IMG/VR virus record: IMGVR_UViG_3300024294_000597
Source of the DNA: a virus
DNA: 64,000 nucleotides
Reading direction: 5' to 3' (one strand)
Shown here: in pieces, positions 1 to 64,000 of the stretch
Layout: each line of letters starts with the position of its first letter
Position numbering within the stretch: position 1 is the stretch's first letter
The notes under the pieces: generated by a model
The model's input: only the letters and a program-made list of their open reading frames with translations
Databases searched by the model: none
Told to the model about the DNA's origin: nothing
Position numbers and translations under genes: made by a program

Positions 1-46
1 CATACGGATTAACAGTCCGTTGTTCTACCAACTGAACTATTCGGGA
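1..46 (-). tRNA. tRNA-Asn(GTT), 5' part only (truncated by window edge)
   Basis: Reverse complement TCCCGAATAGTTCAGTTGGTAGAACAACGGACTGTTAATCCGT: D arm and anticodon arm with GTT. Confidence 0.9.
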
Positions 47-84
47 ACAATGCTCCCCAATATTGGAGAGCATATTATGTATAT

Positions 85-1575
85 TTATTTAACTGTTGGT
101 CTTAGCTTAGTCAATGCAATAAAGATTAAGCTAGATACAATTAAACCAGGAACTATCGGCTCAACAAAGTTGTATACACCCATATCATAAGTGATACCAG
201 TGAATAGCTTTGATTCTTTGAAGTGTACGAATAGTACCCAAATGATACTCACCGAAGCACCACCGATAAAACTAGTAAGAGCATGACGACCATTAGATAG
301 TCCTCTTGCCATACCAATAACGAGTGGAAGCATCGCCGCTCCTATAATACCAAAGTACAACGCAGTAGCACGTGCAATGATGGCCACTTGACCATTAAAT
401 GCAATAGTCATCCAGACTGCTAATACAATAACTGCAATCATAGAAATATATGCTACTTTCAAACTTGGGTTTTTAGTTTTGATAATATCATTTGAAATAG
501 TAGTTGATAACAAGTGCATCAAACTATTAAGTGTTGTAAATGCGGCCGCTAAAATTGTAACGAACAACGCACTACTTACCCAAGCAGGAAATCCTTCCTT
601 AATCCAATAAGGGATTACATTTGCAGTCCCTCCACCAGATGCTTGTGATACAGTGATACCTTCAGTCGCAAACGTATATGAGTTAGCCGAAATTGCCGCT
701 AACATAAATGTTACGATTGCTAGACCTGGGATAATAACACCCCACCTTGCAATAGTTTTAAAACTCTTTTCATCTTTAGCCATCATCCAACGTGTTTGTA
801 GTTGAGGCAAAGTGATAAGTCCTACTGGAATAGTGAATACCAATAATGTAGTAATCATTAACCAGCCTCTAGACCAAAACTCTGGCCAGCTAGTAAACCC
901 AGTAAATCCTAACTTATGCAAAGCATCACCTTCTGGAACTGCTGTCCAGGCTAGTGATAAGTTTTCCCAAAATCCAACTGCCTGCATATGACTAAACACT
1001 GTAATAGCAAGTACGATAAGTGAACCTAAAATAACAATGATACCTTGTACCATATCATTTTTTAGAACTGCACTCATTCCGCCATATGCGATTGTGCCAA
1101 ATACTAAAACACTAAATCCAACTACAGCAAGTGTGAAATCAACACCTGTAAATGCTGTAATAAATTTACCGACACCTATTAGCACCGCAACACAGTAAAA
1201 CGGAATTAATCCAACTGTGATGATTGCCAATAGTTTTGAAATCATTGGAGAGTTATAATGCTTACCAATCATTTCAATATAGGTTTTAGCTTTATGCTTT
1301 TTGTTTGCCTTATAAACTTTAGGACCGATATACACGGTCGCAAAATAAATTAAGCCTACAAATGGAATTGTCATTGTTAGTGGGACTGCAAATCCAATCC
1401 AACCAGCAAGGCCTCCGAATCCAATGATAGCAGACGTTGAAATTAACGTTGCACCATAAGACAGCCCTAGGTTCATATTACTATCTGATGTAGTTAGAAA
1501 GTAATTATCCCCTTTAGACCTGTAGGCTACATAACCTACTGCTACAATAAAAAGTAGCATTAATATTGTGTTCAT
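85..1575 (-). CDS. Sodium:solute symporter (SSS/PutP-like) family transporter
   Basis: 496 aa with about 13 hydrophobic segments; YGGMSAVLKNDMVQG and ILAAAFTT motifs typical of SSF; RBS AGGAGG. Confidence 0.85.
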   Translation of the reverse strand: MNTILMLLFIVAVGYVAYRSKGDNYFLTTSDSNMNLGLSYGATLISTSAIIGFGGLAGWIGFAVPLTMTIPFVGLIYFATVYIGPKVYKANKKHKAKTYIEMIGKHYNSPMISKLLAIITVGLIPFYCVAVLIGVGKFITAFTGVDFTLAVVGFSVLVFGTIAYGGMSAVLKNDMVQGIIVILGSLIVLAITVFSHMQAVGFWENLSLAWTAVPEGDALHKLGFTGFTSWPEFWSRGWLMITTLLVFTIPVGLITLPQLQTRWMMAKDEKSFKTIARWGVIIPGLAIVTFMLAAISANSYTFATEGITVSQASGGGTANVIPYWIKEGFPAWVSSALFVTILAAAFTTLNSLMHLLSTTISNDIIKTKNPSLKVAYISMIAVIVLAVWMTIAFNGQVAIIARATALYFGIIGAAMLPLVIGMARGLSNGRHALTSFIGGASVSIIWVLFVHFKESKLFTGITYDMGVYNFVEPIVPGLIVSSLIFIALTKLRPTVK

Positions 1576-1611
1576 AAATTGTCCTCCTAGACATTTATTG
1601 TCTTATTTTTC

Positions 1612-1702
1612 TGGCGGAGAGTGAGAGATTCGAACTCTCGGTGGACTATTCACCCACGCTGGTTTTCAAGACCAGTGCATTAAACCGCTCTGCCAACTCT
1701 CC
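1612..1702 (-). tRNA. tRNA-Ser(TGA)
   Basis: GGAGAGTTGGCAGAGCGG...CTGGTCTTGAAAACCAG, long variable arm, GTTCGAATC, encoded CCA. Confidence 0.95.
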
Positions 1703-1767
1703 AGAACAACCGCATTTATTGTACGGTTAATCCCTATTATACACTGAAAATTATACAGTGTCAATAC

Positions 1768-1950
1768 TTATTTCGTAATAGTTTTGTTATCGATTGGAAT
1801 GCAACTTATCGTTTGTCCTTTACCTGTAACTAGTATATGTGCTTTGCTGAGAGCATTACCGCACAGTTTTTCTTCACTGTAAGTACCTAAATGATAATAT
1901 TCCATATTACCTGCTGGTGTAACTGCTAACCATATTAGAATCCATATCAT
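1768..1950 (-). CDS. Small hypothetical protein with hydrophobic N-terminus and two Cys
   Basis: 60 aa ORF with AGGAGA RBS, between tRNAs. Confidence 0.6.
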   Translation of the reverse strand: MIWILIWLAVTPAGNMEYYHLGTYSEEKLCGNALSKAHILVTGKGQTISCIPIDNKTITK

Positions 1951-1989
1951 AACACTGTCTCCTCTATGCTATGGGATAATCTATAGAAT

Positions 1990-2064
1990 TGGAGCGGGTG
2001 ATGAGATTCGAACTCACGACAACCTCGTTGGCAACGAGGTACTCTACCACTGAGTTACACCCGC
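1990..2064 (-). tRNA. tRNA-Gly(GCC)
   Basis: GCGGGTGTAACTCAGTGGTAGAGTACCTCGTTGCCAACGAGG...TCCA cloverleaf. Confidence 0.95.
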
Positions 2065-2072
2065 CTTTTCTA

Positions 2073-2125
2073 TTGACTTCTAGTTATTTATCAAGTATAA
2101 TACACGTATATAAATAGATTGTCAA
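2073..2125. promoter_or_regulatory. Overlapping opposed sigma70 promoters plus a TATAAATA late motif
   Basis: Plus strand: TTGACT(2073)-17 nt-TATAAT(2096) toward the 2127 operon. Minus strand: TTGACA(2120-2125)-17 nt-TATTAT toward tRNA-Gly. TATAAATA at 2109-2116. Confidence 0.7.
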
Positions 2126-2126
2126 G

Positions 2127-2666
2127 ATGATTATTACAGAAGAACTAAAAGTAATAACACCTGAACTGAAAGATTTTCTAAAAGTATGCGATGAAAAAGA
2201 TTTCATGAACAACAATACATTAGAAAATATGAAGTTTGAATGGTGCTTAGAGCGAGGTGGCATGTGGTATGCTACCTATGACAATGGACGTATGGTTAGT
2301 GTCAGTGGAATACATCCATGGGCAAACGGTTGGCGTGCTTTATTCAGAGGTGTGCAGACTGAAAGCAAAAAGATAGGTTTGAACAGACACCATATGCAAA
2401 GCTATTGCTTTCATAGTCAGTTGCCATATCAGATTGAATATGCGTCAAGTAAAGAAACAGATTTAGATAATATGTTTATCTATATTACTACTAACACAGA
2501 GAATGATGCAAGTGGTAAGATGAATAGAATTGATAAAACATTCTTTCATTTAGAAAAGTTAGAGTTAGTTAAGAACTTAGGAACAAGTGAAGTTTTTGGT
2601 GTAAATCAAAACACGTGGATATTAAACATAAACAAATACAATGAAATTAGAAGACAGTATAACTAA
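2127..2666 (+). CDS. GNAT-like acyltransferase (putative)
   Basis: WYATYDNGRMVSVSGIH...WRALFRG pattern resembles GNAT strands b2-b4; first gene of operon. Confidence 0.5.
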   Translation: MIITEELKVITPELKDFLKVCDEKDFMNNNTLENMKFEWCLERGGMWYATYDNGRMVSVSGIHPWANGWRALFRGVQTESKKIGLNRHHMQSYCFHSQLPYQIEYASSKETDLDNMFIYITTNTENDASGKMNRIDKTFFHLEKLELVKNLGTSEVFGVNQNTWILNINKYNEIRRQYN

Positions 2667-3339
2667 AAACGAATTTGATGATATGCTTAAAGAAGGCTGT
2701 ATACTGCAAAGTAGCGGAACAACAGGCGTACCAAAGAATATATTTCAAAATCCTGATAAATTAAGACATGCAAATGCTGTTGCTAGAAAAATACAAGGTA
2801 TTGATAGTGATAGTAAAATACTTACTGTTTGTACATTACGGCATGCAGGTGGGCTATTAGCCCAAACATTGCCAGGATATGAAGTAGGGGCAGAAATCGA
2901 GGTAGAGAAATTTAACCCGTTCTCATGGGTCAGAAAGATACAAAACTTTTCTCATAGTCACCTGACGCCTGATATGGCAAGAGCAATAATGAAAACAAAA
3001 AGTTTTAATAGTCTTAATTTACAAGATAAGATTATCATGTGTGGCAGTGATAGAGTACATAGTTCTATTATAAAAGAATTTATTAACAAGGGAGCAATCT
3101 TTATTGTAAATTGGGGTATGACAGAAGTAGGACCAGTAGCAATTAACAAGACGTTTGTTCCTGGAATGGAAGTTCGTACTACTGAAACAATAATGGGCAA
3201 CGCCGCACAATGTGAAACTAAGATTGTAAATGATGAATTATATGTCAAGGGAGATATATGTGTATATGATGATTGGTTTGCTACTGGAGATTTAGTACAA
3301 AACAAGGAAGGTATGTTCTACTATGTTGGACGAAAGTAG
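2641..3339 (+). CDS. Minimal ANL-superfamily adenylation (AMP-binding) enzyme
   Basis: QSSGTTGVPK (A3), WGMTE (A5), FATGDL (A7), VGRK (A8); ends at the hinge, so the C-terminal subdomain is missing. Confidence 0.8.
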   Translation: MKLEDSITKNEFDDMLKEGCILQSSGTTGVPKNIFQNPDKLRHANAVARKIQGIDSDSKILTVCTLRHAGGLLAQTLPGYEVGAEIEVEKFNPFSWVRKIQNFSHSHLTPDMARAIMKTKSFNSLNLQDKIIMCGSDRVHSSIIKEFINKGAIFIVNWGMTEVGPVAINKTFVPGMEVRTTETIMGNAAQCETKIVNDELYVKGDICVYDDWFATGDLVQNKEGMFYYVGRK

Positions 3340-4090
3340 AATTATATTCATATCATTTGAACAGGGATGTGGTGGACATAAATTAGGGAGAGTATTGTCT
3401 TGCTTACCTGATGTATATTGGTATAGTCATAAAGATAACGGTACTAACCCATGGAATGTTTATTTTAAAAATTCAGATATACGACAACGGCATATAAGTC
3501 GCTATCATTTTGATAGACTAGTACCTAATGGTTCCTTGCCGCCAATACATGATTATGTAAAAGATTTTATACCAGATGAGGAACATTACTATACTAGGTT
3601 CTTTTACCCACGCTTCGAAAAGATGGGTGGCCATGCGATAATCAAAAAGAATAGAATTATTATATGCACACACGAATTGCCAGAGAAATTACTAAAAAGA
3701 TTTCCTAATGCAAAAGTATTAAATTTGATAGATGATGAATATACAACAGGCGAACGATACTTGCGAACAACTGCGGTGTTTCCTGGATTTCTTAAAATGA
3801 AATGGCTAGGTGGAGAAAATACAGAATATGGGAAAAAGCTAAGAACAATCGCCAAAGAGATAGGCTCTGATTTCACAATACGAGATATTTGGTCTTGGGA
3901 TAAATATAAATTGAAGTTCAATGATAAACATCACATTGAGTACTCTATGCATATACACGACATTATAAGAATGAATATGTGGAAAAGACGTTATCTACCC
4001 TCACGTTATATAAATTCATCAAACATATATGAAATAGATAAAAACTATGTAAACTATAAAGGTATAAAAAGGTTCTTGAATGATAGATGA
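3323..4090 (+). CDS. P-loop/sulfotransferase-like protein (divergent)
   Basis: N-terminal IIFISFEQGCGGHKL loop; IICTH...FPNAKVL segment as in the sulfotransferase fold. Confidence 0.45.
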   Translation: MLDESRIIFISFEQGCGGHKLGRVLSCLPDVYWYSHKDNGTNPWNVYFKNSDIRQRHISRYHFDRLVPNGSLPPIHDYVKDFIPDEEHYYTRFFYPRFEKMGGHAIIKKNRIIICTHELPEKLLKRFPNAKVLNLIDDEYTTGERYLRTTAVFPGFLKMKWLGGENTEYGKKLRTIAKEIGSDFTIRDIWSWDKYKLKFNDKHHIEYSMHIHDIIRMNMWKRRYLPSRYINSSNIYEIDKNYVNYKGIKRFLNDR

Positions 4091-4793
4091 AAGTAAACTT
4101 ATATTTTTTACAGGTGCTCCTGGAAGTAAATGGAGTGCAGTAAGTAATGTGTTGTCTATGACAAAAAAGATTAACATCAATACTACTGATAGAAATGAAG
4201 ATAGAGAATATACACATCCAACTAAATTTAATAAAGCACAACATCTAGGAAGTTACTTTGGCACGGGCATGGAGTTCGGTGAAGGTTGGCATGAGATTAA
4301 TAAGTTCTCAAAACAAGAAATATTAAATGAAATAGATAAAGCCTGGAAAGAAGAAAAAAGAACTGATTACAGAATTGTAAAATCACATATGATATCAAAC
4401 AACTTAGATTTTATTGCAGAGACATTTCCTAAGAGTAAGATTATAATAGTGTTCAGACCTATAGAAAGTTGTTATAAAGGTTGGTTTGGTGCAGGTGGGT
4501 TTGATATAACTTATCCAAAGTATCATGGTTACTATAAAGATGAACAAACTGCACGTGAATATATAAAAGAAGAAACTAAAGATGCAAGACAATGGATATT
4601 TAATAGAAACTTAACAATTCATACTGCAACCAGTAAGCATTGGAAAGATTATTGGGATATAACTGATAGTCAAAATAGATTTATAAAAAGTATAGAGGGT
4701 TATTTCTTTGAAAAGAAAGATCCTAGTAGAGATGTTTCGTTAGACACTCATATTGCTTATTATAATTTTGATAAAATAGATGAAAGATTATAA
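4080..4793 (+). CDS. P-loop/sulfotransferase-like protein (GAPGSKWS type)
   Basis: IFFTGAPGSKWS; IVKSH; FPKSKIIIVFRP mirrors the sulfotransferase KxH and 3'-PB motifs. Confidence 0.55.
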   Translation: MIDESKLIFFTGAPGSKWSAVSNVLSMTKKININTTDRNEDREYTHPTKFNKAQHLGSYFGTGMEFGEGWHEINKFSKQEILNEIDKAWKEEKRTDYRIVKSHMISNNLDFIAETFPKSKIIIVFRPIESCYKGWFGAGGFDITYPKYHGYYKDEQTAREYIKEETKDARQWIFNRNLTIHTATSKHWKDYWDITDSQNRFIKSIEGYFFEKKDPSRDVSLDTHIAYYNFDKIDERL

Positions 4794-5881
4794 TGTTATT
4801 AAAATATGCAATCGTTGTACTTAGAAGTGGCGATGACCATTTTGATAAGATTGCTCTAAATTATACACAATTAAGTTTAGACTATCAAGAATGCAATAGA
4901 TTACCAACAGAAAACCAAGTTGATTATTATGTAATGGACAGTTACACATACTTGCATGATTACGATATTGTTATGGTTGTCAATGCTGGAACTATATTCT
5001 TATGGGGTGCATACGAACATCATTATAAAAAAATGATTGAAGCATCAAATCATGAATATATACATTTTAGTGATGACGTTTGGTTTCATAAGCCATTGGG
5101 CGACGGCACAACCCACATAGAAGCAAAGTTTATTCATAAGTTAAACACAGATAGTGCAGAAGAATTCTACAATAGCCATGATACTATTTTAACAAGTTTA
5201 ATTGATGATAGCAATATTACATATCTAATGCACAATGAAATACCAAACTACGGAGATATAACTAAACCAGTTGATTGGGCAATAACAGTAAGCAGTGGAT
5301 TTTTCATTAACTGTATATTAGACCATCATGGGTTTAATGAGAAGTCTGTAATACATCATGTCGATATCTCAAAGATAAGTCTTCATGTTCACAAGTATAC
5401 TATTGAAAATTGGGATGGAAATGATTTTGAATCATGGATAGAACATCTTAACAATAAATTTCCTAGCATGTCACTTTGGAATAGAAAGAAATTTACTAGT
5501 GAAGATAGAAAATGGAAAGTCGTATGGGAAGATGTACAGAATCATTTCGGAGACAAATGGCAAGAACACTGGAACAAATATAAAAGTTTAAATCATAAGT
5601 GGCATAGAATGAATATAAAAGATATTAGTTCTATTGATACTAATGGGCAAGGAATGATATGGTGGGACGGTGCATTAAAAAGAATACCAAGTAACCTACT
5701 AAAGACAAGTAAACAAAGTCATCAAAATGCAATAGATTTCTTATGGAGATTACCAGAAGATACGATATGCTATGGCAACGACCATTGCAATTTGCAATTT
5801 GATGGTGTAAGTTCTAAACTAGCACTTAAAAAAGTTCTATCACACAATAGCAGAGAGAAATTATGGACGGACAAGATTTAA
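4793..5881 (+). CDS. Hypothetical protein, possible transferase domains
   Basis: 362 aa, translationally coupled; SSGF...HHVDIS resembles a degenerate Rossmann/SAM motif. Confidence 0.4.
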   Translation: MLLKYAIVVLRSGDDHFDKIALNYTQLSLDYQECNRLPTENQVDYYVMDSYTYLHDYDIVMVVNAGTIFLWGAYEHHYKKMIEASNHEYIHFSDDVWFHKPLGDGTTHIEAKFIHKLNTDSAEEFYNSHDTILTSLIDDSNITYLMHNEIPNYGDITKPVDWAITVSSGFFINCILDHHGFNEKSVIHHVDISKISLHVHKYTIENWDGNDFESWIEHLNNKFPSMSLWNRKKFTSEDRKWKVVWEDVQNHFGDKWQEHWNKYKSLNHKWHRMNIKDISSIDTNGQGMIWWDGALKRIPSNLLKTSKQSHQNAIDFLWRLPEDTICYGNDHCNLQFDGVSSKLALKKVLSHNSREKLWTDKI

Positions 5882-6564
5882 TATTGGCAACAGGTGCTCC
5901 TGGGAGTAGATGGAGTGGCACCTTACGTGCTATTAGTACTAATCCAAATATCAATATTAGTGACGAAAGAAGTGAACTAGAATACGCCAGAGACTATGTT
6001 ACGCCTGATGGTAAAACAAAACAGTATGGTTGGCATCGAGGTGCTTATTGGGGTCCATATCATAATCAAGGTCAAAGATTTGATAATCTACAAGATATGA
6101 CAAAAGATGAAATCATAAAAGAATTCAAAAAGCCATATAAAGATTTTAACTATGGTGTTAAGATAATAAAAAGTCATTGGTTTGCATATCATCTTCCTTT
6201 ACTACAAGACTTATTTCCAAAAGCAAAGATTATGGCTGTATATATGCCATCTGATTTTTGTTTTGATTGGTGGAGAAATAAAGTAGGTGGTTGGGATATA
6301 TCATATCCACATTATGATTGGTATGAGAATGATGCACGTATGATTAAACAGATTAACATAGAAAATACAAATATAGAAAACTTCTTTGATTTACAACAAC
6401 TATCAATATATGAAGTGTTTGAAAAACTTGGTCTACCATCTGAATTTAGAAGTGAAGAAGAATTAATTTCACAAGATTCTAAATTGAAAGATTTAACTAA
6501 GAATAAAGATTATAAAAAAGTTTTAGATAACACAGTACATCGTAGTTTTACTGGTATAAAATAA
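5863..6564 (+). CDS. P-loop/sulfotransferase-like protein, paralog of 4080..4793
   Basis: ILATGAPGSRWS; IIKSH; FPKAKI; GGWDISYPHY matches GGFDITYPKY in the paralog. Confidence 0.55.
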   Translation: MDGQDLILATGAPGSRWSGTLRAISTNPNINISDERSELEYARDYVTPDGKTKQYGWHRGAYWGPYHNQGQRFDNLQDMTKDEIIKEFKKPYKDFNYGVKIIKSHWFAYHLPLLQDLFPKAKIMAVYMPSDFCFDWWRNKVGGWDISYPHYDWYENDARMIKQINIENTNIENFFDLQQLSIYEVFEKLGLPSEFRSEEELISQDSKLKDLTKNKDYKKVLDNTVHRSFTGIK

Positions 6565-7151
6565 TGAAAGATGTACCTAACTCTGGAACATATGTAATGA
6601 TGTTGAGTGGCGGACTTGATAGTGCGTTACTCTCTTATCTAGTTCTAAAAGAGTTACCAAATACAAAGCTGGTCTTAAGTAGTGTATGTCATCAATCTTT
6701 AAATTACTATAATCTATTTAATGTAATAGCAATTACAAATTGGTTACATGCTAGATTTCCAAACAGAATTGAAGAACATTATATTGGTTACTATAAAGAT
6801 AGAAATGAAGCACGAAACAATAGAACCAAAACTAGAGATAGACTTATTGATAAACATAAAGCATCAGGTATATTAACTGGTATGACACTAAATCCCTCTG
6901 AATTAATGACAGAAGGACGTGATGAAAGTAGAGACAAAAAGCGAGAAATTAGAGTAATCTCATCACATGGGGTATATCATTATCGTCCGTTTATAAATAG
7001 TACTAAACAAACGGTAGCAGAATTATATAACGAACATAATTTACAAGACTTAGCAAATTTAACTATCAGTTGTGAAAGCGAAAGTTTGCCTAGACCATGT
7101 AAAGAATGTTGGTGGTGTAAAGAGAAGTATTGGGCTTTCGGTTACTATTAA
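6564..7151 (+). CDS. QueC-like PP-loop ATPase
   Basis: LSGGLDS PP-loop, RPF motif, C-x8-CxxCxxC Zn site. Confidence 0.75.
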   Translation: MKDVPNSGTYVMMLSGGLDSALLSYLVLKELPNTKLVLSSVCHQSLNYYNLFNVIAITNWLHARFPNRIEEHYIGYYKDRNEARNNRTKTRDRLIDKHKASGILTGMTLNPSELMTEGRDESRDKKREIRVISSHGVYHYRPFINSTKQTVAELYNEHNLQDLANLTISCESESLPRPCKECWWCKEKYWAFGYY

Positions 7152-7166
7152 TGTAAAGGACACGAA

Positions 7167-7847
7167 ATGTCATTAGGACTAGAAGAATATAATAAGTTTC
7201 ATCCAACTGTATTACAACCTCTTGATATGAAAATTGATGTAAATTTGTTTGAAGAACAAATGCATGAATACAGATACGCATTTAGACGTTGGGGTACTAA
7301 ACACACTGAATATCCAAGATATGGAGCTCCTCTCGTTAATTTAAACGGAGATATGTTCAACAATCCAGAACCTATATGTTATCCATTAAATCAATGGAAT
7401 GAAGGAAAGAAAGAAGAAGATAAAGTACGTGACCCGAAATGTACTTCACCTACTCCAATGTTGGCAGAATCATGCTTTGATCCTCTTGAACCAATTAAAC
7501 CTTTTATGTATAGAAGTGCTATATTAAAGTGGCATACTACTGGACATTTTAAACCTCATACAGATACTAAAATACCTAGTGATATTATTAGACTATGGGG
7601 AACAAATGATCCAGATAATATGATATTTCAATTTGATAAAGATAGAAAAACAGCTAGTCCAAGAGAAGTGGCAGAGGGTAATCTATCATATGATTTAGTA
7701 AGAGAAAAAGATATAGAAGCAGGTAGATTATATATAACAGATACACACGTAATACATGATGCAAGTTCTATCGGTGATAATGTATATCAATTTTTTATTT
7801 CATTAAGCACTGATAGTATGCCAACATTGAAAGAGTTACTATTATGA
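7167..7847 (+). CDS. 2OG-Fe(II) oxygenase (Asp/Asn beta-hydroxylase-like)
   Basis: RSAILKW...FKPHTD...GRLYITDTHVIH: HxD...H triad. Confidence 0.7.
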   Translation: MSLGLEEYNKFHPTVLQPLDMKIDVNLFEEQMHEYRYAFRRWGTKHTEYPRYGAPLVNLNGDMFNNPEPICYPLNQWNEGKKEEDKVRDPKCTSPTPMLAESCFDPLEPIKPFMYRSAILKWHTTGHFKPHTDTKIPSDIIRLWGTNDPDNMIFQFDKDRKTASPREVAEGNLSYDLVREKDIEAGRLYITDTHVIHDASSIGDNVYQFFISLSTDSMPTLKELLL

Positions 7848-8260
7848 ACTACACCAAATTAGACTTACCAAAAATACCAAAAGATTTGATACTTCCACTA
7901 GAAGAAGTATTGAAACTTGAAAATATATTTGGAGGCAAAAGTAAGAATTATACAATACATGAATGCCAACCAGAACTTAAGGAATATTTGCAAGAGTTAT
8001 TCCCTGATTGTACTAAATTTAGATATCAGACATTAACAAAGGATATACCAATACACACAGATAGAGGTAGAGAATTTGCAATTAATTATATTATACAAAC
8101 TGGTGGACAAAATGCAGAGACATGTTGGTATGAAGAATTTGTACAAGAACCTATAGATTCTGTTATAATACCCAAAGAAGAATGGCATAAATTAGCAGTA
8201 AACGTGCATCATACAGTAAGAAATATCACAGATTGGCGATTTGCTATCACTGTGTGCTAA
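7844..8260 (+). CDS. Cupin/2OG-Fe(II) oxygenase-like protein
   Basis: IPIHTD...AINY...WHKLAVNVHHTV...R. Confidence 0.65.
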   Translation: MNYTKLDLPKIPKDLILPLEEVLKLENIFGGKSKNYTIHECQPELKEYLQELFPDCTKFRYQTLTKDIPIHTDRGREFAINYIIQTGGQNAETCWYEEFVQEPIDSVIIPKEEWHKLAVNVHHTVRNITDWRFAITVC

Positions 8261-8294
8261 AATAGATAAATAGTAGTATATTAGGGAGACAACG

Positions 8295-8564
8295 ATGCCA
8301 CATATATTAAGATTTAAAAACGAAGGTACAGGCGAAGACGGTAAGCAATGCTCAGATGATGCACAGGCAATTTATGACCGTTATGTAGCCGAAAATAAAA
8401 TTATAGAAATGGATATCATTACTATGGGTTTAGCTGGTGAATACACTAAGATTGCTTTTGCAACATCAGAAGATTGTGATGCATTTAGACAAGAAATGTC
8501 TGATATCAATGAATCTGAAACAAGCGGTGATAATCGTTCAGATGTATCCAGATATGATGAATAA
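8295..8564 (+). CDS. Small acidic hypothetical protein
   Basis: 89 aa; GATAAATA late motif and AGGGAG RBS upstream. Confidence 0.7.
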   Translation: MPHILRFKNEGTGEDGKQCSDDAQAIYDRYVAENKIIEMDIITMGLAGEYTKIAFATSEDCDAFRQEMSDINESETSGDNRSDVSRYDE

Positions 8565-8575
8565 CTAAGGATTAT

Positions 8576-8746
8576 ATGAGAGACACTAAATCGCTAACCG
8601 GGTATACAACTAAGATGCTACGTGAAGCGAAACAGAAACTTCTTTCTCGTTTCCTACGAAAAGAAGTAAATATTGGAAACAATGGTACACAAGATTACAT
8701 AATAAAAAAAGGACCGAACAAAGGTTCAGTCGCAAAGAAAAAGTAA
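8576..8746 (+). CDS. Small basic protein (56 aa, MRDTKS...GTQDYIIKKGPNKG), not in ORF track
   Basis: AAGGA RBS, ATG at 8576, TAA at 8744; fills the gap between convergent genes. Confidence 0.65.
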   Translation: MRDTKSLTGYTTKMLREAKQKLLSRFLRKEVNIGNNGTQDYIIKKGPNKGSVAKKK

Positions 8747-9037
8747 TTAAAGTAAAGTTTTCAAAAAACCTATACCATCTATCATCAAATAAACGATATA
8801 CATAAAAGTAAATCCAAATGATTTACGGCTGAAAGCCGCCACCATTAATAATCCACTAGCAAGTATGAAAAAAATGTAAGCCCAAAACATTGGAGGATTT
8901 GGGCTATACCACATTAATATTATTGCGGCCATTAAGTTTAAGGTCATACCACTAACCTCTGTAGTAAATCTTACAGGGTTAGTGTTATAGTCTTCTTTGA
9001 TCCATTGCAGAACCCGTTTACGTCCTATTCTCGCCAT
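8747..9037 (-). CDS. Small membrane protein (3 TM)
   Basis: Three hydrophobic stretches. Confidence 0.6.
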   Translation of the reverse strand: MARIGRKRVLQWIKEDYNTNPVRFTTEVSGMTLNLMAAIILMWYSPNPPMFWAYIFFILASGLLMVAAFSRKSFGFTFMYIVYLMIDGIGFLKTLL

Positions 9038-9041
9038 ACAT

Positions 9042-9464
9042 CTATTTAGTCCTATTTCCTCTTAAAGCAAAAAATAAACCACCTACCCATAGAAATACGT
9101 GGAAGTTATCATATAAAATTACGTCTAATATACTTTCTGGTTCACCAACCCAGATAACACCTGTCATTATACAACAGATTGTGATACCACAAAATCGTGT
9201 AAGTAAATCACCGATATATGGCCATAACTTTTCTGTATTTAACAGTCCTCCTACGATTAGGCCTAAGCCTGCACCTAGTTCTCCGTAACTGACAACCCAC
9301 CAAACCAAGTATGGGAGACCAAAACTTTCAGCATCTTCTATTGATACTGGTAGCTTACTTAGACCTTGTTGAATAAACACAATGGCTAAAGGAATTCTGA
9401 ATAGCCAATGAGACAAACAGAACTCCGGTAGTTTTTCGCTTATACGTTTAAGATAGTTCATCAA
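9042..9464 (-). CDS. DoxX family membrane protein
   Basis: LFRIPLAIVFIQQGLSKL and ELGAGLGLIVG...LTR motifs. Confidence 0.75.
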   Translation of the reverse strand: MMNYLKRISEKLPEFCLSHWLFRIPLAIVFIQQGLSKLPVSIEDAESFGLPYLVWWVVSYGELGAGLGLIVGGLLNTEKLWPYIGDLLTRFCGITICCIMTGVIWVGEPESILDVILYDNFHVFLWVGGLFFALRGNRTK

Positions 9465-9885
9465 GCAATGCTTTCAGTTTCTTTTTACTTTTACCTCTGA
9501 CCTTTGCTTTGCTGATATCATTTAGTGGGACTTCCCCACCTTCTGCTACTGTTACAATAGCAATCATACCCATTGTTGCATGTGGAGTACACTGATATAG
9601 ATATACGCCTGGTACGTCAAAAGTAATACTTACTTCTTTATTATTTTTACTTTTCTTTGGAAGATCCCAACCGTCTGGTCCTGCAATAAAATGTACATTG
9701 TGACCTTTTGATGTCGGTACCCAAGTAATTGTATCGCCTACTTCAATGTTTGCGATATCTTCACTGTAGACCATCTTTGCTCCATCATCACGTTTGTTAA
9801 GCATTTCGATAGTCATATCATCTGCGTATGCAAACGTTCCAATTAAGAGGCTACTAGCGAGTGTAACGATATACGTTAATTTCAT
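9448..9885 (-). CDS. Pseudoazurin / type-1 blue copper protein
   Basis: Signal peptide; IEMLNK; GHN and YQCTPHATMGM give the His/Cys/His/Met ligands. Confidence 0.9.
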   Translation of the reverse strand: MKLTYIVTLASSLLIGTFAYADDMTIEMLNKRDDGAKMVYSEDIANIEVGDTITWVPTSKGHNVHFIAGPDGWDLPKKSKNNKEVSITFDVPGVYLYQCTPHATMGMIAIVTVAEGGEVPLNDISKAKVRGKSKKKLKALLDELS

Positions 9886-9920
9886 TTTGTATTTCCTTAT
9901 GTTGAGTTAGGTTTTAAAGA

Positions 9921-10005
9921 TGGTGCCCATGGAGGGACTTGAACCCCCACTCCGTAAAGAACAGGTACCTAAAACCTGCGTGTCTACCAATTTCACCACA
10001 TGGGC
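9921..10005 (-). tRNA. tRNA-Leu(TAG)
   Basis: GCCCATGTGGTGAAATTGGTAGACACGCAGGTTTTAGGTACCTG...CACCA. Confidence 0.95.
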
Positions 10006-10014
10006 TAAATTTTG

Positions 10015-10230
10015 TTATTCAGATTTTGAAAAATATTTCTCAATCATTTCTAGTCGGTCATTAGCGGCCGCAAGTTTATTAAGTTCTTCAATGACTGCCT
10101 CGGTAACATCTGAATGCTCTCCGATACCAGCAGGCATTGTTTGATAAACTTGAATGTTTGCTAGATGAACCGCTACTTCACCTTCTGCTTGTTTTTGTGC
10201 GGCTAGGATAATTGCTTCGCCTGGTTTCAT
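10015..10230 (-). CDS. Conserved phage hypothetical protein
   Basis: PAGIGEH motif protein recalled from marine T4-like phages; AAGG RBS. Confidence 0.65.
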   Translation of the reverse strand: MKPGEAIILAAQKQAEGEVAVHLANIQVYQTMPAGIGEHSDVTEAVIEELNKLAAANDRLEMIEKYFSKSE

Positions 10231-10251
10231 GGTTTTACCTTTCTTATTTTG

Positions 10252-10327
10252 TGGTGCCGATTGTCGGATTCGAACTGACGACCTACTGATTACAAATCAG
10301 TTGCTCTACCAACTGAGCTAAATCGGC
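10252..10327 (-). tRNA. tRNA-Thr(TGT)
   Basis: GCCGATTTAGCTCAGTTGGTAGAGCAACTGATTTGTAATCAG...CACCA. Confidence 0.95.
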
Positions 10328-10355
10328 ATATTATAACTACGTATTTATTTATCTT

Positions 10356-10444
10356 TAAGGGATTAACCGTGATCCCTTGCGTGTTTATTTCGTAACAACC
10401 CGTTCTTAACTTATACACTTTTGGTGTAGGTTTTTAAGAAACGC
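10356..10444 (-). ncRNA. Candidate structured small RNA
   Basis: Follows TAAATA; helices TTCTTAA/TTAAGAA, TACAC/GTGTA, AAGGGAT/ATCCCTT; no ORF. Confidence 0.45.
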
Positions 10445-10450
10445 TTTTAT

Positions 10451-10636
10451 TTATTCTTGTATTTCTATTTTTCTATGCGATAATTCAGAATACACTTCCA
10501 TCCAACGCATCAAATCATCATGTGTTGGTGAACCTTTTTTTCGTATCATGTAAAATTCTTTTAGTAACTCTTTCACTGAACGTGACTTCAAGTCTTGTTG
10601 ATACATACCTCGGGACCTTTCGAAATGTTTTCTCAT
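10451..10636 (-). CDS. Hypothetical protein (near-leaderless)
   Basis: 61 aa immediately after a GANTC-type promoter. Confidence 0.55.
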   Translation of the reverse strand: MRKHFERSRGMYQQDLKSRSVKELLKEFYMIRKKGSPTHDDLMRWMEVYSELSHRKIEIQE

Positions 10637-10645
10637 TGATTATTA

Positions 10646-10674
10646 AATATAACACAGATTCGTTGCATAGTCAA
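10646..10674 (-). promoter_or_regulatory. Sigma70 promoter with spacer CGAATC (GANTC at 10657)
   Basis: TTGACT ATGCAA CGAATC TGTGT TATATT. Confidence 0.7.
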
Positions 10675-10676
10675 TA

Positions 10677-11369
10677 CTAAAAATCAGTATTTTCATCTAC
10701 TGCATAGTTTGTCGCATCTGGGTCTATTGGCATTTCTGGAAGGTCTTCGTACGGAAATGCTTGAATTGAAACTGGAGAAACTGGCTGAGACATTACTTCC
10801 TCTTCTCTTCCATTTTCTCTCTGAGAAACACTATCATTTCCACTAGCATCTTCGGGTAATCCCATTCTAGGATTTACCTCTTTAAGTCCGCCACCATTTA
10901 TCCTAAAGTCATATGTAGAATATTCACCGCCATTGGTTTCTCCTCTACCTTTTAATTCACCTTCTTTATCTGAATCTGACTCCATCTTAGGACCCATTTG
11001 TTGCTTGATACCTTGTTCTGTTTTGTCTTTAGCATCTTGCATTGCTTTTTTATTATTCTTTGTATTTGGTATACTTACTGCACGTGGTTTATTTTTATTA
11101 GGTTCGATAACCCATACAAATATACTTTGTCCATCTGGAGATTCGATGTGTGATAGATATATTGAATCTTCTGGAATATTAACATTAATAGGATAACCAA
11201 GTATCTTGTCAACAGACATGTAGCTTATAGCTACAGATATCATCACTAATGGTATAATAAAACCTAACAGTAATGCATTTCTATGGTTCTTGATTGCAAA
11301 CCATAGCACAACACATGCTAGAAAAAATAGCGAAATAAATAGTGGTGCTAATTCTGCCGAATATAACAT
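10677..11369 (-). CDS. Membrane protein (2 N-terminal TM, acidic disordered tail)
   Basis: Hydrophobic N-terminus; third gene of the MotA/ExbB-like triad. Confidence 0.65.
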   Translation of the reverse strand: MLYSAELAPLFISLFFLACVVLWFAIKNHRNALLLGFIIPLVMISVAISYMSVDKILGYPINVNIPEDSIYLSHIESPDGQSIFVWVIEPNKNKPRAVSIPNTKNNKKAMQDAKDKTEQGIKQQMGPKMESDSDKEGELKGRGETNGGEYSTYDFRINGGGLKEVNPRMGLPEDASGNDSVSQRENGREEEVMSQPVSPVSIQAFPYEDLPEMPIDPDATNYAVDENTDF

Positions 11370-11392
11370 ATTGTTTCTCCATATGTAGAGGA

Positions 11393-12031
11393 CTAAAGCC
11401 CGCCTGCACTTGCCCTTCTCGTTATAATATTATTATCTAACGTATTGTATTTAACAAAATTACCATCTTTATCTATCCAAAAGTTGACTAATGGCAGTTG
11501 TTGTCCTCTTATGGAGTATTGTTTTTCACCTATTACTACTTCTACATAAGGATTAATCTTAATTACTTTAAACTTGACCACAATTTCAGATGCTTTTAAT
11601 TTCTTTCTGGCAGATGCATTTGGTGATGCTGAATATATATGTGCGGCAACTTGATATTGTCCCTTAGAAGTTCCACGCAAAGTGACAACTTCTCTATTGA
11701 TGTAGATTATATTGCGTTGTCCATATTCATCAATCGTCATATCATTGGCAGTTCCTAAATCATCTTTTTCAAGGTTCATTGCGCCTGCCATTTTCTTTAT
11801 GAAGGATACCGTATTGCCAGCTGGATCTTTAACCCATAAGTCAACATCATCAGGTAATGTATGAGGCCATTCTATAACAATCATGTACTCTGCTTTTTTA
11901 GGTACATCTTGTTTCTTTGTGATTGGGTTAATAAGGATAAAAGCAATAATGAACAGGAATACAAAACCTACTAGTAGATTAAATAGTAAGTCTGTAAATC
12001 CTACTGTACTTTTGTACTTATAACGGCTCAT
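11393..12031 (-). CDS. MotB/ExbD-like TM anchor fused to a YfaP/DUF2135-like domain
   Basis: GFTDLLFNLL: Asp in a single TM; DDVDLWVKDPAG...LEKDDLG...NRE...GQYQVAAHIY. Confidence 0.6.
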   Translation of the reverse strand: MSRYKYKSTVGFTDLLFNLLVGFVFLFIIAFILINPITKKQDVPKKAEYMIVIEWPHTLPDDVDLWVKDPAGNTVSFIKKMAGAMNLEKDDLGTANDMTIDEYGQRNIIYINREVVTLRGTSKGQYQVAAHIYSASPNASARKKLKASEIVVKFKVIKINPYVEVVIGEKQYSIRGQQLPLVNFWIDKDGNFVKYNTLDNNIITRRASAGGL

Positions 12032-12486
12032 TCGTAGTCACGACTCTCAAGATTAACTAATTGTATCTTAGTAAACTGACTGAATATTAGTCCGGTGAGA
12101 GTTGTGTACAATGCAGTACTCATTCCTAATGCCATTGCAGTGAGTGTCGATTTGAGACTGGCTGTATCTTCTACATCTAATCCTTCGAAACTAGAACCTA
12201 GCATAAGAATAAATCCTGCTACAGTTCCAATCATACCCAATGCTAACATACTTTCTGAGATAAACCATCCAATGCCTAATCCGGCTTCAATGGACTCACC
12301 TTTATTATGTTGAATAGTTAGCTTACCTATATATAGGCTTGCAAAAAAATATAATCCTATAATACCGAAACTAATTTTTGTAATATCTTTTTCGTATAAC
12401 TCATGGAATATTCCAAAGTAATGAGCGATACCCATTACAGTCAGTGATATACAAAAGAATAACCACCACCTAAGTGTCTTTGACAT
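12028..12486 (-). CDS. MotA/TolQ/ExbB proton channel family protein
   Basis: LGMIGTVAGF and GMSTALYTTLTGL signature helices. Confidence 0.8.
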   Translation of the reverse strand: MSKTLRWWLFFCISLTVMGIAHYFGIFHELYEKDITKISFGIIGLYFFASLYIGKLTIQHNKGESIEAGLGIGWFISESMLALGMIGTVAGFILMLGSSFEGLDVEDTASLKSTLTAMALGMSTALYTTLTGLIFSQFTKIQLVNLESRDYE

Positions 12487-12498
12487 GTCTTATTTTTC

Positions 12499-12738
12499 CT
12501 ATAATTTATCAACATGCTCCTGAACGCATTGAATGGCATCACCAATCGTGTGGATTAGGTTTGCGTATTCATCTTCAATCGCAATACCATAGAATTCTTC
12601 CACTTCAAATACAATTTCAACTGTATCGATACTATCAGCACCTAAGTCTTTTTTGAGATTTGTTTCATCATTCAAGTCAGTAACTTGTTTTTTCAATTTA
12701 CGTGCAACTATTTCATACACTTTGTCTTTTACTACCAT
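12499..12738 (-). CDS. acpP: Acyl carrier protein
   Basis: DLGADSIDTVEIV with the phosphopantetheine Ser; acidic, 79 aa. Confidence 0.92.
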   Translation of the reverse strand: MVVKDKVYEIVARKLKKQVTDLNDETNLKKDLGADSIDTVEIVFEVEEFYGIAIEDEYANLIHTIGDAIQCVQEHVDKL

Positions 12739-12760
12739 TATTCCCTGTAAGTCCTCTTAG

Positions 12761-13084
12761 TTATACTGAAAAGCTACTACCACACCCACATGTAGTACTC
12801 GCTCCTGGGTTATCGATTACAAATCTATCACCTTGTAGACTTGAAATGTAATCTACTTTTGCATCTGCTAGATACATAATGCTCATACTATCTACTACTA
12901 ACTTTACGCCATTAGTCTCGTAAATACTATCATCATCTTTAAGTTCTTTTTCAAAACCAAAACCATAACTGAAACCATGACACCCACCGCCTTCAACAAA
13001 CACTCTTAGTGCAGTATCAACCGATTCTCCCTGTTCAGTAATAATTTCTTCAACACGTTCTGCCGCTTTTTCTGTAAAAATCAT
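12761..13084 (-). CDS. A-type Fe-S carrier (ErpA/IscA family)
   Basis: GGGCHGFSYGF and TTCGCGSSFSV; start moved to the ATGA overlap. Confidence 0.92.
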   Translation of the reverse strand: MIFTEKAAERVEEIITEQGESVDTALRVFVEGGGCHGFSYGFGFEKELKDDDSIYETNGVKLVVDSMSIMYLADAKVDYISSLQGDRFVIDNPGASTTCGCGSSFSV

Positions 13085-13809
13085 ACTCGCCATACCTTTA
13101 TATCTCTGGACTGTTTGCTATACATAGAGTATTTCAAATCATCGTCCGTTGATTTAATTGAATAATCAACAGGGCCACCTGTCAAATATTCTTTATTATT
13201 CTTACTTTGGTACCACTTAAGACTTTCATCTGGATAGCCAATACCTAAACTGTAAGTTAAGTTATTATCTTCTGGTTTGATGCCTAACACTTCTCCCCAT
13301 ACTTCTTGACTATGCTTAGGTTCTTCTATGTAACCAAAGTTTTTTCCATAACCTGTAACATATCCCATTTGGTTTGCACTAAATGCCACTATGCCACTGG
13401 CTATACCAATCGATGTAAATGCATTATCCCATCTGCTTGATGCATTTGGGTCTCTTACACTTCCATCTTTTTCGTTATTACGAATTTCTTCTTCATTCAT
13501 TTTTCTATTAAAAACAAATAAACAATTTGCACCCATTTGAGGATTTCTTCCTACCCAATCTTTTACGCCTGGAATCATAGTGAAGCCCCATGAATGATCC
13601 TTGCATAGATAGTCTATCTTTTCTCTATCAGTAACAACATACAAATCAAAGAAACTTTCATCTTGCTTCGAAGGTGCCGTAGTTGCTAGATAGACCCAAT
13701 GGTCTATGTGGTCTTCATTAACTTTTTTAGAAAGGTCCCAGTTTCGTTGACACCTACGTGCTTGATTAATTGCATTTCTTTCTGCAATCATTTTTTCTTC
13801 GTTGGTCAT
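13081..13809 (-). CDS. Nitroreductase-fold flavoprotein
   Basis: RRCQRNWD, APSKQ, IGIASG, LGIGYP; ATGA-coupled start. Confidence 0.75.
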   Translation of the reverse strand: MTNEEKMIAERNAINQARRCQRNWDLSKKVNEDHIDHWVYLATTAPSKQDESFFDLYVVTDREKIDYLCKDHSWGFTMIPGVKDWVGRNPQMGANCLFVFNRKMNEEEIRNNEKDGSVRDPNASSRWDNAFTSIGIASGIVAFSANQMGYVTGYGKNFGYIEEPKHSQEVWGEVLGIKPEDNNLTYSLGIGYPDESLKWYQSKNNKEYLTGGPVDYSIKSTDDDLKYSMYSKQSRDIKVWRV

Positions 13810-14135
13810 ACTGTAAAACTCTCCCCACAACCACATCGTGCTTTTTCATTTGGATTGCTTACAAGTTCAAAATGCGAACTCATACTTTTCTCATCAGTAA
13901 CATAATCCAATGTTGCTTCATCGATAGTGTGAAAATATTTATGCTCTACTAGTATATCAAAATCGCTATACTTTATAGCAAAGTCATCAGTTATATTAAA
14001 ATTGTCATCTAATTGCACTTCATACATAAAGCCAGTACATCCTGCAGTTTTGATATGCAATCTTACATGTTTCTCTGGGTTTTGTGACAGCCAAGTTCTA
14101 ATTCGTTGAGTGGCGTTATCTGTTAAATACAACAT
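13806..14135 (-). CDS. A-type Fe-S carrier (IscA/SufA family)
   Basis: TAGCTGFMY and RCGCGESFTV. Confidence 0.88.
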   Translation of the reverse strand: MLYLTDNATQRIRTWLSQNPEKHVRLHIKTAGCTGFMYEVQLDDNFNITDDFAIKYSDFDILVEHKYFHTIDEATLDYVTDEKSMSSHFELVSNPNEKARCGCGESFTV

Positions 14136-14655
14136 ATGTTATCCCCTCCTCAATGTTTTCTTTTTTAGACTTTGCGTCTTGATGAATTTGTGATATTTCA
14201 TAAAATCTATTTAGTAATCCACTTGCTGTCCTGTAGTTTTGATAAACATCGATACTTTGTTCTATTTGGTCTTTGATAAATTGTGTCTGTTCTTTTAGTT
14301 CATCAATGAAGCTATTTATTTCGTCAATAGTAACCTGTTCTTCTAACTGCAACTTCAACTGATTAATAAACATCATATCATCAGGTCTTGCACCGTCTCT
14401 GAAATCATTTTCATGGCCCATTAGTTCAAGAATATACCTCGCACGTTGTATTGGATCTGCAAGAGTTTCAAAGGCTCTATTTGCAAATGATAATCTATCT
14501 TGACCTATGAATGATGCATCTTTTCTGAGTATCGTAATTATTTTTTTATAGTGTGTAGTAAGACTACGCACACTTATACCCTGCTTCTCATCGATGCCAA
14601 AGAACTTAAAGTAGTTCTTTTCTTCAAGACCATATATTCGTTTTATTCCAGACAT
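14116..14655 (-). CDS. HscB-like Fe-S co-chaperone lacking the HPD motif
   Basis: NYFKFFG...ANRAFETLADPIQRARYILELMG matches HscB; the HPD position reads RKD. Confidence 0.75.
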   Translation of the reverse strand: MSGIKRIYGLEEKNYFKFFGIDEKQGISVRSLTTHYKKIITILRKDASFIGQDRLSFANRAFETLADPIQRARYILELMGHENDFRDGARPDDMMFINQLKLQLEEQVTIDEINSFIDELKEQTQFIKDQIEQSIDVYQNYRTASGLLNRFYEISQIHQDAKSKKENIEEGITYVVFNR

Positions 14656-14698
14656 TTTTTATACCTATATTCTATAATATATCATTTGAGACACAAAG

Positions 14699-15166
14699 TC
14701 AAGTCGAAAAATCAATATTTTTTAACTTTTCAGTAAGTTCATGGTATGGTCGTAATCTTGGATCTGTCTTGTCGTTTTGATTAAATTGTAGACCATATCT
14801 CCAGCCTTCCTCTACTCGGCTAGAAACCCATCTATTGTGTCGCATTGATGATAAATCTATTTCGGTCTCACCCTCTGGGATGTCAAATTTTTCACTGGTA
14901 GTAATTTCCATAGTAAAATCTTTATCAGTCCATTTTTGCAGTAGTTGTAATACAACTTCCGCCTCCGCTTCTGTGACGGCTCTATTCATACGAAAATCAT
15001 ATACGTGAAAATCATCAAGCATATGATACACTACTGCGGTACCGTCTTCTCTTGGTTCAAAGATATTGGCAATAGCTTTATCCAGAACAGTAATCACGCC
15101 TTTAATATCGTGTTTATTCCATTCTTCTTTCATTGATAATCTAATGTGATGTTTGAACTGTGCCAT
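14699..15166 (-). CDS. RyR-domain protein
   Basis: HNRWVSSRVEEGWRYG...KTDPRLRPYHEL. Confidence 0.75.
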   Translation of the reverse strand: MAQFKHHIRLSMKEEWNKHDIKGVITVLDKAIANIFEPREDGTAVVYHMLDDFHVYDFRMNRAVTEAEAEVVLQLLQKWTDKDFTMEITTSEKFDIPEGETEIDLSSMRHNRWVSSRVEEGWRYGLQFNQNDKTDPRLRPYHELTEKLKNIDFST

Positions 15167-15181
15167 ATCTAAATTCCAATA

Positions 15182-15508
15182 TTAATATTCTTTCGGGCCT
15201 TTTGCCTCTTGTTTTTCTATAGCTGTATCTCTTGTATCTGATGCTTTCACCATTGTTGTTCCACTACGTACTTCAACTTGCTCAAACTTACTTGAACTTG
15301 AATTAACATATAAACCGAACCATGCCGCTCCAGCGCCTACAATTACTGATACCAATCCCGCTTGTTGTGTATTCGGGTCTGGTAGAGCCATAAACCATTG
15401 CGTCACATCATATAACAAATAAATGTACATACTAATAAACGCTCTTGGAAAAAGTCTCCATCTGCTAAAATATTCTGGTGCATTCCACCATATACTATTT
15501 CTATTCAT
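15182..15508 (-). CDS. Two-TM membrane protein, holin candidate
   Basis: Two TM helices and a charged C-terminal tail; GATAAATA upstream. Confidence 0.5.
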   Translation of the reverse strand: MNRNSIWWNAPEYFSRWRLFPRAFISMYIYLLYDVTQWFMALPDPNTQQAGLVSVIVGAGAAWFGLYVNSSSSKFEQVEVRSGTTMVKASDTRDTAIEKQEAKGPKEY

Positions 15509-15612
15509 TTCTTTATCCTCGCCTTTGATTATCTCTTATCATATGTATTTATCATTTGGAAATGGTGAGGTTGCGTGAATAGAGGGATTAATCTCATTAA
15601 ATTATGCAGTGA

Positions 15613-16200
15613 TTATGGTCTGACAAACCAATCTATTCGGGTGATATCAAGACCGGCAGTCGGCCTAGGTTCAGTATTAAGATATTTACAAAAATTAAGA
15701 TAAGACTCATCTAAGTTATTAGGGTCACGCATTTTACCCCAATTCCAAAAATCATTGATATGCAACTTATAATGATTATAACCTTTGATTTCTAATAACC
15801 ATTGTTTATATTCTTTTCGATTGGGAGCATCTATTACTCTATGTGGATTATTTTGATTTGAACGATGATGCAGATGTTCTAAGTCTGGTATAATAACTAT
15901 TGGCTTGGTAGTTGATGCATCTGCATCAAGCACCTGATGAGGAACTTGCGATTTAACGGCTATATCATAATTATTAAGTATAGCATCTTGTGTGGATTTA
16001 GAGATAGGTCTAGGGCTTTTTTTATTTAATACTAAATTTAAATCTTTATCTACATGCAAAGGCCCATCTAATTGCCGTGCGATACCAGTATCATTAATAG
16101 AAAAGGCTGTTGGTACTTGATAAAAGTTTCTATGTAGATTTATAAAATGACAAACTACACTCCCATAAGACCCAGGCCAAAAGACAACTGGATAAATCAT
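15613..16200 (-). CDS. Sulfotransferase-like P-loop protein (divergent)
   Basis: VVFWPGSYGSVV N-terminal loop; TAATG coupling to the upstream structural gene. Confidence 0.45.
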   Translation of the reverse strand: MIYPVVFWPGSYGSVVCHFINLHRNFYQVPTAFSINDTGIARQLDGPLHVDKDLNLVLNKKSPRPISKSTQDAILNNYDIAVKSQVPHQVLDADASTTKPIVIIPDLEHLHHRSNQNNPHRVIDAPNRKEYKQWLLEIKGYNHYKLHINDFWNWGKMRDPNNLDESYLNFCKYLNTEPRPTAGLDITRIDWFVRP

Positions 16201-16991
16201 TACGGAGTATCCGCTACTGAGCCCCAATCATCTGGCACATCGATGTTAATCCAACTACTGCCGTTATATCCTTCAAATCTACTAGTAGTTGAATTGAATC
16301 TAACCATACCTGATGTTGCTGAACCTGGTCTTTGTGCAGTTGTTCCTACTGGAAATTGTAAAGCGCCTGTAGCCGACGAACCAACTGTGCCTGATGTATA
16401 AACATCATTCCAAGTTTTAGTACTTGAACCTAAATCATAAGTTGCATCTGCATCTGGAACAATGTTTGAAACAATTTCTGCCGATAGTGCCACTGTATCT
16501 GTGTCTGCATTACCGAATGTAAGATTACCAGTTATAGTTGCATTACCTGAAACTGTTAGATTGTCTGTTATAGAAACATTACCAGAAAAATTAGCAGTAT
16601 TTGTATTAGTATTTAAAGACCATACATCACCAGTATACCCATCATATTGTAATGGTGTTTCTGCGATAGAACCCCAATCACTAGCAAGTCCGCCTACTAC
16701 TTCGTGCGGTTTCCAACTTGAAGATGAAGAATCATATCTAAGTACATATCCATCTGCTAATCCGGTTAAGTCAACATCTTCTAATTCACCTATGTAGTCA
16801 TGTGAGACTAACCATGATGATGAACTTCTATACTTAACTGTTTGTGTGTTTGTGTCAAACCAAATATCATTGTCTGCTACTGCATAGCCTGATGTATTTG
16901 GGTCACTGGTTCCTTGATAAAGGGTTACTCCAGTTTTTCCTATTTTAAAGTAAGGTACGCTGGTACCTTTTGCGTTTAATGTTACTGCCAT
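16200..16991 (-). CDS. Virion structural/fibre protein
   Basis: GYVLRYDS, PDADATYDLGSS and PVGTTAQRP...GMVRFNS...FEGYNGS fibre motifs. Confidence 0.75.
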   Translation of the reverse strand: MAVTLNAKGTSVPYFKIGKTGVTLYQGTSDPNTSGYAVADNDIWFDTNTQTVKYRSSSSWLVSHDYIGELEDVDLTGLADGYVLRYDSSSSSWKPHEVVGGLASDWGSIAETPLQYDGYTGDVWSLNTNTNTANFSGNVSITDNLTVSGNATITGNLTFGNADTDTVALSAEIVSNIVPDADATYDLGSSTKTWNDVYTSGTVGSSATGALQFPVGTTAQRPGSATSGMVRFNSTTSRFEGYNGSSWINIDVPDDWGSVADTP

Positions 16992-17087
16992 ATCTTCCTC
17001 AACGTTCTGTTTTTTTAAAGTCAGTGATTTCTCACTGTCGTTAAGTTATAGTATTACTTATCTATTTATCATAATTGTCAGAAAGGC

Positions 17088-17119
17088 AAAAAAAAGAGGG
17101 GACCCTTTCGGACCCCCTC
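17088..17119 (-). terminator. Intrinsic terminator after the 1594-aa gene
   Basis: GAGGGGGTCC-GAAA-GGGTCCCCTC followed by T8. Confidence 0.9.
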
Positions 17120-17146
17120 CCTTATATAGTATATAACAAGTCTAAC

Positions 17147-20100
17147 TTAGATTTGCTTGTACTCTGCTGTTACAATAACATTACCAGTTGATGGTGAAGC
17201 ACTTGATCCACCGTTACCGATAGATGCTGTTAGTGTTGCGCCACCTGAGGTTGCTGTTTCGTAACCTAGTTCCATAACATAGATTCCACCTTCTGATAGA
17301 TCCACGTCATTAACGCCTACTAGTGTATTTGTACCATCTGAGACAGTTAGTTCATCTGCGCCTACGAAAGCAGTTGTAACTTTTACAGTTATTTTGTTAA
17401 CGTAGTAAGATTTACCAGATACATTAGCGATTGCGCCTACAGTGAATGATGAAGAACCATTCGCCGCAAATGCTACACGCTTAACTCTGTCGTCTGAACC
17501 AGCAGTTGATGAATCAACGTATGATTTAGTAACAAAAGTCTCAGCCGCGCCACCTGACATGTCATAGCCGCTTGGAGCAACTACAAGACCGTCACCTTTT
17601 GGTGCTAGTGTAATATTAACATCTGTTGATGAACCAACACCTGCTAATTGTACTGAGCCTGTACCGTTTGTCATTGTAAAGTTATCAGCCGCTGATGATG
17701 TCTCTACGAATGTAGCGATAGCTGTATCATCTGCACCTTTAACTTGTACATTACCGTCTGCTGAACCACCGTTACCACCTTTGATGATAACTGCGCCAGA
17801 GGCACCAGAAGCCGAACCGTTACCACCTTTGATAACTAAGTCACCTGCCGCACCTGATGATGAATCACCACCTGATACTGTTAGGTCTGTATCTGCTTCA
17901 CCCTGAATTAGAGCTTCACCTGATTGACCTACGATGAATACATCACCACCGTTCTGACCTTGTAGATACATATCTACAGCGCCTGAACCTGATGCATTTT
18001 TGGCTGTTAGTGTTAACTTGCCAGAAGCGTTAGTTAAGTCTAGGAATTCTGCTGTTCCTGATGAGGCGTTTGCCGCATCTACAACTTTAACACCTGATGA
18101 GTTACGTACTTGCTGAATGTATTCCATTGCAAGTGCTGAACCGTCTGATGTCATTACTTTGTTGTCTGAACCTGCAGAAGTGATACCTGTACCACCATTT
18201 GCGATTGGTAAAGTTCCGTCAACGTCTGCTGTTAAATCAACTTTAGCGTAACCTAGAGCACCTGAGCCATTGACTTTAAGTACTGTTGAGTTTGCGCCTA
18301 GAGCCATTTCAGTCACGCCGCCTGAGCCGTCCATAGTCATTAATGATGATGCCGCATAACCTGATGTATCAGTGTGCGTACCACCCATTGACAATGGAAG
18401 TGCCTCTGCTAGTGTGATTTCGTTAACAGTTAGGTCGTTGATAGTTAAGTCAGCTTTAGCTGAACCTACATTCATTTCGAATGCATCTGATGTTTCATTC
18501 CATAGGATTGAAGCATTATCAGAAGTACCACGATTGACTTCTACGCCACCGTTTTCGCTTGGAGCACCAGTTTCATTTGAGTTTAGAACAATAGTGTTGT
18601 CTTCGATGTTTACTGTTTCTGATAGAGTAGTAGTTACTGAACCTGAAACTGTTAAGTCACCGTTTACAACCGCATTGCCTGTTACACTCAATGAAGCTAG
18701 AGTTGAAGCACCAGCGTCAAGTGTATTTGTACCTAAGTCAAGGTTAACACCGAATGTAGCATCTGTATCGTCTAATGTCAATACTGTTGCTGATGTTCCT
18801 GTGTCATCGATACCTGTTGAAGCAAAGTTTGAAACAGTACCACCGTCGATTGCGTCACCAGAGATTTGGTCGTTAGCAACTGTTAGAGTACCTGAAGATA
18901 CATCTAATGTCTTGCCTGCACCAACTGTGATATCGTAACCACCGATTGTGTTTCCTGTAGTACCAGCTAATGAAGCCGCTGAAATTGTACCACCATGTAC
19001 TTTATCACCATTGATTGCATCAGCATCTAATGTTAGAGTCTGACCGCTCATGTCAACATCCGTACCTGAGATATCACCGCCAGTAATAGTAGCGTTACCT
19101 GAGTTTAGGGCTGTTGCTGTAACTGTTGCCAACGAAGCTGTTCCGCCTGTTAGTGTTACATTGTTTGAAGATAAAGTTGAGAAAGTACCAGCCGCCGAAG
19201 TAGCCGCACCGATAACAACACCGTCAATAGCACCACCGTCAAAGTCTACAACTGATGAAGTCAAGTTTGCACCTGAAATCGCACCACCTGTGATTTGAGC
19301 GTTGGCTGTAGTTACTGTTGAACCGGTTACTGCCGCTGGAGTAGTTCCACCGATAATAGTTCCGTCAATAGCACCGCCATTTACGTCAACTGAGTCAGAT
19401 TTCATAGTTGTGAATGTTGCGGCCGCTGATGCGTTAGCACCAATAATTGCTCCGTCAACTGCACCACCATTGATGTCTGCTGAGTCTGTTGTCATTGTTG
19501 AGAACGTAGCCGCCGCTGATGTACCAGCGCCGATTGTTGTTCCGTCTATTGCACCACCGTCGATATCTACTGTACCAGAAGACATTGTATTGATTGTGAT
19601 AGCATTAATTGTACCACCTTCAATTTTGTCACCTGAGATTTGGTCATTTGCTAGAACCAGAGTACCAGCTGATAAATCTGCTGTATCTGATGCGCCTAGT
19701 GTTACACCACCAGTTAGAACACCGTCTTTAATTGATGCACCGTCGATTGTAATACCGTTACCTACTGTGTTTTCAGCTAAAGTATCCGCTTTTACTGTAC
19801 CTGTGAAAGTTGCATCTGAACCTGTCACTGCATTATCAAATGTAATGCCTGCGCCGTTTGATAGTTCTGCGATGTTATCAACTGAGATTGAGTCCATTGC
19901 TTGTGAACCAATTTTTAGGTCTGCTAGTGCAGTGCCTACTTTGAATTCCCAAACGTCATCTGTCTCATTCCACTGTAGAGTTGCATTGTCGGCTGTACCT
20001 CTGTCAATCTCAATACCAGCTGTACCGGCTGTTACGCCTGCCGCTGTTTCACCGTTGTTTAGAACGATTGAGTTGTCAGTGATTTCAGTGTTAGTTGTGT

Positions 20101-21931
20101 TAATTGATGTTAGAGTACCGTTAACTGTTAAGTCACCAGTTACTGTTACATCACCACCGAATGAAGCATCACCGTTAGCATCTAGTGTTAGTGCTGTTGA
20201 TGTTGCATTATCATCGATACCTGTTGATGCGAAGTCGGAAATAGTTCCGCCATCGATTTTGTCACCTGAGATAGCATCGTTATCGAATGTCAGTGTTTGA
20301 CCTGTCATATCGATTGATGTACCTGATACAGAACCACCTGTGATAGCCGCGCCTGCAGTTGTCATAGTTGAGAATGTACCTGCCGCTGATGTAGATGCAC
20401 CAATGATTGTTGCGTCTACTGTACCACCGTTAATGTCTGCGGTTGTCAATGTTGCGTCTGCGAATGTTGAAGTACCAGTTGCTGTTACGCCAGCATCTTT
20501 TAGTGATACGCCATCAATAGTAACACCATTACCTACAGTTTTTTCACTGATTGTGTCAACGTTTAGAGTATCAGTTGTTGTTGAACCTGCACCTGAGATG
20601 CCTGCACCAGCAACGTTAATACCTTGTGTTGTAACGATTAGTGAGTTGAAAGTAATGTCGCCACCGTTAGTGTACGCTTCGATTTCATCAACTTTTAGAG
20701 TTCCAGTTACGTTAGCATCTGCAAAAGTGGCATTCGCCGCCGTTGTAGCACCAATAACTGTTGCGTCAATGTTACCACCGTTAACGTCAACTGAGTCAGA
20801 TGTCATTGTTGAGAATGTACCTGCCGCTGATGTTGTTGCACCGATGATTACGTTGTCCATTGCTGAACCTGCCGCACCGTCTACGTCTAGTGTTCCGTCA
20901 ACGTCTAGTGTTTTACCAGCACCAACAGTTACATCAAACTGAGAGATAGTTACGCCTGTGCCACCTTGTAGGTTTGCAGAGTCGATTGTACCACCAGAAA
21001 TAACGTCACCTGATAATTGGTCGTTTGCTAGAGTTAATGTACCACCTGATAGGTCTACAGTACCACCAGTAATTGCTACTGAGTTAGCATCTTGTACAGA
21101 CATTGAACCTAGGCCCAAGTTTGAACGTGCTGTAGCTTTACCTGATGTTTGTGATGCATCTACACCTAAGCCACCGTTGGCTAAGCCTAGAGCACCTGAC
21201 ACTGCATCTGATGATGTTAGGTCAACTGCGCCATATGCCACACCGCCTGAACCATCTGATAATAGTGATTGACCAGTTGTTGTAGTACCTTTGATTGTTA
21301 GTTCATCTGAACCATTAACCATGATGTAAGTACCATCAACGTTTACGTTTAGTGTATTACCTGCTTTTGATAAGGCGTCACCAGCTGTGATTTGGCCTGT
21401 ACCTGTAAATTTAGTGAATACGATGTTTGATGAACCAACTGTAATTGGACCATCAGAAGTCATAACGTAACCTTGGTCTGAGTTTACTGTACCTTCTTCA
21501 ACAAAGAAGAATGCACCAACGAATTCGCCAGCCGCGTCCATGTCTGATGCTCTTGTTAGACCACTAGATGCATATTCGTAGATACCGTTTTCGCTTTGTG
21601 TTGTTTGATCCTTTAGAAGGACTCTGTCACCAGCATTTAAGTTTACACCGTCAAGTGTACTTGCTGGAGTAGAAATGTTTACGACACCAGTTGAAGCAAC
21701 ACGCACTGAGTCTTTTACATCAAGACCTTGTGCTACTGAATCAACATAGCTTTTGTTTGCCGCATGGTTGTCCGCTGTAGGTGTTGCTACGTTCATGTTG
21801 CCAAGTGTAGTACCGTCAGTTGTTACTTTGAACAGGGAATTACCTGAATCATATACAACACGACCGCCCGACTTACCGAACTGAACATCAGCACCAATAC
21901 CACGGATACCAAAGTTTTTAATGTCAGCCAT
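17147..21931 (-). CDS. Large G/T/A/D-rich virion fibre/decoration protein
   Basis: KSYVDSVAQGLDVKDSVRVAS...GDRVLLKDQT...ENGIY domain; repeated GGxIDGTxIG units; strong RBS. Confidence 0.8.
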   Translation of the reverse strand: MADIKNFGIRGIGADVQFGKSGGRVVYDSGNSLFKVTTDGTTLGNMNVATPTADNHAANKSYVDSVAQGLDVKDSVRVASTGVVNISTPASTLDGVNLNAGDRVLLKDQTTQSENGIYEYASSGLTRASDMDAAGEFVGAFFFVEEGTVNSDQGYVMTSDGPITVGSSNIVFTKFTGTGQITAGDALSKAGNTLNVNVDGTYIMVNGSDELTIKGTTTTGQSLLSDGSGGVAYGAVDLTSSDAVSGALGLANGGLGVDASQTSGKATARSNLGLGSMSVQDANSVAITGGTVDLSGGTLTLANDQLSGDVISGGTIDSANLQGGTGVTISQFDVTVGAGKTLDVDGTLDVDGAAGSAMDNVIIGATTSAAGTFSTMTSDSVDVNGGNIDATVIGATTAANATFADANVTGTLKVDEIEAYTNGGDITFNSLIVTTQGINVAGAGISGAGSTTTDTLNVDTISEKTVGNGVTIDGVSLKDAGVTATGTSTFADATLTTADINGGTVDATIIGASTSAAGTFSTMTTAGAAITGGSVSGTSIDMTGQTLTFDNDAISGDKIDGGTISDFASTGIDDNATSTALTLDANGDASFGGDVTVTGDLTVNGTLTSINTTNTEITDNSIVLNNGETAAGVTAGTAGIEIDRGTADNATLQWNETDDVWEFKVGTALADLKIGSQAMDSISVDNIAELSNGAGITFDNAVTGSDATFTGTVKADTLAENTVGNGITIDGASIKDGVLTGGVTLGASDTADLSAGTLVLANDQISGDKIEGGTINAITINTMSSGTVDIDGGAIDGTTIGAGTSAAATFSTMTTDSADINGGAVDGAIIGANASAAATFTTMKSDSVDVNGGAIDGTIIGGTTPAAVTGSTVTTANAQITGGAISGANLTSSVVDFDGGAIDGVVIGAATSAAGTFSTLSSNNVTLTGGTASLATVTATALNSGNATITGGDISGTDVDMSGQTLTLDADAINGDKVHGGTISAASLAGTTGNTIGGYDITVGAGKTLDVSSGTLTVANDQISGDAIDGGTVSNFASTGIDDTGTSATVLTLDDTDATFGVNLDLGTNTLDAGASTLASLSVTGNAVVNGDLTVSGSVTTTLSETVNIEDNTIVLNSNETGAPSENGGVEVNRGTSDNASILWNETSDAFEMNVGSAKADLTINDLTVNEITLAEALPLSMGGTHTDTSGYAASSLMTMDGSGGVTEMALGANSTVLKVNGSGALGYAKVDLTADVDGTLPIANGGTGITSAGSDNKVMTSDGSALAMEYIQQVRNSSGVKVVDAANASSGTAEFLDLTNASGKLTLTAKNASGSGAVDMYLQGQNGGDVFIVGQSGEALIQGEADTDLTVSGGDSSSGAAGDLVIKGGNGSASGASGAVIIKGGNGGSADGNVQVKGADDTAIATFVETSSAADNFTMTNGTGSVQLAGVGSSTDVNITLAPKGDGLVVAPSGYDMSGGAAETFVTKSYVDSSTAGSDDRVKRVAFAANGSSSFTVGAIANVSGKSYYVNKITVKVTTAFVGADELTVSDGTNTLVGVNDVDLSEGGIYVMELGYETATSGGATLTASIGNGGSSASPSTGNVIVTAEYKQI

Positions 21932-22145
21932 AATTTGTTTCTCCTTAGAATAATAGCTTATTAAGGTTAAGACATATAATATTGAATATACAATACGCCT
22001 ATCTATATTTTCTCAATTTTATTTGAAATGTAATTACCGGAAGAAACCTCAGTAATGATAAGAGATTAAGAACATCAGGCGAAAGCCCGGTAAAACTCTT
22101 ACTGATAGTATTTAGCTGTTAGATTAGTTATGTTTTATACGTAGT

Positions 22146-24191
22146 TTATACGTATGTTACTGTGACTTTGACTTCGCCAGCGTTTGCATTTAGATGTTTC
22201 AGTGAACATTTAATTTCTAATTCGGTTGCACCTTCATAATGAAAATCTGGAGTTGTAGTATATGAACCCCCACCTTCAATATCGTTTTGGTCCTCTGTCA
22301 TAAATCTGCTAGGGTCCGCAGTAGTGCCTATTTCCAATGATGGTATTTGATTTGTTGGACCACCTGCATACCCACTTAAAGGAGTAATAACTTCAACTAG
22401 AACACTTACAACCCTAGAGTTATCTGATATACGACCTAGAGTTACAACTTCTGTAGTACCAAATGAACTACTTGGCATTGTATATGTGTGTGATAGAGAA
22501 TTTGCATCTGTAGAAGCACTATCTTGGGTAGCAACAATATTCCATTGTGAACCATCCCATACGTGCATTGCCCATTCACCTTGTCCAGTGTCAAGAATAT
22601 AGACGCTATCACCTGGTAATTTAACTGGAATAGCATCACGGGCCGCTATATTAGAAACAACTGTAGTTCCTGCTTTACGAACACCTTGTTCAACGTTTAG
22701 GCCAACAGCATAAGAACCAGTATGCCCACTCAAAATACCGAAATCAGTAGTTGATGAACCCACAGTATCTTGTATTATTATTTCACCGCCGTCATTTCTT
22801 TCTAATTGTAGAACAAATACGTTTGAACTACCTGCGTAAGATGTACCTAATGATGCACAAGAATTCATGCCTGCAAAGTTATTATTGTTTGCATCTGGTG
22901 ATGTATTGGCAATAGTAATAGCACTACCTTGTGCGTGACTTATTACTAAGTTTCCTGAATTTACTGATGCTGTAATATCAGTAATACCTGCCGCATTAAT
23001 ATCTGCGGCCATATCGTCTGCAATAGCAACTGCCATACCATATGCGGCTTGTCCTGCCGCTGTCGTACTAAAGTTTACTACTGAACCATTTATTGCGGCC
23101 GAGAACGGTGCAAATCCGCCGATAAGACCGTATGCTGAACCATATGTGTTGATATCTGATGTTATTTCATTTGGTGCTGGGCTTGCCGATGCTGTTACTT
23201 TATGTATTGAAGTTTTTGTATTAATATCTTGTACAGCATTTTGTACACTTACAACCCCTAAACTACTTGTTATGAATACAACATCTTCACCGTTAATAGA
23301 CATAGTGTCGCCTGCTGTTGCTTGTCCGTTAATTACAGTACCACGTGTTGTACTGGGAACTGCATCTACAAGTTTTAAGAAAATAGCAACACCGGTATCT
23401 GATAAAGTTAAATCTCCTGAACCATCAACTGCTGGATAAACAAAATCACCTTTAGTTCCAGGCAACCCTGGTACAAAATCAATAACACCATTGGCAGGCC
23501 TTAAAAGAAATCTGTTTGGTCCTGGTCCCGGGTGAGTTACAGTTCCGCATAATCTTTCAATATTACTAGGAGACGCTAATTCAAAATCTCCAGTTGTCCC
23601 ATTAAGACAAATAACATCGCCTTCTTCAAATCCATTATTAGGTTGTTCAAGTACATAGTTCATTTGTGGGTTTAGATATTTGAAACGTGAATTAACATTT
23701 GCGTAGAAGTCACTTGAAACAATACCAGTTGGTAGTGGATCCAACATAGGATCACCTTCTTCATTAATTTGAAATACTACTGCACCACCTGGTACGTTAA
23801 ATATGCCTGTACCTGATGCACTTCTGAATGTGTTATATCTTAATCTGTCTTCTACTTGACATGTTATCGTGAATGCTGTTTTTTGTGAAATACTTACAAT
23901 TTGTAACGCACGACCATCAGTCGCACCTGCGATAAAATCACCTACTACAATATCATAACCGTTAAACGCCCTTGGTGTTCTAGTTAAATGAGAACCATGC
24001 TGTACTGTTGTTACAGTCATATTTATTTCCCATCTATATGATTTGGCGTTACCGCCACCTGACCACCATGGGTCTCCTTTGCCATCATCATACTCCCAAT
24101 TAGCTAGTGGAGTTGCTGATAAGACATTGCAGGGAAGAACTTTTGCTGGGACGTTTAGGTCGATTGCACTAGTCTTATAATTAATCGCCAT
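22146..24191 (-). CDS. Virion structural protein
   Basis: 681 aa, beta-rich, inside the structural cluster. Confidence 0.65.
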   Translation of the reverse strand: MAINYKTSAIDLNVPAKVLPCNVLSATPLANWEYDDGKGDPWWSGGGNAKSYRWEINMTVTTVQHGSHLTRTPRAFNGYDIVVGDFIAGATDGRALQIVSISQKTAFTITCQVEDRLRYNTFRSASGTGIFNVPGGAVVFQINEEGDPMLDPLPTGIVSSDFYANVNSRFKYLNPQMNYVLEQPNNGFEEGDVICLNGTTGDFELASPSNIERLCGTVTHPGPGPNRFLLRPANGVIDFVPGLPGTKGDFVYPAVDGSGDLTLSDTGVAIFLKLVDAVPSTTRGTVINGQATAGDTMSINGEDVVFITSSLGVVSVQNAVQDINTKTSIHKVTASASPAPNEITSDINTYGSAYGLIGGFAPFSAAINGSVVNFSTTAAGQAAYGMAVAIADDMAADINAAGITDITASVNSGNLVISHAQGSAITIANTSPDANNNNFAGMNSCASLGTSYAGSSNVFVLQLERNDGGEIIIQDTVGSSTTDFGILSGHTGSYAVGLNVEQGVRKAGTTVVSNIAARDAIPVKLPGDSVYILDTGQGEWAMHVWDGSQWNIVATQDSASTDANSLSHTYTMPSSSFGTTEVVTLGRISDNSRVVSVLVEVITPLSGYAGGPTNQIPSLEIGTTADPSRFMTEDQNDIEGGGSYTTTPDFHYEGATELEIKCSLKHLNANAGEVKVTVTYV

Positions 24192-24208
24192 TCAAATTAT
24201 TCCTATTC

Positions 24209-27200
24209 TTACATCATTGTAAACATGACCCATGCATGGGTATCAGTACCAAATGAACGAGATGCGCCGGTGTCTGCTTCTCTAAGTTTCAATGTAACTG
24301 TTGATGACCCTAGTGAACCAAATGCTGTTGGAGAACCGGCTGAACCGCCACCCGCTACTTTACGAGTTGATATATCTTTGTTCAGTGGCATTATAACGTA
24401 TTCATTTGAGCCTCTTGCATAGCCATATATTAATATATTAGCTGGCGGATAACTATGCCCTGAGAAAGTAATCTCAACGTCACCGCCTGTAGTTGATAAA
24501 ATTGTTGCACTTACACCACTTGAAGTGTTTGATATAGAACTCAAACTACCGTTAGTTGCATAATTTAATTTAAATTTCTCAGTAGAAGTTCCACCTCCAC
24601 CTCCACCACCAGATGCCGGAGCCGCTGGAGCATATGAATTGTTACTACTGTTCCACGTTAATACATCGCCATTATTTGGTGTATCTGTGGCAACATCTGA
24701 TAATTCTGTAATTGATTCGCTTGTTAAGTCAGTTGTGCTACCTGATGTAGCAACAAATTTTGTTCCGTCCCATGCTAAGTAATCGCCTGTGCTAACACCT
24801 GATATGTTTACATCTTGGAAGTCGCCAACAGAAGAACTTGATAAGTCTGGTGTACCGCCTGTTTCATTGACTGGTGCCCATTCTGAGCCTGACCATTTTA
24901 ATATTTGTCCCGTACTCGGAGCGTTAGCTGATACGTTTTGTAAATCGCCGATATTTGCATTCAATGAGAACACATCAGAATTTAACTGTAAACCAGTTCC
25001 TGCTGTGTATGTGTCACCTAGTAGATTTCCGGTATCTGTTAAGTCATCGATATCTGTAGGTATAGTTGGCTTATTCTTTATGTTTGTCCAATCCATTACG
25101 TCTTGGCTGTTGAACATCAAGTTTGCGCCAGTAGTATTAAGTGTGTTATTACCAATGTATAATGAGTTATCACTTAAGAACAAGTGTCTAATCTTTTTAG
25201 ATGCACTACCAATATCATATGTTTCAGTTGTATCTGGTAAGATATGAAAATCAAACTGACCCATATATGATTCAACATCTGAGTCACCGTATGATGAACC
25301 ACCGCCACCTGTTACAGTTGAGAATGTAAAGTTACCCGAACCATCAGTTGTAAGAACTTGGCCACTAGTACCAGAAGGCATAGTCAAATCGCTCAATGTA
25401 CTTGGTATCAAACTATTTGAGTCTGCTAACTGATTAATGTCTGTAATCGCTGTAGGCTTGCCTGTCAAGTCACTATAAGCACCGCTAAATGCATCTGTGA
25501 TGCCATAGCCTGCTAAGGTCGATGGTGTACTTGTTACATTGCTCCATGCTATAGATGATGCATTGCCTAATAAATTACTATTATCAGTTAGGTCACCCAA
25601 ATCTACTGGAATGCTTGGTTTGTTTGATAAAGATACATAGTTACCATCGAATGTAGTAAATCCTGTATCATTAGTCAAATCACTTACTTTAGATGGTATT
25701 GTTGGTTTACCAATCAAATCTGAATATATACCACTAAACGTACTAAAGTTAGTTAAGTTTGGAGGAGTATATGTGAACACACCTGACGCTGAACTATATG
25801 TAAGTGAACCATTACCACTTGCATTTTGTTGAGAAACAGAAACTGCCGTTCTTGCATCTGCATCTGAATATGTTGAACCACCACCTGTAGAAGCGATAGT
25901 TAATATACCACCTGCTCCTGGTGTGATAGTAATGTTTGCACCTGGCAATAGTTGTGAACCTAGTCTTTGGTCTACTCTTGAATCTGTATAATAAAGATTA
26001 TTCGTACCTTCAGTAATTATATCACTGTTAGTTGCTTGAATTCTTGAATCTACACGTGAATCTTTATAGTAAAGATTAGTCGAACCTTCTGCTAATGCAT
26101 CTGTGCTTGTCAGTACTAAATCATCGTCTGGTTCAAATCTATTTGCTGATGCGTTCCATTTTAGAACTTGTCCGTCAGTTAAGCCTGCTGTACTCACATC
26201 AAGTAAGTCATTTATACCTGCATTTAATGTAAACTCGCCGCTTACACTATTGTATTGTAAACCGACGCCTGCACTTAAATCTGTTAAGGCTATTCCTGCA
26301 CCACCAGTTGAAGTTGAGTCAGGCGATGCCGCCCATTGCGACCCATCCCATTTTAGAACTTCACCAGTTGCTGGAGTACTTGAACTTACGTTTGTCAGGT
26401 CACTTAATGATAAATCTAAATTCTGAATTGTAGCACCATTGAAGTCTACTGTACCTGAGAATGATGATGAACCATTTGATGAAATATTACCACCGAAACC
26501 TGCTGAACCACTCGTATTATCAAGTAGAACATTACCGTTAGTATCGTATAGTTTACCTTCGAATGCATTTGCTGTAACTGTAGTTGTTGTAGTAATACGA
26601 TTAAATGTTACATCGTCTGTAGTAGCAAGTGATTGGTCAGAAACAACTGCCTGAGAATATTCATACTGATTGTTAAGGTTGTTCCATACTAGAGTATCAC
26701 CGTTTGATGGATTATTCAGTCTATCAACATTTGATAAATGCTGTATGCTAGGATAAGAGTTTACCCACGCTGTACCGCTCCATTGCAATGATTGATATTG
26801 CTGTGTGTTTGCAATCGTTGTGTCCGATGCACCAGCGATTGAACCAGATAGATTTACTGTCTGATTTTCCCATTCACCTGATGTATTATTATATACTAAG
26901 AACTGACCATCTGTTGTGCCTGTTACTGTAACGTCATCTAAGTCATCTATAGTTTGCACAGAAGACCCACCAAGTGATGATAGGTCTACAGTATTACCAT
27001 TTGCTATAGTTAAGATATTGGTTGAAGTATCGAATGATAGAGTTTGGTTGTCTGTGTCTGTAAACATACCAGAAAAATCTACTGTATTACTTCCTGAGAT
27101 ACTTAATTGTGTTCCAGCTAAAGATAGTGACTGAGCGCCTGCGCCCGATAAACTTGATAAATCAACCCCATTGCCTCCAGATATCGATAAGGTCGTACCT

Positions 27201-28825
27201 GAAAATAGAAGTGTTTGGTTTGAAGGAATTGTTGGTTGATTTGATAGAGAATTATAATCTCCGTCGAATACACTACCTGGCATCCAGTGTCCCATTGACT
27301 GCGACCAAACTAATGCTTGACCGTTAGTTGGGATATGTCCTGGTGTCGTTGTATCTACGTCTGCCAATCCATTAAGGTCGGCCGCGCCAGCGCCACCACC
27401 TGCTAATGATGATAAGTCTACGTAGTTACCATTTGCTATGGTTAATCTGTTATTATTAGTGTCGAAAGATAATGTTTGATTATCTGTATCGGTGAACATA
27501 CCTGAGAAATCTACAGTGTTGCCACCTGATATCGAAAGTTGTGTTCCAGCTAATGTTAAATTCTGTGTCGTGCCTGCTAATAGGCTAGTTGTATCTGTTA
27601 AGTCTGATACATCTGCTGGTATTGTAGGCTTATTAGTTAGGCTATTATAGTCAGTACTGATAAGTGAACCAATGTCAACTGTGTTACCAGAAGAAATTGC
27701 TATCTGTGTGCCGTTTAAAGAAAGTGTTTGTGGAGTAGAGTTGCCTCCTCCTCCTGCACCTGTTGGATCAGCGGCTACCCACTGACTGCCGTTGTAAGTT
27801 AGTACTTGTCCTGTTGTACCTGATACAGTAAGTGTATCAGCCGCGACCGCAGTACCTTGGAATGTTTCAGCGTAAATATCATTATATTTGTATGTTGAAG
27901 AACCAATATCAAAAGTATTTGTTACTGTCGGTACAGTTGATTGGTCTAATCTTACAAATGGGTCATCATCATTGTATGTTGGTAATTGAACTGTATTACC
28001 GCCTGATATAGTAAGGGCCGTTCCCAATAAAGTAAGGCTTTGTGGAACACCAGCGTTACCGCCACCGCCACCGCCTGTAGGTTGTGAAGCAACCCAAGTA
28101 GAACCGTTCCATGTTAGTACATCACCTTGAGCAGTACCTACTAATGCTAGATTTTCTGCTAATACGGCAGTACCTTGGAATGTCTCTGCATAAATGTCAT
28201 TAAATCTTCTGGATGAAGAACCTAAATCAAATGTATTGTCTACAGTTGGTACGCTATGAGCATCTACTCTTAAGTATTTTGCGTCACTTTCTGTTTTTGA
28301 ATAAACATTAAGATTTGTTCTTGCTTGATTTTTGTCGGTTAAATCAGATAAATTGTTTGCAATCTCTAAACTGCCTGATAAACTTGCTGTTAGCGTAATA
28401 GTAAGAGTATCGTTTGCTTCTGCTATTGCAAGACCGCTACCTACACTAATACTTTTTGCTTCAAGTACATCACCTGATATTGAATTACCTTTAATAATTC
28501 CTAGTCCAGTACCAAGATTGGTACCACTAGATAAGCCTGCGGCAGATGCCGCAACATCAAATACTAAGGCTTGTCCGTTGTCTGTAATTGTTAAATTTGT
28601 GCCGGCTACAAGACTTTTTAATTCTAGGGCTGTTCCTGTCGCCTGTCCTAATCCAACTCCAGTACCTATGTTCGATACTGTTGTTAAACCAGCGCCGCCA
28701 GATGCACCCGTATTAGTTGCGTTTACAAACGCATTTTCACTAGCATCATAAACTAATATTTGGCTGTCCGACAAATTGCCAACTAGTTTAAATGTAGGAC
28801 TAAATGGTTGTGCGTTAATGCTCAT
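24209..28825 (-). CDS. Tail-fibre-like repeat protein
   Basis: Repeats of L.DL.DV...GQVLKWDG and QTLSLAGTQLSISGGNTVD; YxxLxNKPTIP units. Confidence 0.8.
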   Translation of the reverse strand: MSINAQPFSPTFKLVGNLSDSQILVYDASENAFVNATNTGASGGAGLTTVSNIGTGVGLGQATGTALELKSLVAGTNLTITDNGQALVFDVAASAAGLSSGTNLGTGLGIIKGNSISGDVLEAKSISVGSGLAIAEANDTLTITLTASLSGSLEIANNLSDLTDKNQARTNLNVYSKTESDAKYLRVDAHSVPTVDNTFDLGSSSRRFNDIYAETFQGTAVLAENLALVGTAQGDVLTWNGSTWVASQPTGGGGGGNAGVPQSLTLLGTALTISGGNTVQLPTYNDDDPFVRLDQSTVPTVTNTFDIGSSTYKYNDIYAETFQGTAVAADTLTVSGTTGQVLTYNGSQWVAADPTGAGGGGNSTPQTLSLNGTQIAISSGNTVDIGSLISTDYNSLTNKPTIPADVSDLTDTTSLLAGTTQNLTLAGTQLSISGGNTVDFSGMFTDTDNQTLSFDTNNNRLTIANGNYVDLSSLAGGGAGAADLNGLADVDTTTPGHIPTNGQALVWSQSMGHWMPGSVFDGDYNSLSNQPTIPSNQTLLFSGTTLSISGGNGVDLSSLSGAGAQSLSLAGTQLSISGSNTVDFSGMFTDTDNQTLSFDTSTNILTIANGNTVDLSSLGGSSVQTIDDLDDVTVTGTTDGQFLVYNNTSGEWENQTVNLSGSIAGASDTTIANTQQYQSLQWSGTAWVNSYPSIQHLSNVDRLNNPSNGDTLVWNNLNNQYEYSQAVVSDQSLATTDDVTFNRITTTTTVTANAFEGKLYDTNGNVLLDNTSGSAGFGGNISSNGSSSFSGTVDFNGATIQNLDLSLSDLTNVSSSTPATGEVLKWDGSQWAASPDSTSTGGAGIALTDLSAGVGLQYNSVSGEFTLNAGINDLLDVSTAGLTDGQVLKWNASANRFEPDDDLVLTSTDALAEGSTNLYYKDSRVDSRIQATNSDIITEGTNNLYYTDSRVDQRLGSQLLPGANITITPGAGGILTIASTGGGSTYSDADARTAVSVSQQNASGNGSLTYSSASGVFTYTPPNLTNFSTFSGIYSDLIGKPTIPSKVSDLTNDTGFTTFDGNYVSLSNKPSIPVDLGDLTDNSNLLGNASSIAWSNVTSTPSTLAGYGITDAFSGAYSDLTGKPTAITDINQLADSNSLIPSTLSDLTMPSGTSGQVLTTDGSGNFTFSTVTGGGGSSYGDSDVESYMGQFDFHILPDTTETYDIGSASKKIRHLFLSDNSLYIGNNTLNTTGANLMFNSQDVMDWTNIKNKPTIPTDIDDLTDTGNLLGDTYTAGTGLQLNSDVFSLNANIGDLQNVSANAPSTGQILKWSGSEWAPVNETGGTPDLSSSSVGDFQDVNISGVSTGDYLAWDGTKFVATSGSTTDLTSESITELSDVATDTPNNGDVLTWNSSNNSYAPAAPASGGGGGGGTSTEKFKLNYATNGSLSSISNTSSGVSATILSTTGGDVEITFSGHSYPPANILIYGYARGSNEYVIMPLNKDISTRKVAGGGSAGSPTAFGSLGSSTVTLKLREADTGASRSFGTDTHAWVMFTMM

Positions 28826-28837
28826 ATCTGTGTTCCT

Positions 28838-29209
28838 TTAGTAATTCAAAAAGATTTTCTCTACGTAACCCGCTTGAGTAAAATCTGATATACCCAAAGA
28901 AGTCCTGTCTAAAGATGCTCTTAAATAAACTAAGTTAGCCACGAATGTGAAACCTTCAACTCCTGTGAAGTTTGTGTAATCTTTGTAAGGCAATCCACTG
29001 AATAGTACGTCAAACCAGTCATCCTCTGTAGGATTAGTGGCTAATGTACCTTGGATTTTAATTCTACCTGAAAAATCTTGACCGTAAATTGCTACAGTAT
29101 GTATTCCATCTGTGTAACCGTAATAACTGTCACCAGGAACTGCATTGCCAGTAGTGTTTAGTTCAAGAGTACCTGTCTGTGGTAAAAGTGTAACTGTTTT
29201 ACGTGCCAT
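28838..29209 (-). CDS. Hypothetical late/structural protein
   Basis: GGAGA RBS; GATAAATA upstream. Confidence 0.6.
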   Translation of the reverse strand: MARKTVTLLPQTGTLELNTTGNAVPGDSYYGYTDGIHTVAIYGQDFSGRIKIQGTLATNPTEDDWFDVLFSGLPYKDYTNFTGVEGFTFVANLVYLRASLDRTSLGISDFTQAGYVEKIFLNY

Positions 29210-29265
29210 TTATTCTCCAACCTTTTCGTAATTAACTTGTATAGTTCGTTCAATAATAACTATAC

Positions 29266-29973
29266 TTATTTATCTAAATCACTTAATAGCACGGATTTTG
29301 TTATGGTACTAATGCACTCACTTGCAACAAAAGTTAGCAAATCTGTATCAATTCTCTCACGGCAATAAATTGCGTATAGTTGATACGGATGATGAATATA
29401 TCTGCCCTGTTTCTTTTGCATATATACAGGATCAAAACGCATCATATTAGAGTTAAGTCTATAATTTGGATTATGTGCATACATTTTGTACAAGTCGTGA
29501 CCTGTATGGTCAATAAAATCTCTATTAGGCTTGAATACTATCTTATATTGATATTTTTTAAACCATAGCGACCTCTTTATTTCTACTCTACGGTCAAAGC
29601 TATCTAATACCTCTTTTAGATTTTCAATCATAGGCTCAGCGTAGCTTTTATGCAAATCTACATATCTTTGTTTTGCTTCTTCATAATCAGACTTATGTTT
29701 AAAATACACATGAGTTAATGCACCATTATTGAATTTTACGTTTTTAAACTTTTTTAAGTAGTTATAGCAATTAATTCTAACTGATTTTTCTTCATCGTCA
29801 CGTGGCATATCAAACCACCAATCATTAATAGCTTGTGGATTTTCTTGGAAATGTCTTCGCCAAAATAAGCTGTCTTTATCTGGGAATCCAAATAAACGCT
29901 TAAATGATATCTTATATGGGTGAGTCCCATAAAATAATTTAGTTACTTTTTCCGTAATCAAAATCAATCTCAC
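29266..29973 (-). CDS. Hypothetical protein
   Basis: 235 aa ORF overlapping the end of clpA. Confidence 0.55.
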   Translation of the reverse strand: MRLILITEKVTKLFYGTHPYKISFKRLFGFPDKDSLFWRRHFQENPQAINDWWFDMPRDDEEKSVRINCYNYLKKFKNVKFNNGALTHVYFKHKSDYEEAKQRYVDLHKSYAEPMIENLKEVLDSFDRRVEIKRSLWFKKYQYKIVFKPNRDFIDHTGHDLYKMYAHNPNYRLNSNMMRFDPVYMQKKQGRYIHHPYQLYAIYCRERIDTDLLTFVASECISTITKSVLLSDLDK

Positions 29974-32170
29974 TATTTTTGATATTAATTGTTACTGCGC
30001 CACCATCGACAAGTTTTCCAAATAATATTTCTTTTGATAAAGGTTTCTTAATGTAATCATTGACTACTCGTTGTAAAGGTCTTGCTCCCATGTCAGGGAG
30101 ATATCCTTTATCTCTTAACCAAACTCTTGCTTCATCTGATAATTGTATAGATACATTTTTATCTGATAGCATTTCATTGATTTCTTTGATTGTTTTATCA
30201 ACAATCATGTCTATGTGTTCACGTTCCAATGAAACAAATTCAACCATTGCATCTAGTCTATTTCTAAACTCTGGTGAAAAGAATTTCTTAACTGCTTCAT
30301 ATGAAGCACCTTGATTTGAATTCGTGAACCCTATAGCACTCTTAGATTGTTGTGCCGCTCCTAAGTTACTAGTCATTATAAGAATAACATTGCTAAAGTC
30401 TGCTGTTTTACCAGTTGAACTAGTCAAACGACCATCGTCCATAACTTGTAATAAGAGGTTCATTACACTTGGATGGGCTTTCTCAACTTCATCTAATAGA
30501 ACAACACAGTTAGGTGTTTCATCTACGTCATTGATAAGTTGTCCAGCACCAGCCCCGCCTTCGGCGTGTCCTACATAGCCCGGAGGGGCACCGATAAGTT
30601 TAGATACAGAATGTTGTTCCATGTATTCTGACATATCGTACTTTCTAAGTTTGATATCAAGATTATCTGCTAATTGTCTACACAATTCAGTTTTACCTGT
30701 TCCTGTTGGACCTACAAACAAGAATGACCCTATAGGTTTATTTCTTGCCCTCATACCTGATTTAGATACGAGTATAGATTCAACTAATGAACCAACTGCT
30801 TTGTCTTGTCCAAATAGTTTTGTCTTAATACTTTCTTCTAGTTTTTCATAGTTCGCATTTTGTTTTGCGTCTATCATTTCTAAAGGAATTCTTGTAATTT
30901 TTGCTACGGCTTGTTGTATTTCTTCTTTAGAAATTTTACCTTTATGTTTGTGTAGCTTTGCTCTTGCACCTGCTACATCAATAACATCGATTGCTCTATC
31001 AGGGTTAAACTTACCATGCATATAACGTTCTGCTAAATCAACTGATAACTCTATCGCTTCGCTTGTATATTCTACTTCGTGATATGCTTCATAATATTGC
31101 TTCAAGCCTTTTAAAATTAATTTTGTATTCTCTGCACTTGGTTGGTCAATAACAAGTTTCTGAAAACGTCTTTGTAATGCTCTATCTTTTTCAAAGTTTT
31201 CTCTGTATTCTTCACTTGTTGTTGCACCAATACAATGCAATTTACCATTTGCTAATAATGGTTTCAATAAGTTTGCAATATCTATATTAGACCCACCTGC
31301 CGAACCTGCACCCATAATCATATGTATTTCATCAATGAATAAGATAACATCTTTCTTCAATGCTAGTTGGTCAAATACTGCTTTTGCTCTTTCTTCAAAT
31401 TCACCACGATACTTTGTACCTGCTACTAATGAAGTAACATCTAGTGAGTAAACTGTTTTTTCTTTTAATATCTCAGGAACTTGTCCTTCACCAATCATCA
31501 ATGCAAGACCTTCTGCTATAGCAGTTTTACCTACGCCTGGTTCACCGACTACGATTACATTATTCTTTTTACGTCTTGCTAATACTTCGGTCATTTCGAT
31601 TAGTTCATCTTCACGACCAATAACTGGATCAATTAGTCCATCCAATGCTTGTTGATTTAGATTTAAGCAATAATCTTCAAATCTAACAGGTGCGCCTTGT
31701 CCCTGTCCGCCACCAACCATGTCTCTACCTTGCTGAGTACCATAATATTCTTTTCTAAGAATATCAATGGCTTTATCACGGGTAACACCTGATTGCTTTA
31801 AAATATAATAAGCTGTAGAACCATTCTCACTCAATAGAGAAACAAATATATCTCTTACTTGAAGTTTGGAACGTCCACTAAAAATTACTTGTGTTACTGC
31901 ACGATTGAAAACACGGTCTAATGATAGAGTTTTTCTTGGCGTCTTAGTATCTTCGTTCTTCGTAATATCATCACGTTCATTGAGAAATTTTTCTAGTTCT
32001 TCTAAAATAAATTTTACGTCACATTTCATTTTTGATAACATGTCACTAACGTCTTCTTCTTCCATAATAGAATATAAAAGATGTTCTAGTGTTACATATT
32101 CGTGTGCGAGTGAATTTGCGTGTTGAACAGCACGTTCAATAGAAATGTTTACTCTATCTGCTTTGCTCAT
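29939..32170 (-). CDS. clpA: ATP-dependent Clp protease ATPase ClpA
   Basis: Clp N domain, two AAA+ modules (GEPGVGKT, GPTGTGKT), GYVG pore loop, IGF loop, no middle domain. Confidence 0.93.
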   Translation of the reverse strand: MSKADRVNISIERAVQHANSLAHEYVTLEHLLYSIMEEEDVSDMLSKMKCDVKFILEELEKFLNERDDITKNEDTKTPRKTLSLDRVFNRAVTQVIFSGRSKLQVRDIFVSLLSENGSTAYYILKQSGVTRDKAIDILRKEYYGTQQGRDMVGGGQGQGAPVRFEDYCLNLNQQALDGLIDPVIGREDELIEMTEVLARRKKNNVIVVGEPGVGKTAIAEGLALMIGEGQVPEILKEKTVYSLDVTSLVAGTKYRGEFEERAKAVFDQLALKKDVILFIDEIHMIMGAGSAGGSNIDIANLLKPLLANGKLHCIGATTSEEYRENFEKDRALQRRFQKLVIDQPSAENTKLILKGLKQYYEAYHEVEYTSEAIELSVDLAERYMHGKFNPDRAIDVIDVAGARAKLHKHKGKISKEEIQQAVAKITRIPLEMIDAKQNANYEKLEESIKTKLFGQDKAVGSLVESILVSKSGMRARNKPIGSFLFVGPTGTGKTELCRQLADNLDIKLRKYDMSEYMEQHSVSKLIGAPPGYVGHAEGGAGAGQLINDVDETPNCVVLLDEVEKAHPSVMNLLLQVMDDGRLTSSTGKTADFSNVILIMTSNLGAAQQSKSAIGFTNSNQGASYEAVKKFFSPEFRNRLDAMVEFVSLEREHIDMIVDKTIKEINEMLSDKNVSIQLSDEARVWLRDKGYLPDMGARPLQRVVNDYIKKPLSKEILFGKLVDGGAVTINIKNSEIDFDYGKSN

Positions 32171-32549
32171 TTTCTTCCTTGAATTTTATTTTTAGTGACA
32201 AGTCACCTAATATTTTCTTTACAACAATAGTGTCATTCATTCTAGTTTCGTAAGGAACTAAAACTTCAAAAGGAACATCCTGACACATAAATGTCTGTGT
32301 TGTTCCTAATATAATAGATAAGTCTTGCTTTGAAATAGGGACTGTTATGCTGAGTGTCCTTACGACACCATTTTTGGGTTTTTTATCTTTTAACTGTATA
32401 TAAGCAAGTCTTACCTTATCGAATGTTTCTCTATCGCCGTCGCCTGTATCTGGGTGATGTTTTTTCATAAGTCGTTTGTACGACATTCTTATATCATCAC
32501 TCGTAGAATATTTATCGATTTTTAAAACTGCGTATGGATCTGCTATCAT
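32154..32549 (-). CDS. J-domain (DnaJ-like) protein
   Basis: DPYAVL...KKHHPD. Confidence 0.85.
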   Translation of the reverse strand: MIADPYAVLKIDKYSTSDDIRMSYKRLMKKHHPDTGDGDRETFDKVRLAYIQLKDKKPKNGVVRTLSITVPISKQDLSIILGTTQTFMCQDVPFEVLVPYETRMNDTIVVKKILGDLSLKIKFKEENEQSR

Positions 32550-33004
32550 TTAAGAAATTTACCAAAGAAGTTTTCTTCGTCTTCGACTTCTATTTCGATT
32601 CCTTCTTGTTCATTTAATTCTTGTAATACCCCATCCGCTTCTTCATAATATTCTCTATATGCCACAATCACTGATTGCTGTTGGTCTAGTAATTCTAGTA
32701 TATCTGCGATATTATAAGATAATCCTTCATAATCTTCTGCATCTAACCCAAAGATTACGATAGCTTTGCCGTCTTTTTCTAATTTAGCAAATTCTTCTTC
32801 AACATTGTCTCTTGTGAGAACCATGAAATCAACATTACGCATATTCAATGTTTTAGTTTCGGGTAATATTAATTCAGGGCGTTGGATTGGCTCTGGCGTA
32901 TAAGTCACTGATTTTGGCGTAGAACTACAACTAGTTAATAGGAACGTAGTTAGGGTTAGCAATATCAGGACATGTAGTGTTTGCTTTGCTTTTTTTAGTA
33001 ACAT
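32546..33004 (-). CDS. o-spanin-like lipoprotein
   Basis: Lipobox LTSC followed by a Pro-rich segment; overlaps the 3' end of the i-spanin. Confidence 0.65.
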   Translation of the reverse strand: MLLKKAKQTLHVLILLTLTTFLLTSCSSTPKSVTYTPEPIQRPELILPETKTLNMRNVDFMVLTRDNVEEEFAKLEKDGKAIVIFGLDAEDYEGLSYNIADILELLDQQQSVIVAYREYYEEADGVLQELNEQEGIEIEVEDEENFFGKFLK

Positions 33005-33407
33005 TTATTTCTTCCTCGGTTAGTGGTGACCCACTTACTATCTCTAAACATCTTAACACATCTTTAGTACCTTTGTCAACTATTTTATCAATTAATCTTG
33101 GTTTTTGTTCAGCTAAGTAAGGCAAATCGTGTTCTTTGAGTTTATCTTCTAAACCTGATACACGACTTTCTGCGGCTTCGAATTCGGAAGAAACTTGAGT
33201 AAATTTCTCTTGCACTTTTTGTAAGTCTGCTAATGTTTGTGCTAATGCGGCTTGTGTTTCTTGTTGTGCCATTTCGGCTTTAGCGGCATTTTCTGCATAT
33301 ATACGTATTTGGTTTTGAGTATATTCGTAATATTTAAATAAAGCAAAACCAGCCGCGGCTAAAAAGCCTGCGATGATTAGATATTTTTTTATTTTAACTA
33401 AAAACAT
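32931..33407 (-). CDS. i-spanin-like protein
   Basis: N-terminal TM, coiled coil, C-terminal Cys. Confidence 0.65.
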   Translation of the reverse strand: MFLVKIKKYLIIAGFLAAAGFALFKYYEYTQNQIRIYAENAAKAEMAQQETQAALAQTLADLQKVQEKFTQVSSEFEAAESRVSGLEDKLKEHDLPYLAEQKPRLIDKIVDKGTKDVLRCLEIVSGSPLTEEEINVTKKSKANTTCPDIANPNYVPIN

Positions 33408-33623
33408 TTATTTGTACCTAAAAGTTATGCGACCCTTTGAAACATCATAAGGAGTCACTTCGATTTTAACTCTATCATGTAGAATAACTTTAATATTATT
33501 CTTTCTCATTCTTCCAGATAATGTACCATCAACTACGTGACCATTATCTAGTTTGACTTTGAAACATCCGGGAGTGATATCTATAACATCACCTTCAAAT
33601 TCCATTGCGGGTTCTTTAGCCAT
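33408..33623 (-). CDS. infA: Translation initiation factor IF-1
   Basis: FKVKLDNGH...SGRMRKNNIKVILHDRVKIEVTPYDVSKGRITFR. Confidence 0.95.
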   Translation of the reverse strand: MAKEPAMEFEGDVIDITPGCFKVKLDNGHVVDGTLSGRMRKNNIKVILHDRVKIEVTPYDVSKGRITFRYK

Positions 33624-34030
33624 TAATTACTTTTTAAGTATCCCTTAATATCTTTTTCTGTTACTGAAATTGTTTTACCTTCATAAAACTCTAAAGACCA
33701 TTCATCTGTTGTGCAAATACGTGATACTTCTTCAAGTAATTGTAAAGTTGTTTTCATAACATTTTCATTTTTCATTTCAACAAAACAAAGATAATTGCCT
33801 TCTTCGTCTGCATTAGGAGATACTTCTGTATCTAGGATATCAATGATGCCCTTCTCAAGGAAAGTTGCCAAATCTTGTGCAGGTCTATCATCCTTTACAT
33901 AAAAAGCTAAAACTATAACATCTTCTTCGTTCCCTGTCTTAGGAACAAATTCTGCTATTGAAACTCTGGGATGTATTAATGACGATAAATCATTAAAACC
34001 AACACCTTCTTTAATTTGTTCAAATTTCAT
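33623..34030 (-). CDS. Conserved jumbo-phage hypothetical protein
   Basis: 135 aa, translationally coupled. Confidence 0.6.
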   Translation of the reverse strand: MKFEQIKEGVGFNDLSSLIHPRVSIAEFVPKTGNEEDVIVLAFYVKDDRPAQDLATFLEKGIIDILDTEVSPNADEEGNYLCFVEMKNENVMKTTLQLLEEVSRICTTDEWSLEFYEGKTISVTEKDIKGYLKSN

Positions 34031-34032
34031 AA

Positions 34033-34563
34033 TTAAATATCCTGCTGTTGATTGGTTGCATCATCAAGCCCTTGAATTTCTGCGTTTCCTACAGCTTCTT
34101 GGTCTACTTTAATGTTACCAACTGCCATTTCCTCATCTGTGAATTCATCTACAAACTTACGTGGCATTAGAATGTCAACTAACCAAACTGTGTCAGATTT
34201 TAATTTTGGTTCGCCATTCTTGTTTAAATCTTCTGGTGATTTTGGAGTAATTGGTGTTTTTAGAGTACCCTGTTCGTACTTTACTTCACAGCCTAGTTTA
34301 GTCAATCTCAAACCTGCTCTTGGATCAGGCATATCATTGTATTGATACATCACTTTAACGTGTAACCAATAACGTGATAGCTTAGGTCCCATAGCAATTT
34401 CGCCCTTTGACCAGTTTTTATAAGCGTACATGCCAACTTCGTCCAATACTTTTTCAAATTCAAGTAGAACGTCTAGCAATGTGCCATTTTTATCGACATT
34501 TCTTATATTATCAATAATATCTTTTGAGTCTACATCTGACATGCTTTTCTCCATAATCTTCAT
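34033..34563 (-). CDS. Conserved jumbo-phage hypothetical protein
   Basis: YAYKNW...MPDPRAGLRL; GATAAATA upstream. Confidence 0.6.
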   Translation of the reverse strand: MKIMEKSMSDVDSKDIIDNIRNVDKNGTLLDVLLEFEKVLDEVGMYAYKNWSKGEIAMGPKLSRYWLHVKVMYQYNDMPDPRAGLRLTKLGCEVKYEQGTLKTPITPKSPEDLNKNGEPKLKSDTVWLVDILMPRKFVDEFTDEEMAVGNIKVDQEAVGNAEIQGLDDATNQQQDI

Positions 34564-34707
34564 ACATATCTATTTATCTTTTTTGTTTCATGTTAAATAT
34601 TTATTTCTATTCTAACAGTATTAGTACATAATTGCAACCTAAAAAAGATAAGTAATATTGAGTGTAATGCTCATTTCTGAAAATCCCTCTTTAAGGAGGA
34701 AAACAAT

Positions 34708-35448
34708 ATGGCACGAAAAAAACGTGTTGAAAAACATAATAACAAAGCAACAAATCGTAATAACGATTACGGTATAATCCCATTACATAAAAAAACAATT
34801 CCAACTATTTTACCCAGAAACGTATCACAAGAAGACTATCTATATCAGTTAGCTAATCCAGACAACAATATTGTATTTGCGATTGGTCCAGCTGGTACAG
34901 GTAAGACACTCCTATGTACGCAAATGGGTATAAAAGCATTCATGGAAAGAGAGGTGAAGAAAATAGTTATAACTCGTCCCGCTGTGTCGGTGGACGAGCA
35001 ACACGGGTTCTTGCCCGGTGACTTAAATGAAAAAATGTCACCATGGACGAGACCTATATTTGATATATTTGAGAAGCATTTTTCGATGCAACAAATCGAA
35101 ATGATGCTTGAGGAAAATTTGATTGAGATAGCCCCACTAGCATATATGCGTGGTCGCACATTTGAAAATTCGTGGATCATAGCTGATGAAATGCAGAATG
35201 CAACGAAATCTCAAATGAAAATGTTATTAACCAGAATAGGTGTTAATACAAAGATGATTGTAACAGGCGACTTAAAACAGCATGATAGAGGATTTTCAGA
35301 AAACGGTCTTTCAGATTTTGTCGAACTTGTACGCAACTACGAAAACGCTAAACTAAAACATATTAGTATTAGTAGGTTCGAGTTAATGGATGTTGAAAGA
35401 CATCCTGCGGTTACAGAAGTTTTAAAAATTTACGGAGAAGACGATTAA
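34708..35448 (+). CDS. phoH: PhoH family ATPase
   Basis: GPAGTGKT, GFLPG, PLAYMRGRTF, DEMQN, TGD..QHD. Confidence 0.95.
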   Translation: MARKKRVEKHNNKATNRNNDYGIIPLHKKTIPTILPRNVSQEDYLYQLANPDNNIVFAIGPAGTGKTLLCTQMGIKAFMEREVKKIVITRPAVSVDEQHGFLPGDLNEKMSPWTRPIFDIFEKHFSMQQIEMMLEENLIEIAPLAYMRGRTFENSWIIADEMQNATKSQMKMLLTRIGVNTKMIVTGDLKQHDRGFSENGLSDFVELVRNYENAKLKHISISRFELMDVERHPAVTEVLKIYGEDD

Positions 35449-35450
35449 AA

Positions 35451-35478
35451 GTGATGAGGGAGTTCGCTCCCTCATTAT
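35451..35478. terminator. Hairpin between convergent genes
   Basis: GTGATGAGGGAG-TTCG-CTCCCTCATTAT. Confidence 0.75.
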
Positions 35479-36059
35479 TACCTATGATTTGGTATAACGA
35501 TATCTACAATCTCAGACCAAGTATCAACAACCGGAATATCTTGTACATCTGCACCTACGCTGTGTGCATGACTTATAAGAATTGGTTTCAACCCATACTT
35601 GAGACCACAAACTGCATTCTCAGGCTTATCTTCAATCCAATACAGCCCTGTTCCTTCGTAAGGTAAAAGACCTTCGTCTTTATCAGCACCGGTATCTAAA
35701 CAAACAAGTTCAGTAAATACCCCTTTTCCAAATACATCATCTAAGTTTTGCTGTCTTAGTGCTTTTGTATTTTCATCTAAACTTAATGAAGTGACACAGT
35801 GAAAAGTGTAACCTGCTTCTACCAGAGCGGCAACACCGCTTCTTGCATCACGCAAGACAGGAAGATTAAGCATCCATGAACTATTGTTGAATTCTTTGAT
35901 TAGTTTTTTAACTTCAACTTTTTTCATAGCAAATACGTCTGCCATGTTATAGACACCTTCATTTTGTGTGTCATATCCTTTTGATTTCATCCATTGATAA
36001 AAAGAAGTTTCCCAATCGAGGAGAACCCCATCACAATCTGTCACTATAATTTTCTGCAT
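35478..36059 (-). CDS. HAD-family 5'(3')-nucleotidase
   Basis: TDCDGVLLDW and WIEDK. Confidence 0.8.
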   Translation of the reverse strand: MQKIIVTDCDGVLLDWETSFYQWMKSKGYDTQNEGVYNMADVFAMKKVEVKKLIKEFNNSSWMLNLPVLRDARSGVAALVEAGYTFHCVTSLSLDENTKALRQQNLDDVFGKGVFTELVCLDTGADKDEGLLPYEGTGLYWIEDKPENAVCGLKYGLKPILISHAHSVGADVQDIPVVDTWSEIVDIVIPNHR

Positions 36060-36086
36060 GTTTTTTGATTTCTTTCTGATTACTTA

Positions 36087-36117
36087 TATATAATAGCATG
36101 ATTCGTAATTTTGTCAA
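36087..36117 (-). promoter_or_regulatory. Sigma70 promoter with spacer CGAATC (GANTC at 36100)
   Basis: TTGACA AAATTA CGAATC ATGC TATTAT. Confidence 0.8.
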
Positions 36118-36122
36118 GTTTT

Positions 36123-37487
36123 TCACACTTTTTCTTTAGTTACTAATCTCCAAACTTCGGGCAAAGCAGTCTTAATATTTTTGCCTCTACGTTTGTCCAA
36201 TAAAATAGAATACTTATAAAAATCTAATATTTCTGTTCTACTTGGTTCTTGTGCTATTAATGACTTTCCTTTACGAACAGTTTCTTTCAACATACGTATC
36301 GTAGTCATGTTCCAATGATTACCTGCTTGATAGTGTTTATCTTTTATATCACCTAACCATTTTTCGATTCTTCTAAACAAATCTTTATCTCCTTCACCGT
36401 TATTTTCATGAGGGAAAAGTTTTGGTTGGAGATATGCAGGATACATTACATTATTAAGATAAATGTTTATACCTTCTCCTTGATTAATCAACAAGGCTTT
36501 TTGTATGTTATCTCCTCTTATTTCTAAGCATAAGTCTAACCACCATTGAAACATTTCAGGAATGTGATTGGCGTTATACACACTCAGCGTTGGTTCCCAT
36601 TTTACTTGAAAACCTTCATATTTCATTGATAATTCTAGCCAACTTCTGGCTGTTGCGTTTACAGTTTCCCAAGAACTTAAATGTCTCGTATAGTCATTTA
36701 CTTCCTCGGTTCCGTCAATGCTCAACGATATTTTTACTTCTTTAAATTGTTTCAACCTATTGATAATTTTATCCTTTGGTATCCAACTTGCATTTGTAAA
36801 AATATGCAAAGCAATATTCTTTGCGTAACCTGTTTCAATAATAAAGTCTACAATACTTCCGAACTTTGGATGTAACATTGGCTCACCGCCAACGAACTTT
36901 ATTCTATTAACATGTTCATAATCTTGTTTGTTATAGTCGATTTGTAGTTTCGTGTCTGTACCATACACTCCTCTACCAAACCCCATTTCATCATTTAACC
37001 ATCTATCATCTTCTTCCCACTTTGTACTTAATGAAGAAGAACATATATTACATGCAAGATTACAATAATTTCCTAAATTCATTTCAATATAAGTTAATTT
37101 AGGTGTTTGTATGTAATCTATTACTTCTGCCCAATCACCTTGGCTATCATGTGTTAAACCTGCATCAACTTTTTGTTCAAGCATTATCTCATTTGCTTGT
37201 TGTCGTAATGAATATATTCCTTGTTCTTCTTCTTCGTAACATTTCCAACAACCAGGATCTTTTTTTCCAGATAGTGAATTTTTTCTTAATTCATTCCATT
37301 TGTCTGAATGAAAGGTTTCATTGAAACTCTTTACTGGTTCCATTGGCCAAGCTACAGGATGATTTTTAGGGTCTTCCAAATCGCCTTTTTTATTATTATA
37401 TCTACAACAGGGATTACTTAATCTACCGTTCCAAAGTGCAACATGATTAAAGAAGTATTTGCAATAAGTTTTAGATGATATAGACAT
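36123..37487 (-). CDS. Radical SAM protein with N-terminal twitch/SPASM-like domain
   Basis: CNLACNIC, GGEP, SIDG; N-terminal C...PCC...CWKC. Confidence 0.88.
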   Translation of the reverse strand: MSISSKTYCKYFFNHVALWNGRLSNPCCRYNNKKGDLEDPKNHPVAWPMEPVKSFNETFHSDKWNELRKNSLSGKKDPGCWKCYEEEEQGIYSLRQQANEIMLEQKVDAGLTHDSQGDWAEVIDYIQTPKLTYIEMNLGNYCNLACNICSSSLSTKWEEDDRWLNDEMGFGRGVYGTDTKLQIDYNKQDYEHVNRIKFVGGEPMLHPKFGSIVDFIIETGYAKNIALHIFTNASWIPKDKIINRLKQFKEVKISLSIDGTEEVNDYTRHLSSWETVNATARSWLELSMKYEGFQVKWEPTLSVYNANHIPEMFQWWLDLCLEIRGDNIQKALLINQGEGINIYLNNVMYPAYLQPKLFPHENNGEGDKDLFRRIEKWLGDIKDKHYQAGNHWNMTTIRMLKETVRKGKSLIAQEPSRTEILDFYKYSILLDKRRGKNIKTALPEVWRLVTKEKV

Positions 37488-37720
37488 TATTTCTTCTTCT
37501 TTAAAATTACTCTGAATGCACCTGCGTTTCTATCTAATCTTCTAGTTTCTCTAACATAAGGATCCGCTTCGCACCATTTTTCAAATTCTTTCGACATTTC
37601 ACCCTGTCCTACTACAACTACTATTTGTTTATGCCCTTGCATATATGCGTCAACAGTAGAACTACGAAAACGTTTCCAACCATCATGTACTCTCAGACCA
37701 TGTAAATCAATTTTATGCAT
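37487..37720 (-). CDS. Stand-alone Smr domain protein
   Basis: IDLHG...VVVGQG...NAGA. Confidence 0.8.
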   Translation of the reverse strand: MHKIDLHGLRVHDGWKRFRSSTVDAYMQGHKQIVVVVGQGEMSKEFEKWCEADPYVRETRRLDRNAGAFRVILKKKK

Positions 37721-38153
37721 GAATATTCTTATCCCACGTAAACTTGGCAGAAAACATATTTACTCTGCTTGAATCTGGTGATAAGACAACATATGGCAAT
37801 CTTTCATTGATGAAAAATATCTTATTAGTTTGTAATTTAAAAGATTTTCCGTCTACTCGTATTTCAACATTACCTTGTGTTACTAGAAAAAATAGTCCTG
37901 TAGGTTCATCATAGTTTAAATTCATCTTTGAGTCACTTTGAAACGGTTCAGGAAATGTATCGGCACTTATATCAGTAATTGTAGTTTTTAAGATACTATT
38001 AATGGAATCTACAATCAATTTAGCGTCAGAGGTGTCTCCGCTTACAATCATTTTATTGATTTTATTACCAATAGGAGCTGATATTGTACCTAAAATCTTT
38101 GTACTAGGCATGTTGTATTCTGCGTTAAACTTATCTCTTTGTATTTTGCTCAT
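37713..38153 (-). CDS. Cupin-like hypothetical protein
   Basis: FFLVTQGNVEIRVDG...IFFIN. Confidence 0.45.
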   Translation of the reverse strand: MSKIQRDKFNAEYNMPSTKILGTISAPIGNKINKMIVSGDTSDAKLIVDSINSILKTTITDISADTFPEPFQSDSKMNLNYDEPTGLFFLVTQGNVEIRVDGKSFKLQTNKIFFINERLPYVVLSPDSSRVNMFSAKFTWDKNIHA

Positions 38154-38593
38154 CTTATGTTTATTTTTTCATTATAGAATTGGTTATATTTTTCTTTATT
38201 AAAGTTTATTTGATTAGTCATTAGATATGCTGATAATTCTATTATTTTTTCTTCAATCATATCAGGATGAATACAAATATAATTACCTTCCAGTTTATTT
38301 AGAAACTTATAGATTTCATCATTAATGTCTTGTGTATTGTATCTCCAGTTTCTCCTGCTCCATATCTTCATTTCCTTGGGAGATTCTGTATTATACTTAC
38401 CTTTGATAGTCCCATTGTGTAAACAGTCATATGGCTTGGTTAAACAAATTATATTACTATCACCGGGCTCTAATTCATCAAATTTAAAGAAACCATTTTT
38501 ATCCCAATCAAATGACTTATAATCATACGGGAGTAAACTTCCAATGAAGTCTTGAATGCCATCTTCAAAGTCAAATATATGTATACTAGCCAT
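38150..38593 (-). CDS. Hypothetical protein
   Basis: Coupled ORF in operon. Confidence 0.55.
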   Translation of the reverse strand: MASIHIFDFEDGIQDFIGSLLPYDYKSFDWDKNGFFKFDELEPGDSNIICLTKPYDCLHNGTIKGKYNTESPKEMKIWSRRNWRYNTQDINDEIYKFLNKLEGNYICIHPDMIEEKIIELSAYLMTNQINFNKEKYNQFYNEKINIR

Positions 38594-38596
38594 GTG

Positions 38597-38935
38597 TTAC
38601 TCAGTAGGTTGCTTTTCGCTTTTACCTTTATTAATCAGGCCGCCATCTTTGCATTCCTCGATAAATTTATTATAATGCTGAGGATATTTAATCATAACAT
38701 GTTGGACTATTTTATTATAGTCCTTTGTTTCAGCCGAATTCTTTTCTATTTTAGCATCCGTAAGATTTATAATTGTTGTAGAATGGTCCCAATATCGTTT
38801 ACGCAATCTTGTAACAAAATAACAATCTTCTATCATTGTCCATTTGCCTTTTTTGCCAAAGTCCTTCATTGATGTATTCTGACCTTCTGCAGGCCTAAAT
38901 GTGTGTGCTAAAACTATGTATGCTTTTTTTGCCAT
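38597..38935 (-). CDS. Hypothetical protein
   Basis: Coupled ORF in operon. Confidence 0.6.
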   Translation of the reverse strand: MAKKAYIVLAHTFRPAEGQNTSMKDFGKKGKWTMIEDCYFVTRLRKRYWDHSTTIINLTDAKIEKNSAETKDYNKIVQHVMIKYPQHYNKFIEECKDGGLINKGKSEKQPTE

Positions 38936-38936
38936 A

Positions 38937-39338
38937 TTATTCTATCGTAATCTTTGCTTTGTTAACTACTAACTTATTATTTTCAGTAATATTTATCATT
39001 GCCATAAACCAATCTTCTGAGATTATATAACTACTTGTATTTGTGCATTGTTCAATCACTTTTTCTAATATACTTTCTTTATAACCTGCAGGGTTAGGGT
39101 CTCCTATAATCACATAGTTGAATTTCTTGTCAGACACTTCGCTATCCCAATAATTGATTGCACCAGGCAAATCATTAGTAGTGTTTAGTGCTATTTTTAT
39201 TCCTTCACCTTCTTCGTATATAGACTTGAATGGGTTAACTGGTTCATTATCTTCGCAAAGTTTAATTACTTCTTTGTACAACATCAGTTTGTATTGGGAT
39301 TGTTTATCCTCTGAAATGATTACTTTTGGTTCATACAT
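38937..39338 (-). CDS. Hypothetical protein
   Basis: Coupled ORF in operon. Confidence 0.55.
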   Translation of the reverse strand: MYEPKVIISEDKQSQYKLMLYKEVIKLCEDNEPVNPFKSIYEEGEGIKIALNTTNDLPGAINYWDSEVSDKKFNYVIIGDPNPAGYKESILEKVIEQCTNTSSYIISEDWFMAMINITENNKLVVNKAKITIE

Positions 39339-39342
39339 TTTT

Positions 39343-40269
39343 TTACTTTGCTATATACTGTAACTCTAGCAATGTTGCACTTAGATTAATTTCAGGGTCA
39401 GCAACTAATGAGTGATTAACTAATCCATCACGAATGCACAATAATGCTTTGCCTTTTTTCATATCATCTTGTCCGAACCAGTCTAAGTTTTCATATAACT
39501 TACGATATACGCCTTCATATTCTTCCGCACGTGCTTTTGATACGATAAGTTTACGTGCTTCCGATACTTTTCCTAATTGAAATAGTGCTACATATTCTAG
39601 TATCCAATCGCTTTCACCACTTTCACCTTGACCAGGTTGTTGCAAAGCACCATCAACAATATTTTGTTGAACCATATTGATACATTTACGTAAATCAGGA
39701 TATGCTGACCTAACATAAACATCAAGTATTTCTAAATCTGGATTAATTCCTTCTGTGATAAGAATTTCAGCAACACGGGCTGTGAATTCATTCGTATCTA
39801 GTTTTTCAATATGATAACCTTGACAACGTGAATGAATTGCTGGAATAACTTTGTTTGGATAATTACATGTTAGAATAAATCTACATGTGGAAGAATATGT
39901 CTCCATCATATTACGTAGAATTGCTTGTGCGTTCTGTGATAGATAATCAGATTCATCTAGTAATACATATTTGAATTCACCACCAAAAGGAAGCGAACTA
40001 GCAAAACCATTAATCTTAGTACGCATTGTATCTACGTTGTTTTCGCTTGATGCATTGATAAACATTACATCACCATCATCAACACCAAGTTCTTTTAACA
40101 AAACTTTCGCTAATGTAGTTTTACCTGTACCTGCTGAGCCTGAGAACAGTAGATGCGGAATCGCTCCACTTTCTACCCAACTCTGTACTTGATGTTTTTG
40201 TTTCTCATCCCTGAAAACATACTGACCTATGTTACTTGGTCGATACTTTTCTACCCACAATTCTTTCAA
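39343..40269 (-). CDS. Sliding clamp loader subunit (RFC/gp44-like)
   Basis: LWVEKYRP, GSAGTGKTT, LLDESD, SRC. Confidence 0.93.
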   Translation of the reverse strand: MKELWVEKYRPSNIGQYVFRDEKQKHQVQSWVESGAIPHLLFSGSAGTGKTTLAKVLLKELGVDDGDVMFINASSENNVDTMRTKINGFASSLPFGGEFKYVLLDESDYLSQNAQAILRNMMETYSSTCRFILTCNYPNKVIPAIHSRCQGYHIEKLDTNEFTARVAEILITEGINPDLEILDVYVRSAYPDLRKCINMVQQNIVDGALQQPGQGESGESDWILEYVALFQLGKVSEARKLIVSKARAEEYEGVYRKLYENLDWFGQDDMKKGKALLCIRDGLVNHSLVADPEINLSATLLELQYIAK

Positions 40270-40381
40270 GTTCTTCTCCGTTTTCGTTTATAAATTTTCT
40301 AGCAATGTCATTGACGGGCTTATCATCTGAAAGCAGTGGCATCCATTCGAATTCTTCCTGCATTTCAGTGTCTTTTGACAT
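40232..40381 (-). CDS. Small hypothetical protein
   Basis: Start placed after TTGACA(40415)-17 nt-TATAAT(40392). Confidence 0.45.
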   Translation of the reverse strand: MSKDTEMQEEFEWMPLLSDDKPVNDIARKFINENGEELERIVGRKVSTK

Positions 40382-40423
40382 TCTTTTGTTTATTATAATT
40401 CCTTTTTTGAACTTTGTCAAGAC

Positions 40424-40843
40424 TTAATCCTCTTTATCCCATGGCATGGGATTATCACGTTGATTATAGTACTCTTTTTTCATTTCAAGCATTGCACGAT
40501 ATGGAACACGATGTTCAAAACAGGCCGCATGTGCGGCTGACATTCTTACGAATCTTTGCCCATCCCTATTCTTGGGACCTACAAACATTTCAATACCTTT
40601 GGCTTTTCCCACCCATTCGTTCTGCCAATGTTCTATCATGTCTTCAAACGCTTCTTTATCCCAATAATACGTCATAGCAAAATTGTCAGAAACTTTTACT
40701 GTCATTTTCAAACGTTCTCGGTGTTTGAAATAGTATATCTTAATATCACTTTCGAATGGTTTAATATAATCAAATTGTTTTGAAAACTTATCCATTCTTT
40801 CAAATAGTGCATCTAAGTTTTCAGATTCTTTATTTACACTCAT
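40424..40843 (-). CDS. Hypothetical protein
   Basis: ATGA-coupled ORF. Confidence 0.6.
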   Translation of the reverse strand: MSVNKESENLDALFERMDKFSKQFDYIKPFESDIKIYYFKHRERLKMTVKVSDNFAMTYYWDKEAFEDMIEHWQNEWVGKAKGIEMFVGPKNRDGQRFVRMSAAHAACFEHRVPYRAMLEMKKEYYNQRDNPMPWDKED

Positions 40844-41031
40844 ATGTAATTTTCTATCCCACTATCTTGACCTAACCATTCTTTAACTTCTTCAATACGA
40901 TGGTATTTTAATGTTTTAGGTCTTTGTTGTTTTATTGTTTCTAAATGTAGTGTTGCTTCTTCCAATGTTTTAAATTTAGCAACCACTACTTCATTTTCAA
41001 CTCTCGGTGTGTAGATGATTTCAAAAGACAT
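40840..41031 (-). CDS. Hypothetical protein
   Basis: AGGA RBS. Confidence 0.55.
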   Translation of the reverse strand: MSFEIIYTPRVENEVVVAKFKTLEEATLHLETIKQQRPKTLKYHRIEEVKEWLGQDSGIENYI

Positions 41032-41040
41032 TTTATATTC

Positions 41041-41253
41041 CTATTCGTCTATTTTTGCAAATTCTGTTACAGGTTTGCCATTCTCATCAAATGTGCGTGT
41101 TTTAACCTTAAGATATCCGTTATTGTGAAGCATGTCAACCATACTTCCAGCACCCTGTTCTCTACCTACGTCCTTGCCCTTCATATATCCCATAACAAAT
41201 AGTATAAGTCCAAAAAGTACAGCAATATATCCTGGGTTTATTCCAAAATCCAT
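41041..41253 (-). CDS. Small single-TM protein
   Basis: GAGGAG RBS; sigma70 promoter upstream. Confidence 0.6.
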   Translation of the reverse strand: MDFGINPGYIAVLFGLILFVMGYMKGKDVGREQGAGSMVDMLHNNGYLKVKTRTFDENGKPVTEFAKIDE

Positions 41254-41312
41254 AAGTTTCTCCTCTGAGTTATATACATAATAATAACACTAAACACATA
41301 AAGTGTCAAGTG

Positions 41313-41741
41313 TTATTTTTTTAGTTTTTCTATTTCTTGTGAATTAGCGGCTATCTTCTCGTCTTGCACTTTGTCTATGAGCGCCTTCATCTTTAATGCT
41401 ACTTCCTCATCTGTGTCAACGTGTAGGTCTTTTTTGATAACTTTCTCTAATTTTAGTACTGGTATTCTTTCATTTGGAACATATCTCCATGTGTATCCTC
41501 TATCAGAATAAACACCAAATACAGTTTGTCTTGCACCAATCTTTACAATCATTGCTAGTTCGCCATCAAGTAGTACTTCATCGCCTTCATTAAATGCAGG
41601 ATCCATTTTGAATTTTAATCCTTTAGCCAATCCTGTAGCAAAGTCTTTAAACCATATGGCAACAACTAAAGATATTAAGACACCAATCCATGGTAGTAAG
41701 AAATCAGATAATTCCATGCTTAGTGAGTTAAGGTCTGTCAT
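41313..41741 (-). CDS. Minimal MscS-like channel protein
   Basis: KDFATGLAKGL...FNEGDEVLLDG...IVKIGARQT...VPN; start at MTDLNS after TATAAATA and GGGAGA. Confidence 0.7.
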   Translation of the reverse strand: MTDLNSLSMELSDFLLPWIGVLISLVVAIWFKDFATGLAKGLKFKMDPAFNEGDEVLLDGELAMIVKIGARQTVFGVYSDRGYTWRYVPNERIPVLKLEKVIKKDLHVDTDEEVALKMKALIDKVQDEKIAANSQEIEKLKK

Positions 41742-41794
41742 TTTGTCTCTCCCATTATAGTCGTATTTATACAATAATTGACATTGACGGCTAT

Positions 41795-41896
41795 TTGACG
41801 GTGTCAATTTTTTGAATGGATTTTATGTCAAATTTATTTTTTTACAATATAATATAATTTACGTAGAAAGCACGTTTCCTGTGTCAATTTTTTGAA
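41795..41896. promoter_or_regulatory. Repeated operator-like motif GTGTCAATTTTTTGAA
   Basis: Exact 16-mer at 41801 and 41881; partial copy at 41825; TTGAC-GGT-GTCAA palindrome at 41795. Confidence 0.5.
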
Positions 41897-42016
41897 CTTA
41901 AATGATAAATATTAACATTGAGTAAAGTTTGTACTTAAAGTATAAATTTACATGGTTAATAACTGAGCATGAATGTATTAAACACTTCATATCTTGGACT
42001 TAGAGGAGACACTTAC

Positions 42017-42607
42017 ATGAGCCTAAAAAAGAAATTTCTTTCTCATAATATTGCCTTGGCAACTATCTTTATTATATTAATGGGTGCTATTAGTATTCCT
42101 GTGTCTGCGGATGCGGATCCTATCGTTACTAATTCTACTAGTAATAGCACAGTTAAGTCTAATAATGATACCGACACTACCGTAAAAAGCCCACCACCTA
42201 GTGCGATATCGCCTTCCATTAATGGAAGTAATTCTGATTTATGTACTGTTGGTGTCAGTGGTGCAGTACAAACACAGATTTTAGGTGTGTCTACCGGGCA
42301 AACTTATAGGGATGCCAATTGTGAAAGGCTCAAACTTTCTAAAACACTATACGACATGGGTATGAAGGTCGCGGCGGTCTCAGTAATGTGCCAAGACCGA
42401 AGAGTGTTTGATGCTATGTCTATGGCAGGTACCCCTTGTCCATATAATGGTAAAATTGGCGAAGAAGCATATGAACTGTGGAAGAAAAATCCACAAGAAA
42501 TGCCTAAAAAGGTTTATGTAGATGATGAAAAGAGAATTGCAAAAGAAGGGATGCGTGAAGGGCTTACTATTGCAGGCGTTCTTGCTTTGCTGGCTTTCGC
42601 TCTGTAA
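42017..42607 (+). CDS. Secreted, C-terminally anchored Cys-containing protein
   Basis: GAGGAG RBS; signal peptide; DLC, NCER, MCQD, TPCP; C-terminal hydrophobic anchor. Confidence 0.7.
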   Translation: MSLKKKFLSHNIALATIFIILMGAISIPVSADADPIVTNSTSNSTVKSNNDTDTTVKSPPPSAISPSINGSNSDLCTVGVSGAVQTQILGVSTGQTYRDANCERLKLSKTLYDMGMKVAAVSVMCQDRRVFDAMSMAGTPCPYNGKIGEEAYELWKKNPQEMPKKVYVDDEKRIAKEGMREGLTIAGVLALLAFAL

Positions 42608-45600
42608 TATAGCATACGCAACCGATACTACTGCACCAGATAATCCAACAACTACTAGTCCAGATACCTTAGATTTAGATGATGGTACCATATCCAATCC
42701 AACATATGGTTGTCCTGCAGGTACCTCTGCGGCATATGTATATGGAAGCGGAAGTTCTGTAAGGTGGGGAGAGTGTCAAAATACATTTGCTATTTCTTAT
42801 GCAATTAACCAAGCACTACAAGGCACAGGCGTAAGTATAGACAAGGTTCACTATCAATGGAAGTATATTCATTGCTTTAATGAACCTGGTAAATTTTGTA
42901 GTGTTGATATTGAAGACAGAGTAAACCTCTCAACAGGTGAGATTACTGATGATACTTATTGGGACGAATTAGTTGTAGTTGTAGAAGTTACAGATTCTAG
43001 TGGTAACGTAGTTGAAACTAAAACATGGACTATGGATACATGGTATGACTGGACATCAAGCAATAGTCACAGTACTAATGAAGTACAAGAAGGTACAACT
43101 GTTTGGCAGATACATGAAGACAATATAGAAATTTACAATCATATAGATAAAGTAGGAACAATACGTACACCAAATGCATTAGGAGATGTTCGTTTTAGAA
43201 TTACTGGATACGATAAAGGTAATTGGGATGGTTATTACGGACCTATCGTAAACGATATAAAAACTTGGTTTACTTATAGAGCAAACCCTTGTAATGATAC
43301 TGCACTTTATGATCCAAGTTGTCCAGGATATGCTACTGCATATGCGGCATGGGAATATGACCAAAATTGTGCCGCTAATGCACTTTATGATCCCGGCTGT
43401 CCTGGGTATTCTACTGCATATTTCAATCAACAGTGTAGTGCAGACCCATTATATGATAGTGGTTGTGATGGCTACGCAGAAGCATATTACAATCAACAAT
43501 GTAGTGCGGATCCACTTTACGATAGTGGATGTGATGGATATGCCGCGGCTTACTTGACTCAACAATGTAATTTAGACCAACATCATAGCAGTGAATGTCC
43601 ATATTATAATTGGGCTATTACTACTGTCACAGCCGGTTGGGGAGAAAATGCGGCAGGACAAGGTAGTGATTTTATTGAAATAGTTAAAGCCTCTAGCACT
43701 GATAGGTGGTGGGCATTATGGTATAACGAATCAGAAATAGACGCAGGCGATTGGGTTGCTAAATGTAAGACTTACGATGATGGATGTGAAGATGCAGTTA
43801 TTAGTAGTATTACTTTTAATTATAGTAATGGTCAGCATTATGCATTTCTATACACAAAAGACACAGATGGTAATACCTTTATCCCTACAAACGGTGACAA
43901 ATATAGATTTTTAACAAAGACACAGTTAGATACATACTGTGATTCGAGTTCACTTTATAGTCCAATGTGTGATGGATATGCGGCCGCATACTTTACACAA
44001 CAATGCACAGCCAATCCACTTTACAACAGTGAATGCGATGGCTATGCGGCGGCTTACTTAGAACAGCAATGTGGTATAAGTGCATTACACTCTACGTCAT
44101 GTTCAGGTTATGCCGCGGCTTACTTGGCTCAGCAATGTAGTTTAAATCCTTTACATGATAGTTCGTGCAGTGGATATGCAACCGCATATTTCAATCAACA
44201 ATGTAGTTTAGATGCTTTATACAACAGCGAATGTCCAGGTTATGACACTGCATATTTCAATCAACAATGTAGTTTAGATGCAACATACAACAGTGAATGT
44301 CCGGGCTATGAAAGTGCTTACTTTACACAACAATGTAATGCAGACCCATTATACAATAGTGAATGTAGTGGATACGATACAGCATATTTTACACAGCAAT
44401 GTACAGCCAATCCACTTTATAACAGTGAATGTAGTGGATACGATACAGCATACTTTAATCAGCAATGTGGATTAAGTGCATTATACAACAGCGAATGTGA
44501 TGGATATGATGAGGCTTACTTGTCTCAACAGTGTGGCATCAACACGTTATATGATAGTAGTTGTGATGGATATGAAGAAGCATATACACTGGCACAGTGT
44601 AATGAGAATCCATTGTATGCTGAAAGTTGCGAAGGTTACGACATATCATATTTCAATCAGCAATGTAGCTTTGACCCACAATATGATACACAGTGTCCAG
44701 GTTATCAAGCACCTGTAGAAGATACTGTTGACCCAGTTGCTATTGATGATGGAATAAGCACAGGTGATGCAGTTGTTGATAGTATTATTGCAACACCAGA
44801 CTTACCAACTGTAAACTTAATACCTGAACTTCCAGCTATTGAAGTTGAGATTTTACCAGTTACTCCAATAGAACCAGAAGTAGTAGAGGTTCCGGTTCCA
44901 GATGCTGTGGAACAAATTGAAATAGAAATTGAAGCAGAGATAGAACAACTTGAAATGGAATTAGAAGTTCCAGAAGACACATCATCAAATGATACAATGG
45001 AACTAGAAGTAGAGACAGAAGAAAGTGAGCCAGAGACAATAGAAGATATAGCAGAGGAAAGTACAGAAAATGAGGACACTAGTGAGGAGTCTACAGAAAG
45101 TAACGAAGAAGAAAGTACAGAAGAAGAAAGTACAGAAGAAGAAAGTACAGAAGAAGAATCAACTGACGAAGAAAATGAATCTGAGGAAAATACTGATGAA
45201 TCTGAGAATGAAGAAAGTGAGGAAGAGTCAGAAGAAGTAGAAGAATCTGAAAGTGAGGAAGAAGCTACAGAAGAAGATGAAGCGGAAGAAGAGTCTGAAA
45301 GTGAAGAATCTGAAACTAAGTCTGATACAAAAACAGAAGCAAAACCTAAGTCTACTAAAAAGCAACCATTAACTAAAGAACAAAAAAGAAAAGCAAAAAT
45401 TAAAAAGATGAAACAAATTATCAAAGATAAACTAAAACAATTAGCAGATGTTATGGGTAAAGCAGTGTCGCTAGAGCAACAACAGGCTCTACAGGCACAA
45501 ATAACTGCACTTATAAATTACGTACCTGGATTCAACGCATATAGCGAATCTTATATACCAGGCAGAGATTTTTATCTACCAGATGATATCTACTTAGATA

Positions 45601-45698
45601 AAAAGATACCGGAAAATCAGAGAGGATTACGCAATGGTTTAGCAAGTGAAATATTACATGAGAAAATGGTTGATATGCAATATGAGGGGATGGAATAA
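42522..45698 (+). CDS. Large secreted protein with 17 C-x9-C repeats and a Glu-rich stalk
   Basis: Signal peptide, ~22-aa repeats, acidic region, basic segment. Confidence 0.8.
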   Translation: MMKRELQKKGCVKGLLLQAFLLCWLSLCNIAYATDTTAPDNPTTTSPDTLDLDDGTISNPTYGCPAGTSAAYVYGSGSSVRWGECQNTFAISYAINQALQGTGVSIDKVHYQWKYIHCFNEPGKFCSVDIEDRVNLSTGEITDDTYWDELVVVVEVTDSSGNVVETKTWTMDTWYDWTSSNSHSTNEVQEGTTVWQIHEDNIEIYNHIDKVGTIRTPNALGDVRFRITGYDKGNWDGYYGPIVNDIKTWFTYRANPCNDTALYDPSCPGYATAYAAWEYDQNCAANALYDPGCPGYSTAYFNQQCSADPLYDSGCDGYAEAYYNQQCSADPLYDSGCDGYAAAYLTQQCNLDQHHSSECPYYNWAITTVTAGWGENAAGQGSDFIEIVKASSTDRWWALWYNESEIDAGDWVAKCKTYDDGCEDAVISSITFNYSNGQHYAFLYTKDTDGNTFIPTNGDKYRFLTKTQLDTYCDSSSLYSPMCDGYAAAYFTQQCTANPLYNSECDGYAAAYLEQQCGISALHSTSCSGYAAAYLAQQCSLNPLHDSSCSGYATAYFNQQCSLDALYNSECPGYDTAYFNQQCSLDATYNSECPGYESAYFTQQCNADPLYNSECSGYDTAYFTQQCTANPLYNSECSGYDTAYFNQQCGLSALYNSECDGYDEAYLSQQCGINTLYDSSCDGYEEAYTLAQCNENPLYAESCEGYDISYFNQQCSFDPQYDTQCPGYQAPVEDTVDPVAIDDGISTGDAVVDSIIATPDLPTVNLIPELPAIEVEILPVTPIEPEVVEVPVPDAVEQIEIEIEAEIEQLEMELEVPEDTSSNDTMELEVETEESEPETIEDIAEESTENEDTSEESTESNEEESTEEESTEEESTEEESTDEENESEENTDESENEESEEESEEVEESESEEEATEEDEAEEESESEESETKSDTKTEAKPKSTKKQPLTKEQKRKAKIKKMKQIIKDKLKQLADVMGKAVSLEQQQALQAQITALINYVPGFNAYSESYIPGRDFYLPDDIYLDKKIPENQRGLRNGLASEILHEKMVDMQYEGME
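43290..44700 (+). repeat. Coding 66-nt tandem repeats (5 + 12 units, YFNQQCxxxPLYNSECxGYxxA)
   Basis: Units counted in the translation; the two blocks are separated by a ~110-aa insert. Confidence 0.9.
45108..45165 (+). repeat. 15-nt coding repeat GAAGAAAGTACAGAA (EEEST)
   Basis: Directly visible tandem copies. Confidence 0.85.
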
Positions 45699-46027
45699 TG
45701 TTAAATTGTTTAGTATTGGGTTTGGCACTTTCAGCACATGTGGGATTAGAAGGAAAATATAACAATCTTCACCCATATGCAATGTGTGAAACCGAAAAGA
45801 CTATTGTAGGAACTTACTATAATAGTTTAGACCGATGGAGTCTTATTGGGGCATATAAATATAGTCTTAATAAAGACCTGTCATTAGATATTGGCGTTGC
45901 CACTGGATATGACTATGATGTTGTACCAATGGCTAGATTAAGATATAAAAACTTATTCGTTATGCCAACTGTTGAAGATGAAGAAAGGACTGGTGTCGTG
46001 TTTGGCATACAGTTTGAATTAAAATAG
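45698..46027 (+). CDS. Small outer-membrane beta-barrel (PagP-like fold, putative)
   Basis: SAH, YYNS, GVATGY, alternating strands, C-terminal FGIQF signal. Confidence 0.55.
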   Translation: MLNCLVLGLALSAHVGLEGKYNNLHPYAMCETEKTIVGTYYNSLDRWSLIGAYKYSLNKDLSLDIGVATGYDYDVVPMARLRYKNLFVMPTVEDEERTGVVFGIQFELK

Positions 46028-46036
46028 GAGCAACTT

Positions 46037-46546
46037 ATGAGTGACAAAACAACAGTAGAAGTTGGTGGAGTTAAATTCACTGGTGGAAAGTTATTTTTAG
46101 TTATAACAATTCTGAGTACACTTGGTGGCGCCGCATGGGGAGGCTTTGAATTTTATAATGACTATAGAAATATGAAAGCCAAGATAGAACGCTATGTAGC
46201 ACCAGACTTAAGTGGAATTAGAGCAGAACTACAAGTAGTTAACACAAAACTTGATGAAGCATTAGACTATTCTAAAGATATTAAAAACGGATTACGTGAT
46301 GATATTGTTAGATTGGAACGTATTGTAGATTCAATAGAAGATGATATTAACAAAGTAGAAGATAATGTACGTGAACAGATTGATTTAGCTGACCAGCGTT
46401 TTGAAAATAAACGTGACCAGTTACTTACAGACTATGAACAAAAAGCAGATAGTTTACGCACAAGCACTGATTTAAAACTTAAAGAACTAGAAACTAGATT
46501 GAATAAACGTTTGCAAAGGGCGTTAGACAATCCATTAGCAAATTAA
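46037..46546 (+). CDS. Single-TM coiled-coil protein
   Basis: TM followed by heptads; AGGAG RBS. Confidence 0.7.
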   Translation: MSDKTTVEVGGVKFTGGKLFLVITILSTLGGAAWGGFEFYNDYRNMKAKIERYVAPDLSGIRAELQVVNTKLDEALDYSKDIKNGLRDDIVRLERIVDSIEDDINKVEDNVREQIDLADQRFENKRDQLLTDYEQKADSLRTSTDLKLKELETRLNKRLQRALDNPLAN

Positions 46547-46550
46547 TAAT

Positions 46551-46628
46551 TGGTCGGGGTGGTAGGATTCGAACCTACGCTCTCCTGGTCCCAAACCAGG
46601 CGCTTTAGCCAGACTAAGCTACACCCCG
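46551..46628 (-). tRNA. tRNA-Pro(TGG)
   Basis: CGGGGTGTAGCTTAGTCTGGCTAAAGCGCCTGGTTTGGGACCAGG...ACCA. Confidence 0.95.
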
Positions 46629-46632
46629 ATAA

Positions 46633-46977
46633 TTATGGTAAACAAGGTTTAATAGAATTCTTATAATACAAAACCGTTTTATCATTTGTTGTTTCTACAC
46701 GATGGATTACCGATTCTTTTGGTCGTCCAAAACATTTATTCAAACTTTGACCTGGAAAACGATAACGAGTATTCATTTTTAGAAACTCCCACTGTTTTGC
46801 ATTTCGAATTCTAATATTCTCATTTCTTTTGCTATCAATACAAAAAGCAACATCTGACAAGTTATCATAATCAGCCATACACTTTTTTGCAATAAAGTTT
46901 TTAGCATCCGCGCCCGTAGAGATTAGTAAACACGTAATCAATACGGTTGCAAATTGAGCCGATAATTTAGTATCCAT
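46633..46977 (-). CDS. Secreted hypothetical protein
   Basis: Signal peptide and Cys pairs. Confidence 0.55.
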   Translation of the reverse strand: MDTKLSAQFATVLITCLLISTGADAKNFIAKKCMADYDNLSDVAFCIDSKRNENIRIRNAKQWEFLKMNTRYRFPGQSLNKCFGRPKESVIHRVETTNDKTVLYYKNSIKPCLP

Positions 46978-47135
46978 TATTCAGGCTCCACCCAAGGATA
47001 ACAAGGAATAATACTTTGCTTACAATAACGAGCATTATCTACCAATAGGAATGGAACTCCTACAATAAAGAACAAAATAATAGCAAATGCTTTACCTAGT
47101 CCTTTTAGTGTGCAATAATTAGTTTGTTCACTCAT
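46977..47135 (-). CDS. Small membrane protein
   Basis: Start at MSEQTN; one TM. Confidence 0.5.
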   Translation of the reverse strand: MSEQTNYCTLKGLGKAFAIILFFIVGVPFLLVDNARYCKQSIIPCYPWVEPE

Positions 47136-47556
47136 GTTCGCCACCTCGGCCTCGACCAAAGCCACCAAAATATTGTGGCTTGCGTTTTGCTGTTTCGAAT
47201 GTTGCTACAGTAATAGCAATGGCACCAAGTAATAGTGTATGTAGCATCATACTGAACACTCCTGCCCACATGCTACCTACAATAATAGCAAATACAATAC
47301 ACCACATCCATGCTAATACTTGCATAATCATATGTCGTGTACTAAAATCTGGAATATTACTTAGTGGATTCTTTTCGTGATCCATTACTACATTCCAACT
47401 GTTAAAAATAAATTCTCTCATTGATATTACCTTTCTAAATATTATCTTTGTAGGATAATGAGCATCCATATCATCACGATATTCAATCGCATCATGTACA
47501 TCATGGAATTCTTGGGATATTTTTTTATCCTTAAACCATGCCGTTACTTTATACAT
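47128..47556 (-). CDS. Membrane protein (NPLSNIPD...QVLAWMWC family)
   Basis: Two TM; AAGGA RBS. Confidence 0.6.
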   Translation of the reverse strand: MYKVTAWFKDKKISQEFHDVHDAIEYRDDMDAHYPTKIIFRKVISMREFIFNSWNVVMDHEKNPLSNIPDFSTRHMIMQVLAWMWCIVFAIIVGSMWAGVFSMMLHTLLLGAIAITVATFETAKRKPQYFGGFGRGRGGEHE

Positions 47557-47573
47557 CTATTATCCTTTCTTCT

Positions 47574-47647
47574 TGGCATCGGTGCAGGGAGTCGAACCCC
47601 GGCTTACAGTTTTGGAGACTGTCGTGCTACCGTAACACTTCACCGAT
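47574..47647 (-). tRNA. tRNA-Trp(CCA)
   Basis: ACAGTCTCCAAAACTGT anticodon arm; GGTTCGACTCC; CCA end. Confidence 0.93.
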
Positions 47648-47653
47648 AAATTT

Positions 47654-47730
47654 TGGTAGACCCCGCCGGACTTGAACCGACACTCGACCCGTTATGAGCG
47701 GGTGGCTTTAACCAATTAAGCTAGAGGTCT
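47654..47730 (-). tRNA. tRNA with CAT anticodon, probably Ile2 (lysidine)
   Basis: CCCGCTCATAACGGG arm; lacks initiator features; resembles bacterial tRNA-Ile2. Confidence 0.85.
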
Positions 47731-47737
47731 ATAATAT

Positions 47738-47815
47738 TGGCCTCCACTAGAGGACTCGAACCTCTGACCTAGTGCTTAGAAGGCACTTGCTCTAATCCAA
47801 CTGAGCTAAGTGGAG
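47738..47815 (-). tRNA. tRNA-Arg(TCT)
   Basis: AGTGCCTTCTAAGCACT arm; CCA end. Confidence 0.95.
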
Positions 47816-47823
47816 AAATTAAA

Positions 47824-47898
47824 TGGTACACCCTACGAGAATCGAACTCGTCTTTCCAGGTTGAAAACCTGGCGTCCTAACCGATAGACGAAGGGTGC
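47824..47898 (-). tRNA. tRNA-Glu(TTC)
   Basis: CCAGGTTTTCAACCTGG arm; CCA end. Confidence 0.95.
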
Positions 47899-47906
47899 GT
47901 AATGAT

Positions 47907-47993
47907 TGGTGCCTCCTCCCGGACTCGAACCGGGACGCTTTTAAAGGCGAGAGATTTTAAGTCTCTTGTGTCTACCTATTCCACCAAGGAGGC
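47907..47993 (-). tRNA. tRNA-Leu(TAA)
   Basis: AGAGACTTAAAATCTCT arm, long variable arm, CCA end. Confidence 0.95.
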
Positions 47994-47998
47994 TAAAC

Positions 47999-48292
47999 TT
48001 AAACATCTTCCTCCATTGGTTGTTCGGTTGAAATCGTATGCATCTTCATAATGATGAAGTCTATATCATCGGGTGTTAATCCCTGTCGAACTGTATTATC
48101 TTTTTCTGTAATACCTGGTAGTTCGGTTAGTTCATCATTTACCAATGCACCAATTTCGTAAAGTGGTTTATGGGATTCTTTAATGACACTTAGTGCATAT
48201 TTAGAACCAAAGTTAATACGAGTACGCATTATGCGACCAGAATTATCTGATTTAAATGTTAGGTCACTAAATTTTAAACGAGATTTAAGCAT
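47999..48292 (-). CDS. Hypothetical early protein
   Basis: Start moved to MLKSRL, overlapping the upstream stop. Confidence 0.55.
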   Translation of the reverse strand: MLKSRLKFSDLTFKSDNSGRIMRTRINFGSKYALSVIKESHKPLYEIGALVNDELTELPGITEKDNTVRQGLTPDDIDFIIMKMHTISTEQPMEEDV

Positions 48293-48458
48293 TATAATTA
48301 GGCGCCATATCACGCTCAAATTGGTTAACGACCATTTTCTTATCTTCAATCATTCGTTCAATGATTGCATAGCCGCTACGCTTTTCGTCACTTGCACCTT
48401 CTGTGATAAGAATAAGTGCATTCTCTAAACTTTCGATGTCATTCAATAAATCTATCAT
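48285..48458 (-). CDS. Small protein (57 aa, MIDLLNDIESLENAL...EGASDEKR), not in ORF track
   Basis: ATGA overlap with the upstream gene; AAGGA RBS. Confidence 0.6.
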   Translation of the reverse strand: MIDLLNDIESLENALILITEGASDEKRSGYAIIERMIEDKKMVVNQFERDMAPNYNA

Positions 48459-48676
48459 GAGTAATCCTTCTCAATCCATTCTGTTGCATCACCTGTATAC
48501 ATTACACCATAGAACTGTGTATTGATACAATTTGGTCCGGTATATTTCCAACGCACATCCATACACATGCCACTGGCAGATCCGGTTTCTTTAACTGCGT
48601 AACCAATCTCTACTAAATCTCCAAAGCAGTACTCACGTGCACCACCGGCTTCGATAATATTTGGACACATATTCAT
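48455..48676 (-). CDS. Hypothetical early protein
   Basis: Start moved downstream of a TTGACA-17 nt-TATACT promoter that overlaps the previous gene end. Confidence 0.55.
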   Translation of the reverse strand: MNMCPNIIEAGGAREYCFGDLVEIGYAVKETGSASGMCMDVRWKYTGPNCINTQFYGVMYTGDATEWIEKDYS

Positions 48677-48735
48677 GTCAATCTCTGCCTTAAGATTAGT
48701 TTGTTTTGTTTGATTACTTAAGTTAGTATACATGA

Positions 48736-49059
48736 TTATGAGCCTACTGTCAACTCAATAAAATCATTTTCTACATTATAATCCAGTTGTTCAACGTAGA
48801 CACCCCAATACCCACAAGCATCCATAAGATGTTGTGAAGCCTTGAGAACAGAAGGAACGTCCCATTCACCGTTGACTACTTTAACTTTGTGACCTGATGC
48901 CCACTGCATCATAAAGAAATCATCCGTATTCAAACGATAGTCGGCCATATCGGTTCGCAATTCATATTCGCCATCTGCAATACCCATTGCTTTTGTTGTC
49001 TCACAATCGAATACCATACGGTTTTCGTTAAGATTTGAATAGATAGATTGATTTGTCAT
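48736..49059 (-). CDS. Hypothetical early protein
   Basis: Has its own promoter cassette. Confidence 0.65.
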   Translation of the reverse strand: MTNQSIYSNLNENRMVFDCETTKAMGIADGEYELRTDMADYRLNTDDFFMMQWASGHKVKVVNGEWDVPSVLKASQHLMDACGYWGVYVEQLDYNVENDFIELTVGS

Positions 49060-49061
49060 AG

Positions 49062-49122
49062 TGATTCTCTTTCTCTTTGATTACTTAATTAATATAGCAC
49101 GATTCGTAATATTGTCAAGTTT
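49062..49122 (-). promoter_or_regulatory. Early promoter/leader repeat, copy 1 (GANTC at 49101 and 49063)
   Basis: TTGACA ATATTA CGAATC GTGC TATATT; 59 of 61 nt identical to 49369-49429. Confidence 0.85.
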
Positions 49123-49366
49123 AAAATTCAGCAACTTCGTTGGTTACAAGATTACGCATTTCAAGTATTACATATGGAACCTTGGTTGACATTGTTACTT
49201 TACCAGCCCAATCACATGCGTCTTCCCAATCAACAAAATTCATTGTTTCTACTGTTTCAAGACCTTCGGCAATCCCTGACAAATGATATTTCTTCATTTC
49301 AACTTTGAACTGCATACCTAAAAAATCTGATTTAAGTGTTTCAAGCATTTGAATTTCATTTTGCAT
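49121..49366 (-). CDS. Hypothetical early protein
   Basis: Flanked by 61-nt direct repeats. Confidence 0.65.
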   Translation of the reverse strand: MQNEIQMLETLKSDFLGMQFKVEMKKYHLSGIAEGLETVETMNFVDWEDACDWAGKVTMSTKVPYVILEMRNLVTNEVAEF

Positions 49367-49368
49367 AA

Positions 49369-49429
49369 TGATTCTCTTTCTCTCTGATTACTTAATTAAT
49401 ATAGCACGATTCGTGATATTGTCAAGTTT
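49369..49429 (-). promoter_or_regulatory. Early promoter/leader repeat, copy 2 (GANTC at 49408 and 49370)
   Basis: TTGACA ATATCA CGAATC GTGC TATATT. Confidence 0.85.
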
Positions 49430-49590
49430 TATATAGCAAGTATTAATTTCATTTCGTTAACAATATCTTTGTATGTTTGAATCTTCTTTTCAATCGCATA
49501 CTTTTTCATTTTTACTGATGAAGTGTTACCAGCAAAAGTAGTTAGATATTTTTCTAACTTTTTGATTTCGTTTTCGTATTGTTCTATCAT
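49429..49590 (-). CDS. Small protein (53 aa, MIEQYENEIKKLEKY), not in ORF track
   Basis: Own promoter and GAGAGAG leader. Confidence 0.6.
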   Translation of the reverse strand: MIEQYENEIKKLEKYLTTFAGNTSSVKMKKYAIEKKIQTYKDIVNEMKLILAI

Positions 49591-49614
49591 TTTTCTCTCT
49601 CTTGATTATGTATT

Positions 49615-49643
49615 TAATATAACACGATTCGGGGATTTGTCAA
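49615..49643 (-). promoter_or_regulatory. Sigma70 promoter with spacer CGAATC (GANTC at 49626)
   Basis: TTGACA AATCCC CGAATC GTGT TATATT. Confidence 0.8.
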
Positions 49644-49647
49644 GTTT

Positions 49648-50775
49648 TTAGTCGTCCCTTTCACCATATCCATAATCGATAACAACTGGAAATCTTGGAA
49701 CGCCATCATTAGATAATTCAAAGTATCTGCAAGTAGCCCACGTGGGAGTTTCAGCATTTAGGAGTTCTTTTAATTTCTCTTGTGAACCTCTAACACCTGA
49801 ACTGAATTTTGTACCATTTGCAAGTTGAAGATTAAACCTTTTTGCATAACCTGACCAGTTACCATTACCTTCCTCAATACTTACTACAGTAAATTCTTCT
49901 GTGATAAATTCTTTTCGCTTTAGAAGATTTTTACTTCTCTTACATTCGTAAGCAGTATCCTGTCTAACCATTTGACCTTCATACCCTGCCTCTGTGTATT
50001 CACCATACATTTTATCAATTTCGGCAGTAGTATCTGTTTTAGTAGTTTCAACTAAAACAACCATTAATGGATTAGCAAACTTTCCAACATTATCTTCTAA
50101 CCATTTACTTCTTTCAGTAAATGTCATATCTGGATTGTTTTTATCAAACATATCATAAACATGATACTCAACTAATTCTGCACTCTCGGCAATTTCTTCT
50201 GGTCTACATTTTACTTTTCTAACAAGCGAAACAATCTTTTGAAAGTCTGCTTTAAGATTATGATTGTAAAGTTCACCATCTAAAACTACACTAGGATTAT
50301 TATCAATTATAGTTTGTAGAGTTTTCATAATGTGCGGACAACTATTGATTGGCTTTCCGCTCCTTGAATTCATACCATGTTTATCAACTAAACATCTAAT
50401 ACCATCTAGTTTCGGTTGTGTGTAACCGCTAGTAACTGGCTTCTTTGTAAAATCATTAGCTAACATAGGTTTGAATAGTTCGTAACTATCAACATCATCT
50501 ATGTTTTCAAAATATTCTTTATCTGCTTTTTGGTCCCAACTAGATTTTGCTTCTGAAATGGCTTGGGTCTTGGCAGTTGTTCCATTTGCTTTGCCAACAT
50601 TCTTAGCAATAGACATATTCCATTCGCTAGTAACTTTCTGACCATCAATCAACCCGGCAATAGTTCTTGTACCAGCAACATCATCCGAATCAAAACCGTA
50701 TTCTACAGTCCAAATCCTTAATTTGCCCTTTGTATCTCTTTTATATAAACTCGCCAAACTTGTGATATTTTGCAT
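49648..50775 (-). CDS. ATP-dependent DNA ligase
   Basis: QPKLDGIR, LDGELY, EGQMVR, LLKRK, PRFP. Confidence 0.93.
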   Translation of the reverse strand: MQNITSLASLYKRDTKGKLRIWTVEYGFDSDDVAGTRTIAGLIDGQKVTSEWNMSIAKNVGKANGTTAKTQAISEAKSSWDQKADKEYFENIDDVDSYELFKPMLANDFTKKPVTSGYTQPKLDGIRCLVDKHGMNSRSGKPINSCPHIMKTLQTIIDNNPSVVLDGELYNHNLKADFQKIVSLVRKVKCRPEEIAESAELVEYHVYDMFDKNNPDMTFTERSKWLEDNVGKFANPLMVVLVETTKTDTTAEIDKMYGEYTEAGYEGQMVRQDTAYECKRSKNLLKRKEFITEEFTVVSIEEGNGNWSGYAKRFNLQLANGTKFSSGVRGSQEKLKELLNAETPTWATCRYFELSNDGVPRFPVVIDYGYGERDD

Positions 50776-50819
50776 ATTTTCTCCTGATCCTGATTATGTA
50801 TATATAATAACATGGAATG

Positions 50820-51212
50820 CTATTTTGTCAAGTTTTTTTCAGCATTTCGGTATGCTTTTAGCATAACTTCCTGCATATCAAATGCTTCAATTTCCCAAGG
50901 ACGCTTTAAGTAAGGAACATCAGAACACTCAAATAGTGGATGTTCTTTTCTTACATCTTGTTTAATATGTACAAATTCGTGGAATATGCTTGTAAGTAAA
51001 TCATCTTCACTCAAACCCTTACGTACACGCATTGTATATTCACGGTATTCATCACCGCTTATTACGTCTGCATCAACTTTGATATTAGGGCGAATTTCAA
51101 TATCTATTTCTATATTCTTGTGCCGTGGGAGCAAGTAGTCCTTAGCAAACCAAAGTGCCTTAACTACCAATTCTTTCTCTTTTTTCAGGCCGCCTTTTAT
51201 AGAATATAGCAT
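50820..51212 (-). CDS. Zn-metallopeptidase-like protein
   Basis: HEFVH...PWEIEA. Confidence 0.75.
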   Translation of the reverse strand: MLYSIKGGLKKEKELVVKALWFAKDYLLPRHKNIEIDIEIRPNIKVDADVISGDEYREYTMRVRKGLSEDDLLTSIFHEFVHIKQDVRKEHPLFECSDVPYLKRPWEIEAFDMQEVMLKAYRNAEKNLTK

Positions 51213-51264
51213 ATTTTTCTCTCATTGATATTTACTAGGATATTCTTGGTATTAAATGCGTAGA

Positions 51265-51870
51265 TTATTGTGCTACGTTGTCTCCGAATTCAGAGTAATT
51301 GTGAAAAACATAGTTCCAAAGTTGACTGATATTTTCAATTTCTGAACCTAACTTTAGAGCATATGTTGAAATCTGATTTGATACAGAATTATAATCAACA
51401 TCATCTAACAGACAATCTTCAAGCATTTTTGTAACGCATTCTTTTACTTGAACATAACGCATGTTTTCTAGTTTACGTGCAACCCATTTCTTACCTGCAT
51501 AACGTCCTGTCTGCATACGTACTTTTGGGTCACGTGTAATGCAAGTGTATCCTTCTGATTCATAGATTTCAGAAAATAACTGATACTCAGATTGTAAATC
51601 TTCTTTATCAACATCACCTAATTCTTCATAAGAAACAGTCCATTCATCTTTTTTAGTACTGCTAAGAATTCGTAGGAAAGTTGTAGTAGAACCTGATTGA
51701 GCAGAATCTTTTCCTGAAAGAGCATATGCGGCTTTTGAAAACGCATTTGTAACTGTTACGTTCTGCTTATAATTTTCTTGTGAAGTTTGCCAAATGTGAT
51801 ACATTTTTCGAGTATCATTTGCAAAAATGCAAAATGTATGGGGAACTTTAATTGTTTCTAACTCTGACAT
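51265..51870 (-). CDS. Hypothetical early protein
   Basis: AAGGA RBS; GANTC promoter upstream. Confidence 0.6.
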   Translation of the reverse strand: MSELETIKVPHTFCIFANDTRKMYHIWQTSQENYKQNVTVTNAFSKAAYALSGKDSAQSGSTTTFLRILSSTKKDEWTVSYEELGDVDKEDLQSEYQLFSEIYESEGYTCITRDPKVRMQTGRYAGKKWVARKLENMRYVQVKECVTKMLEDCLLDDVDYNSVSNQISTYALKLGSEIENISQLWNYVFHNYSEFGDNVAQ

Positions 51871-51898
51871 ACTAAGTCCTTTTTTCTGAGTATGTATA

Positions 51899-51927
51899 TA
51901 CTATAACACGATTCGCTAGTTTGTCAA
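51899..51927 (-). promoter_or_regulatory. Sigma70 promoter with spacer CGAATC (GANTC at 51910)
   Basis: TTGACA AACTAG CGAATC GTGT TATAGT. Confidence 0.8.
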
Positions 51928-51929
51928 GT

Positions 51930-52412
51930 TTATGGAGAGTATTCGAAATTTTGAGTATCATCATTAATGCTAATTTGTTTAGCACCATTACTGATATGAA
52001 AATGAGTGGCCATCGGAGTAAGTGGTGATAGTGTTACAACTTTTTCTATTCCTTTTTTCTTAGCAAGTTCTAAAACTTTTTTTACTATTTCTTTTCCTGC
52101 TCCACGTTTACGTGACCATACGGTATAAGCAACTGCAACTTTATTATCTTTTTTTAGATACGCAAGTTCACTCATCATGTCTAACTCACGTACACTTGTT
52201 GGTACGTCAGGAGTGAATGCGACACAAATAATTGCTTCTATGTTTTCCTCATATTGTAGTCCGTAAATTTTGCGTCCATTAGTAATTCTCCATCCCAAAG
52301 TTAACTCTGGTCTAACTGGATCTTCTGTAACATCGATATCGTCTAGTTCAACTAATTCTGTTCCCTTGACCCATCTAAAGTAATCATTAATTTTATCTTT
52401 AACTATTCTCAA
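51930..52412 (-). CDS. GNAT-like protein
   Basis: YTVWSRKRGAGKEIV acetyl-CoA loop; A..FH..NG motif. Confidence 0.65.
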   Translation of the reverse strand: MRIVKDKINDYFRWVKGTELVELDDIDVTEDPVRPELTLGWRITNGRKIYGLQYEENIEAIICVAFTPDVPTSVRELDMMSELAYLKKDNKVAVAYTVWSRKRGAGKEIVKKVLELAKKKGIEKVVTLSPLTPMATHFHISNGAKQISINDDTQNFEYSP

Positions 52413-52424
52413 AATACAATCTCT

Positions 52425-53321
52425 TTATTCAAACAGACTGCCAAAGGCATCTGTTTGGTTAGGGTTAATACGCAACTGTTTTGGATAACCTGTTCTTTCT
52501 TTTTTTATTAGTTGCGTCCACTTACTTTTGTCATTTGGTAAGTTATATTTCTTTGCAATATAATCATCACGCATCTTTTCATCATCTTTACGAGTTTCAG
52601 TATCACTCCAAGTTGATCCAGCCGTCATTTCTTTCAGCATTATATTACGCAACATATAAGTTCCTTTGTTTGCCATTACACAAGAAACTATAAATTCATC
52701 ATCTTCACCACCAAGTATGGGTTTTGTACCTAATGGATGTACATTAAAGTACTCGTCCATCATTAAACGTTCTGGATTGTTTCGTAGAAAAAACATAGTA
52801 CCTTTCATGTGGGTAAGTTTTCTATCGAATACAAATTCTGCATTCCAGTCTACATCTTTGTAGTCTTTATCTACTCCATTAAATTTGTCATAGAAAGCCC
52901 CATCGCCCGGTCTTTGGTCGTTGTGCGGCGAGAATAACGTAACATCACTAAACTTTCCCGGATTGCTACGTAGAGCATCGACAATGTTGATATGAGTGTG
53001 GTCAAAATTAGGATGCATATTAAGGATTGCATCACTATCTGCAAAGATACCCCACTCCTCATTTGTATCATAGAAATAATTAAATAGTACATTTCTTGCA
53101 CTTGCAGGAGGAATAGGATTGTCAAGACGGTCGATATACACAACCCGAGGATCATTCCAATATTCCACTTCATCAAAGTCCATAGCGAGAATTCGTATCT
53201 CAAGTTCTTTGTCATAATCTAACCACCACTCTACTTGCTTATTATGATTAACACTTCTCTTATTTCTTGTCTCTGCATTATCACGTGACCCATGATATGC
53301 AATGATATGAATTGCTTTCAT
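52425..53321 (-). CDS. GT-A glycosyltransferase-like protein
   Basis: ASARN, IFADSD, GEDDEF. Confidence 0.65.
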   Translation of the reverse strand: MKAIHIIAYHGSRDNAETRNKRSVNHNKQVEWWLDYDKELEIRILAMDFDEVEYWNDPRVVYIDRLDNPIPPASARNVLFNYFYDTNEEWGIFADSDAILNMHPNFDHTHINIVDALRSNPGKFSDVTLFSPHNDQRPGDGAFYDKFNGVDKDYKDVDWNAEFVFDRKLTHMKGTMFFLRNNPERLMMDEYFNVHPLGTKPILGGEDDEFIVSCVMANKGTYMLRNIMLKEMTAGSTWSDTETRKDDEKMRDDYIAKKYNLPNDKSKWTQLIKKERTGYPKQLRINPNQTDAFGSLFE

Positions 53322-54925
53322 TATTTTATACCTATCAACATAAACCTATTGTATCGGTCACAATCTTTGGTTCCAACAAATAGTATTTCAGACATTATAT
53401 ACTTTTCTTGCAATTCTGTCAAGTCATTAACAGTGTTTATATGTTCATCAATTTCATGGAAATCATTCGTTTGTATAGCTACAACTGTGCCTGGTTTGAT
53501 TTTATTAAACCATTCTTCTGTCATATGTTCTGCACTTGTATTGATAACTAAGTCATGTTTATCATAATCGTAGTCATATGCGTCTTCTACTAAGCCTGAG
53601 TACGTATTATTGAACTGATTAAGTTTGTTACTAAATTTTATTGCTTCTGGATCCATATCAATATTTGTAATATGATGTACAATATTTCTTTTGTGTGTCC
53701 AGAATGTCGATATACCCAACCAACCACCTATGAATACTGCATCTTCAAAGCGTCTATTTAACTTAACTAAATTATCAATTAACCATGTTTTGCTTTCTAC
53801 TTGATAATTAGAATGTGCGTCTACGATGTTTACTTCTGGAGCTTCCTTGAATGCTCCCATTAACATACCAAAATATGGATCTTGTTCTGTATTAAAGTAC
53901 TCATACATGAAATGGATACATCTTTCAGGGTTGAATCTATTCTTTATACCACTGTAAAGATATTGTAAAAATATTTGTAAATGTTCAGACTTATATTTCT
54001 TATCCCATATAAGTTTTTCTATAGCATTAAATACGTGGTCTTGGTTGCTATCAATAACAGCCAATCTCATTAATTCTAAGTCTTCTACATTTGGATGATT
54101 TGTCCACTCAGCATATCGTTGAATACCATTTAGCATATATCTACCATCAGGGTATGTCGTATCGAATTCGACTATTGGTTGTGCCTTCCAATTCTTTCTT
54201 TGCTTAAACCAAGTGTTCAACCATTTCCAATTATTAATTCTGTGTAACTTATCACCTTTGCCCACGTTAACAGTACCATAATTTTCGCCCATTATGGCCC
54301 CTAATAAGATTTCTGCACGAAATCCTACATCCTCTAATGGGGTCTTCCATTCTTTTAATTTGGTTCTTCTATCTTGTGTTGCAATGCCACTTGCTAGTTT
54401 AGTGCTTTCTCTAAATGCACCTTTCCACGCATTAAAGGCTGTTGTATTAAAACGTGTTTCATTAGAAACATGTTCTATTGGTAAGTAAGGAAATCCACGC
54501 CTTGCTACTTCTGATGTAACATCAACACCTGGAAACTCTACATGAGCCCAAGCCTTATCAAAGAATGCTTCACGGGCAAATAGCTTAACACCGCCGTAGC
54601 CGTATGTCATTCCTGTTGCTGGATTTGTTGCTCTCCAAACATGTGTGCATTGTGCTGAACATGTTTCGGGATATACTTCATCTGTTGTGCTTGGTATATA
54701 TGAAAAGTCGAAATCATCAACAATCCATGCATCGCCATCTACAACAAAGAAATGGTCAGTCTTTGATTGTCTTGCACATTCTTTATGAGCATTATAGATA
54801 CCATCTACGTCTGCTACATTAACCACACGTTGTGGGAAACCTGACCTGTCTTTTATTCTGTCATAGTTTTCTTGTGAAAAATCGTTCTTATATGTTAGAT
54901 AGAATATATCCAATAATGGTTGCAT
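53321..54925 (-). CDS. Glycosyltransferase-like domain fused to a SAM methyltransferase-like domain
   Basis: N-terminal FFVVDGD, GYGGVKL; C-terminal FIGGWLG, NIDMD, VINTSAEH. Confidence 0.7.
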   Translation of the reverse strand: MQPLLDIFYLTYKNDFSQENYDRIKDRSGFPQRVVNVADVDGIYNAHKECARQSKTDHFFVVDGDAWIVDDFDFSYIPSTTDEVYPETCSAQCTHVWRATNPATGMTYGYGGVKLFAREAFFDKAWAHVEFPGVDVTSEVARRGFPYLPIEHVSNETRFNTTAFNAWKGAFRESTKLASGIATQDRRTKLKEWKTPLEDVGFRAEILLGAIMGENYGTVNVGKGDKLHRINNWKWLNTWFKQRKNWKAQPIVEFDTTYPDGRYMLNGIQRYAEWTNHPNVEDLELMRLAVIDSNQDHVFNAIEKLIWDKKYKSEHLQIFLQYLYSGIKNRFNPERCIHFMYEYFNTEQDPYFGMLMGAFKEAPEVNIVDAHSNYQVESKTWLIDNLVKLNRRFEDAVFIGGWLGISTFWTHKRNIVHHITNIDMDPEAIKFSNKLNQFNNTYSGLVEDAYDYDYDKHDLVINTSAEHMTEEWFNKIKPGTVVAIQTNDFHEIDEHINTVNDLTELQEKYIMSEILFVGTKDCDRYNRFMLIGIK

Positions 54926-54928
54926 GAC

Positions 54929-55252
54929 CTAGTTTACATCATCTGGCTTTGTTTCACTAGTTCCTAACATTGCTTCTGGATCACCCATCCAAATCTCGGT
55001 TTCTTCACCATCTATGTCAACGGTCATTGATTCTGTCCATCTTGCATGTTCCATTAGTACCCACTGTCCGGCTACTACTGATTCTTGCTCAGGTCCCACT
55101 GCATAGACTTGCGCCCAACGTGGTCTAATGCCACGCTCGCCTGCTGACATTTTAGAATCATCTAAAACGATAACTCCGCCTTTTGTTGTTTTTTCCCCTT
55201 TATCCAAGTTCTTCAAAAGAACTCGGTCCCTGATTGGTCTTAAACTCGCCAT
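54929..55252 (-). CDS. groES: Co-chaperonin GroES-like protein
   Basis: LRPIRDRVL...TKGGVIV...VYAVGP. Confidence 0.85.
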   Translation of the reverse strand: MASLRPIRDRVLLKNLDKGEKTTKGGVIVLDDSKMSAGERGIRPRWAQVYAVGPEQESVVAGQWVLMEHARWTESMTVDIDGEETEIWMGDPEAMLGTSETKPDDVN

Positions 55253-55260
55253 GTTTTCCT

Positions 55261-55692
55261 CTATTTCTTTTTAGATGTTTTTTTTGAAGTCTTCTTAACT
55301 TCTGATGCTTTTACAAAATTACCTTCTTCGTCTTCTACCCAATCTTCTTCTGTAACTTCCTCAGCTACTGGATCAGGTTCAGTAATAGTTTCAGTTTCGA
55401 CAACTGGCTCTACCCAATCATCTTCTGTTTGCTTTGGTGCATCCTGTTGTGTCCTTGCCGCATCATCTTCATTATCGATTTTTATGGATGATTTAACTAC
55501 CGCACGTGGATTATTTACGTTATAATGTTCACGTGCAATTTCATCGGCAGATTTTATAACTCTACCACCACGACCCAATTGGTCGCCTCGGGCATTAGTA
55601 GACGTATTGCCTACTGAGATATTCTTTTCCGATTTCGCCATCAGTTTAGCAAGGTCTACATTGATGCCACGCATACTTTTATATTGTTTCAT
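55261..55692 (-). CDS. Conserved hypothetical protein
   Basis: NARGDQLGRGG; GAGGA RBS. Confidence 0.65.
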   Translation of the reverse strand: MKQYKSMRGINVDLAKLMAKSEKNISVGNTSTNARGDQLGRGGRVIKSADEIAREHYNVNNPRAVVKSSIKIDNEDDAARTQQDAPKQTEDDWVEPVVETETITEPDPVAEEVTEEDWVEDEEGNFVKASEVKKTSKKTSKKK

Positions 55693-55907
55693 TGTATATC
55701 CTCGTTTTCATTTATTTCAAAAACTTTTTTTAATAAAGTTTTTATTTGTGTTTCGACATAATTCTTCTTATCATGTCTTTTTACAAATGGGTTATTTGAC
55801 TCATACGAATTATGAATTTGATTAGTTGCACATTTTACCAGACGTTCTTCTTTTGACGTTAAACAACGTTTGCTATTAGGAAATCTAACTATTGTATCAT
55901 TTGTCAT
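55689..55907 (-). CDS. Hypothetical protein
   Basis: ATGA overlaps at both ends. Confidence 0.55.
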   Translation of the reverse strand: MTNDTIVRFPNSKRCLTSKEERLVKCATNQIHNSYESNNPFVKRHDKKNYVETQIKTLLKKVFEINENEDIQ

Positions 55908-56467
55908 TTTAAAAACTCATTTATATCCAACTCGTATTTGATGCTATCAACTTTGTGTATACCTATTAAGTATAGCACATAACTGGCAACACTACTTCCT
56001 CTGCCGACACCCCATATAATATTGTTCTTTCTCAGTGTATCAACAATATAAACGCATACTTTAAGTACGTCTATTATACCGTATTTATCATATAAATATA
56101 ACTCATTGCACGTTCTGTTCATTTGAGGCAAATCATCAGGACATTTATCTAATACGTAATTCCATATGTCCATATTCTTGTATTCGTCAGGAATAAACCA
56201 TTCTTTCTGATTTTCATTATCAAATTCAGCTATTTCCTTAGATAATTTCTGTATGGGTTGAATTAAGTCTTTTTCAACATTATTTAATGATAATGCTTTA
56301 TTGTACTTTTCAATATCATCATGCCACTCCATTTCAGTGACTTTAGATATGTCTTCGCCATTATAAAGCATTTCGTATAAATCTTGACGATTATATACGA
56401 TTCTTCCGTACTGGTCTTTAAGACCGTCAATCTTTGATGATTTTAGGTTTCCAGCCATTAATGTCAA
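55904..56467 (-). CDS. DNA polymerase III alpha (DnaE) stand-alone fragment
   Basis: WGVGRGSSVASYVLYLIGIHKVDSIKYEL...F; ends before the PDID catalytic motif. Confidence 0.85.
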   Translation of the reverse strand: MTLMAGNLKSSKIDGLKDQYGRIVYNRQDLYEMLYNGEDISKVTEMEWHDDIEKYNKALSLNNVEKDLIQPIQKLSKEIAEFDNENQKEWFIPDEYKNMDIWNYVLDKCPDDLPQMNRTCNELYLYDKYGIIDVLKVCVYIVDTLRKNNIIWGVGRGSSVASYVLYLIGIHKVDSIKYELDINEFLK

Positions 56468-57089
56468 CTACTTCTCCGCCGTCGGGTTTCAATTCTAATT
56501 CTCCCATAGTTAATTTATCTATAGTATCTAATATAGTATCAAATTCTGGAGGGTTTGTCAAGTCCGTATTTTCATTTACTTCATAATCTTGTGTTTCTAC
56601 GGTTCCTCTTGACCACCATGGGTAGTTATAATAGTAATTTTCGTGTCCTATCCAGTCTTTTAGTGTTGGTAACGCTGGATAATTAATGTCTGCATATGTA
56701 TATGACATCTTGGGATTAGTGTATGTACTTCCAATAGTCACTGATACGATTTCAATGTCATTCTCGCATATTGCATTTAGCTTCGCATGTAATGTCATTG
56801 CTATGATATCGCTCGTAGGCACAAATGGAAATACTACTACTTTATTCTTTAGATGCATCATATCAATGGTAGATGCCTTATGGGTAAAAATAGATTGGTG
56901 TAGTATATCTTCAACAAAATACTTCATTTTTAAAAATGCCGCATTTCCTTTAGCTATTTCTGGAGTGTTCCAAGCAAAATCTATTTTAATATTAAAAGTA
57001 TCACTTAGTAAAAATGGGTCTGCCTGCATCATTGTGACACTAAACTTTGCTTCGTATGTTGTGTAACTATTTACATATTCGTCTGTCAA
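56427..57089 (-). CDS. Conserved jumbo-phage hypothetical protein
   Basis: 220 aa ORF coupled to the DnaE fragment. Confidence 0.6.
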   Translation of the reverse strand: MTDEYVNSYTTYEAKFSVTMMQADPFLLSDTFNIKIDFAWNTPEIAKGNAAFLKMKYFVEDILHQSIFTHKASTIDMMHLKNKVVVFPFVPTSDIIAMTLHAKLNAICENDIEIVSVTIGSTYTNPKMSYTYADINYPALPTLKDWIGHENYYYNYPWWSRGTVETQDYEVNENTDLTNPPEFDTILDTIDKLTMGELELKPDGGEVVDINGWKPKIIKD

Positions 57090-57090
57090 T

Positions 57091-57483
57091 TTATACCTCT
57101 GTTTTATTGGCTATTAGGTTTTGGTCTGTTATTTTACCTTCCATTACAAAGTATGTGCCTTGCTGGTGGTCAGCTTCATTAATTGTGTAAAAATCATACA
57201 TTAAAAACATTTTAGGGAATTCTGCACTTATTTTCAATATATATTTTATCAAATCTAATTTCCCCCCAAATGTCTCAAAATGCAATATATCATGTCCTAT
57301 ATCAAATTTCATAATCTTGATGTTAAATAATGGATGCCATTGATTGTACCAATCTTTATCCATGTATTCAACGAATTTAGTTATTGTAACATCATCACAA
57401 TCACATGTCAAGCTATGATATACGTTTGTTATCCTTTGTGGTTTCTTCGCCGGTACCGGTAAGTTCTCCGTCGTCTGATTCAT
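57091..57483 (-). CDS. Hypothetical protein
   Basis: AGGAGA RBS. Confidence 0.6.
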   Translation of the reverse strand: MNQTTENLPVPAKKPQRITNVYHSLTCDCDDVTITKFVEYMDKDWYNQWHPLFNIKIMKFDIGHDILHFETFGGKLDLIKYILKISAEFPKMFLMYDFYTINEADHQQGTYFVMEGKITDQNLIANKTEV

Positions 57484-57709
57484 TGTCTTCTCCTATAACC
57501 ATAGAATTTGGAGTTTTTTGATTTATTATCTCAAATCTCATTTTTTCAAAGCGTTCTGAATATTCTAGTTTCAACTCCTCTAAATGATGTTGTAACTGTT
57601 CCAGAACATGTTCTTGTCCCAAGCGATAAGCGATTTCCATCTTAGATTGCAAATCAGTTATCTTCTTATCTAGGTCCTCTTCGGAAAGACTTTTATAATC
57701 TGTGTACAT
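57413..57709 (-). CDS. Coiled-coil hypothetical protein
   Basis: Heptad pattern; TAAATA upstream. Confidence 0.6.
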   Translation of the reverse strand: MYTDYKSLSEEDLDKKITDLQSKMEIAYRLGQEHVLEQLQHHLEELKLEYSERFEKMRFEIINQKTPNSMVIGEDNESDDGELTGTGEETTKDNKRIS

Positions 57710-57735
57710 AATATTTACTCTCTATTTACAAGTAT

Positions 57736-58998
57736 TTAGTCAAAATAATTTTGCATTCCGCCTTCTCTGACAGTATCAACTGTTAAGCAATGCAGTCCTG
57801 CATCCCAAAAGTTTCTATGTCTAAATCGGCAATATACAGGTTCGATATTGTGCTGTTTTAATTTGTCATTTACTTCCTTCTGATAATTCATTGATAATAT
57901 TACGTTAGGTGAAACGCTTAACATATTCACTTCAAATATTGATTCTTCTGCTAGGCCTACCCATTTGGATAGCCATGAATTTACATATTTAGAAAAATCA
58001 GGATTAGCATCACTTTCAGGATGCCACCATCTTCCTGCATTTTGTTTCTTTTGATGTCCCCAACCTTTACCAAAATCATCAGTCATTATTGCTGGGTTTT
58101 CTATAGTCATTATATCCCATCCAGGAAAAGTTTTAGCAAATATATTTTTATCTACCCATGGCGCACAAATTACTAACCCCGGTTTAGGTGTGCAAAATGT
58201 ACCATCGTTGTGTCCGCCAATTGCTACAGTTGGTGTTTTAAATTGTGGATACATATGGCCTAAAATAATATTTAAGTTTTGCACATCTTCCGTATCTACG
58301 ATTAATCTATCTCCGCATCTTGTGACAGTAGGTGCCCAAAACTGTTGTGTGTTTGCTCTGTATCTTTCAAACATGTCTCCTTCGCTTTCTGCTATAACTT
58401 TTCTTTTATAACCTTGTGCGTCAAGCCATTCAACAGGAAGTCCATTTTCTTCCATATTTTGTATTGATGGTCGCAACTCTCCTATCTTGTTTTTTCCAAC
58501 ACTCAATCTTGTATCTAAAACCTTAGGGTCAATCAGCGCCTGTCCGCCTTCTTGTAGTTGTTCTATTTGATTAAATCCGTTTGTATATAGAAGTTTATCT
58601 CCCATCGATATAAAAAAATCTCTAGGCGATAAGCAAGGTTTAGGAATACCATGTCCGCCAAACCGGGCTTTCCTAGTCATACCTGAACAATGTTTAGCAT
58701 GTGCAACCCATTCCATAACTGTTTTAAAGTCTGAAACATTTGCTTCTCCTTCTGCTAAATCTGATAACATTGTCATATTTGCAGGAGTTCTAATAACATC
58801 TATTCCCATATCTTCCATGGTTTTTTGAATGCCATCTAAATCTTCATGGGTCTCGTAAAGTATCTGTTGTACTAAGTCCCGAGTTTTTGTATCAGGCAAA
58901 TCTTCAAAAAATTCAGGTTCAAATACATTACCTAATATAACTTGTTTTAATGGATCCCAACCATTATAAGAATTAATTTTGTTTACTCTATAATTCAT
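57736..58998 (-). CDS. Amidinotransferase (glycine/inosamine-phosphate amidinotransferase-like)
   Basis: NSYNGWDPLKQVILG, SPRD, GHND, GLHCLT catalytic Cys; start at MNYRV. Confidence 0.85.
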   Translation of the reverse strand: MNYRVNKINSYNGWDPLKQVILGNVFEPEFFEDLPDTKTRDLVQQILYETHEDLDGIQKTMEDMGIDVIRTPANMTMLSDLAEGEANVSDFKTVMEWVAHAKHCSGMTRKARFGGHGIPKPCLSPRDFFISMGDKLLYTNGFNQIEQLQEGGQALIDPKVLDTRLSVGKNKIGELRPSIQNMEENGLPVEWLDAQGYKRKVIAESEGDMFERYRANTQQFWAPTVTRCGDRLIVDTEDVQNLNIILGHMYPQFKTPTVAIGGHNDGTFCTPKPGLVICAPWVDKNIFAKTFPGWDIMTIENPAIMTDDFGKGWGHQKKQNAGRWWHPESDANPDFSKYVNSWLSKWVGLAEESIFEVNMLSVSPNVILSMNYQKEVNDKLKQHNIEPVYCRFRHRNFWDAGLHCLTVDTVREGGMQNYFD

Positions 58999-59320
58999 CT
59001 GGAAAATCTCTGTATAAAAAATGTTGTATTGTTTCAACATCTACCATGTGATTAAATCCGTGATGTTCATTTTCTATATTTTCTTCATTTCGTAGTACAC
59101 CAGTCATTGCGTTATCAAGCTGTTGCATGTTTTTGAATTCCATATCGATACGAAATTCAGGTAAGTCCATAGAACGAAATCCTAATTTCATTCGTGTAAG
59201 TCTGTAGCTTTCCATATGCCCTAGTTCTACCATCTTGTCTAAAAATAATTTCATTTTTTTAGCAAAATGATGAGCATCTATTTTTGCATTATGGTCAGCA
59301 TAGATTGTATATACATCCAT
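58988..59320 (-). CDS. Small alpha/beta protein resembling an alphaproteobacterial DUF
   Basis: YRLTRMKLGF...LPEF...EFKNMQQLD. Confidence 0.55.
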   Translation of the reverse strand: MDVYTIYADHNAKIDAHHFAKKMKLFLDKMVELGHMESYRLTRMKLGFRSMDLPEFRIDMEFKNMQQLDNAMTGVLRNEENIENEHHGFNHMVDVETIQHFLYRDFPDEL

Positions 59321-59745
59321 TAAATTGGTCCTAATATCTCAAAGCCTTTGATTTGTTTTTTATAGGTATGTGCTTCGCCTAAATACAAATACTTATAGCC
59401 TTTATCTTTATATATTGCACATTCATTTCTTAAACTTTTTATACCTAAATGCAATTTAGGAGTTTCGTAATCCCAAGCAAACTGTAGTGCTTCAACGCTT
59501 TCATGGTCTTGTATCATAATACAACTGAATGCAACAAGTTTATCTTCTTCATCGTAGTATCCAATAATATCATTTTGCAAATAATCATTATCGAACATAG
59601 GCATTACACTTTTAAAACCTTTGTATCTACAATACTTTTTATATATTTCGTTAAGTTCAGGTATATTTGGATTTTTTAAAAATTTACAATTTAGCAAAAC
59701 AGAATAATTAGTTTGTTCTAAATCTATCCGGGCATAAGTTGTCAT
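59320..59745 (-). CDS. ATE/Bpt C-terminal-like (tRNA-dependent aminoacyl transferase) GNAT domain
   Basis: KLVAFS...FAWDY...LHLGIKSL..E...GYKYLYLG...YK. Confidence 0.6.
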   Translation of the reverse strand: MTTYARIDLEQTNYSVLLNCKFLKNPNIPELNEIYKKYCRYKGFKSVMPMFDNDYLQNDIIGYYDEEDKLVAFSCIMIQDHESVEALQFAWDYETPKLHLGIKSLRNECAIYKDKGYKYLYLGEAHTYKKQIKGFEILGPI

Positions 59746-59772
59746 ATTGTAACTCCTAGTTACATCTATTTA

Positions 59773-60255
59773 TTATTTCTGAAATCGCCATCTTACAACA
59801 TCATCATAGTTTTCTTTTGGCCAATTATCATAATACCCTTGGTTCTTTAAAATTTCACTTGCATTATTTAACTTCGATAGTCTTTGCACTAATACCAATA
59901 TGCATTTACCAAAATTCATTGATGCACCATTTAATATTTCTGGATCATTGGGATGGTCTTCTAGTGCTACTATATCCTTAGACATTGCAATATCATTAAA
60001 GTCTGTTACCATGGTTGAAAGTTCTTTTGGAGTCAAATCTTCTGTTGGACAATAAACAACAACAACCTCATATTTGTCATCCCAATTATCAACGAGAGAA
60101 TCAATCAGAGGTGATATAGTATGCTTTCCTACTGAGACATAATTGATTCTCTCTTTGAGCATGGCCTGTTTCGCAAAAGGACATGGCACTTGCCCAATCT
60201 GGTCATTGTGCGTTGACACAAATTCTTCAATCCATTTTTTAATTTCTGAAATCAA
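59773..60255 (-). CDS. DUF1415-like protein
   Basis: WIEEFV...PCPFAK; HP; LVQR. Confidence 0.6.
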   Translation of the reverse strand: MISEIKKWIEEFVSTHNDQIGQVPCPFAKQAMLKERINYVSVGKHTISPLIDSLVDNWDDKYEVVVVYCPTEDLTPKELSTMVTDFNDIAMSKDIVALEDHPNDPEILNGASMNFGKCILVLVQRLSKLNNASEILKNQGYYDNWPKENYDDVVRWRFQK

Positions 60256-60662
60256 AGGTCGCCCTCTTTGCGATTTTCTGAATAGTGAACGTCAAACTCA
60301 CCACCGGGATATCGTGCTTTTAGCTTTTCTACATTCTCTGCTAAAACTTCATTAGGGTCCAAACCCAATGCACGACAACTATTAACCCAATACCACATAA
60401 TATCACCAAGTTCTCGTTTAGCGTGAAAGATAGTCTCGCTATCAAGTGGTTTACCTTGAAATATACATTTTTTAACAATCTCTGCAAACTCTCCTCCTTC
60501 TGACGCAATACCAATTGCACCTGTCATAAGCAATGCCATATTGACACCTGTTTCTTTATCAAGGTTTTTAAGTGTAGAAGTTAGTGCATCTGTATTGCCT
60601 GACTGTTCGGATGTTACCTCTTGTACAAAATCTTTGTACTTGTTCAAGTCTACTTGTTTCAT
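60252..60662 (-). CDS. mazG: MazG-like nucleotide pyrophosphohydrolase
   Basis: EGGEFAEIVKK...RELGDIMWY...NVEKLKARYP. Confidence 0.9.
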   Translation of the reverse strand: MKQVDLNKYKDFVQEVTSEQSGNTDALTSTLKNLDKETGVNMALLMTGAIGIASEGGEFAEIVKKCIFQGKPLDSETIFHAKRELGDIMWYWVNSCRALGLDPNEVLAENVEKLKARYPGGEFDVHYSENRKEGDL

Positions 60663-60700
60663 TTTAATTCCTTTACTACTAGTATAAGATTTATTATATA

Positions 60701-63562
60701 CTATTCAGTATCAGAAGTCAATAACAAAGTGTCCCCGCCTATAGCTGTTGTGTTAATACTTATATGCTTTTCCCATACATATGGAGTTAAATAATTAGGT
60801 CCACCTGCTTTAGGACCTGTTCCACTTAAACCTGATCCACCAAATGGCTGTGTCTCTATGACTGCTCCGATTTGGTCTCTATTTACATAAACATTTCCTA
60901 CATTCAATGTCTTTGCAATATGTTCATAAAATCTATTAACACGTGAATGAACACTCAGTGTTAATCCAAATTTACTTTTGTTTATAAAATCTAATATCTC
61001 TGGTAACTCAGACTTTTCGTAAACATACACATGCAATACTGGGCCAAAGATTTCTTCATCAAAATATTTCTTATAATCTGATACAGTATATGCACATGGT
61101 GGGACAACTAGATTTGGTAAAGTTTTTCCATTACGTGATTTCATTGCAATAAGTTCTTCTGTTTCTTCCAGTACCCCAATACGTGCTTGAATACGTGAAT
61201 ATGCCGGTCCATCGATAACCCTAGATATATCTGTATTCAAATCATCTGCATGTCCAAGTGTCATTACTTTTATCTTTTGTGCTAACATGCGAATAACTTC
61301 CGCACTATTATCTTTTTGAACAAAGAGAAATCTGGTCGCACTGCATCGTTGTCCTGCACTATCAAATGCACCATATGTAACATCTTCTACTACTTGCTCT
61401 GGTAAACATGTTGAATCTGTTATCATACAGTTTATGCCACCTGTTTCTGCGATAAACGGTATAATGGGACCATCACGTTCTGCAATTAACCTTTGAATGG
61501 CTTTAGCACTACTATGAGAGCCTGTGAACGTTACACCCGCTATACGCTCATCTTTGACAGCCATAGACGCACTCTCAATGCTAGGGTCACACATACGCAA
61601 TGCATCTACTGGAATGCCAACATAATGCATACTTGCAATCGCAACCTTGGCAATCTCAACTGTCTGTGGTGCTGGTTTTGCCAGTACTGTGTTTCCTGTA
61701 ATCAATGCGGCTACTACTGGTCCTAAAAATATCGCATAAGGGAAGTTCCATGGGGCAATCACCATCCAAACTCCACGTGGATTAACTAATGTAGTATTAT
61801 GCTCTCCTGTATACCCCAACTTAACATCTACATTGTACATTTTTTCTGCCTGTTCAACATAGTATCTTATGAAGTCGATTGTTTCTCTTACTTCTGCTAT
61901 TGCGTTAGGATATGTTTTATAAGAATATTTTACAAGTCTATTTGCCGCACTAACCATTTCTGCTTCTATACTGTCTGCACATGCTAATAGTAATTTCTTT
62001 CTGTGTTCAAATGTTGTATTGGCCCATTGGGGCTGATAGTTTTCTAAAAGTGTTATCGTATCTTTTACTGAAATTACTTCTTCATCGTGTGGAGGATGCG
62101 TTGGCGAATCCAACATGTAATCAATCATTGCAGGATCTGATAGGTCGTAACCTTTGCTATTCTTTCTTCCAGGATATAATTGATCCCAAGTTTTTAATGA
62201 TGTTTTTTTCTTTTTGACTTCTATAAATGGGTCAGTCACTTCTAAGCTATATACAAAACTAGTGTTTGCCCCATTTTCTAATAATCGTCTTATTAGGTAT
62301 GCAAGTAAATCTTTGTACTCTCCTACCGGAGCATAAATTCTAATTTTATGATTTGATGTTTTTCTTATGTAATCAAATAAACTATTTCCCATACCAAACA
62401 ATTTTTGAAATTCAAAGTCTTCATTGCAATCATTACAGTTTTTTAATGCATGAATAATTGCTGATACAGTATATGGATTATGTGTTGCAAATGCACTTTT
62501 TAAATTTTTAGATTGTACTAATTTTCTAGCACATGCTAGATAAGATATGTCCGTATTTTCTTTTCTAGTAAATACTGGGTATTCTAGTCCATCTTGTTGA
62601 GCGTATTTTATCTCAGTATCCCAATATGCACCTTTAACGAGCCGTATAACTACCCTTGTGTCGTTATGCTCTGCTATTGTCTGTAAGGTATTAATAGTCC
62701 AAAATGCACGTTTCTGATAAGCCTGTAGAGCAAATCCAACAGTATCATTTTTAAATTTATAAGTTGTTAATAATTCTTCTAATACCATAATACTAATATC
62801 TAGTCTACGTGCCTCTTCTGCATCGATAAACATAGTAGTATTGTTTTCTTCGCATACTCTAGCTATAGCGGCTAATTTAGGTACTAGTGTGTGTAAAACA
62901 TCTATGTGGTTCTTTAATTCGTATCTAGGGTGTATTGCGGACAGTTTTATAGATATAGACTCTTTTGATTTTGTTGCCGCCTCAAGATATCTTTCATAAT
63001 ATAAATTCGCATCTTCCCAATTTGTTGCGGCTTCGCCCAACATATCAAACGAATAAGTGTATCCAGGTTTTTTCTTTTTGATTGCAGTATCAATACTATT
63101 GCCCATAACAAATAATGTGCCCATATGTTTTACCATAGATTTTGTTATTTTTCTTACCGTTGGCCAGCCAAGCCTAGCAACTATGCCTTCATATGCAGAA
63201 AGTTGTTGTGCCTGCGTCAAAGCGGTGCTGGCAACTTTAGAATAAAAACTATTATTTGCTAAGTTATTCCATTGAGCGTTTGATAACTTATCTTTTATAA
63301 GTTCATCCTGCGTATCACTATCTGGTGTTCGTAAAAGAGATTCACAAAGGGTCATAAGTGCCATACCTTCAGGTGCACTCATATCATATGACTTCATAAT
63401 TTGAGTCAGGTAATGTTCTTCGGTAAGTTTAGATTGAATTTGTTTGGCATCAGTCATAATAGACTGACGGTCTTTACTAGATAAACGACACGCAATTAAT
63501 AGTTTTTCAACTATATCTAATTCGTTTTTTCTATAATAGTCATTATGTGGATAACACTTCAT
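60701..63562 (-). CDS. putA: Bifunctional proline dehydrogenase / glutamate semialdehyde dehydrogenase PutA
   Basis: SFDMLGE, IDAEE, RLVKGAYWD, FATHN, YLIRRLLENGAN; PWNFP, ETGG, SAGQRCSA, EIFGP; no RHH domain. Confidence 0.95.
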   Translation of the reverse strand: MKCYPHNDYYRKNELDIVEKLLIACRLSSKDRQSIMTDAKQIQSKLTEEHYLTQIMKSYDMSAPEGMALMTLCESLLRTPDSDTQDELIKDKLSNAQWNNLANNSFYSKVASTALTQAQQLSAYEGIVARLGWPTVRKITKSMVKHMGTLFVMGNSIDTAIKKKKPGYTYSFDMLGEAATNWEDANLYYERYLEAATKSKESISIKLSAIHPRYELKNHIDVLHTLVPKLAAIARVCEENNTTMFIDAEEARRLDISIMVLEELLTTYKFKNDTVGFALQAYQKRAFWTINTLQTIAEHNDTRVVIRLVKGAYWDTEIKYAQQDGLEYPVFTRKENTDISYLACARKLVQSKNLKSAFATHNPYTVSAIIHALKNCNDCNEDFEFQKLFGMGNSLFDYIRKTSNHKIRIYAPVGEYKDLLAYLIRRLLENGANTSFVYSLEVTDPFIEVKKKKTSLKTWDQLYPGRKNSKGYDLSDPAMIDYMLDSPTHPPHDEEVISVKDTITLLENYQPQWANTTFEHRKKLLLACADSIEAEMVSAANRLVKYSYKTYPNAIAEVRETIDFIRYYVEQAEKMYNVDVKLGYTGEHNTTLVNPRGVWMVIAPWNFPYAIFLGPVVAALITGNTVLAKPAPQTVEIAKVAIASMHYVGIPVDALRMCDPSIESASMAVKDERIAGVTFTGSHSSAKAIQRLIAERDGPIIPFIAETGGINCMITDSTCLPEQVVEDVTYGAFDSAGQRCSATRFLFVQKDNSAEVIRMLAQKIKVMTLGHADDLNTDISRVIDGPAYSRIQARIGVLEETEELIAMKSRNGKTLPNLVVPPCAYTVSDYKKYFDEEIFGPVLHVYVYEKSELPEILDFINKSKFGLTLSVHSRVNRFYEHIAKTLNVGNVYVNRDQIGAVIETQPFGGSGLSGTGPKAGGPNYLTPYVWEKHISINTTAIGGDTLLLTSDTE

Positions 63563-63595
63563 TAAGTTCTCTTTGCTCTACTTATATATGTATTT

Positions 63596-63822
63596 ATCTA
63601 CCGCAACTGTAGTTTCAGTGGATTGCACTCGAAAGTGCAACCCTATATTCTGAATAGAAGACCTCTATGTTGCTGTTGCAATGCAAATCTCGGTTCGAAC
63701 CTTTTGCACCTCACAAATAGAAGGGACTTCGCAATAATTCAATATAATCGCTTACTTGCGATATACTTTTGGGTTGCGATAGTAAACTGTAAAACAGAGA
63801 ACTACTTGTATTTCCCATACAA
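63596..63822 (-). ncRNA. Candidate ~225-nt multibranch structured RNA
   Basis: After TAAATA; closing stem CTATCGCAAC/GTTGCGGTAG, UUCG-capped hairpin, long central arm; G-U pairs favour the minus strand. Confidence 0.6.
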
Positions 63823-63861
63823 ATATTTATTATTTTAGTCGATAATCGATTTAAAACAAGC

Positions 63862-63965
63862 AAAAAAAGACCCGATAGTATTGCTACTACCGGGTCAGTT
63901 GGCGAAGAGGACTAGAGAACGGTGCAGGGAGCACCGTACTAAAGTGCAGGCTAAAAGCCTGCATA
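63862..63965 (-). ncRNA. Candidate ~100-nt three-hairpin sRNA with intrinsic terminator
   Basis: TAAATA, then TGCAGGC/GCCTGCA, ACGGTGC-TCCCT-GCACCGT, GACCCGGTAGTA/TACTATCGGGTC followed by T7. Confidence 0.65.
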
Positions 63966-64000
63966 AGTATTTACTACAATTTGTGGTTTAGTTTACTTAC

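What the first reader, a model, noticed from the sequence alone, without database searches (positions are those of the whole stretch)
2127..8260. Nine-gene tailoring operon: GNAT + minimal adenylation enzyme + atypical P-loop proteins + QueC-like + two 2OG oxygenases
Seen: an overlapping/tightly coupled plus-strand operon, opposite to the flanking genes, with its own sigma70 and TATAAATA promoters. Every recognisable gene is a group-transfer or oxidation enzyme. No queD/queE/folE or DNA transglycosylase is visible, so this is not a standard 7-deazaguanine pathway. Inference: an uncharacterised phage biosynthetic pathway that activates a carboxylate (ANL, possibly onto the phage ACP at 12499), transfers it (GNAT), then sulfates or phosphorylates, amidates and hydroxylates a target. 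The target could be virion proteins, a surface glycolipid, DNA/tRNA or a small molecule.
Basis: partly seen in the sequence, partly recalled or inferred. Interest (0 to 1): 0.78.

Follow-up and report, generated by a model that had tools for sequence, protein, structure and literature searches.

The report
Modular tailoring-enzyme operon in marine jumbo phage
An uncultured giant marine phage carries a real, tightly packed operon of group-transfer and oxidation enzymes, built from gene modules that recur in many marine phages; it most likely decorates an amino-acid, peptide or virion-protein substrate, but its product is unknown.

Summary
The operon is real. Eleven co-directional, mostly overlapping + strand ORFs (2127-8746) lie between minus-strand genes, and all are colinear in four related viral contigs.

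- o1 has a GNAT fold.
- o2 is a half-size ANL adenylating enzyme that keeps motifs A3, A5, A7 and A8.
- o3, o4 and o6 are three (not two) homologous P-loop proteins, only weakly sulfotransferase-like.
- o7 is a Zn-type QueC-like PP-loop ATPase without QueC's substrate motifs.
- o8 belongs to an Asp/Pro-hydroxylase family; o9 has only an HxD...H...R motif.
- o5 is new: a nucleotidyltransferase-like domain plus a methyltransferase-like domain.

The operon is modular. GNAT and mini-ANL co-occur in 40 of 41 viral lineages. o4 directly precedes o5. o3::o1 and o5::o7 fusion proteins exist. The full nine-gene set occurs in only two lineages, in different gene orders.

Neighbours in other phages are tryptophan halogenases, Asp hydroxylases, many radical SAM/SPASM enzymes, P450s and Mtd-type tail-fibre genes. 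This favours amino-acid, peptide or virion-protein tailoring. A 7-deazaguanine pathway is unlikely, because a complete relative has no TGT/DpdA.

The proposed link to the phage ACP is unsupported. The scan had already noted this stretch and a sister cassette in the same genome.

The parts
2073..2116 (+). Promoter-like sites: TTGACT-17-TATAAT (2073-2101), then TATAAATA (2109-2116), 11 nt before the o1 ATG
   Evidence: These are consensus matches only. TATAAATA is not enriched in the window (5 found, 10.6 expected).
2127..2666 (+). o1: GNAT-fold acyltransferase (179 aa) of a family found almost only in viral and metagenomic sequence, with no Pfam match
   Evidence: AF2 model pLDDT 90.5. Foldseek gives 231 PDB hits at E<=1e-3, and every hit listed is a GNAT. 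VIA Z reaches 11.5. The family has 64 database clusters. It gave no tblastn match in GenBank phage records and one 2.8-kb MAG contig among 185,579 species genomes.
2641..3339 (+). o2: half-size ANL adenylating enzyme (232 aa). It spans motifs A3 to A8 only and lacks the N-terminal subdomain and the C-terminal (A10) domain.
   Evidence: Pfam AMP-binding 9.7e-17, profile positions 167-378 of 384. Closest families are FadD, MenE and 4CL. Invariant in the family: S25, G26, W158, G159, E162, T215, D217, R231; K32 and M160 are conserved in at least 90%. Family members are 212-260 aa long. It lies within 10 kb of o1 in 40 of 41 lineages.
3323..4090 (+). o3: P-loop protein (255 aa), a distant homologue of o4 and o6. 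In some phages it is fused N-terminally to the o1-type GNAT.
   Evidence: hhalign of A3 against A4: probability 88.6%, E 2.7e-6 over 135 columns. Fusion proteins of 413-417 aa occur in L023, L031 and L051 and as P0130 and P0131. It accompanies the pair in 20 of 41 lineages.
4080..4793 (+). o4: P-loop protein (237 aa) with a GAPGSKWS loop and an invariant His103; sulfotransferase-like below threshold
   Evidence: Pfam Sulfotransfer_3 at 2.6e-4, 21.8 bits against a cut-off of 27. Six of 14 family members give this weak hit. It directly precedes o5 in all five lineages that have both. The family has 311 clusters at 50% identity.
4793..5881 (+). o5: two-domain protein (362 aa). The N-terminal domain is GT-A/nucleotidyltransferase-like and the C-terminal domain is class I methyltransferase-like. 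In some phages it is fused to a QueC-like domain.
   Evidence: AF2 model pLDDT 88.5. VIA: residues 140-351 match 6ulo at Z 11.2 and PNMT/INMT at Z 9; residues 2-140 match IspD and CMP-sugar synthetases at Z about 8. Fusion proteins P0010, P0011 and P0019 carry PF06508.
5863..6564 (+). o6: paralogue of o4 (233 aa, about 33% identity). The Arg of the putative 3'-phosphate motif is replaced.
6564..7151 (+). o7: QueC-like PP-loop ATPase with a Cys4 zinc motif (195 aa). It lacks the carboxy-deazaguanine-binding motifs.
   Evidence: Pfam QueC 7.8e-6 and ATP_bind_3 6e-5. PHROG QueC-like 2e-10. TilS_N 4.8e-6. Invariant in the family: S15, G16, G17, S20, P142, K148, S169, C170, C179, C182, C185, E187.
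7167..7847 (+). o8: Fe(II)/2OG dioxygenase of the Asp/Asn/Pro-hydroxylase family (226 aa)
   Evidence: Invariant H131, D133 and H197. Five of 11 family members hit PF05118. The family profile hits proline hydroxylases 4p7w and 1e5r at E 6.5e-4.
7844..8260 (+). o9: small (138 aa) putative double-stranded beta-helix dioxygenase, identified by motif only
   Evidence: Invariant H71, D73, H123 and R132. The language-model search gives leads to 2OG-FeII_Oxy_3 (0.91) and Asp_Arg_Hydrox (0.89). There is no profile link to o8 or to PDB.
8295..8564 (+). o10: acidic 89-aa ORF, conserved only in close relatives
   Evidence: No family match was found.
8576..8746 (+). o11: basic 56-aa ORF, conserved only in close relatives

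Best explanation
The block is one operon of a roughly 340-kb T4-like marine jumbo phage. It is assembled from three movable modules of the tailoring-enzyme toolkit that fills the hypervariable islands, often beside a tail-fibre gene, of marine myophages.

- Module A: the half-size ANL (o2) adenylates a carboxylic acid. The GNAT (o1) passes the acyl group to an amine. The P-loop protein o3 acts on the same substrate.
- Module B: the P-loop, sulfotransferase-like o4 (and its paralogue o6) add sulfate or phosphate. o5 methylates through its methyltransferase-like domain. The QueC-like enzyme o7 adenylates a carboxylate and converts it to an amide, or to a nitrile or conjugate.
- Module C: o8 and o9 hydroxylate C-H bonds and so supply hydroxyl groups.

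The common substrate is most likely an amino acid, a peptide or a virion (tail-fibre) protein.

Shown here: the folds and motifs, the gene linkage, the fusions and the genomic context. Inferred: every catalytic step, the order of the steps and the substrate.
For: - Gene identities.
- Linkage: o1 and o2 lie together in 40 of 41 dereplicated lineages, in variable order, so they are not one frameshifted gene. o4 abuts o5 in all five lineages that have both.
- Fusions: o3::o1 and o5::o7.
- The complete o1-o9 set recurs in a second lineage (L027-L029) at roughly 45-60% identity with a different gene order, which argues for selection on co-location.
- Context in 69 loci: Asp_Arg_Hydrox in 43 loci, radical SAM in 42, Trp_halogenase in 32 (often between o1 and o2). 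Also present are P450, B12-radical SAM, SPASM, class IV aminotransferase and nitroreductase genes, and Mtd_N tail-fibre-like genes directly upstream of the pair.
- Literature: Iyer et al. 2010 (PMC2938197) predicted peptide or protein targets, including tail-collar and collagen-like proteins, for neighbourhoods that combine beta-hydroxylases, sulfotransferases, acetyltransferases and halogenases, including those of cyanophage Syn9.
- A PP-loop enzyme acting on a hydroxylated peptide has a precedent (PMC13060819).
Against: - No substrate, precursor peptide or recognition element was identified. o10 and o11 are not conserved outside close relatives.
- The sulfotransferase assignment is below Pfam's cut-off, and an 83-sequence profile finds no solved sulfotransferase.
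- o2 lacks the A10 lysine domain that full-length ANL enzymes use for adenylation, so it may not be catalytic alone.
- In this phage the operon lies about 9 kb from the nearest tail-fibre-like gene and about 40 kb from the main radical SAM island of the complete relative.
- A sister cassette in the relative's genome couples the same GNAT family to a ketosynthase, which points to acyl small-molecule chemistry.
Confidence: 0.45

Rival explanations
1. The operon makes a small-molecule natural product. The ANL activates a fatty or aryl acid and the GNAT condenses it with an amino acid or amine, as FeeM-type N-acyl amino acid synthases do. The remaining enzymes hydroxylate, sulfate, methylate and amidate this free metabolite, which then acts on the host or on competitors.
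For: o2's nearest relatives are acyl/aryl-CoA ligases (FadD, MenE, 4CL), not NRPS A domains. The complete relative has a second cassette with a full-length 4CL-like ANL, a halogenase, a GNAT of the o1 family and a FabF-type ketosynthase. The window encodes an ACP. FeeM and an NRPS acyltransferase domain are among the GNAT fold matches at Z about 10. Solute transporters (SSF, TctA, DctP) lie beside such cassettes. A class IV aminotransferase lies beside the pair in L051.
Against: No ACP homologue lies near the pair in 65 other loci. This operon has no ketosynthase, thioesterase or condensation enzyme. SPASM radical SAM enzymes and Asp hydroxylases in sister islands more often act on peptides.
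Confidence: 0.27
2. The operon modifies a nucleotide-sugar or a cell-surface glycan (O-antigen or nonulosonic-acid type). In this reading the GNAT N-acylates an amino sugar, o5's N-terminal domain makes or uses a nucleotide-sugar, o7 forms an amide or amidine, and the P-loop proteins sulfate the sugar. The outcome would be an altered host surface or glycosylated virions.
For: Residues 2-140 of o5 resemble IspD, CMP-NeuAc synthetase and CMP-Pse synthetase, and GT-A folds (Z 7-8). A sugar-nucleotide GNAT (FdhC) is among the fold hits. The hypervariable host-recognition clusters of pelagimyophages hold many LPS genes (PMC7029224). An earlier follow-up on a related island favoured a sugar product.
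Against: The Z values are in the range of common-fold matches. No Pfam glycosyltransferase, sugar dehydratase, epimerase or sugar aminotransferase family turned up in the operon or among the recurrent neighbour families that were scanned. Halogenases, P450s and SPASM enzymes are not sugar enzymes.
Confidence: 0.13
3. The operon hypermodifies DNA or tRNA bases. In this reading a QueC/TilS-like PP-loop enzyme, a methyltransferase-like enzyme, P-loop kinases resembling 5-hydroxymethyl-dU DNA kinases, and a Mom-like GNAT act on nucleic acid.
For: o7 matches QueC and the TilS N-terminal domain. tRNA genes flank the operon. Related cassettes lie near ThyA, DHFR and RNR genes. Phage thymidine hypermodification uses P-loop kinases and radical SAM enzymes (PMC8989533 appeared in the search list but was not read; this point rests on my own knowledge).
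Against: The complete 342-kb relative has no TGT/DpdA, and its only PTPS gene is about 180 kb away. The QueC substrate motifs YxQxHxxE, VPxRN and YPDC (PMC13329287) are absent and not conserved in the family. ThyA occurs together with DHFR, the ordinary dTMP pair. The most frequent neighbours are amino-acid or peptide enzymes.
Confidence: 0.08

Closest known systems
Multi-dioxygenase / halogenase / sulfotransferase / acetyltransferase gene neighbourhoods predicted to modify peptides or tail-collar and collagen-like proteins (Iyer, Abhiman, de Souza, Aravind 2010, PMC2938197), including the cyanophage Syn9 array
   Same: The same combination of enzyme classes appears: beta-hydroxylase-family dioxygenases, P-loop sulfotransferase-like proteins, a GNAT and, in sister loci, Trp halogenases. 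The genes occur in marine myophages next to fibre genes. The function is predicted, not shown.
   Different: This operon adds a GNAT family found almost only in viral sequence, bound to a half-size ANL, a QueC-like PP-loop ATPase and the o5 family. None of these was found in the passages of that paper that I read. No PAPS synthetase lies in the operon; the complete relative has only one APS-kinase-like hit, elsewhere in its genome. o1 gave no tblastn match and o2 only one weak match in GenBank phage records.
Host recognition cluster / hypervariable islands of marine T4-like pelagimyophages and cyanomyophages (PMC7029224)
   Same: Related cassettes begin right after the conserved AAA - DUF2201 - ... 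- Mtd_N fibre-gene backbone and contain radical SAM cassettes.
   Different: In this phage the operon sits apart from that island, inverted, and next to tRNA genes. The paper does not describe these families or propose their chemistry.
QueC family: canonical QueC, and Cap9/QatC protein carboxy-deazaguanylases (PMC13329287)
   Same: o7 has the SGGxDS PP-loop, the PF(x)4K motif and the CE(x)nCxxCxxC zinc motif. Its minimal size (195 aa) is like that of Cap9.
   Different: o7 lacks the YxQxHxxE, VPxRN and YPDC substrate motifs. It has no QueD, QueE, TGT, CD-NTase or QatABD partners. Instead it is fused or linked to the o5 family.
GNAT-dependent N-acyl amide and lipopeptide pathways (FeeM N-acyl amino acid synthase; the goadvionin acyltransferase GdvG is cited from my own knowledge)
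   Same: A GNAT is coupled to an acid-activating ANL. The same genome type also has a ketosynthase and an ACP.
   Different: No ACP or ketosynthase is linked to this operon. The ANL is truncated. The acyl donor is unknown.
Asparagine-synthetase-like or PP-loop amidation and nitrilation of hydroxylated ribosomal peptides (nitrilobacillin PesC, PMC13060819)
   Same: A PP-loop adenylating enzyme is combined with Asp/Pro beta-hydroxylases in one cluster.
   Different: The PP-loop clade differs (QueC-like rather than AsnB-like). No precursor peptide was found here.

Membership tests
GNAT acyltransferase superfamily (o1) | The b1-a1-a2-b2-b3-b4-a3-b5-a4-b6-b7 fold | tested here: met
   The AF2 topology fits. 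Foldseek gives 231 hits at E<=1e-3, and every hit listed is a GNAT. In the VIA search 140 chains reach Z>=8, and the 50 entries listed are all GNAT-fold proteins.
GNAT acyltransferase superfamily (o1) | Acyl-CoA pyrophosphate-binding motif A (Q/R-x-x-G-x-G/A) after strand b4 | tested here: inconclusive
   R74, G75, Q77 and G84 are invariant in that region, but their spacing is not canonical. No Pfam GNAT model matches.
ANL adenylate-forming superfamily (o2) | Core motifs A3 (SGTTGxPK), A5 (GxTE), A7 (TGD) and A8 (GR) | tested here: met
   S25, G26, W158, G159, E162, T215, D217 and R231 are invariant; K32 and M160 are conserved in at least 90%. Pfam gives 61.3 bits against a cut-off of 29.9.
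ANL adenylate-forming superfamily (o2) | Full N-terminal domain plus a mobile C-terminal domain carrying the A10 catalytic lysine | tested here: not met
   Only profile positions 167-378 are present, and the protein ends 1 residue after the A8 Arg. The whole family is 212-260 aa long. A 454-aa paralogue in the relative's genome does have both ends.
PAPS-dependent sulfotransferases (o3, o4, o6) | Match to a sulfotransferase family model above its curated threshold | tested here: not met
   The best match is Sulfotransfer_3 at 21.8 bits against a cut-off of 27. Six of 14 family members give weak hits. o3 and o6 give none.
PAPS-dependent sulfotransferases (o3, o4, o6) | 5'-PSB loop, catalytic His, and the 3'-PB Arg...Ser motif | tested here: inconclusive
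   The loop residue G15 and His103 are invariant, and G12, P14, S16 and W18 are conserved in at least 90% of 83 sequences. The Arg126/Ser130 pair occurs only in the o4 lineage and is replaced in o6 and o3. The comparison with SULT motifs comes from my own knowledge.
Canonical QueC (7-cyano-7-deazaguanine synthase) (o7) | SGGxDS PP-loop, PF(x)4K motif and Cys4 zinc motif | tested here: met
   These residues are invariant in the 19-sequence family alignment.
Canonical QueC (7-cyano-7-deazaguanine synthase) (o7) | Substrate motifs YxQxHxxE, VPxRN and YPDC (PMC13329287) | tested here: not met
   They are absent from o7 and not conserved in its family.
Canonical QueC (7-cyano-7-deazaguanine synthase) (o7) | Genomic linkage to queD/queE and a TGT/DpdA transglycosylase | tested here: not met
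   The complete relative G001 has no TGT, and its single PTPS gene lies about 180 kb away.
Fe(II)/2OG dioxygenases, Asp_Arg_Hydrox family (o8, o9) | HxD...H facial triad on a double-stranded beta-helix, with a family-model match | tested here: inconclusive
   o8: the triad is invariant, 5 of 11 relatives hit PF05118, and the family profile hits proline hydroxylases at 6.5e-4, but o8 itself has no Pfam hit. o9: the triad and R132 are invariant, but there is no profile evidence and the fold was not modelled.
Class I SAM-dependent methyltransferases (o5 C-terminal domain) | Rossmann-like methyltransferase fold with glycine-rich motif I and an acidic residue at the end of b2 | tested here: inconclusive
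   The fold matches at Z 9-11. Foldseek TM scores are only 0.26-0.41. T165, S168, G169 and D191 are invariant at the expected places, but the motif is not the canonical GxGxG.
RiPP biosynthetic gene cluster | A precursor peptide gene and a recognition element | not tested
   No systematic search was made. The small ORFs o10 and o11 are not conserved beyond close relatives. The 71-94-aa protein that lies between o1 and o2 in many other phages, assigned to DUF6356 by the contig Pfam tables for its 71-aa form, looks like a membrane protein.

The most novel reading that the evidence does not exclude
The GNAT plus half-size ANL is a two-component acylating enzyme, so far seen almost only in viral sequence, in which the GNAT replaces the missing ANL C-terminal domain. 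Together with a QueC-derived carboxylate amidase or conjugase, sulfotransferase-like proteins and hydroxylases, it writes a combinatorial chemical code on phage tail fibres or other virion proteins. Recombination shuffles the modules to change host range or evade defence.
Probability: 0.18. Interest if true: 0.85.

Novelty: new variant of a known kind. Interest (0 to 1): 0.62.

Why it matters
Marine myophages devote tens of kilobases to enzymes of this kind. The complete relative has 17 radical SAM-family matches (13 above the family cut-off), and nobody knows what they modify.

This operon gives small, tractable handles on that problem:
- an obligate two-gene GNAT/mini-ANL pair found in 41 viral lineages;
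- a QueC-like clade that has left deazaguanine chemistry;
- natural fusion proteins that say which enzymes work together.

If the target is a virion protein, this would be a new layer of phage host-range or defence-evasion biology. If the target is a small molecule, it would be a virus-encoded natural-product pathway. Either way, the truncated ANL and the repurposed QueC scaffold are of enzymological interest.

Tried and rejected
- Split or frameshifted gene. I first suspected that o1 was the missing N-terminal half of the ANL. I rejected this because o1 has a GNAT fold, and the two genes occur in either order or separated by one or two genes in other phages.
- Complex prediction for o1 and o2: no verdict, score 0.00. 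I do not use it either way.
- ACP link: there is no ACP homologue near the pair elsewhere.
- DNA similarity to GenBank phages: none for the operon or for the structural region. By protein search, o1 has no hit and o2 has one 26% hit in a faecal contig.
- Profile searches of o1, o3, o4/o6 and o9 against PDB sequences found nothing useful.
- An exhaustive HMMER search with the o4/o6 profile found a closed family of 311 clusters. It did not merge with classical sulfotransferases.
- o8 and o9 are not detectably homologous to each other.
- Fused forms of the o4 family (P0280, P0158) carry no Pfam domain. The N-terminal 235 aa of the GNAT fusion P0129 are also unassigned.
- TATAAATA as a T4-type late promoter class is not enriched in the window.
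- Language-model atlas searches gave only viral hypothetical proteins.

Full report
**1. The observation**

The window carries nine overlapping or abutting + strand ORFs at exactly the reported coordinates. Two more small co-directional ORFs follow, at 8295-8564 and 8576-8746. Everything around them is on the minus strand. This includes an SSF symporter gene, four tRNA genes, and plastocyanin, DoxX, MotA/ExbB-like, ACP, IscA-like and nitroreductase-like genes.

GC falls to 0.31 inside the block and GC skew turns positive. An 11-of-12 sigma-70-like site (2073-2101) and a TATAAATA (2109-2116) precede the first ATG. Neither motif class is enriched over shuffled sequence, so these sites are only suggestive.

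All 11 ORFs are colinear in four IMG/VR contigs. One of these is a complete 342,607-bp genome with terminal repeats.

Amino-acid identity is mosaic:
- Against one contig, o1 and o2 are 83% identical while o3-o9 are 98-100% identical.
- Against the other three contigs, o3 drops to 63% and o9 to 81%, while o4-o8 stay at 93-99%.

Recombination therefore swaps sub-modules even among close relatives. The genes are real and the operon is real.

**2. What each gene is**

- **o1.** It has no Pfam, PHROG or NCBIfam match. A confident model (pLDDT 90.5) has the GNAT topology. It matches only GNAT structures: 231 Foldseek hits at E<=1e-3 and VIA Z up to 11.5.
- **o2.** It is an ANL enzyme reduced to the stretch from motif A3 to motif A8 (Pfam profile positions 167-378). 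Its 41-member family is uniformly 212-260 aa long and keeps the A3, A5, A7 and A8 residues. It lacks the N-terminal subdomain and the whole C-terminal domain with the A10 lysine. Its nearest full-length relatives are FadD, MenE and 4CL-type ligases.
- **o3, o4 and o6.** They form one superfamily (hhalign 88.6%, E 2.7e-6; o4 and o6 are about 33% identical). They share a G-x-P-G-S-x-W loop and an invariant histidine. The only link to sulfotransferases is a sub-threshold Sulfotransfer_3 match in 6 of 14 members and a motif resemblance that I recall from SULT enzymes. An exhaustive search finds a closed family of 311 clusters, and its profile hits no solved structure. A kinase-like role cannot be excluded.
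- **o5.** A model with pLDDT 88.5 shows two domains. The N-terminal domain is GT-A/nucleotidyltransferase-like (Z about 8). The C-terminal domain is class I methyltransferase-like (Z 11.2 to a Leptospira protein of unknown function, Z 9 to PNMT and INMT).
- **o7.** It has the PP-loop, the PF(x)4K motif and the Cys4 zinc motif of QueC and Cap9. It has none of the carboxy-deazaguanine-binding motifs defined in PMC13329287.
- **o8.** It belongs to an Asp/Asn/Pro-hydroxylase family with an invariant HxD...H triad.
- **o9.** It shows HxD...H...R but no profile evidence.

**3. Linkage**

I seeded a survey with the GNAT family and obtained 65 viral loci. Adding loci seeded with o5 gave 69 loci with 10-kb flanks. 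After dereplication at 90% identity, 41 GNAT lineages remain.

| Family within 10 kb of the GNAT | Lineages (of 41) |
|---|---|
| mini-ANL (o2) | 40 |
| o3 | 20 |
| o4/o6 | 7 |
| o5 | 10 |
| o7 | 11 |
| o8 | 9 |
| o9 | 5 |

The single lineage without the mini-ANL is a contig that ends at the GNAT gene.

- The order of the GNAT and ANL genes varies. One or two genes often sit between them: a Trp halogenase and a small protein that looks membrane-bound (71-94 aa; its 71-aa form is DUF6356 in the contig Pfam tables). They are therefore two genes under strong joint selection, not a broken gene.
- o4 always abuts o5.
- Natural fusion proteins join o3 to o1 and o5 to o7.
- The complete nine-family set occurs in only two lineages, this one and L027-L029. 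The second has a different gene order and roughly 45-60% identity.

The operon is thus a composite of at least three modules, and their co-location has been selected more than once.

**4. Context**

The families that recur around the pair are listed below.

| Neighbour family | Loci |
|---|---|
| Asp_Arg_Hydrox | 43 |
| Radical SAM (largest cluster; several others also present) | 42 |
| Trp_halogenase | 32 |
| Mtd_N tail-fibre-like | 21 |
| P450 | 19 |

Less frequent neighbours are SPASM and B12-binding radical SAM enzymes, methyltransferases, nitroreductases, a class IV aminotransferase and TctA transporters.

In many T4-like marine phages the island starts directly after a conserved backbone: an AAA ATPase gene, a DUF2201 gene, several others, then an Mtd_N gene. 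This is a hypervariable region beside a tail-fibre gene, like the 'host recognition cluster' described for pelagimyophages and cyanomyophages (PMC7029224).

The complete relative has 17 radical SAM-family matches, 13 above the family cut-off, and two Asp hydroxylases, mostly at 94-106 kb and 138-146 kb. It also has a second cassette at 82-88 kb, inserted between the AAA and DUF2201 genes. That cassette holds a full-length 4CL-like ANL, a halogenase, a GNAT of the o1 family and a FabF-type ketosynthase. Earlier notes of this scan reported the same cassette in this genome, about 33 kb before the window.

The GNAT family gave no tblastn match in GenBank phage records. Among 185,579 prokaryote species genomes it matched only one 2.8-kb MAG contig.

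**5. Mechanism**

What is shown is the set of enzyme classes and which of them are physically or genetically coupled. What follows is inference.

- The ANL core forms an acyl-adenylate.
- The GNAT transfers the acyl group to an amine. Whether it does so through CoA, through a carrier, or directly from the adenylate is unknown. The missing A10 domain makes a stand-alone ANL doubtful.
- o8 and o9 hydroxylate the substrate.
- The P-loop proteins sulfate or phosphorylate it.
- o5 methylates it.
- o7 adenylates a carboxylate and amidates it, or goes further to a nitrile or a conjugate.

The neighbouring families are typical of amino-acid and peptide chemistry. These are halogenases, Asp/Pro hydroxylases, SPASM and B12 radical SAM enzymes, P450s and an aminotransferase. 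Iyer et al. (PMC2938197) already inferred peptide or protein targets, including tail-collar and collagen-like proteins, for closely similar neighbourhoods.

My estimates for the substrate are:

| Substrate class | Probability |
|---|---|
| Amino acid, peptide or virion protein | about 0.45 |
| Free acyl-amide type metabolite | about 0.27 |
| Sugar or glycan | about 0.13 |
| Nucleic acid | about 0.08 |

The nucleic-acid reading is weakened by three points. The complete relative has no TGT/DpdA. o7 lacks QueC's substrate motifs. The neighbours are of peptide type.

**6. Comparison and novelty**

The general theme was described bioinformatically in 2010 and 2020: marine myophage islands rich in dioxygenases, halogenases, radical SAM enzymes, sulfotransferase-like proteins and acetyltransferases. 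This finding is therefore not a new category.

Several things were not found in the papers I read:
- the obligate GNAT/half-ANL pair, found almost only in viral sequence;
- the o5 family and its fusion to a QueC-like clade that has lost the deazaguanine motifs;
- the three-way P-loop paralogy with an o3::GNAT fusion;
- the modular structure of the operon.

I class the finding as a new variant of a known kind, with interest 0.62.

**7. Limits**

No substrate was identified. Only two structure models were allowed, so the sulfotransferase and o9 assignments rest on motifs and weak profile hits. The complex prediction gave no verdict. Most related loci are contig fragments, so absence counts are upper bounds.

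Noticed in passing
window 12761-13093 (-) and 13806-14135 (-): Two IscA/ErpA-type Fe-S cluster carrier genes (PF01521; 6e-17 and 1.5e-8) flank a nitroreductase-like gene. The complete relative of this phage has 17 radical SAM-family matches, so the phage may supply its own Fe-S delivery for them.
   Followed up: partly
window 13081-13836 (-), 16200-16991 (-), 36123-37487 (-): A nitroreductase-like protein, a 263-aa protein with no family match and a radical SAM protein in the window have homologues next to the GNAT-ANL pair in 15, 12 and 31 distant viral loci. The tailoring toolkit therefore extends beyond the operon.
   Followed up: partly
L089 3104-9551 (G001 82.1-88.6 kb): The complete relative has a second cassette between the conserved AAA and DUF2201 genes. 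It holds a full-length 4CL-like ANL (454 aa), a Trp-halogenase-like protein (558 aa), two paralogous proteins of about 250 aa, a GNAT of the o1 family and a FabF-type ketosynthase.
   Followed up: partly
window 85-1575 (-), 9448-9885 (-), 9042-9464 (-), 12028-12486 (-), 12499-12738 (-): A run of auxiliary genes lies around the operon: a sodium:solute symporter, plastocyanin, DoxX, a MotA/ExbB-like channel protein and an acyl carrier protein.
   Followed up: no
window 1612-2064, 9921-10327, 46551-47993: Ten tRNA genes, all on the minus strand, including a six-gene cluster at 47574-47993. Two of them directly flank the operon's promoter region.
   Followed up: no
window 17147-21931 (-), 24209-28825 (-), 29939-32170 (-): Giant proteins of 1594 aa (with a head-decoration-like domain) and 1538 aa (with tail-fibre domains), and a ClpA-like ATPase about 47% identical to that of Pseudomonas jumbo phage PA5oct.
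   Followed up: no
L013 7725-7940 and 33 further loci: A small protein of 71-94 aa lies between the GNAT and the mini-ANL, or close by, in 34 loci; its 71-aa form is assigned to DUF6356 in the contig Pfam tables. It has a hydrophobic, membrane-like segment. It is absent from this window's operon.
   Followed up: partly
window 14699-15166 (-): A 155-aa protein with a RyR domain (PF02026, 3.8e-11).
   Followed up: no
L065 1078-1827, 5829-6548, 15935-16633: Some phages carry three divergent QueC-like PP-loop paralogues in one island, all with the zinc motif. This viral clade has diversified.
   Followed up: no

Follow-up and report, generated by a model that had tools for sequence, protein, structure and literature searches.

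A candidate GcrA-type GANTC box in the promoter spacer of a marine jumbo phage with a putative alphaproteobacterial host

The window, a 64,000-nucleotide stretch of viral DNA (IMG/VR record IMGVR_UViG_3300024294_000597), belongs to a ~340-kb uncultured marine jumbo phage that is a distant relative of phage PA5oct. It holds six matches to TTGACW-N6-CGAATC, all on the minus strand, with the site at 10657, 36100, 49101, 49408, 49626 and 51910; 0.01 are expected by chance, and none of 100 shuffles reaches six. All six promoters occupy an intergenic gap, beginning 2–5 nt past the stop codon of the upstream ORF, and each has a co-oriented ORF downstream. They are listed here along with a promoter of the same family that has no GANTC.

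10646..10674, minus strand: class-A promoter with a 17-bp spacer, TTGACT-ATGCAA-CGAATC-TGTGT-TATATT; precedes a 61-aa ORF (10451–10636), followed downstream by tRNA-Thr and tRNA-Leu genes
36090..36117, minus strand: class-A promoter, TTGACA-AAATTA-CGAATC-ATGC-TATTAT; precedes a 193-aa ORF (35478–36059)
49091..49118, minus strand: class-A promoter, TTGACA-ATATTA-CGAATC-GTGC-TATATT; precedes a 107-aa ORF (48736–49059)
49398..49425, minus strand: class-A promoter, TTGACA-ATATCA-CGAATC-GTGC-TATATT; precedes an 81-aa ORF (49121–49366)
49616..49643, minus strand: class-A promoter, TTGACA-AATCCC-CGAATC-GTGT-TATATT; precedes a 53-aa ORF (49429–49590)
50804..50831, minus strand: same-family promoter without GANTC, TTGACA-AAATAG-CATTCC-ATGT-TATTAT; precedes the ATP-dependent DNA ligase (49648–50775)
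51900..51927, minus strand: class-A promoter, TTGACA-AACTAG-CGAATC-GTGT-TATAGT; precedes a 201-aa ORF (51265–51870)

An earlier note on this DNA had described six such promoters with a fixed GANTC and a variable N6; we recover all of them with the same six N6 words, and a recount bears out that five of the six read YGATTCG on the plus strand, YGAKTCG sites numbering only nine in the whole window. The second plus-strand GATTC (GAATC in the leader) that it reported for two promoters is present at 49063 for 49091..49118 and at 49370 for 49398..49425, and its statement that other sigma70 promoters lack GANTC holds for that of the ligase (50831) and for those at 48753, 40420 and 2073. The conserved block is longer than was first described, reading AAAC-TTGACA-N6-CGAATC-RTG-Y-TATATT, with a 16-bp spacer, an extended -10 (TGn-TATATT) and a downstream A-TAATCA element. 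The six cannot be counted as entirely independent, since those at 49101 and 49408 nearly duplicate each other.

We assembled a clade set from the window, a complete relative of 342.6 kb (G001), which served as the whole-genome stand-in for the window's phage, and four large fragments (G002–G005). The clade is widespread in the sea: in an assembly collection, 247 indexed blocks contain the exact ligase protein, and the motif is carried by 100 IMG/VR stretches. Megablast of window positions 48000–53000 against GenBank phages and an exact 40-mer search in IMG/VR returned no match. Positional enrichment of GANTC, a check that the earlier note had proposed, is pronounced in G001, where TTGAC is followed by GANTC at a gap of 8 in 22 instances versus ~1.5 at other gaps. 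The full consensus of the class is AAAC-TTGACA-N6-(C/A)GAWTC-RTGY-TATATT, with the GANTC centred at about -19/-20; across G001–G005 and the window, GAWTC lies at spacer positions 8–12 in ~33 of 43 class-A promoters, and about one quarter have no GANTC site. With the -10 hexamer assumed to span -12 to -7, the centre falls at -19 for a 16-bp and at -20 for a 17-bp spacer. It is at -19 in 36 of 63 non-redundant 16-bp-spacer promoters of the clade, and a minor cluster of sites lies at +19 to +22.

Information content in the clade promoters peaks at spacer positions 8, 9 and 12. The centre base is A in 62 sites, T in seven and never G or C; the flanks read YGATTCK on the lower strand in 60 of the 62 GAATC sites and YGATTCG on the upper strand in all seven GATTC sites. 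Flanks and N6 vary among these promoters while GAWTC stays, and orthologous promoters differ by a swap of the centre base (CGATTC at G001 127554, CGAATC at G002 10077) or by a 1-nt move of the site (G001 119019, G002 2359). Judged by this pattern of variation, selection acts on the GANTC 5-mer. The 49616..49643 promoter recurs identically in G001 at 340307, and that at 51900..51927 is retained in G001 and some metagenome contigs despite the absence of the 201-aa ORF; the orthologue of the promoter at 36117 (G001 10694) has a 17-bp spacer and no GANTC.

In the Caulobacter regulon, GcrA boxes peak at -20 ± 1 and conform to YGAKTCK/YGAKTCG (PMC4647560), and the non-template strand of the GcrA-RNAP cryo-EM scaffold reads TTGACA-CCCGGG-CG(m6A)ATC-CCTGC-TATAAT (PMC9976885). 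The sequence features of an upstream-type GcrA-box promoter are found in the window class, namely sigma70 elements (TTGACA and TGn-TATATT, 16–17-bp spacer), a spacer GANTC centred at -19 or -20 and, in five of the six promoters, the YGAKTCK/YGAKTCG flanks. Since the GANTC sits exactly where GcrA binds, we posit that the phage probably borrows host GcrA for transcription start of its genes. We regard it as fairly likely that the spacer element is a GcrA-type GANTC box in a promoter class of a jumbo phage with an alphaproteobacterial host.

Under this model, one promoter class with a near-consensus -35 (AAAC-TTGACA), a 16-bp (sometimes 17-bp) spacer and an extended -10 (TGn-TATATT) would carry an embedded GcrA-type box, (C/A)GAWTC(G/A), centred at about -19/-20. 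The RNA polymerase of the presumed alphaproteobacterial host would bear GcrA on sigma70 domain 2, and the DNA-binding domain of GcrA would dock on the GANTC, at the spacer face opposite the polymerase; as at PcsM of Caulobacter, this would help the polymerase to engage the promoter and to form the open complex. Host CcrM would methylate the GANTC, the phage relative having no methylase of this kind. The downstream genes may be early, a label taken only from their small size and position near the genome end.

The search for phage-borne gcrA and ccrM-like genes, also suggested in the earlier note, came back empty: PF07750 is found in none of five clade records, the complete G001 among them, G001 encodes no methylase of the PF01555 or PF02086 type, and the window has no DPPY or GcrA-like motif. 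A weak PF01555 match in G001 is a radical SAM/SPASM protein. A DPPY/NPPY regex in G001 picked out an exoribonuclease and a 181-aa ORF (63455–64000) with only a sub-threshold Eco57I-type match, neither of which was accepted as a GANTC methylase. Methylation of the virion DNA is doubtful because the complete relative has neither GcrA nor a methylase of the PF01555 or PF02086 families.

Outside the promoters the word is avoided. In each of the six clade sequences, GAATC ranks first or close to first in depletion among ~500 5-mers (observed/expected 0.48–0.66), the depletion being strong for GAWTC and weak for GASTC. Significant GANTC depletion marks four of five alphaproteobacterial phages tested (Cr30, Atu_ph07, DSS3P8 and phiCbK) and is absent from all four non-alphaproteobacterial ones, namely PA5oct (observed/expected 1.10), T4, a Vibrio jumbo phage and Ralstonia RsoM2USA. 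On its own, depletion lacks specificity, since the clade genomes avoid many other restriction-like words (GATC, 0.25; TCTAGA, 0.08; CTGCAG; AGCT). The A/T-only centre and the stronger depletion of GAWTC than GASTC mean that a GAWTC-specific reader or a restriction enzyme also fits.

The 15 best ligase matches all come from alphaproteobacterial phages, with RcXuper, MD18 and DSS3P8 on top. One alphaproteobacterial MAG, with bacterial contigs of 59–60% GC, a GcrA gene and a CcrM orthologue, contains at least five contigs of a related phage, a link by co-binning only. The closest cultured relative is the Pseudomonas phage PA5oct (57.6% identity in the clamp loader, within a syntenic block). Bacterial homologues of the ClpA-like ATPase, at 39–45% identity in scattered phyla, are uninformative as host markers, apart from the phage contigs in MAG SI073_bin67. 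Neither bacterial genomes nor MAGs yielded a relative of a capsid-region protein. A scan of bacterial genomes with a loosened pattern was discarded as a host vote, the pattern being too weak and yielding chance-like matches in all phyla.

The same architecture recurs in two cultured Rhodobacterales phages. RcXuper has 15 and DSS3P8 11 TTGAC-N8-10-GANTC sites versus ~2–4 expected, most reading (C/A)GAATC(G/A), and all five that we checked against the record annotation lie 58–67 nt upstream of small co-oriented genes. No excess of such sites is seen in T4, the Vibrio phage or the Ralstonia phage, no peak in the TTGAC-GANTC gap histogram of PA5oct, and no positional peak in Cr30 or Atu_ph07. Only ~10 ORFs are common to G001 and RcXuper/DSS3P8, and six of these that we scanned or identified (an LPD29 protein, a cell-wall hydrolase, a dNMP kinase, a cytidylyltransferase, a PhoH-like protein and the ligase) include no recognisable DNA-binding regulator; a phage regulator common to these genomes is not recognised among the shared genes examined. 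A literature search found no paper describing RcXuper or DSS3P8 promoters of this form.

The CcrM/GcrA reading and the alphaproteobacterial host proposed in the earlier note therefore stand in part: position, orientation, flanks, variation pattern, GANTC depletion and the unrelated Rhodobacterales phages give them good support, and weighing against them are the lack of a phage GcrA or GANTC methylase, a closest cultured relative that infects Pseudomonas, the quarter of class-A promoters that do without the site, the orthologue pair of which only one has it, and the missing positional peak in Cr30 and Atu_ph07. It is unlikely that GAWTC is instead the operator or activator site of another protein, such as a phage early regulator or a host factor other than GcrA, in which case the host need not be alphaproteobacterial. 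Such a protein would account for the A/T-only centre and the GAWTC-specific depletion, would suit the Pseudomonas host of the nearest cultured relative and could hide among the phage ORFs, most of which have no known function. However, a classical operator would be expected to exceed the 5–7 bp conserved here, the site tolerates flips of orientation and a shift by 1 nt, PA5oct lacks the element, unrelated Rhodobacterales phages share the architecture with no recognisable DNA-binding protein among the shared genes examined, and the geometry and flanks of GcrA are matched exactly.

T4-type phages carry mobile early promoter cassettes, and CGAATC could be a functionless passenger in such a cassette, spreading by duplication and recombination. 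The near-identical copies at 49101 and 49408, the repetition of the promoter family before many small ORFs and the gain and loss of cassettes between strains agree with this, yet we consider it quite improbable: GAWTC is kept while the adjoining N6 varies, GANTC survives both swaps of the centre base and a shift by 1 nt, the word is elsewhere avoided more than any other 5-mer of the genome, and it is also found in high-GC phages that share only the TTGAC and GAATC core of the promoter sequence. That the site acts directly on polymerase contact or spacer geometry (an extended -16/-17 region), with neither cofactor nor methylation, is highly improbable despite its adjoining RTG-n-TATATT in a non-optimal 16-bp spacer, since no contact by which polymerase would read GA.TC at -21 to -17 is known to us, the asymmetric centre may be inverted, 17-bp spacers also carry the site, and no preference of this kind is seen in sigma70-type promoters of PA5oct, T4, the Vibrio phage or the Ralstonia phage.

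A more tentative extension of the GcrA reading, which we rate as doubtful, is that the promoter class senses the cell-cycle state and DNA methylation of the host, and that GcrA, if unrelated phage lineages have come to use it convergently, is a general entry point for phages taking over alphaproteobacteria. Incoming, fully methylated phage DNA would be efficiently transcribed only in GcrA-holding cells (S phase); rapid replication would yield hemi- or unmethylated DNA, a phage without a GANTC methylase being expected to lose methylation as it replicates, and the promoters would then silence themselves without a phage repressor. The "epigenetic early-gene timer" of the earlier note is speculation.

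Alphaproteobacteria have in GcrA/CcrM their textbook epigenetic module of the cell cycle, which to our knowledge regulates cellular genes only, and a literature search found no paper describing phage use of a GcrA box in promoters. If the GcrA reading is true, phages exploit a methylation reader for take-over by building its box into the strongest of their host-type promoters. In combination, a positional peak and a genome-wide depletion of GANTC could link uncultured phages to alphaproteobacterial hosts from sequence alone, and the idea is directly testable in DSS3P8/Ruegeria pomeroyi and RcXuper/Rhodobacter capsulatus.

Among known systems, PA5oct (Arenbergviridae) is kin to the window's phage by its clamp loader and its ClpA-like ATPase; it also has a syntenic structural/replication block, is of similar GC content (33%) and relies on host-type TTGACA/TATAAT promoters, but it has no 16-bp-spacer class and zero matches to a spacer GANTC, which rules out inheritance of the element from its lineage. 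The CbK-like RcXuper (host Rhodobacter) and DSS3P8 (host Ruegeria) likewise place TTGAC-N8-10-(C/A)GAATC(G/A)TG... in front of small hypothetical genes close to the end of the genome and encode neither GcrA nor a PF01555 methylase. They differ in being 147-kb siphoviruses of 56–62% GC with unrelated virions and genomes, and their promoters have another -10 region and an extra downstream CCGAAACG element. The middle promoters of T4 are also a phage class defined by an extra short box beside sigma70 elements, but there the MotA box stands in place of the -35 element and has phage proteins as its readers, whereas here the box leaves both sigma70 elements intact and matches the site of a host cofactor. 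There is a close likeness to the GcrA/CcrM promoters of Caulobacter crescentus (PcsM; Haakonsen 2015, PMC4647560; Wu 2023, PMC9976885), which likewise have sigma70-type -35 and -10 elements and, in the upstream-box type, a spacer GANTC that has its centre near -20 and reads GAATC on the non-template strand; the minor phage set at about +20 resembles their downstream type. The phage promoters differ in being AT-rich, with an E. coli-like -10, and in being repeated as a family before small ORFs. The phage site agrees with that of the Caulobacter activation complex in strand, in 5′ flank and in how far it lies from the -35 box, and the scaffold arrangement, TTGACA-N6-CGAATC-N5-(-10), is 1 nt longer than in five of the window's promoters and identical to that of the 17-bp-spacer promoter at 10646–10674.

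The window contains six copies of TTGACW-N6-CGAATC, all on the minus strand, against 0.01 expected from shuffles, and these are the promoters in which an earlier note on this DNA had described a GANTC site at a fixed spacer position; they lie where it placed them and its description is correct, with the caveat that those at 49101 and 49408 are near-duplicates. Their alignment extends the motif to a longer common block, AAAC-TTGACA-N6-CGAATC-(G/A)TG-Y-TATATT (hereafter class-A promoters); 3′ of the -10 block, the initial transcribed region contains a conserved A-TAATCA as well. In five of the six the spacer measures 16 bp and the -10 is of the extended type (TGn). Between each promoter and the stop codon of the preceding ORF lie 2-5 nt, and a co-oriented ORF of 53-201 aa lies downstream, along with two tRNA genes in the case of the 17-bp form listed here beside the ligase promoter:

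10646-10674, minus strand: 17-bp-spacer promoter with one additional base after CGAATC, from the alignment
50804-50831: ligase promoter of the same family with CATTCC in place of the GANTC site, from sequence comparison

Canonical 17-bp-spacer promoters at 48753, 41309, 40420, 2073 and elsewhere are also devoid of the site, which agrees with the earlier claim that other sigma70 promoters (ligase ~50830, ~48750, 40415 and 2073) lack it. The YGATTCG flank reported for five of the six is likewise borne out, as five of the nine YGAKTCG sites in the window fall inside these promoters. In a subset of class-A leaders a second GAATC follows the ribosome-binding site and precedes the start codon (GAGAATCAYTATG); in the window these are the 49063 and 49370 sites, matching the two leaders for which a second GATTC had been noted. 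Separately, the complete relative G001 and several metagenome contigs retain the 51927 promoter and both flanks but are without the ORF of 201 aa that it precedes (51265-51870, minus strand); in the population this ORF behaves as a cassette that is either present or absent.

The window encodes phage structural genes, a ClpA-like ATPase, an RFC-type clamp loader, an ATP-dependent ligase, radical SAM enzymes and 10 tRNA genes. It is syntenic, at ~83% identity, with G001 (IMG/VR contig 3300020469_003050; 342,607 bp, 34.8% GC, direct terminal repeats, rated complete), and the closest cultured relative is the Pseudomonas jumbo phage PA5oct (clamp loader 57.6%, ClpA-like protein 46.5% identity), with which the window has a syntenic block in common. 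The index of public assemblies lists the exact ligase protein in 247 blocks, and the six locations displayed are all ENA and JGI metagenome records. The match of a short ORF (55904-56467) to the DNA polymerase III alpha NTPase domain (PF07733) is confined to the beginning of that domain; its PA5oct counterpart is 46% identical.

The strict pattern CTTGACA-N6-CGAATCGTG-N-TAT recovers 100 IMG/VR stretches versus ~1 expected, and all the listed matches have 32-39% GC. The four large fragments fetched (G002-G005) are rated 28-51% complete each, implying genomes of ~350 kb like G001. Under a spacer-blind definition (AA[AC]TTGAC[AT]-N16-TAnnnT), spacer positions 8-12 read GA[AT]TC in ~33 of 43 genuine promoters from G001-G005 and the window. 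Among 92 distinct spacers, a set that includes pattern-selected loci, GANTC occupies positions 8-12 in 69 and positions 7-11 in 5, as CGAATC, AGAATC, CGATTC, GGAATC or TGATTC. Positional enrichment in promoters, a check proposed in the earlier note, is evident in G001, where TTGAC-gap8-GANTC occurs 22 times versus ~1.5 at other gaps.

Genome-wide, GAATC/GATTC ranks at or near the bottom of ~500 5-mers by observed/expected ratio in each of the six clade sequences (0.48-0.66; z = -13 in G001), with the caveat that this depletion is mostly of GAWTC. Four phages of alphaproteobacteria have a clear GANTC deficit, namely Cr30 (0.79, rank 2), Atu_ph07 (0.79, rank 5), DSS3P8 (0.82 and 0.78) and phiCbK (GASTC 0.58), and a fifth, RcXuper, has none (0.93); Cr30 and Atu_ph07 nevertheless show no TTGAC-to-GANTC positional peak. 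Outside this group, depletion was not found in PA5oct (1.10), T4 (0.98) and a Vibrio jumbo phage (1.15), and is only marginal in Ralstonia RsoM2USA (0.92). A further caveat is that G001-G003 and the window also strongly avoid other restriction-like words, namely GATC (0.25), TCTAGA (0.03-0.08), CTGCAG, AGCT, GGATCC, CATCTC and CTGAAG; PA5oct has no comparable avoidance of GATC or TCTAGA.

A similar arrangement occurs in RcXuper (host Rhodobacter capsulatus) and DSS3P8 (host Ruegeria pomeroyi), CbK-like siphoviruses of 56-62% GC that are unrelated to the jumbo clade. TTGAC-N8-10-GANTC is found 15 and 11 times, respectively, versus ~2-4 expected, the majority being (C/A)GAATC(G/A)TG; five sites checked against the record annotation lie near the record end, 58-67 nt 5′ of small co-oriented hypothetical genes. 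phiCbK has a mild excess (9 versus 1), and T4, the Vibrio phage and the Ralstonia phage do not exceed the control pattern. Neither GcrA nor a PF01555 methylase is encoded by RcXuper or DSS3P8. Some of their GANTC promoters display a further conserved word, (A/T)CCGAAACG, ~20-25 nt downstream of GAATC:

RcXuper 139286, 140876, 142735: promoters with this word
DSS3P8 887, 142325, 143223: promoters with this word

The earlier note had also proposed searching the rest of the genome for ccrM-like methylase and gcrA homologs. None was accepted in G001, which encodes no GcrA, PF01555 methylase or PF02086 methylase, so that GANTC methylation would depend on the host. The sole methylase-like candidate seen there, a 181-aa ORF with an NPPY motif (63455-64000; L105:3455-4000), has a sub-threshold Eco57I-type match (E 0.009) too weak to call. 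As to the host, the evidence is all indirect. Beyond the GANTC depletion and the RcXuper and DSS3P8 promoters described above, the best 15 ligase matches among 1,111 phage records all belong to alphaproteobacterial phages, led by RcXuper, MD18 and DSS3P8. A few other genes are common to the clade and DSS3P8; these ligase relatives and DSS3P8-shared genes suggest gene exchange within a common host pool. Two such G001 genes (235493-235915 and 317293-317976; ~32% identity), coding for an LPD29-domain protein and a SleB-type cell-wall hydrolase, lie directly behind class-A promoters, a hint that unrelated phages exchange early genes. In the MAG 'Alphaproteobacteria bacterium SI073_bin67', whose bacterial contigs have 59-60% GC, a GcrA gene occurs together with a CcrM orthologue (63-70% identity to CcrM across the class), and at least five contigs at 34-35% GC come from a related phage; composition cannot explain this binning, but co-binning is weak host evidence. 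The window's tRNA genes mostly have anticodons for A/U-ending codons, a set that, we infer, would suit an AT-rich phage whose host is GC-rich, PA5oct being a parallel.

The explanation that we favor, as somewhat more likely than not, is that these phage promoters incorporate a GcrA box, which the GcrA-loaded sigma70 RNA polymerase of a putative alphaproteobacterial host would use. Against it count the gammaproteobacterial host of PA5oct, the nearest cultured relative (although PA5oct has neither the promoter class, with 0 matches, nor the depletion), the consistent lack of G or C at the center of the site, the absence of GcrA and of PF01555 and PF02086 methylases from G001, and the missing positional peak in Cr30 and Atu_ph07. 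About a quarter of class-A promoters, including the G001 orthologue of window promoter 36117, lack the site. That another factor reads GAWTC is less likely. Less likely, too, is that GAWTC is a hitch-hiking word of a cassette: within the spacer, upstream of the extended -10 TG, the most informative positions are the G, A and C of GA.TC, and between orthologous promoters the flank varies (A versus C), the center base is swapped (CGATTC at G001 127554, CGAATC at G002 10077) and, in one pair, the site shifts by one base (G001 119019, G002 2359), so the selected unit is the 5-mer GAWTC, neither the CGAATC hexamer nor the whole cassette. An intrinsic spacer effect is also less likely. Reading these sites as GcrA boxes could be extended to a methylation timer, which is speculative. 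We found no publication on GANTC/GcrA boxes in phage promoters.

GcrA prefers the methylated site TGATTCG/YGAKTCK, and its boxes are either tightly centered at -20 or scattered from +2 to +30 (Haakonsen et al., PMC4647560); upstream boxes have been placed at -20 ± 1 and -30 ± 2 (Wu et al., PMC9976885). With the -10 hexamer set at -12 to -7, 36 of the clade's 63 non-redundant promoters with a 16-bp spacer have the GANTC center at -19; in the 17-bp forms it falls at -20. Read on the lower strand, 60 of the 62 GAATC sites have YGAKTCK flanks, and so do all seven GATTC sites on the upper. A minor cluster at +19 to +22, including the 49063 and 49370 leader sites, lies inside the interval from +5 to +30 where downstream GcrA boxes occur. 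The non-template strand of the activation complex, TTGACA-CCCGGG-CG(m6A)ATC-CCTGC-TATAAT (Wu et al., PMC9976885), amounts to TTGACA-N6-CGAATC-N5-(-10); the phage class has the same strand, 5′ flank and distance from the -35 box, and the spacing of window promoter 10646-10674 is identical.

What the first reader, a model, noticed from the sequence alone, without database searches (positions are those of the whole stretch)
10677..12486. Phage-encoded MotA/ExbB-type ion-motor triad with a YfaP-like periplasmic domain
Seen: a compact MotA/TolQ/ExbB protein is ATGA-coupled to a single-TM partner carrying the conserved Asp (FTDLL). That partner's periplasmic part looks like YfaP/DUF2135 rather than OmpA-like or ExbD. 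A 2-TM protein with a long disordered tail follows. Known: 5:2 MotAB, ExbBD, TolQR and ZorAB motors couple ion flux to work or to phage sensing. Inference: an undescribed member of this motor family in a lytic phage, with the third gene as a TonB/TolA-like transducer. Possible roles are superinfection exclusion, PMF modulation or poisoning of host Ton/Tol/Zorya complexes.
Basis: partly seen in the sequence, partly recalled or inferred. Interest (0 to 1): 0.8.

Follow-up and report, generated by a model that had tools for sequence, protein, structure and literature searches.

The report
Stripped-down ion-motor trio in phage
A large marine phage carries a miniature copy of an unstudied three-gene membrane machine related to the flagellar-stator/Ton/Tol ion motors; the same trio occurs in hundreds of phages and in roughly one in eight sampled Alpha- and Gammaproteobacteria, and nobody knows what it does.

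Summary
On the minus strand lie A (12028-12486, 152 aa, Pfam MotA_ExbB above its cut-off), B (11393-12031, 212 aa, ATGA-overlapped with A) and C (10677-11369, 230 aa, two TM helices, a small periplasmic domain, a disordered tail). B has one TM helix whose Asp14 is kept in 99-100% of more than 100 diverse relatives. Its periplasmic beta-sandwich matches E. coli YfaP/DUF2135 by profile comparison (92.5%, E 5e-7) and TerD by fold (Z 8.5).

A-B-C order is kept in 84 of 88 loci examined. These include cultured Rhizobium phages, T4-like contigs and 200-340 kb phages.

The main correction is that the trio is not phage-specific. It sits in the chromosomes of 57/401 sampled Alphaproteobacteria and 47/400 Gammaproteobacteria, among ordinary cellular genes. 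Bacterial A carries a 31-73 aa cytoplasmic insert and a C-terminal tail that every phage copy lacks.

My reading is a host-type, ion-driven motor with periplasmic output, kept by phages in minimal form. Its target is unknown. C shows no TonB/TolA feature. The 5:2 assembly could not be tested, and the one B-C complex job gave no verdict. An earlier agent in this scan reached the same reading on other phage DNA. I found no paper describing it.

The parts
12028..12486 (-). Gene A: a minimal 4-TM MotA/TolQ/ExbB-family channel subunit (152 aa). It has no cytoplasmic domain: the TM2-TM3 loop is about 12 residues.
   Evidence: PF01618 scores 33.3 bits against a cut-off of 22.9. A family profile hits MotA, ExbB and TolQ chains in the PDB first, though weakly (E 0.09-3), and aligns the GxxGT and ALxTTxxG helices. 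Invariant across phage copies: W7, D34, G84, G87, T88, G91, A125, T128, T129, G132, Q142. Phage copies have 0-8 inserted residues, against 31-73 in bacterial copies.
12028..12031 (-). ATGA overlap between the stop codon of A and the start codon of B (translational coupling).
   Evidence: Read directly from the sequence...gactacgaATGAgccgtt.
11393..12031 (-). Gene B: the MotB/ExbD-position subunit (212 aa). The N terminus is cytoplasmic, one TM helix carries Asp14 (GFTDLLFN), a short linker follows, and the periplasmic domain is an acidic beta-sandwich (about residues 48-200) of DUF2135/TerD type.
   Evidence: Invariant or near-invariant residues are D14, W55, D62, D64, L87, D90, D91, G93, D97, N112, E114, R119, H131 and P161. 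The model has pLDDT 69.5, with a helix at 9-34 followed by 10 strands. The best fold matches are TerD-family chains: 2qz7_B at Z 8.5 over 129 residues and 2kxt at Z 7.5, with the next chain at 5.7. hhalign against YfaP gives 92.5%, E 4.8e-7. The family has 1780 clusters at 50% identity with E<=1e-3.
10677..11369 (-). Gene C: a 2-TM protein (230 aa) with a conserved periplasmic alpha/beta domain (LGYP motif; residues about 58-127), a conserved short strand motif (GGEY.xYDF, about 147-154) and a lineage-specific disordered acidic tail. A GGAG ribosome-binding site lies 8 nt before the ATG.
   Evidence: The model has pLDDT about 90 for residues 10-125 and below 60 beyond 131. The alignment of 27 diverse members has P40, G58 and G120 invariant and L22, P60, Y71 and H74 near-invariant. 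C lies directly downstream of B in 84 of 88 loci. It has no Pfam or PHROG hit and no convincing PDB fold match. Atlas neighbours are only hypothetical proteins of viruses and Pseudomonadota.

Best explanation
The three genes encode a compact inner-membrane ion-motor module of the MotA/ExbB superfamily.

Inferred from the family: A forms the ion-conducting ring around the TM helices of B, and the invariant Asp14 of B takes up and releases the coupling ion against the conserved Thr88 and Thr128/129 helices of A.

Shown: nearly all extramembrane mass lies in the periplasm. This comprises B's acidic DUF2135/TerD-like beta-sandwich, probably metal-binding, on a linker of about 12 residues, and C's small domain with its tail. 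A has almost no cytoplasmic part. Any work must therefore be delivered at the outer face of the inner membrane or in the periplasm through B and C. C is an obligate third subunit whose partner is unknown.

The module is of cellular type, being chromosomal in many Alpha- and Gammaproteobacteria. Phages have kept a stripped version for a long time, usually in islands of host-like auxiliary genes and often behind a T4-type late promoter.

My most likely reading is that the phage copy supplies or boosts this envelope function in the infected cell, rather than attacking a host motor. The output itself remains unknown.
For: - Family membership of A.
- ATGA coupling and the Asp-bearing TM of B, with the Asp kept in 99-100% of members.
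- A lies directly upstream of B in 86-87 of 88 loci, and C directly downstream in 84 of 88.
- The periplasmic location of B and C is inferred from charge distribution and the models.
- B's ectodomain is DUF2135/TerD-like, with seven invariant acidic or amide residues.
- Cellular homologues occur in 57/401 Alphaproteobacteria and 47/400 Gammaproteobacteria. They lie on Mb-size contigs with native GC of 0.27-0.72, flanked by tilS, accA, dnaE, response regulators and transporters.
- Every viral A lacks the cytoplasmic insert and tail found in bacterial A.
- Phage neighbours are variable host-like genes: IscA, SbmA/BacA, ClpP, ClpS, Hsp20.
- An exact TATAAATA lies 23-49 nt upstream of A in 13 of 66 distinct viral copies, against about 1.3 expected.
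- The phage B sequences form old, diversified clades.
Against: - No assembly, ion flux or phenotype has been shown for any member.
- A matches solved MotA, ExbB and TolQ only weakly by sequence (E 0.09-3).
- The loss of A's cytoplasmic domain in all phage copies could mean a changed or antagonistic function rather than simple substitution.
- In this window there is no late promoter in front of A. The gene follows the ACP gene by 12 nt in an Fe-S/ACP operon, so timing here is unknown.
- It is not known whether this phage's host has the trio.
- The tree is a quick one, with weak deep nodes and a midpoint root.
Confidence: 0.6

Rival explanations
1. C is a TonB/TolA-like force transducer that spans the periplasm and couples the A-B motor to an outer-membrane target. 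The phage uses it for superinfection exclusion or for energised outer-membrane transport.
For: The three-gene logic of motor, Asp subunit and a third membrane protein with a periplasmic part parallels ExbB-ExbD-TonB and TolQ-TolR-TolA. C is strictly co-conserved. C in this window and a few relatives has a long disordered tail, and a conserved strand-like motif (EY.xYDF) could dock by beta-augmentation.
Against: C has two TM helices, not one. It has no SHLS-like His motif and no TonB_C or TolA_C hit. Most family members are only 150-170 aa and lack any long spacer. No PDB fold match was found. B's linker is too short for a TolR/MotB-like reach.
Confidence: 0.15
2. The phage copy is an antagonist or an uncoupled leak. 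The stripped A, possibly mixing with host B and C, poisons the host trio or dissipates ion-motive force. This would control lysis timing, block superinfection or shut down host envelope functions.
For: All phage A copies have lost the cytoplasmic insert and C-terminal tail kept by bacterial copies. Many copies sit behind a late-type promoter. B has no recognisable plug helix between the TM helix and the sandwich.
Against: Phages keep all three genes with the same invariant residues as bacteria, including the Asp and the acidic cluster. That fits a complete working unit better than a decoy. A few chromosomal copies also have short loops (L102, 12 residues). No toxicity data exist.
Confidence: 0.15
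3. The complex is not a force-generating motor but a gated ion channel or sensor. B's acidic TerD/DUF2135-like sandwich would bind Ca2+ or another cation and gate ion flow through A, which would make the trio an envelope cation or stress sensor.
For: The best fold match of B is the Ca2+-binding TerD family. Seven invariant Asp, Asn or Glu residues lie in the sandwich. A has no cytoplasmic torque interface.
Against: No effector or signalling domain exists in any of the three proteins. Metal binding is inferred, not shown. All characterised relatives of A do mechanical work (family knowledge).
Confidence: 0.1

Closest known systems
ExbB-ExbD-TonB and TolQ-TolR-TolA inner-membrane motors
   Same: These systems also have three adjacent genes. 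They combine a MotA/ExbB-family channel subunit, a single-TM partner with an essential TM Asp and a cytoplasmic N terminus, and a third membrane protein with a periplasmic part. Their output goes to the periplasm, not the cytoplasm.
   Different: A has four TM helices in MotA-like topology and, in phages, no cytoplasmic domain at all (141-170 aa against 230-244 aa). B's ectodomain is DUF2135/TerD-like, not the ExbD/TolR fold. C has two TM helices and no TonB or TolA domains.
Flagellar stator MotA-MotB / PomA-PomB
   Same: A has a 4-TM topology, an Asp sits in the TM helix of B (FTDLL resembles the MotB/PomB ADLM-type context), and the genes are translationally coupled.
   Different: There is no cytoplasmic torque-generating loop, no plug helix and no OmpA-like peptidoglycan-binding domain. 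An obligatory third gene is present, and there is no link to flagellar genes.
Zorya ZorA-ZorB anti-phage system
   Same: It is a MotAB-like pair used in phage-bacterium conflict.
   Different: ZorA has a very long cytoplasmic tail, and ZorC/ZorD effectors accompany it. Neither is present here. This trio is carried by the phage and by chromosomes outside defence-type contexts.
YfaP (DUF2135) of the E. coli yfaSTAQP operon, and the TerD family
   Same: B's periplasmic sandwich is remotely homologous to the DUF2135 region of YfaP and has the TerD-type fold.
   Different: Neither YfaP nor TerD is attached to an Asp-bearing motor TM helix or paired with a MotA/ExbB gene. Both are themselves of unknown or poorly defined mechanism.

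Membership tests
MotA/TolQ/ExbB proton-channel family (PF01618), gene A | Match to the family HMM above the curated cut-off | tested here: met
   33.3 bits against 22.9. Relatives in Rhizobium phages, T4-like contigs and bacteria also pass.
MotA/TolQ/ExbB proton-channel family (PF01618), gene A | Two C-terminal TM helices with the conserved Gly/Thr channel motifs | tested here: met
   LGMIGTVAGF and STALYTTLTGL are present. G84, G87, T88, G91, A125, T128, T129 and G132 are invariant, and they align to the same helices of MotA and ExbB chains.
MotA/TolQ/ExbB proton-channel family (PF01618), gene A | Cytoplasmic domain between the N-terminal and C-terminal TM helices | tested here: not met
   The loop is about 12 residues in the window. 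Viral copies have 0-8 inserted residues, against 31-73 in bacterial homologues.
5:2 rotary motors (MotAB, ExbBD, TolQR, GldLM, ZorAB) | Pentamer of A enclosing a dimer of B | not testable with these tools
   Seven chains exceed the six-chain limit of the complex tool.
MotB/ExbD/TolR-type B subunit | Single N-terminal TM helix with a conserved Asp, encoded directly after A | tested here: met
   D14 is kept in 99-100% of members. There is an ATGA overlap. A is adjacent to B in 86-87 of 88 loci.
MotB/ExbD/TolR-type B subunit | Periplasmic ExbD/TolR fold or OmpA-like peptidoglycan-binding domain | tested here: not met
   The window protein has no Pfam hit. Only 3 of 101 members give sub-threshold ExbD hits. 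The model is an all-beta sandwich whose best matches are TerD-type.
DUF2135 (PF09906, YfaP-like) | Match to the Pfam model above its cut-off | tested here: not met
   8 of 101 members hit weakly, the best at E 0.0021. None is above the cut-off, and the window protein does not hit.
DUF2135 (PF09906, YfaP-like) | Profile-level homology to a bona fide member (E. coli YfaP) | tested here: met
   hhalign gives probability 92.5%, E 4.8e-7, over 76 columns (B 45-139 against YfaP 139-217).
TerD family | TerD-type beta-sandwich fold | tested here: inconclusive
   2qz7_B gives Z 8.5 over 129 residues and 2kxt gives Z 7.5, with the next unrelated chain at 5.7. Foldseek gives E 2e-3 and TM 0.35-0.45. There is no sequence-level hit, and the model pLDDT is only 69.5.
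TonB / TolA transducers, gene C | Single N-terminal TM anchor, extended Pro-rich or helical spacer, and a C-terminal TonB_C or TolA_C domain | tested here: not met
   C has two TM helices and no Pfam hit. Most members are 150-170 aa with no spacer.
Zorya (ZorAB+ZorC/D/E) | ZorA long cytoplasmic tail and linked ZorC/D effector genes | tested here: not met
   A has no cytoplasmic extension. The neighbours are ACP and Fe-S genes, tRNAs, or AMG-like genes. The PADLOC library was not scanned.

The most novel reading that the evidence does not exclude
The trio is a separate, undescribed branch of the ion-driven 5:2 motor superfamily, with its own B ectodomain (a metal-binding DUF2135/TerD sandwich) and its own third subunit. 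It would drive an unknown periplasmic or envelope process common to many marine and soil Proteobacteria. Phages would have pared it down to the smallest working motor core known (about 150-aa A subunits) to run that process late in infection.
Probability: 0.45. Interest if true: 0.8.

Novelty: new variant of a known kind. Interest (0 to 1): 0.62.

Why it matters
Ion-driven 5:2 motors (flagellar stator, Ton, Tol, gliding, Zorya) are a small set of machines, and each has opened a field. This appears to be a further, widespread member with a different periplasmic module and an obligatory third subunit. It occurs in about 12-14% of the sampled Alpha- and Gammaproteobacteria species and in hundreds of phage lineages, and no function is assigned.

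The phage form is a natural minimal version: its A subunit is roughly half the size of ExbB or TolQ. That makes it attractive for structure determination and for asking what the bare transmembrane core can do.

It is also experimentally reachable. Cultured Rhizobium phages (RHph_N34, P10VF, RHph_N3_13 and relatives) carry the trio. Knowing its output would show what envelope process large marine phages need to sustain or redirect.

Tried and rejected
- **Complex prediction.** I submitted the B ectodomain (two copies) with the C periplasmic part. The result was 'no answer' (score 0.00), which is evidence neither for nor against binding.
- **PHROGs.** None of the three proteins has a family hit.
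- **PDB sequence search with the B profile.** It returned only insignificant hits.
- **Fold searches for C.** VIA-align matched only the TM hairpin to generic helical hairpins. Foldseek gave nothing below E 0.27. The soluble domain was not folded alone, so I make no claim that the fold is new.
- **First genome-contig scan.** Narrow peptide patterns found only three MAG contigs, which proved to be T4-like phage contigs. This briefly suggested a phage-only family. The HMM-based genome-search runs overturned that.
- **Lysis link** (a lead from earlier scan notes). In my loci the neighbours are variable AMG-like genes, not endolysin, holin or spanin genes. I rejected it as a general feature, although late-type promoters are common.
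- **Late promoter in this window.** None lies in front of A. TATAAATA occurs five times in the window, below chance expectation and never near the trio.
- **Sigma-70-like sites in the region.** They are no more frequent than in shuffled sequence.
- **Organism names for the bacterial carriers.** These could not be obtained.
- **Literature.** Searches for phage-encoded ExbB/MotA modules, DUF2135 and YfaP found nothing relevant. The 2025 mBio survey of MotAB homologues covers bacterial genomes only and does not mention this B type.

Full report
**What is there.** Three co-oriented minus-strand genes fill 10677-12486.

- **A** (12028-12486, 152 aa) passes the curated threshold of Pfam MotA_ExbB, at 33.3 against 22.9 bits. 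By hydropathy and charge it has four TM helices in a MotA-like in/out pattern, with only about 12 residues between TM2 and TM3.
- **B** (11393-12031, 212 aa) starts inside A's stop codon, as ATGA. It has a basic N terminus and one TM helix containing GFTDLLFN. The AlphaFold model (pLDDT 69.5) continues with a ten-strand beta domain from about residue 48.
- **C** (10677-11369, 230 aa) follows after 23 nt, with a GGAG ribosome-binding site. It models as a TM hairpin, a confident small alpha/beta domain and a disordered tail.

None of the three has a PHROG family. The window is phage-like: it has head-decoration, tail-fibre, clamp-loader and ligase PHROGs and ten tRNAs. It also carries many host-like genes, including ClpB, PutA, an SSF symporter, IscA x2, HscB, ACP, pseudoazurin and DoxX. 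No whole genome is held for it.

**Is it a real, conserved unit?** Yes.
- tblastn found B in 26 cultured Rhizobium/Sinorhizobium phage records. In RHph_N34 and RHph_N3_13 the flanking genes are a 141-148 aa MotA_ExbB protein and a 2-TM protein with the same GYP motif.
- B has more than 1,291 close relatives in metagenomes, and 1,780 clusters at 50% identity with E<=1e-3.
- I examined 88 loci with B: IMG/VR contigs, 200-340 kb metagenome contigs, T4-like contigs mis-binned in MAGs, and the Rhizobium phages. A is directly upstream in all but those cut by a contig end. After one HMM iteration, C is directly downstream in 84.
- The exceptions are a frameshifted nanopore contig, a contig end, and two loci with a longer B followed by another gene.
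- Asp14 of B is kept in 99-100% of diverse representatives. So are W55, D62, D64, D90, D91, G93, D97, N112 and E114.
- A keeps the GxxGT and ALxTTxxG helices throughout, and these align to the channel helices of MotA and ExbB structures.

**The B ectodomain.** hhalign of the family against E. coli YfaP gives 92.5% probability, E 4.8e-7 over 76 columns. Plain Pfam gives only sub-threshold DUF2135 hits in 8 of 101 members. By fold, the best solved matches are TerD-family proteins (Z 8.5 and 7.5 over 125-129 residues, next chain 5.7). Foldseek agrees weakly. TerD proteins bind Ca2+ (titles of the PDB entries). Given the invariant acidic cluster, I infer a metal-binding sandwich, but this is not shown. 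The linker from the TM helix is about 12 residues, so the sandwich must sit close to the membrane.

**The decisive correction: it is not phage-specific.** An HMM search of whole genomes found B in 57 of 401 genomes sampled from the class of a Hellea MAG (Alphaproteobacteria). It also found B in 47 of 400 genomes sampled from the class of a gammaproteobacterial MAG.
- I fetched fifteen places on contigs of 0.25-4.9 Mb. In thirteen A, B and C lie together; in the other two (L112, L113, plus L111 as a second copy in one genome) only A and B were recognised. GC ranges from 0.27 to 0.72, following the genome.
- The neighbours are ordinary cellular genes: NYN, response regulators, FtsX, a periplasmic binding protein, SoxYZ, and tilS-accA-dnaE.
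- All are annotated 'hypothetical protein'.
- Bacterial A proteins carry a 31-73-residue insert between TM2 and TM3 and a 21-60-residue C-terminal tail. Every viral A has 0-8 and 0-15 residues respectively. Three small genomes are intermediate.
- B and C are alike in phages and bacteria, down to the invariant residues.
- A quick maximum-likelihood tree of B puts the window in a phage-only clade of 39 rows (SH-aLRT 92). The Rhizobium-phage copies lie nearer a bacterial clade. Deep nodes are weak and the root is arbitrary, so I conclude only that phage copies are old and diversified, not recent captures.

**Context and timing.**
- In this window A begins 12 nt after an ACP gene, at the end of an HscB-IscA-nitroreductase-IscA-ACP run. 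No late-promoter motif precedes it. Relatives of 200-340 kb keep the IscA-trio arrangement.
- Elsewhere the neighbours vary and look like auxiliary genes: SbmA/BacA-type transporter, ClpP, ClpS, Hsp20, a ring-hydroxylating oxygenase. No recurrent lysis gene appears.
- An exact TATAAATA lies 23-49 nt before A in 13 of 66 distinct viral copies, against a background of 0.019 per 170 nt. In 39 of 67 copies the motif is within one mismatch. Late transcription is therefore likely in many T4-like carriers. I followed this lead from earlier scan notes and checked it here.

**How it most likely works.**
- Shown: family membership of A, the conserved Asp partner, strict three-gene linkage, periplasm-facing mass, cellular homologues, and systematic trimming of A in phages.
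- Inferred from the family: an A ring around a B dimer, with ion passage via Asp14 and the Thr helices driving movement.
- Inferred from anatomy: the output goes to the periplasmic side through B's sandwich and C, because A has no cytoplasmic interface.
- Inferred from distribution: the phage copy is a host-type auxiliary module that keeps or boosts this function in the infected cell.

The rivals are a TonB/TolA-like transducer role for C, an antagonist or ion leak, and a cation-gated channel or sensor. They are listed with their tests. C fails every TonB/TolA criterion I could test.

**What could not be done.** A 5:2 model needs seven chains, and the limit is six. The single complex job (B ectodomain x2 with the C periplasmic part) returned no verdict. 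A was not folded. Carrier organisms could not be named.

**Novelty.** I found no paper on such a trio, on DUF2135 or on YfaP function. An earlier agent of this scan, working on a 342-kb marine phage, reached the same reading. That is a repeat, not independent proof, but I re-derived its main claims here. I class the finding as a new variant of a known kind of machine.

Noticed in passing
L057:2495-3520 and eight other viral loci, directly upstream of gene A: An SbmA/BacA-family inner-membrane transporter (PF05992, E 3e-76) sits immediately before the trio in one phage lineage. ClpP (L041:4488-5081) or ClpS (L078:5125-5430) follows C in others, and Hsp20 precedes A in another (L080:3049-3495).
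   Followed up: partly
Gammaproteobacterial chromosome (no DNA held): The bacterial trio there is preceded by tightly spaced YkuD (L,D-transpeptidase) and DUF302 genes. It is followed, with overlapping stop and start codons, by a 524-aa protein with FHA, Yop-YscD_cpl and weak vWA hits. A roughly 262-aa fourth gene also overlaps C's end in L099 and L101. These may be lineage-specific additional subunits.
   Followed up: no
L037:2109-2921 and L047:2614-3417: Two viral loci have a longer B (about 270 aa) and no recognisable C. A 220-aa protein of another kind follows instead.
   Followed up: no
window 10680-11369 (C), Atlas structure search: One neighbouring Atlas cluster is made of 297-aa viral proteins that all carry Phage_lysozyme (PF00959). 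It aligns to C residues 29-160 with TM 0.58 by query. This may be a membrane-anchored lysozyme with a C-like part, or it may be chance.
   Followed up: no
window 12499-14655: The trio is the tail of a tight run of HscB-like, IscA, nitroreductase-like, IscA and ACP genes. The IscA-IscA-trio order recurs in 206-341 kb relatives (L003-L005), together with a RyR-domain protein and a 1592-aa protein.
   Followed up: partly
window 85-1575, 29939-32170, 60701-63562: The phage window also encodes a sodium:solute symporter, a full-length ClpB-type double AAA+ chaperone and a 953-aa PutA (proline dehydrogenase plus aldehyde dehydrogenase). This is an unusually rich set of host-like metabolic genes.
   Followed up: no
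PDB 11pb_C (virion structural protein), residues 248-336: The B profile weakly matches (E 0.33) a phage virion protein at a DDVDIYVKGPNG stretch that resembles B's DDVDLWVKDPAG motif. DUF2135-like sandwiches may also occur in virion proteins.
   Followed up: no
L007, L008, L009 (genome contigs MAG records): Contigs filed under Legionellales, Gammaproteobacteria and Hellea MAGs carry T4-type DNA polymerase and gp46/47-like genes beside the trio. They are probably phage contigs binned into the MAGs.
   Followed up: partly
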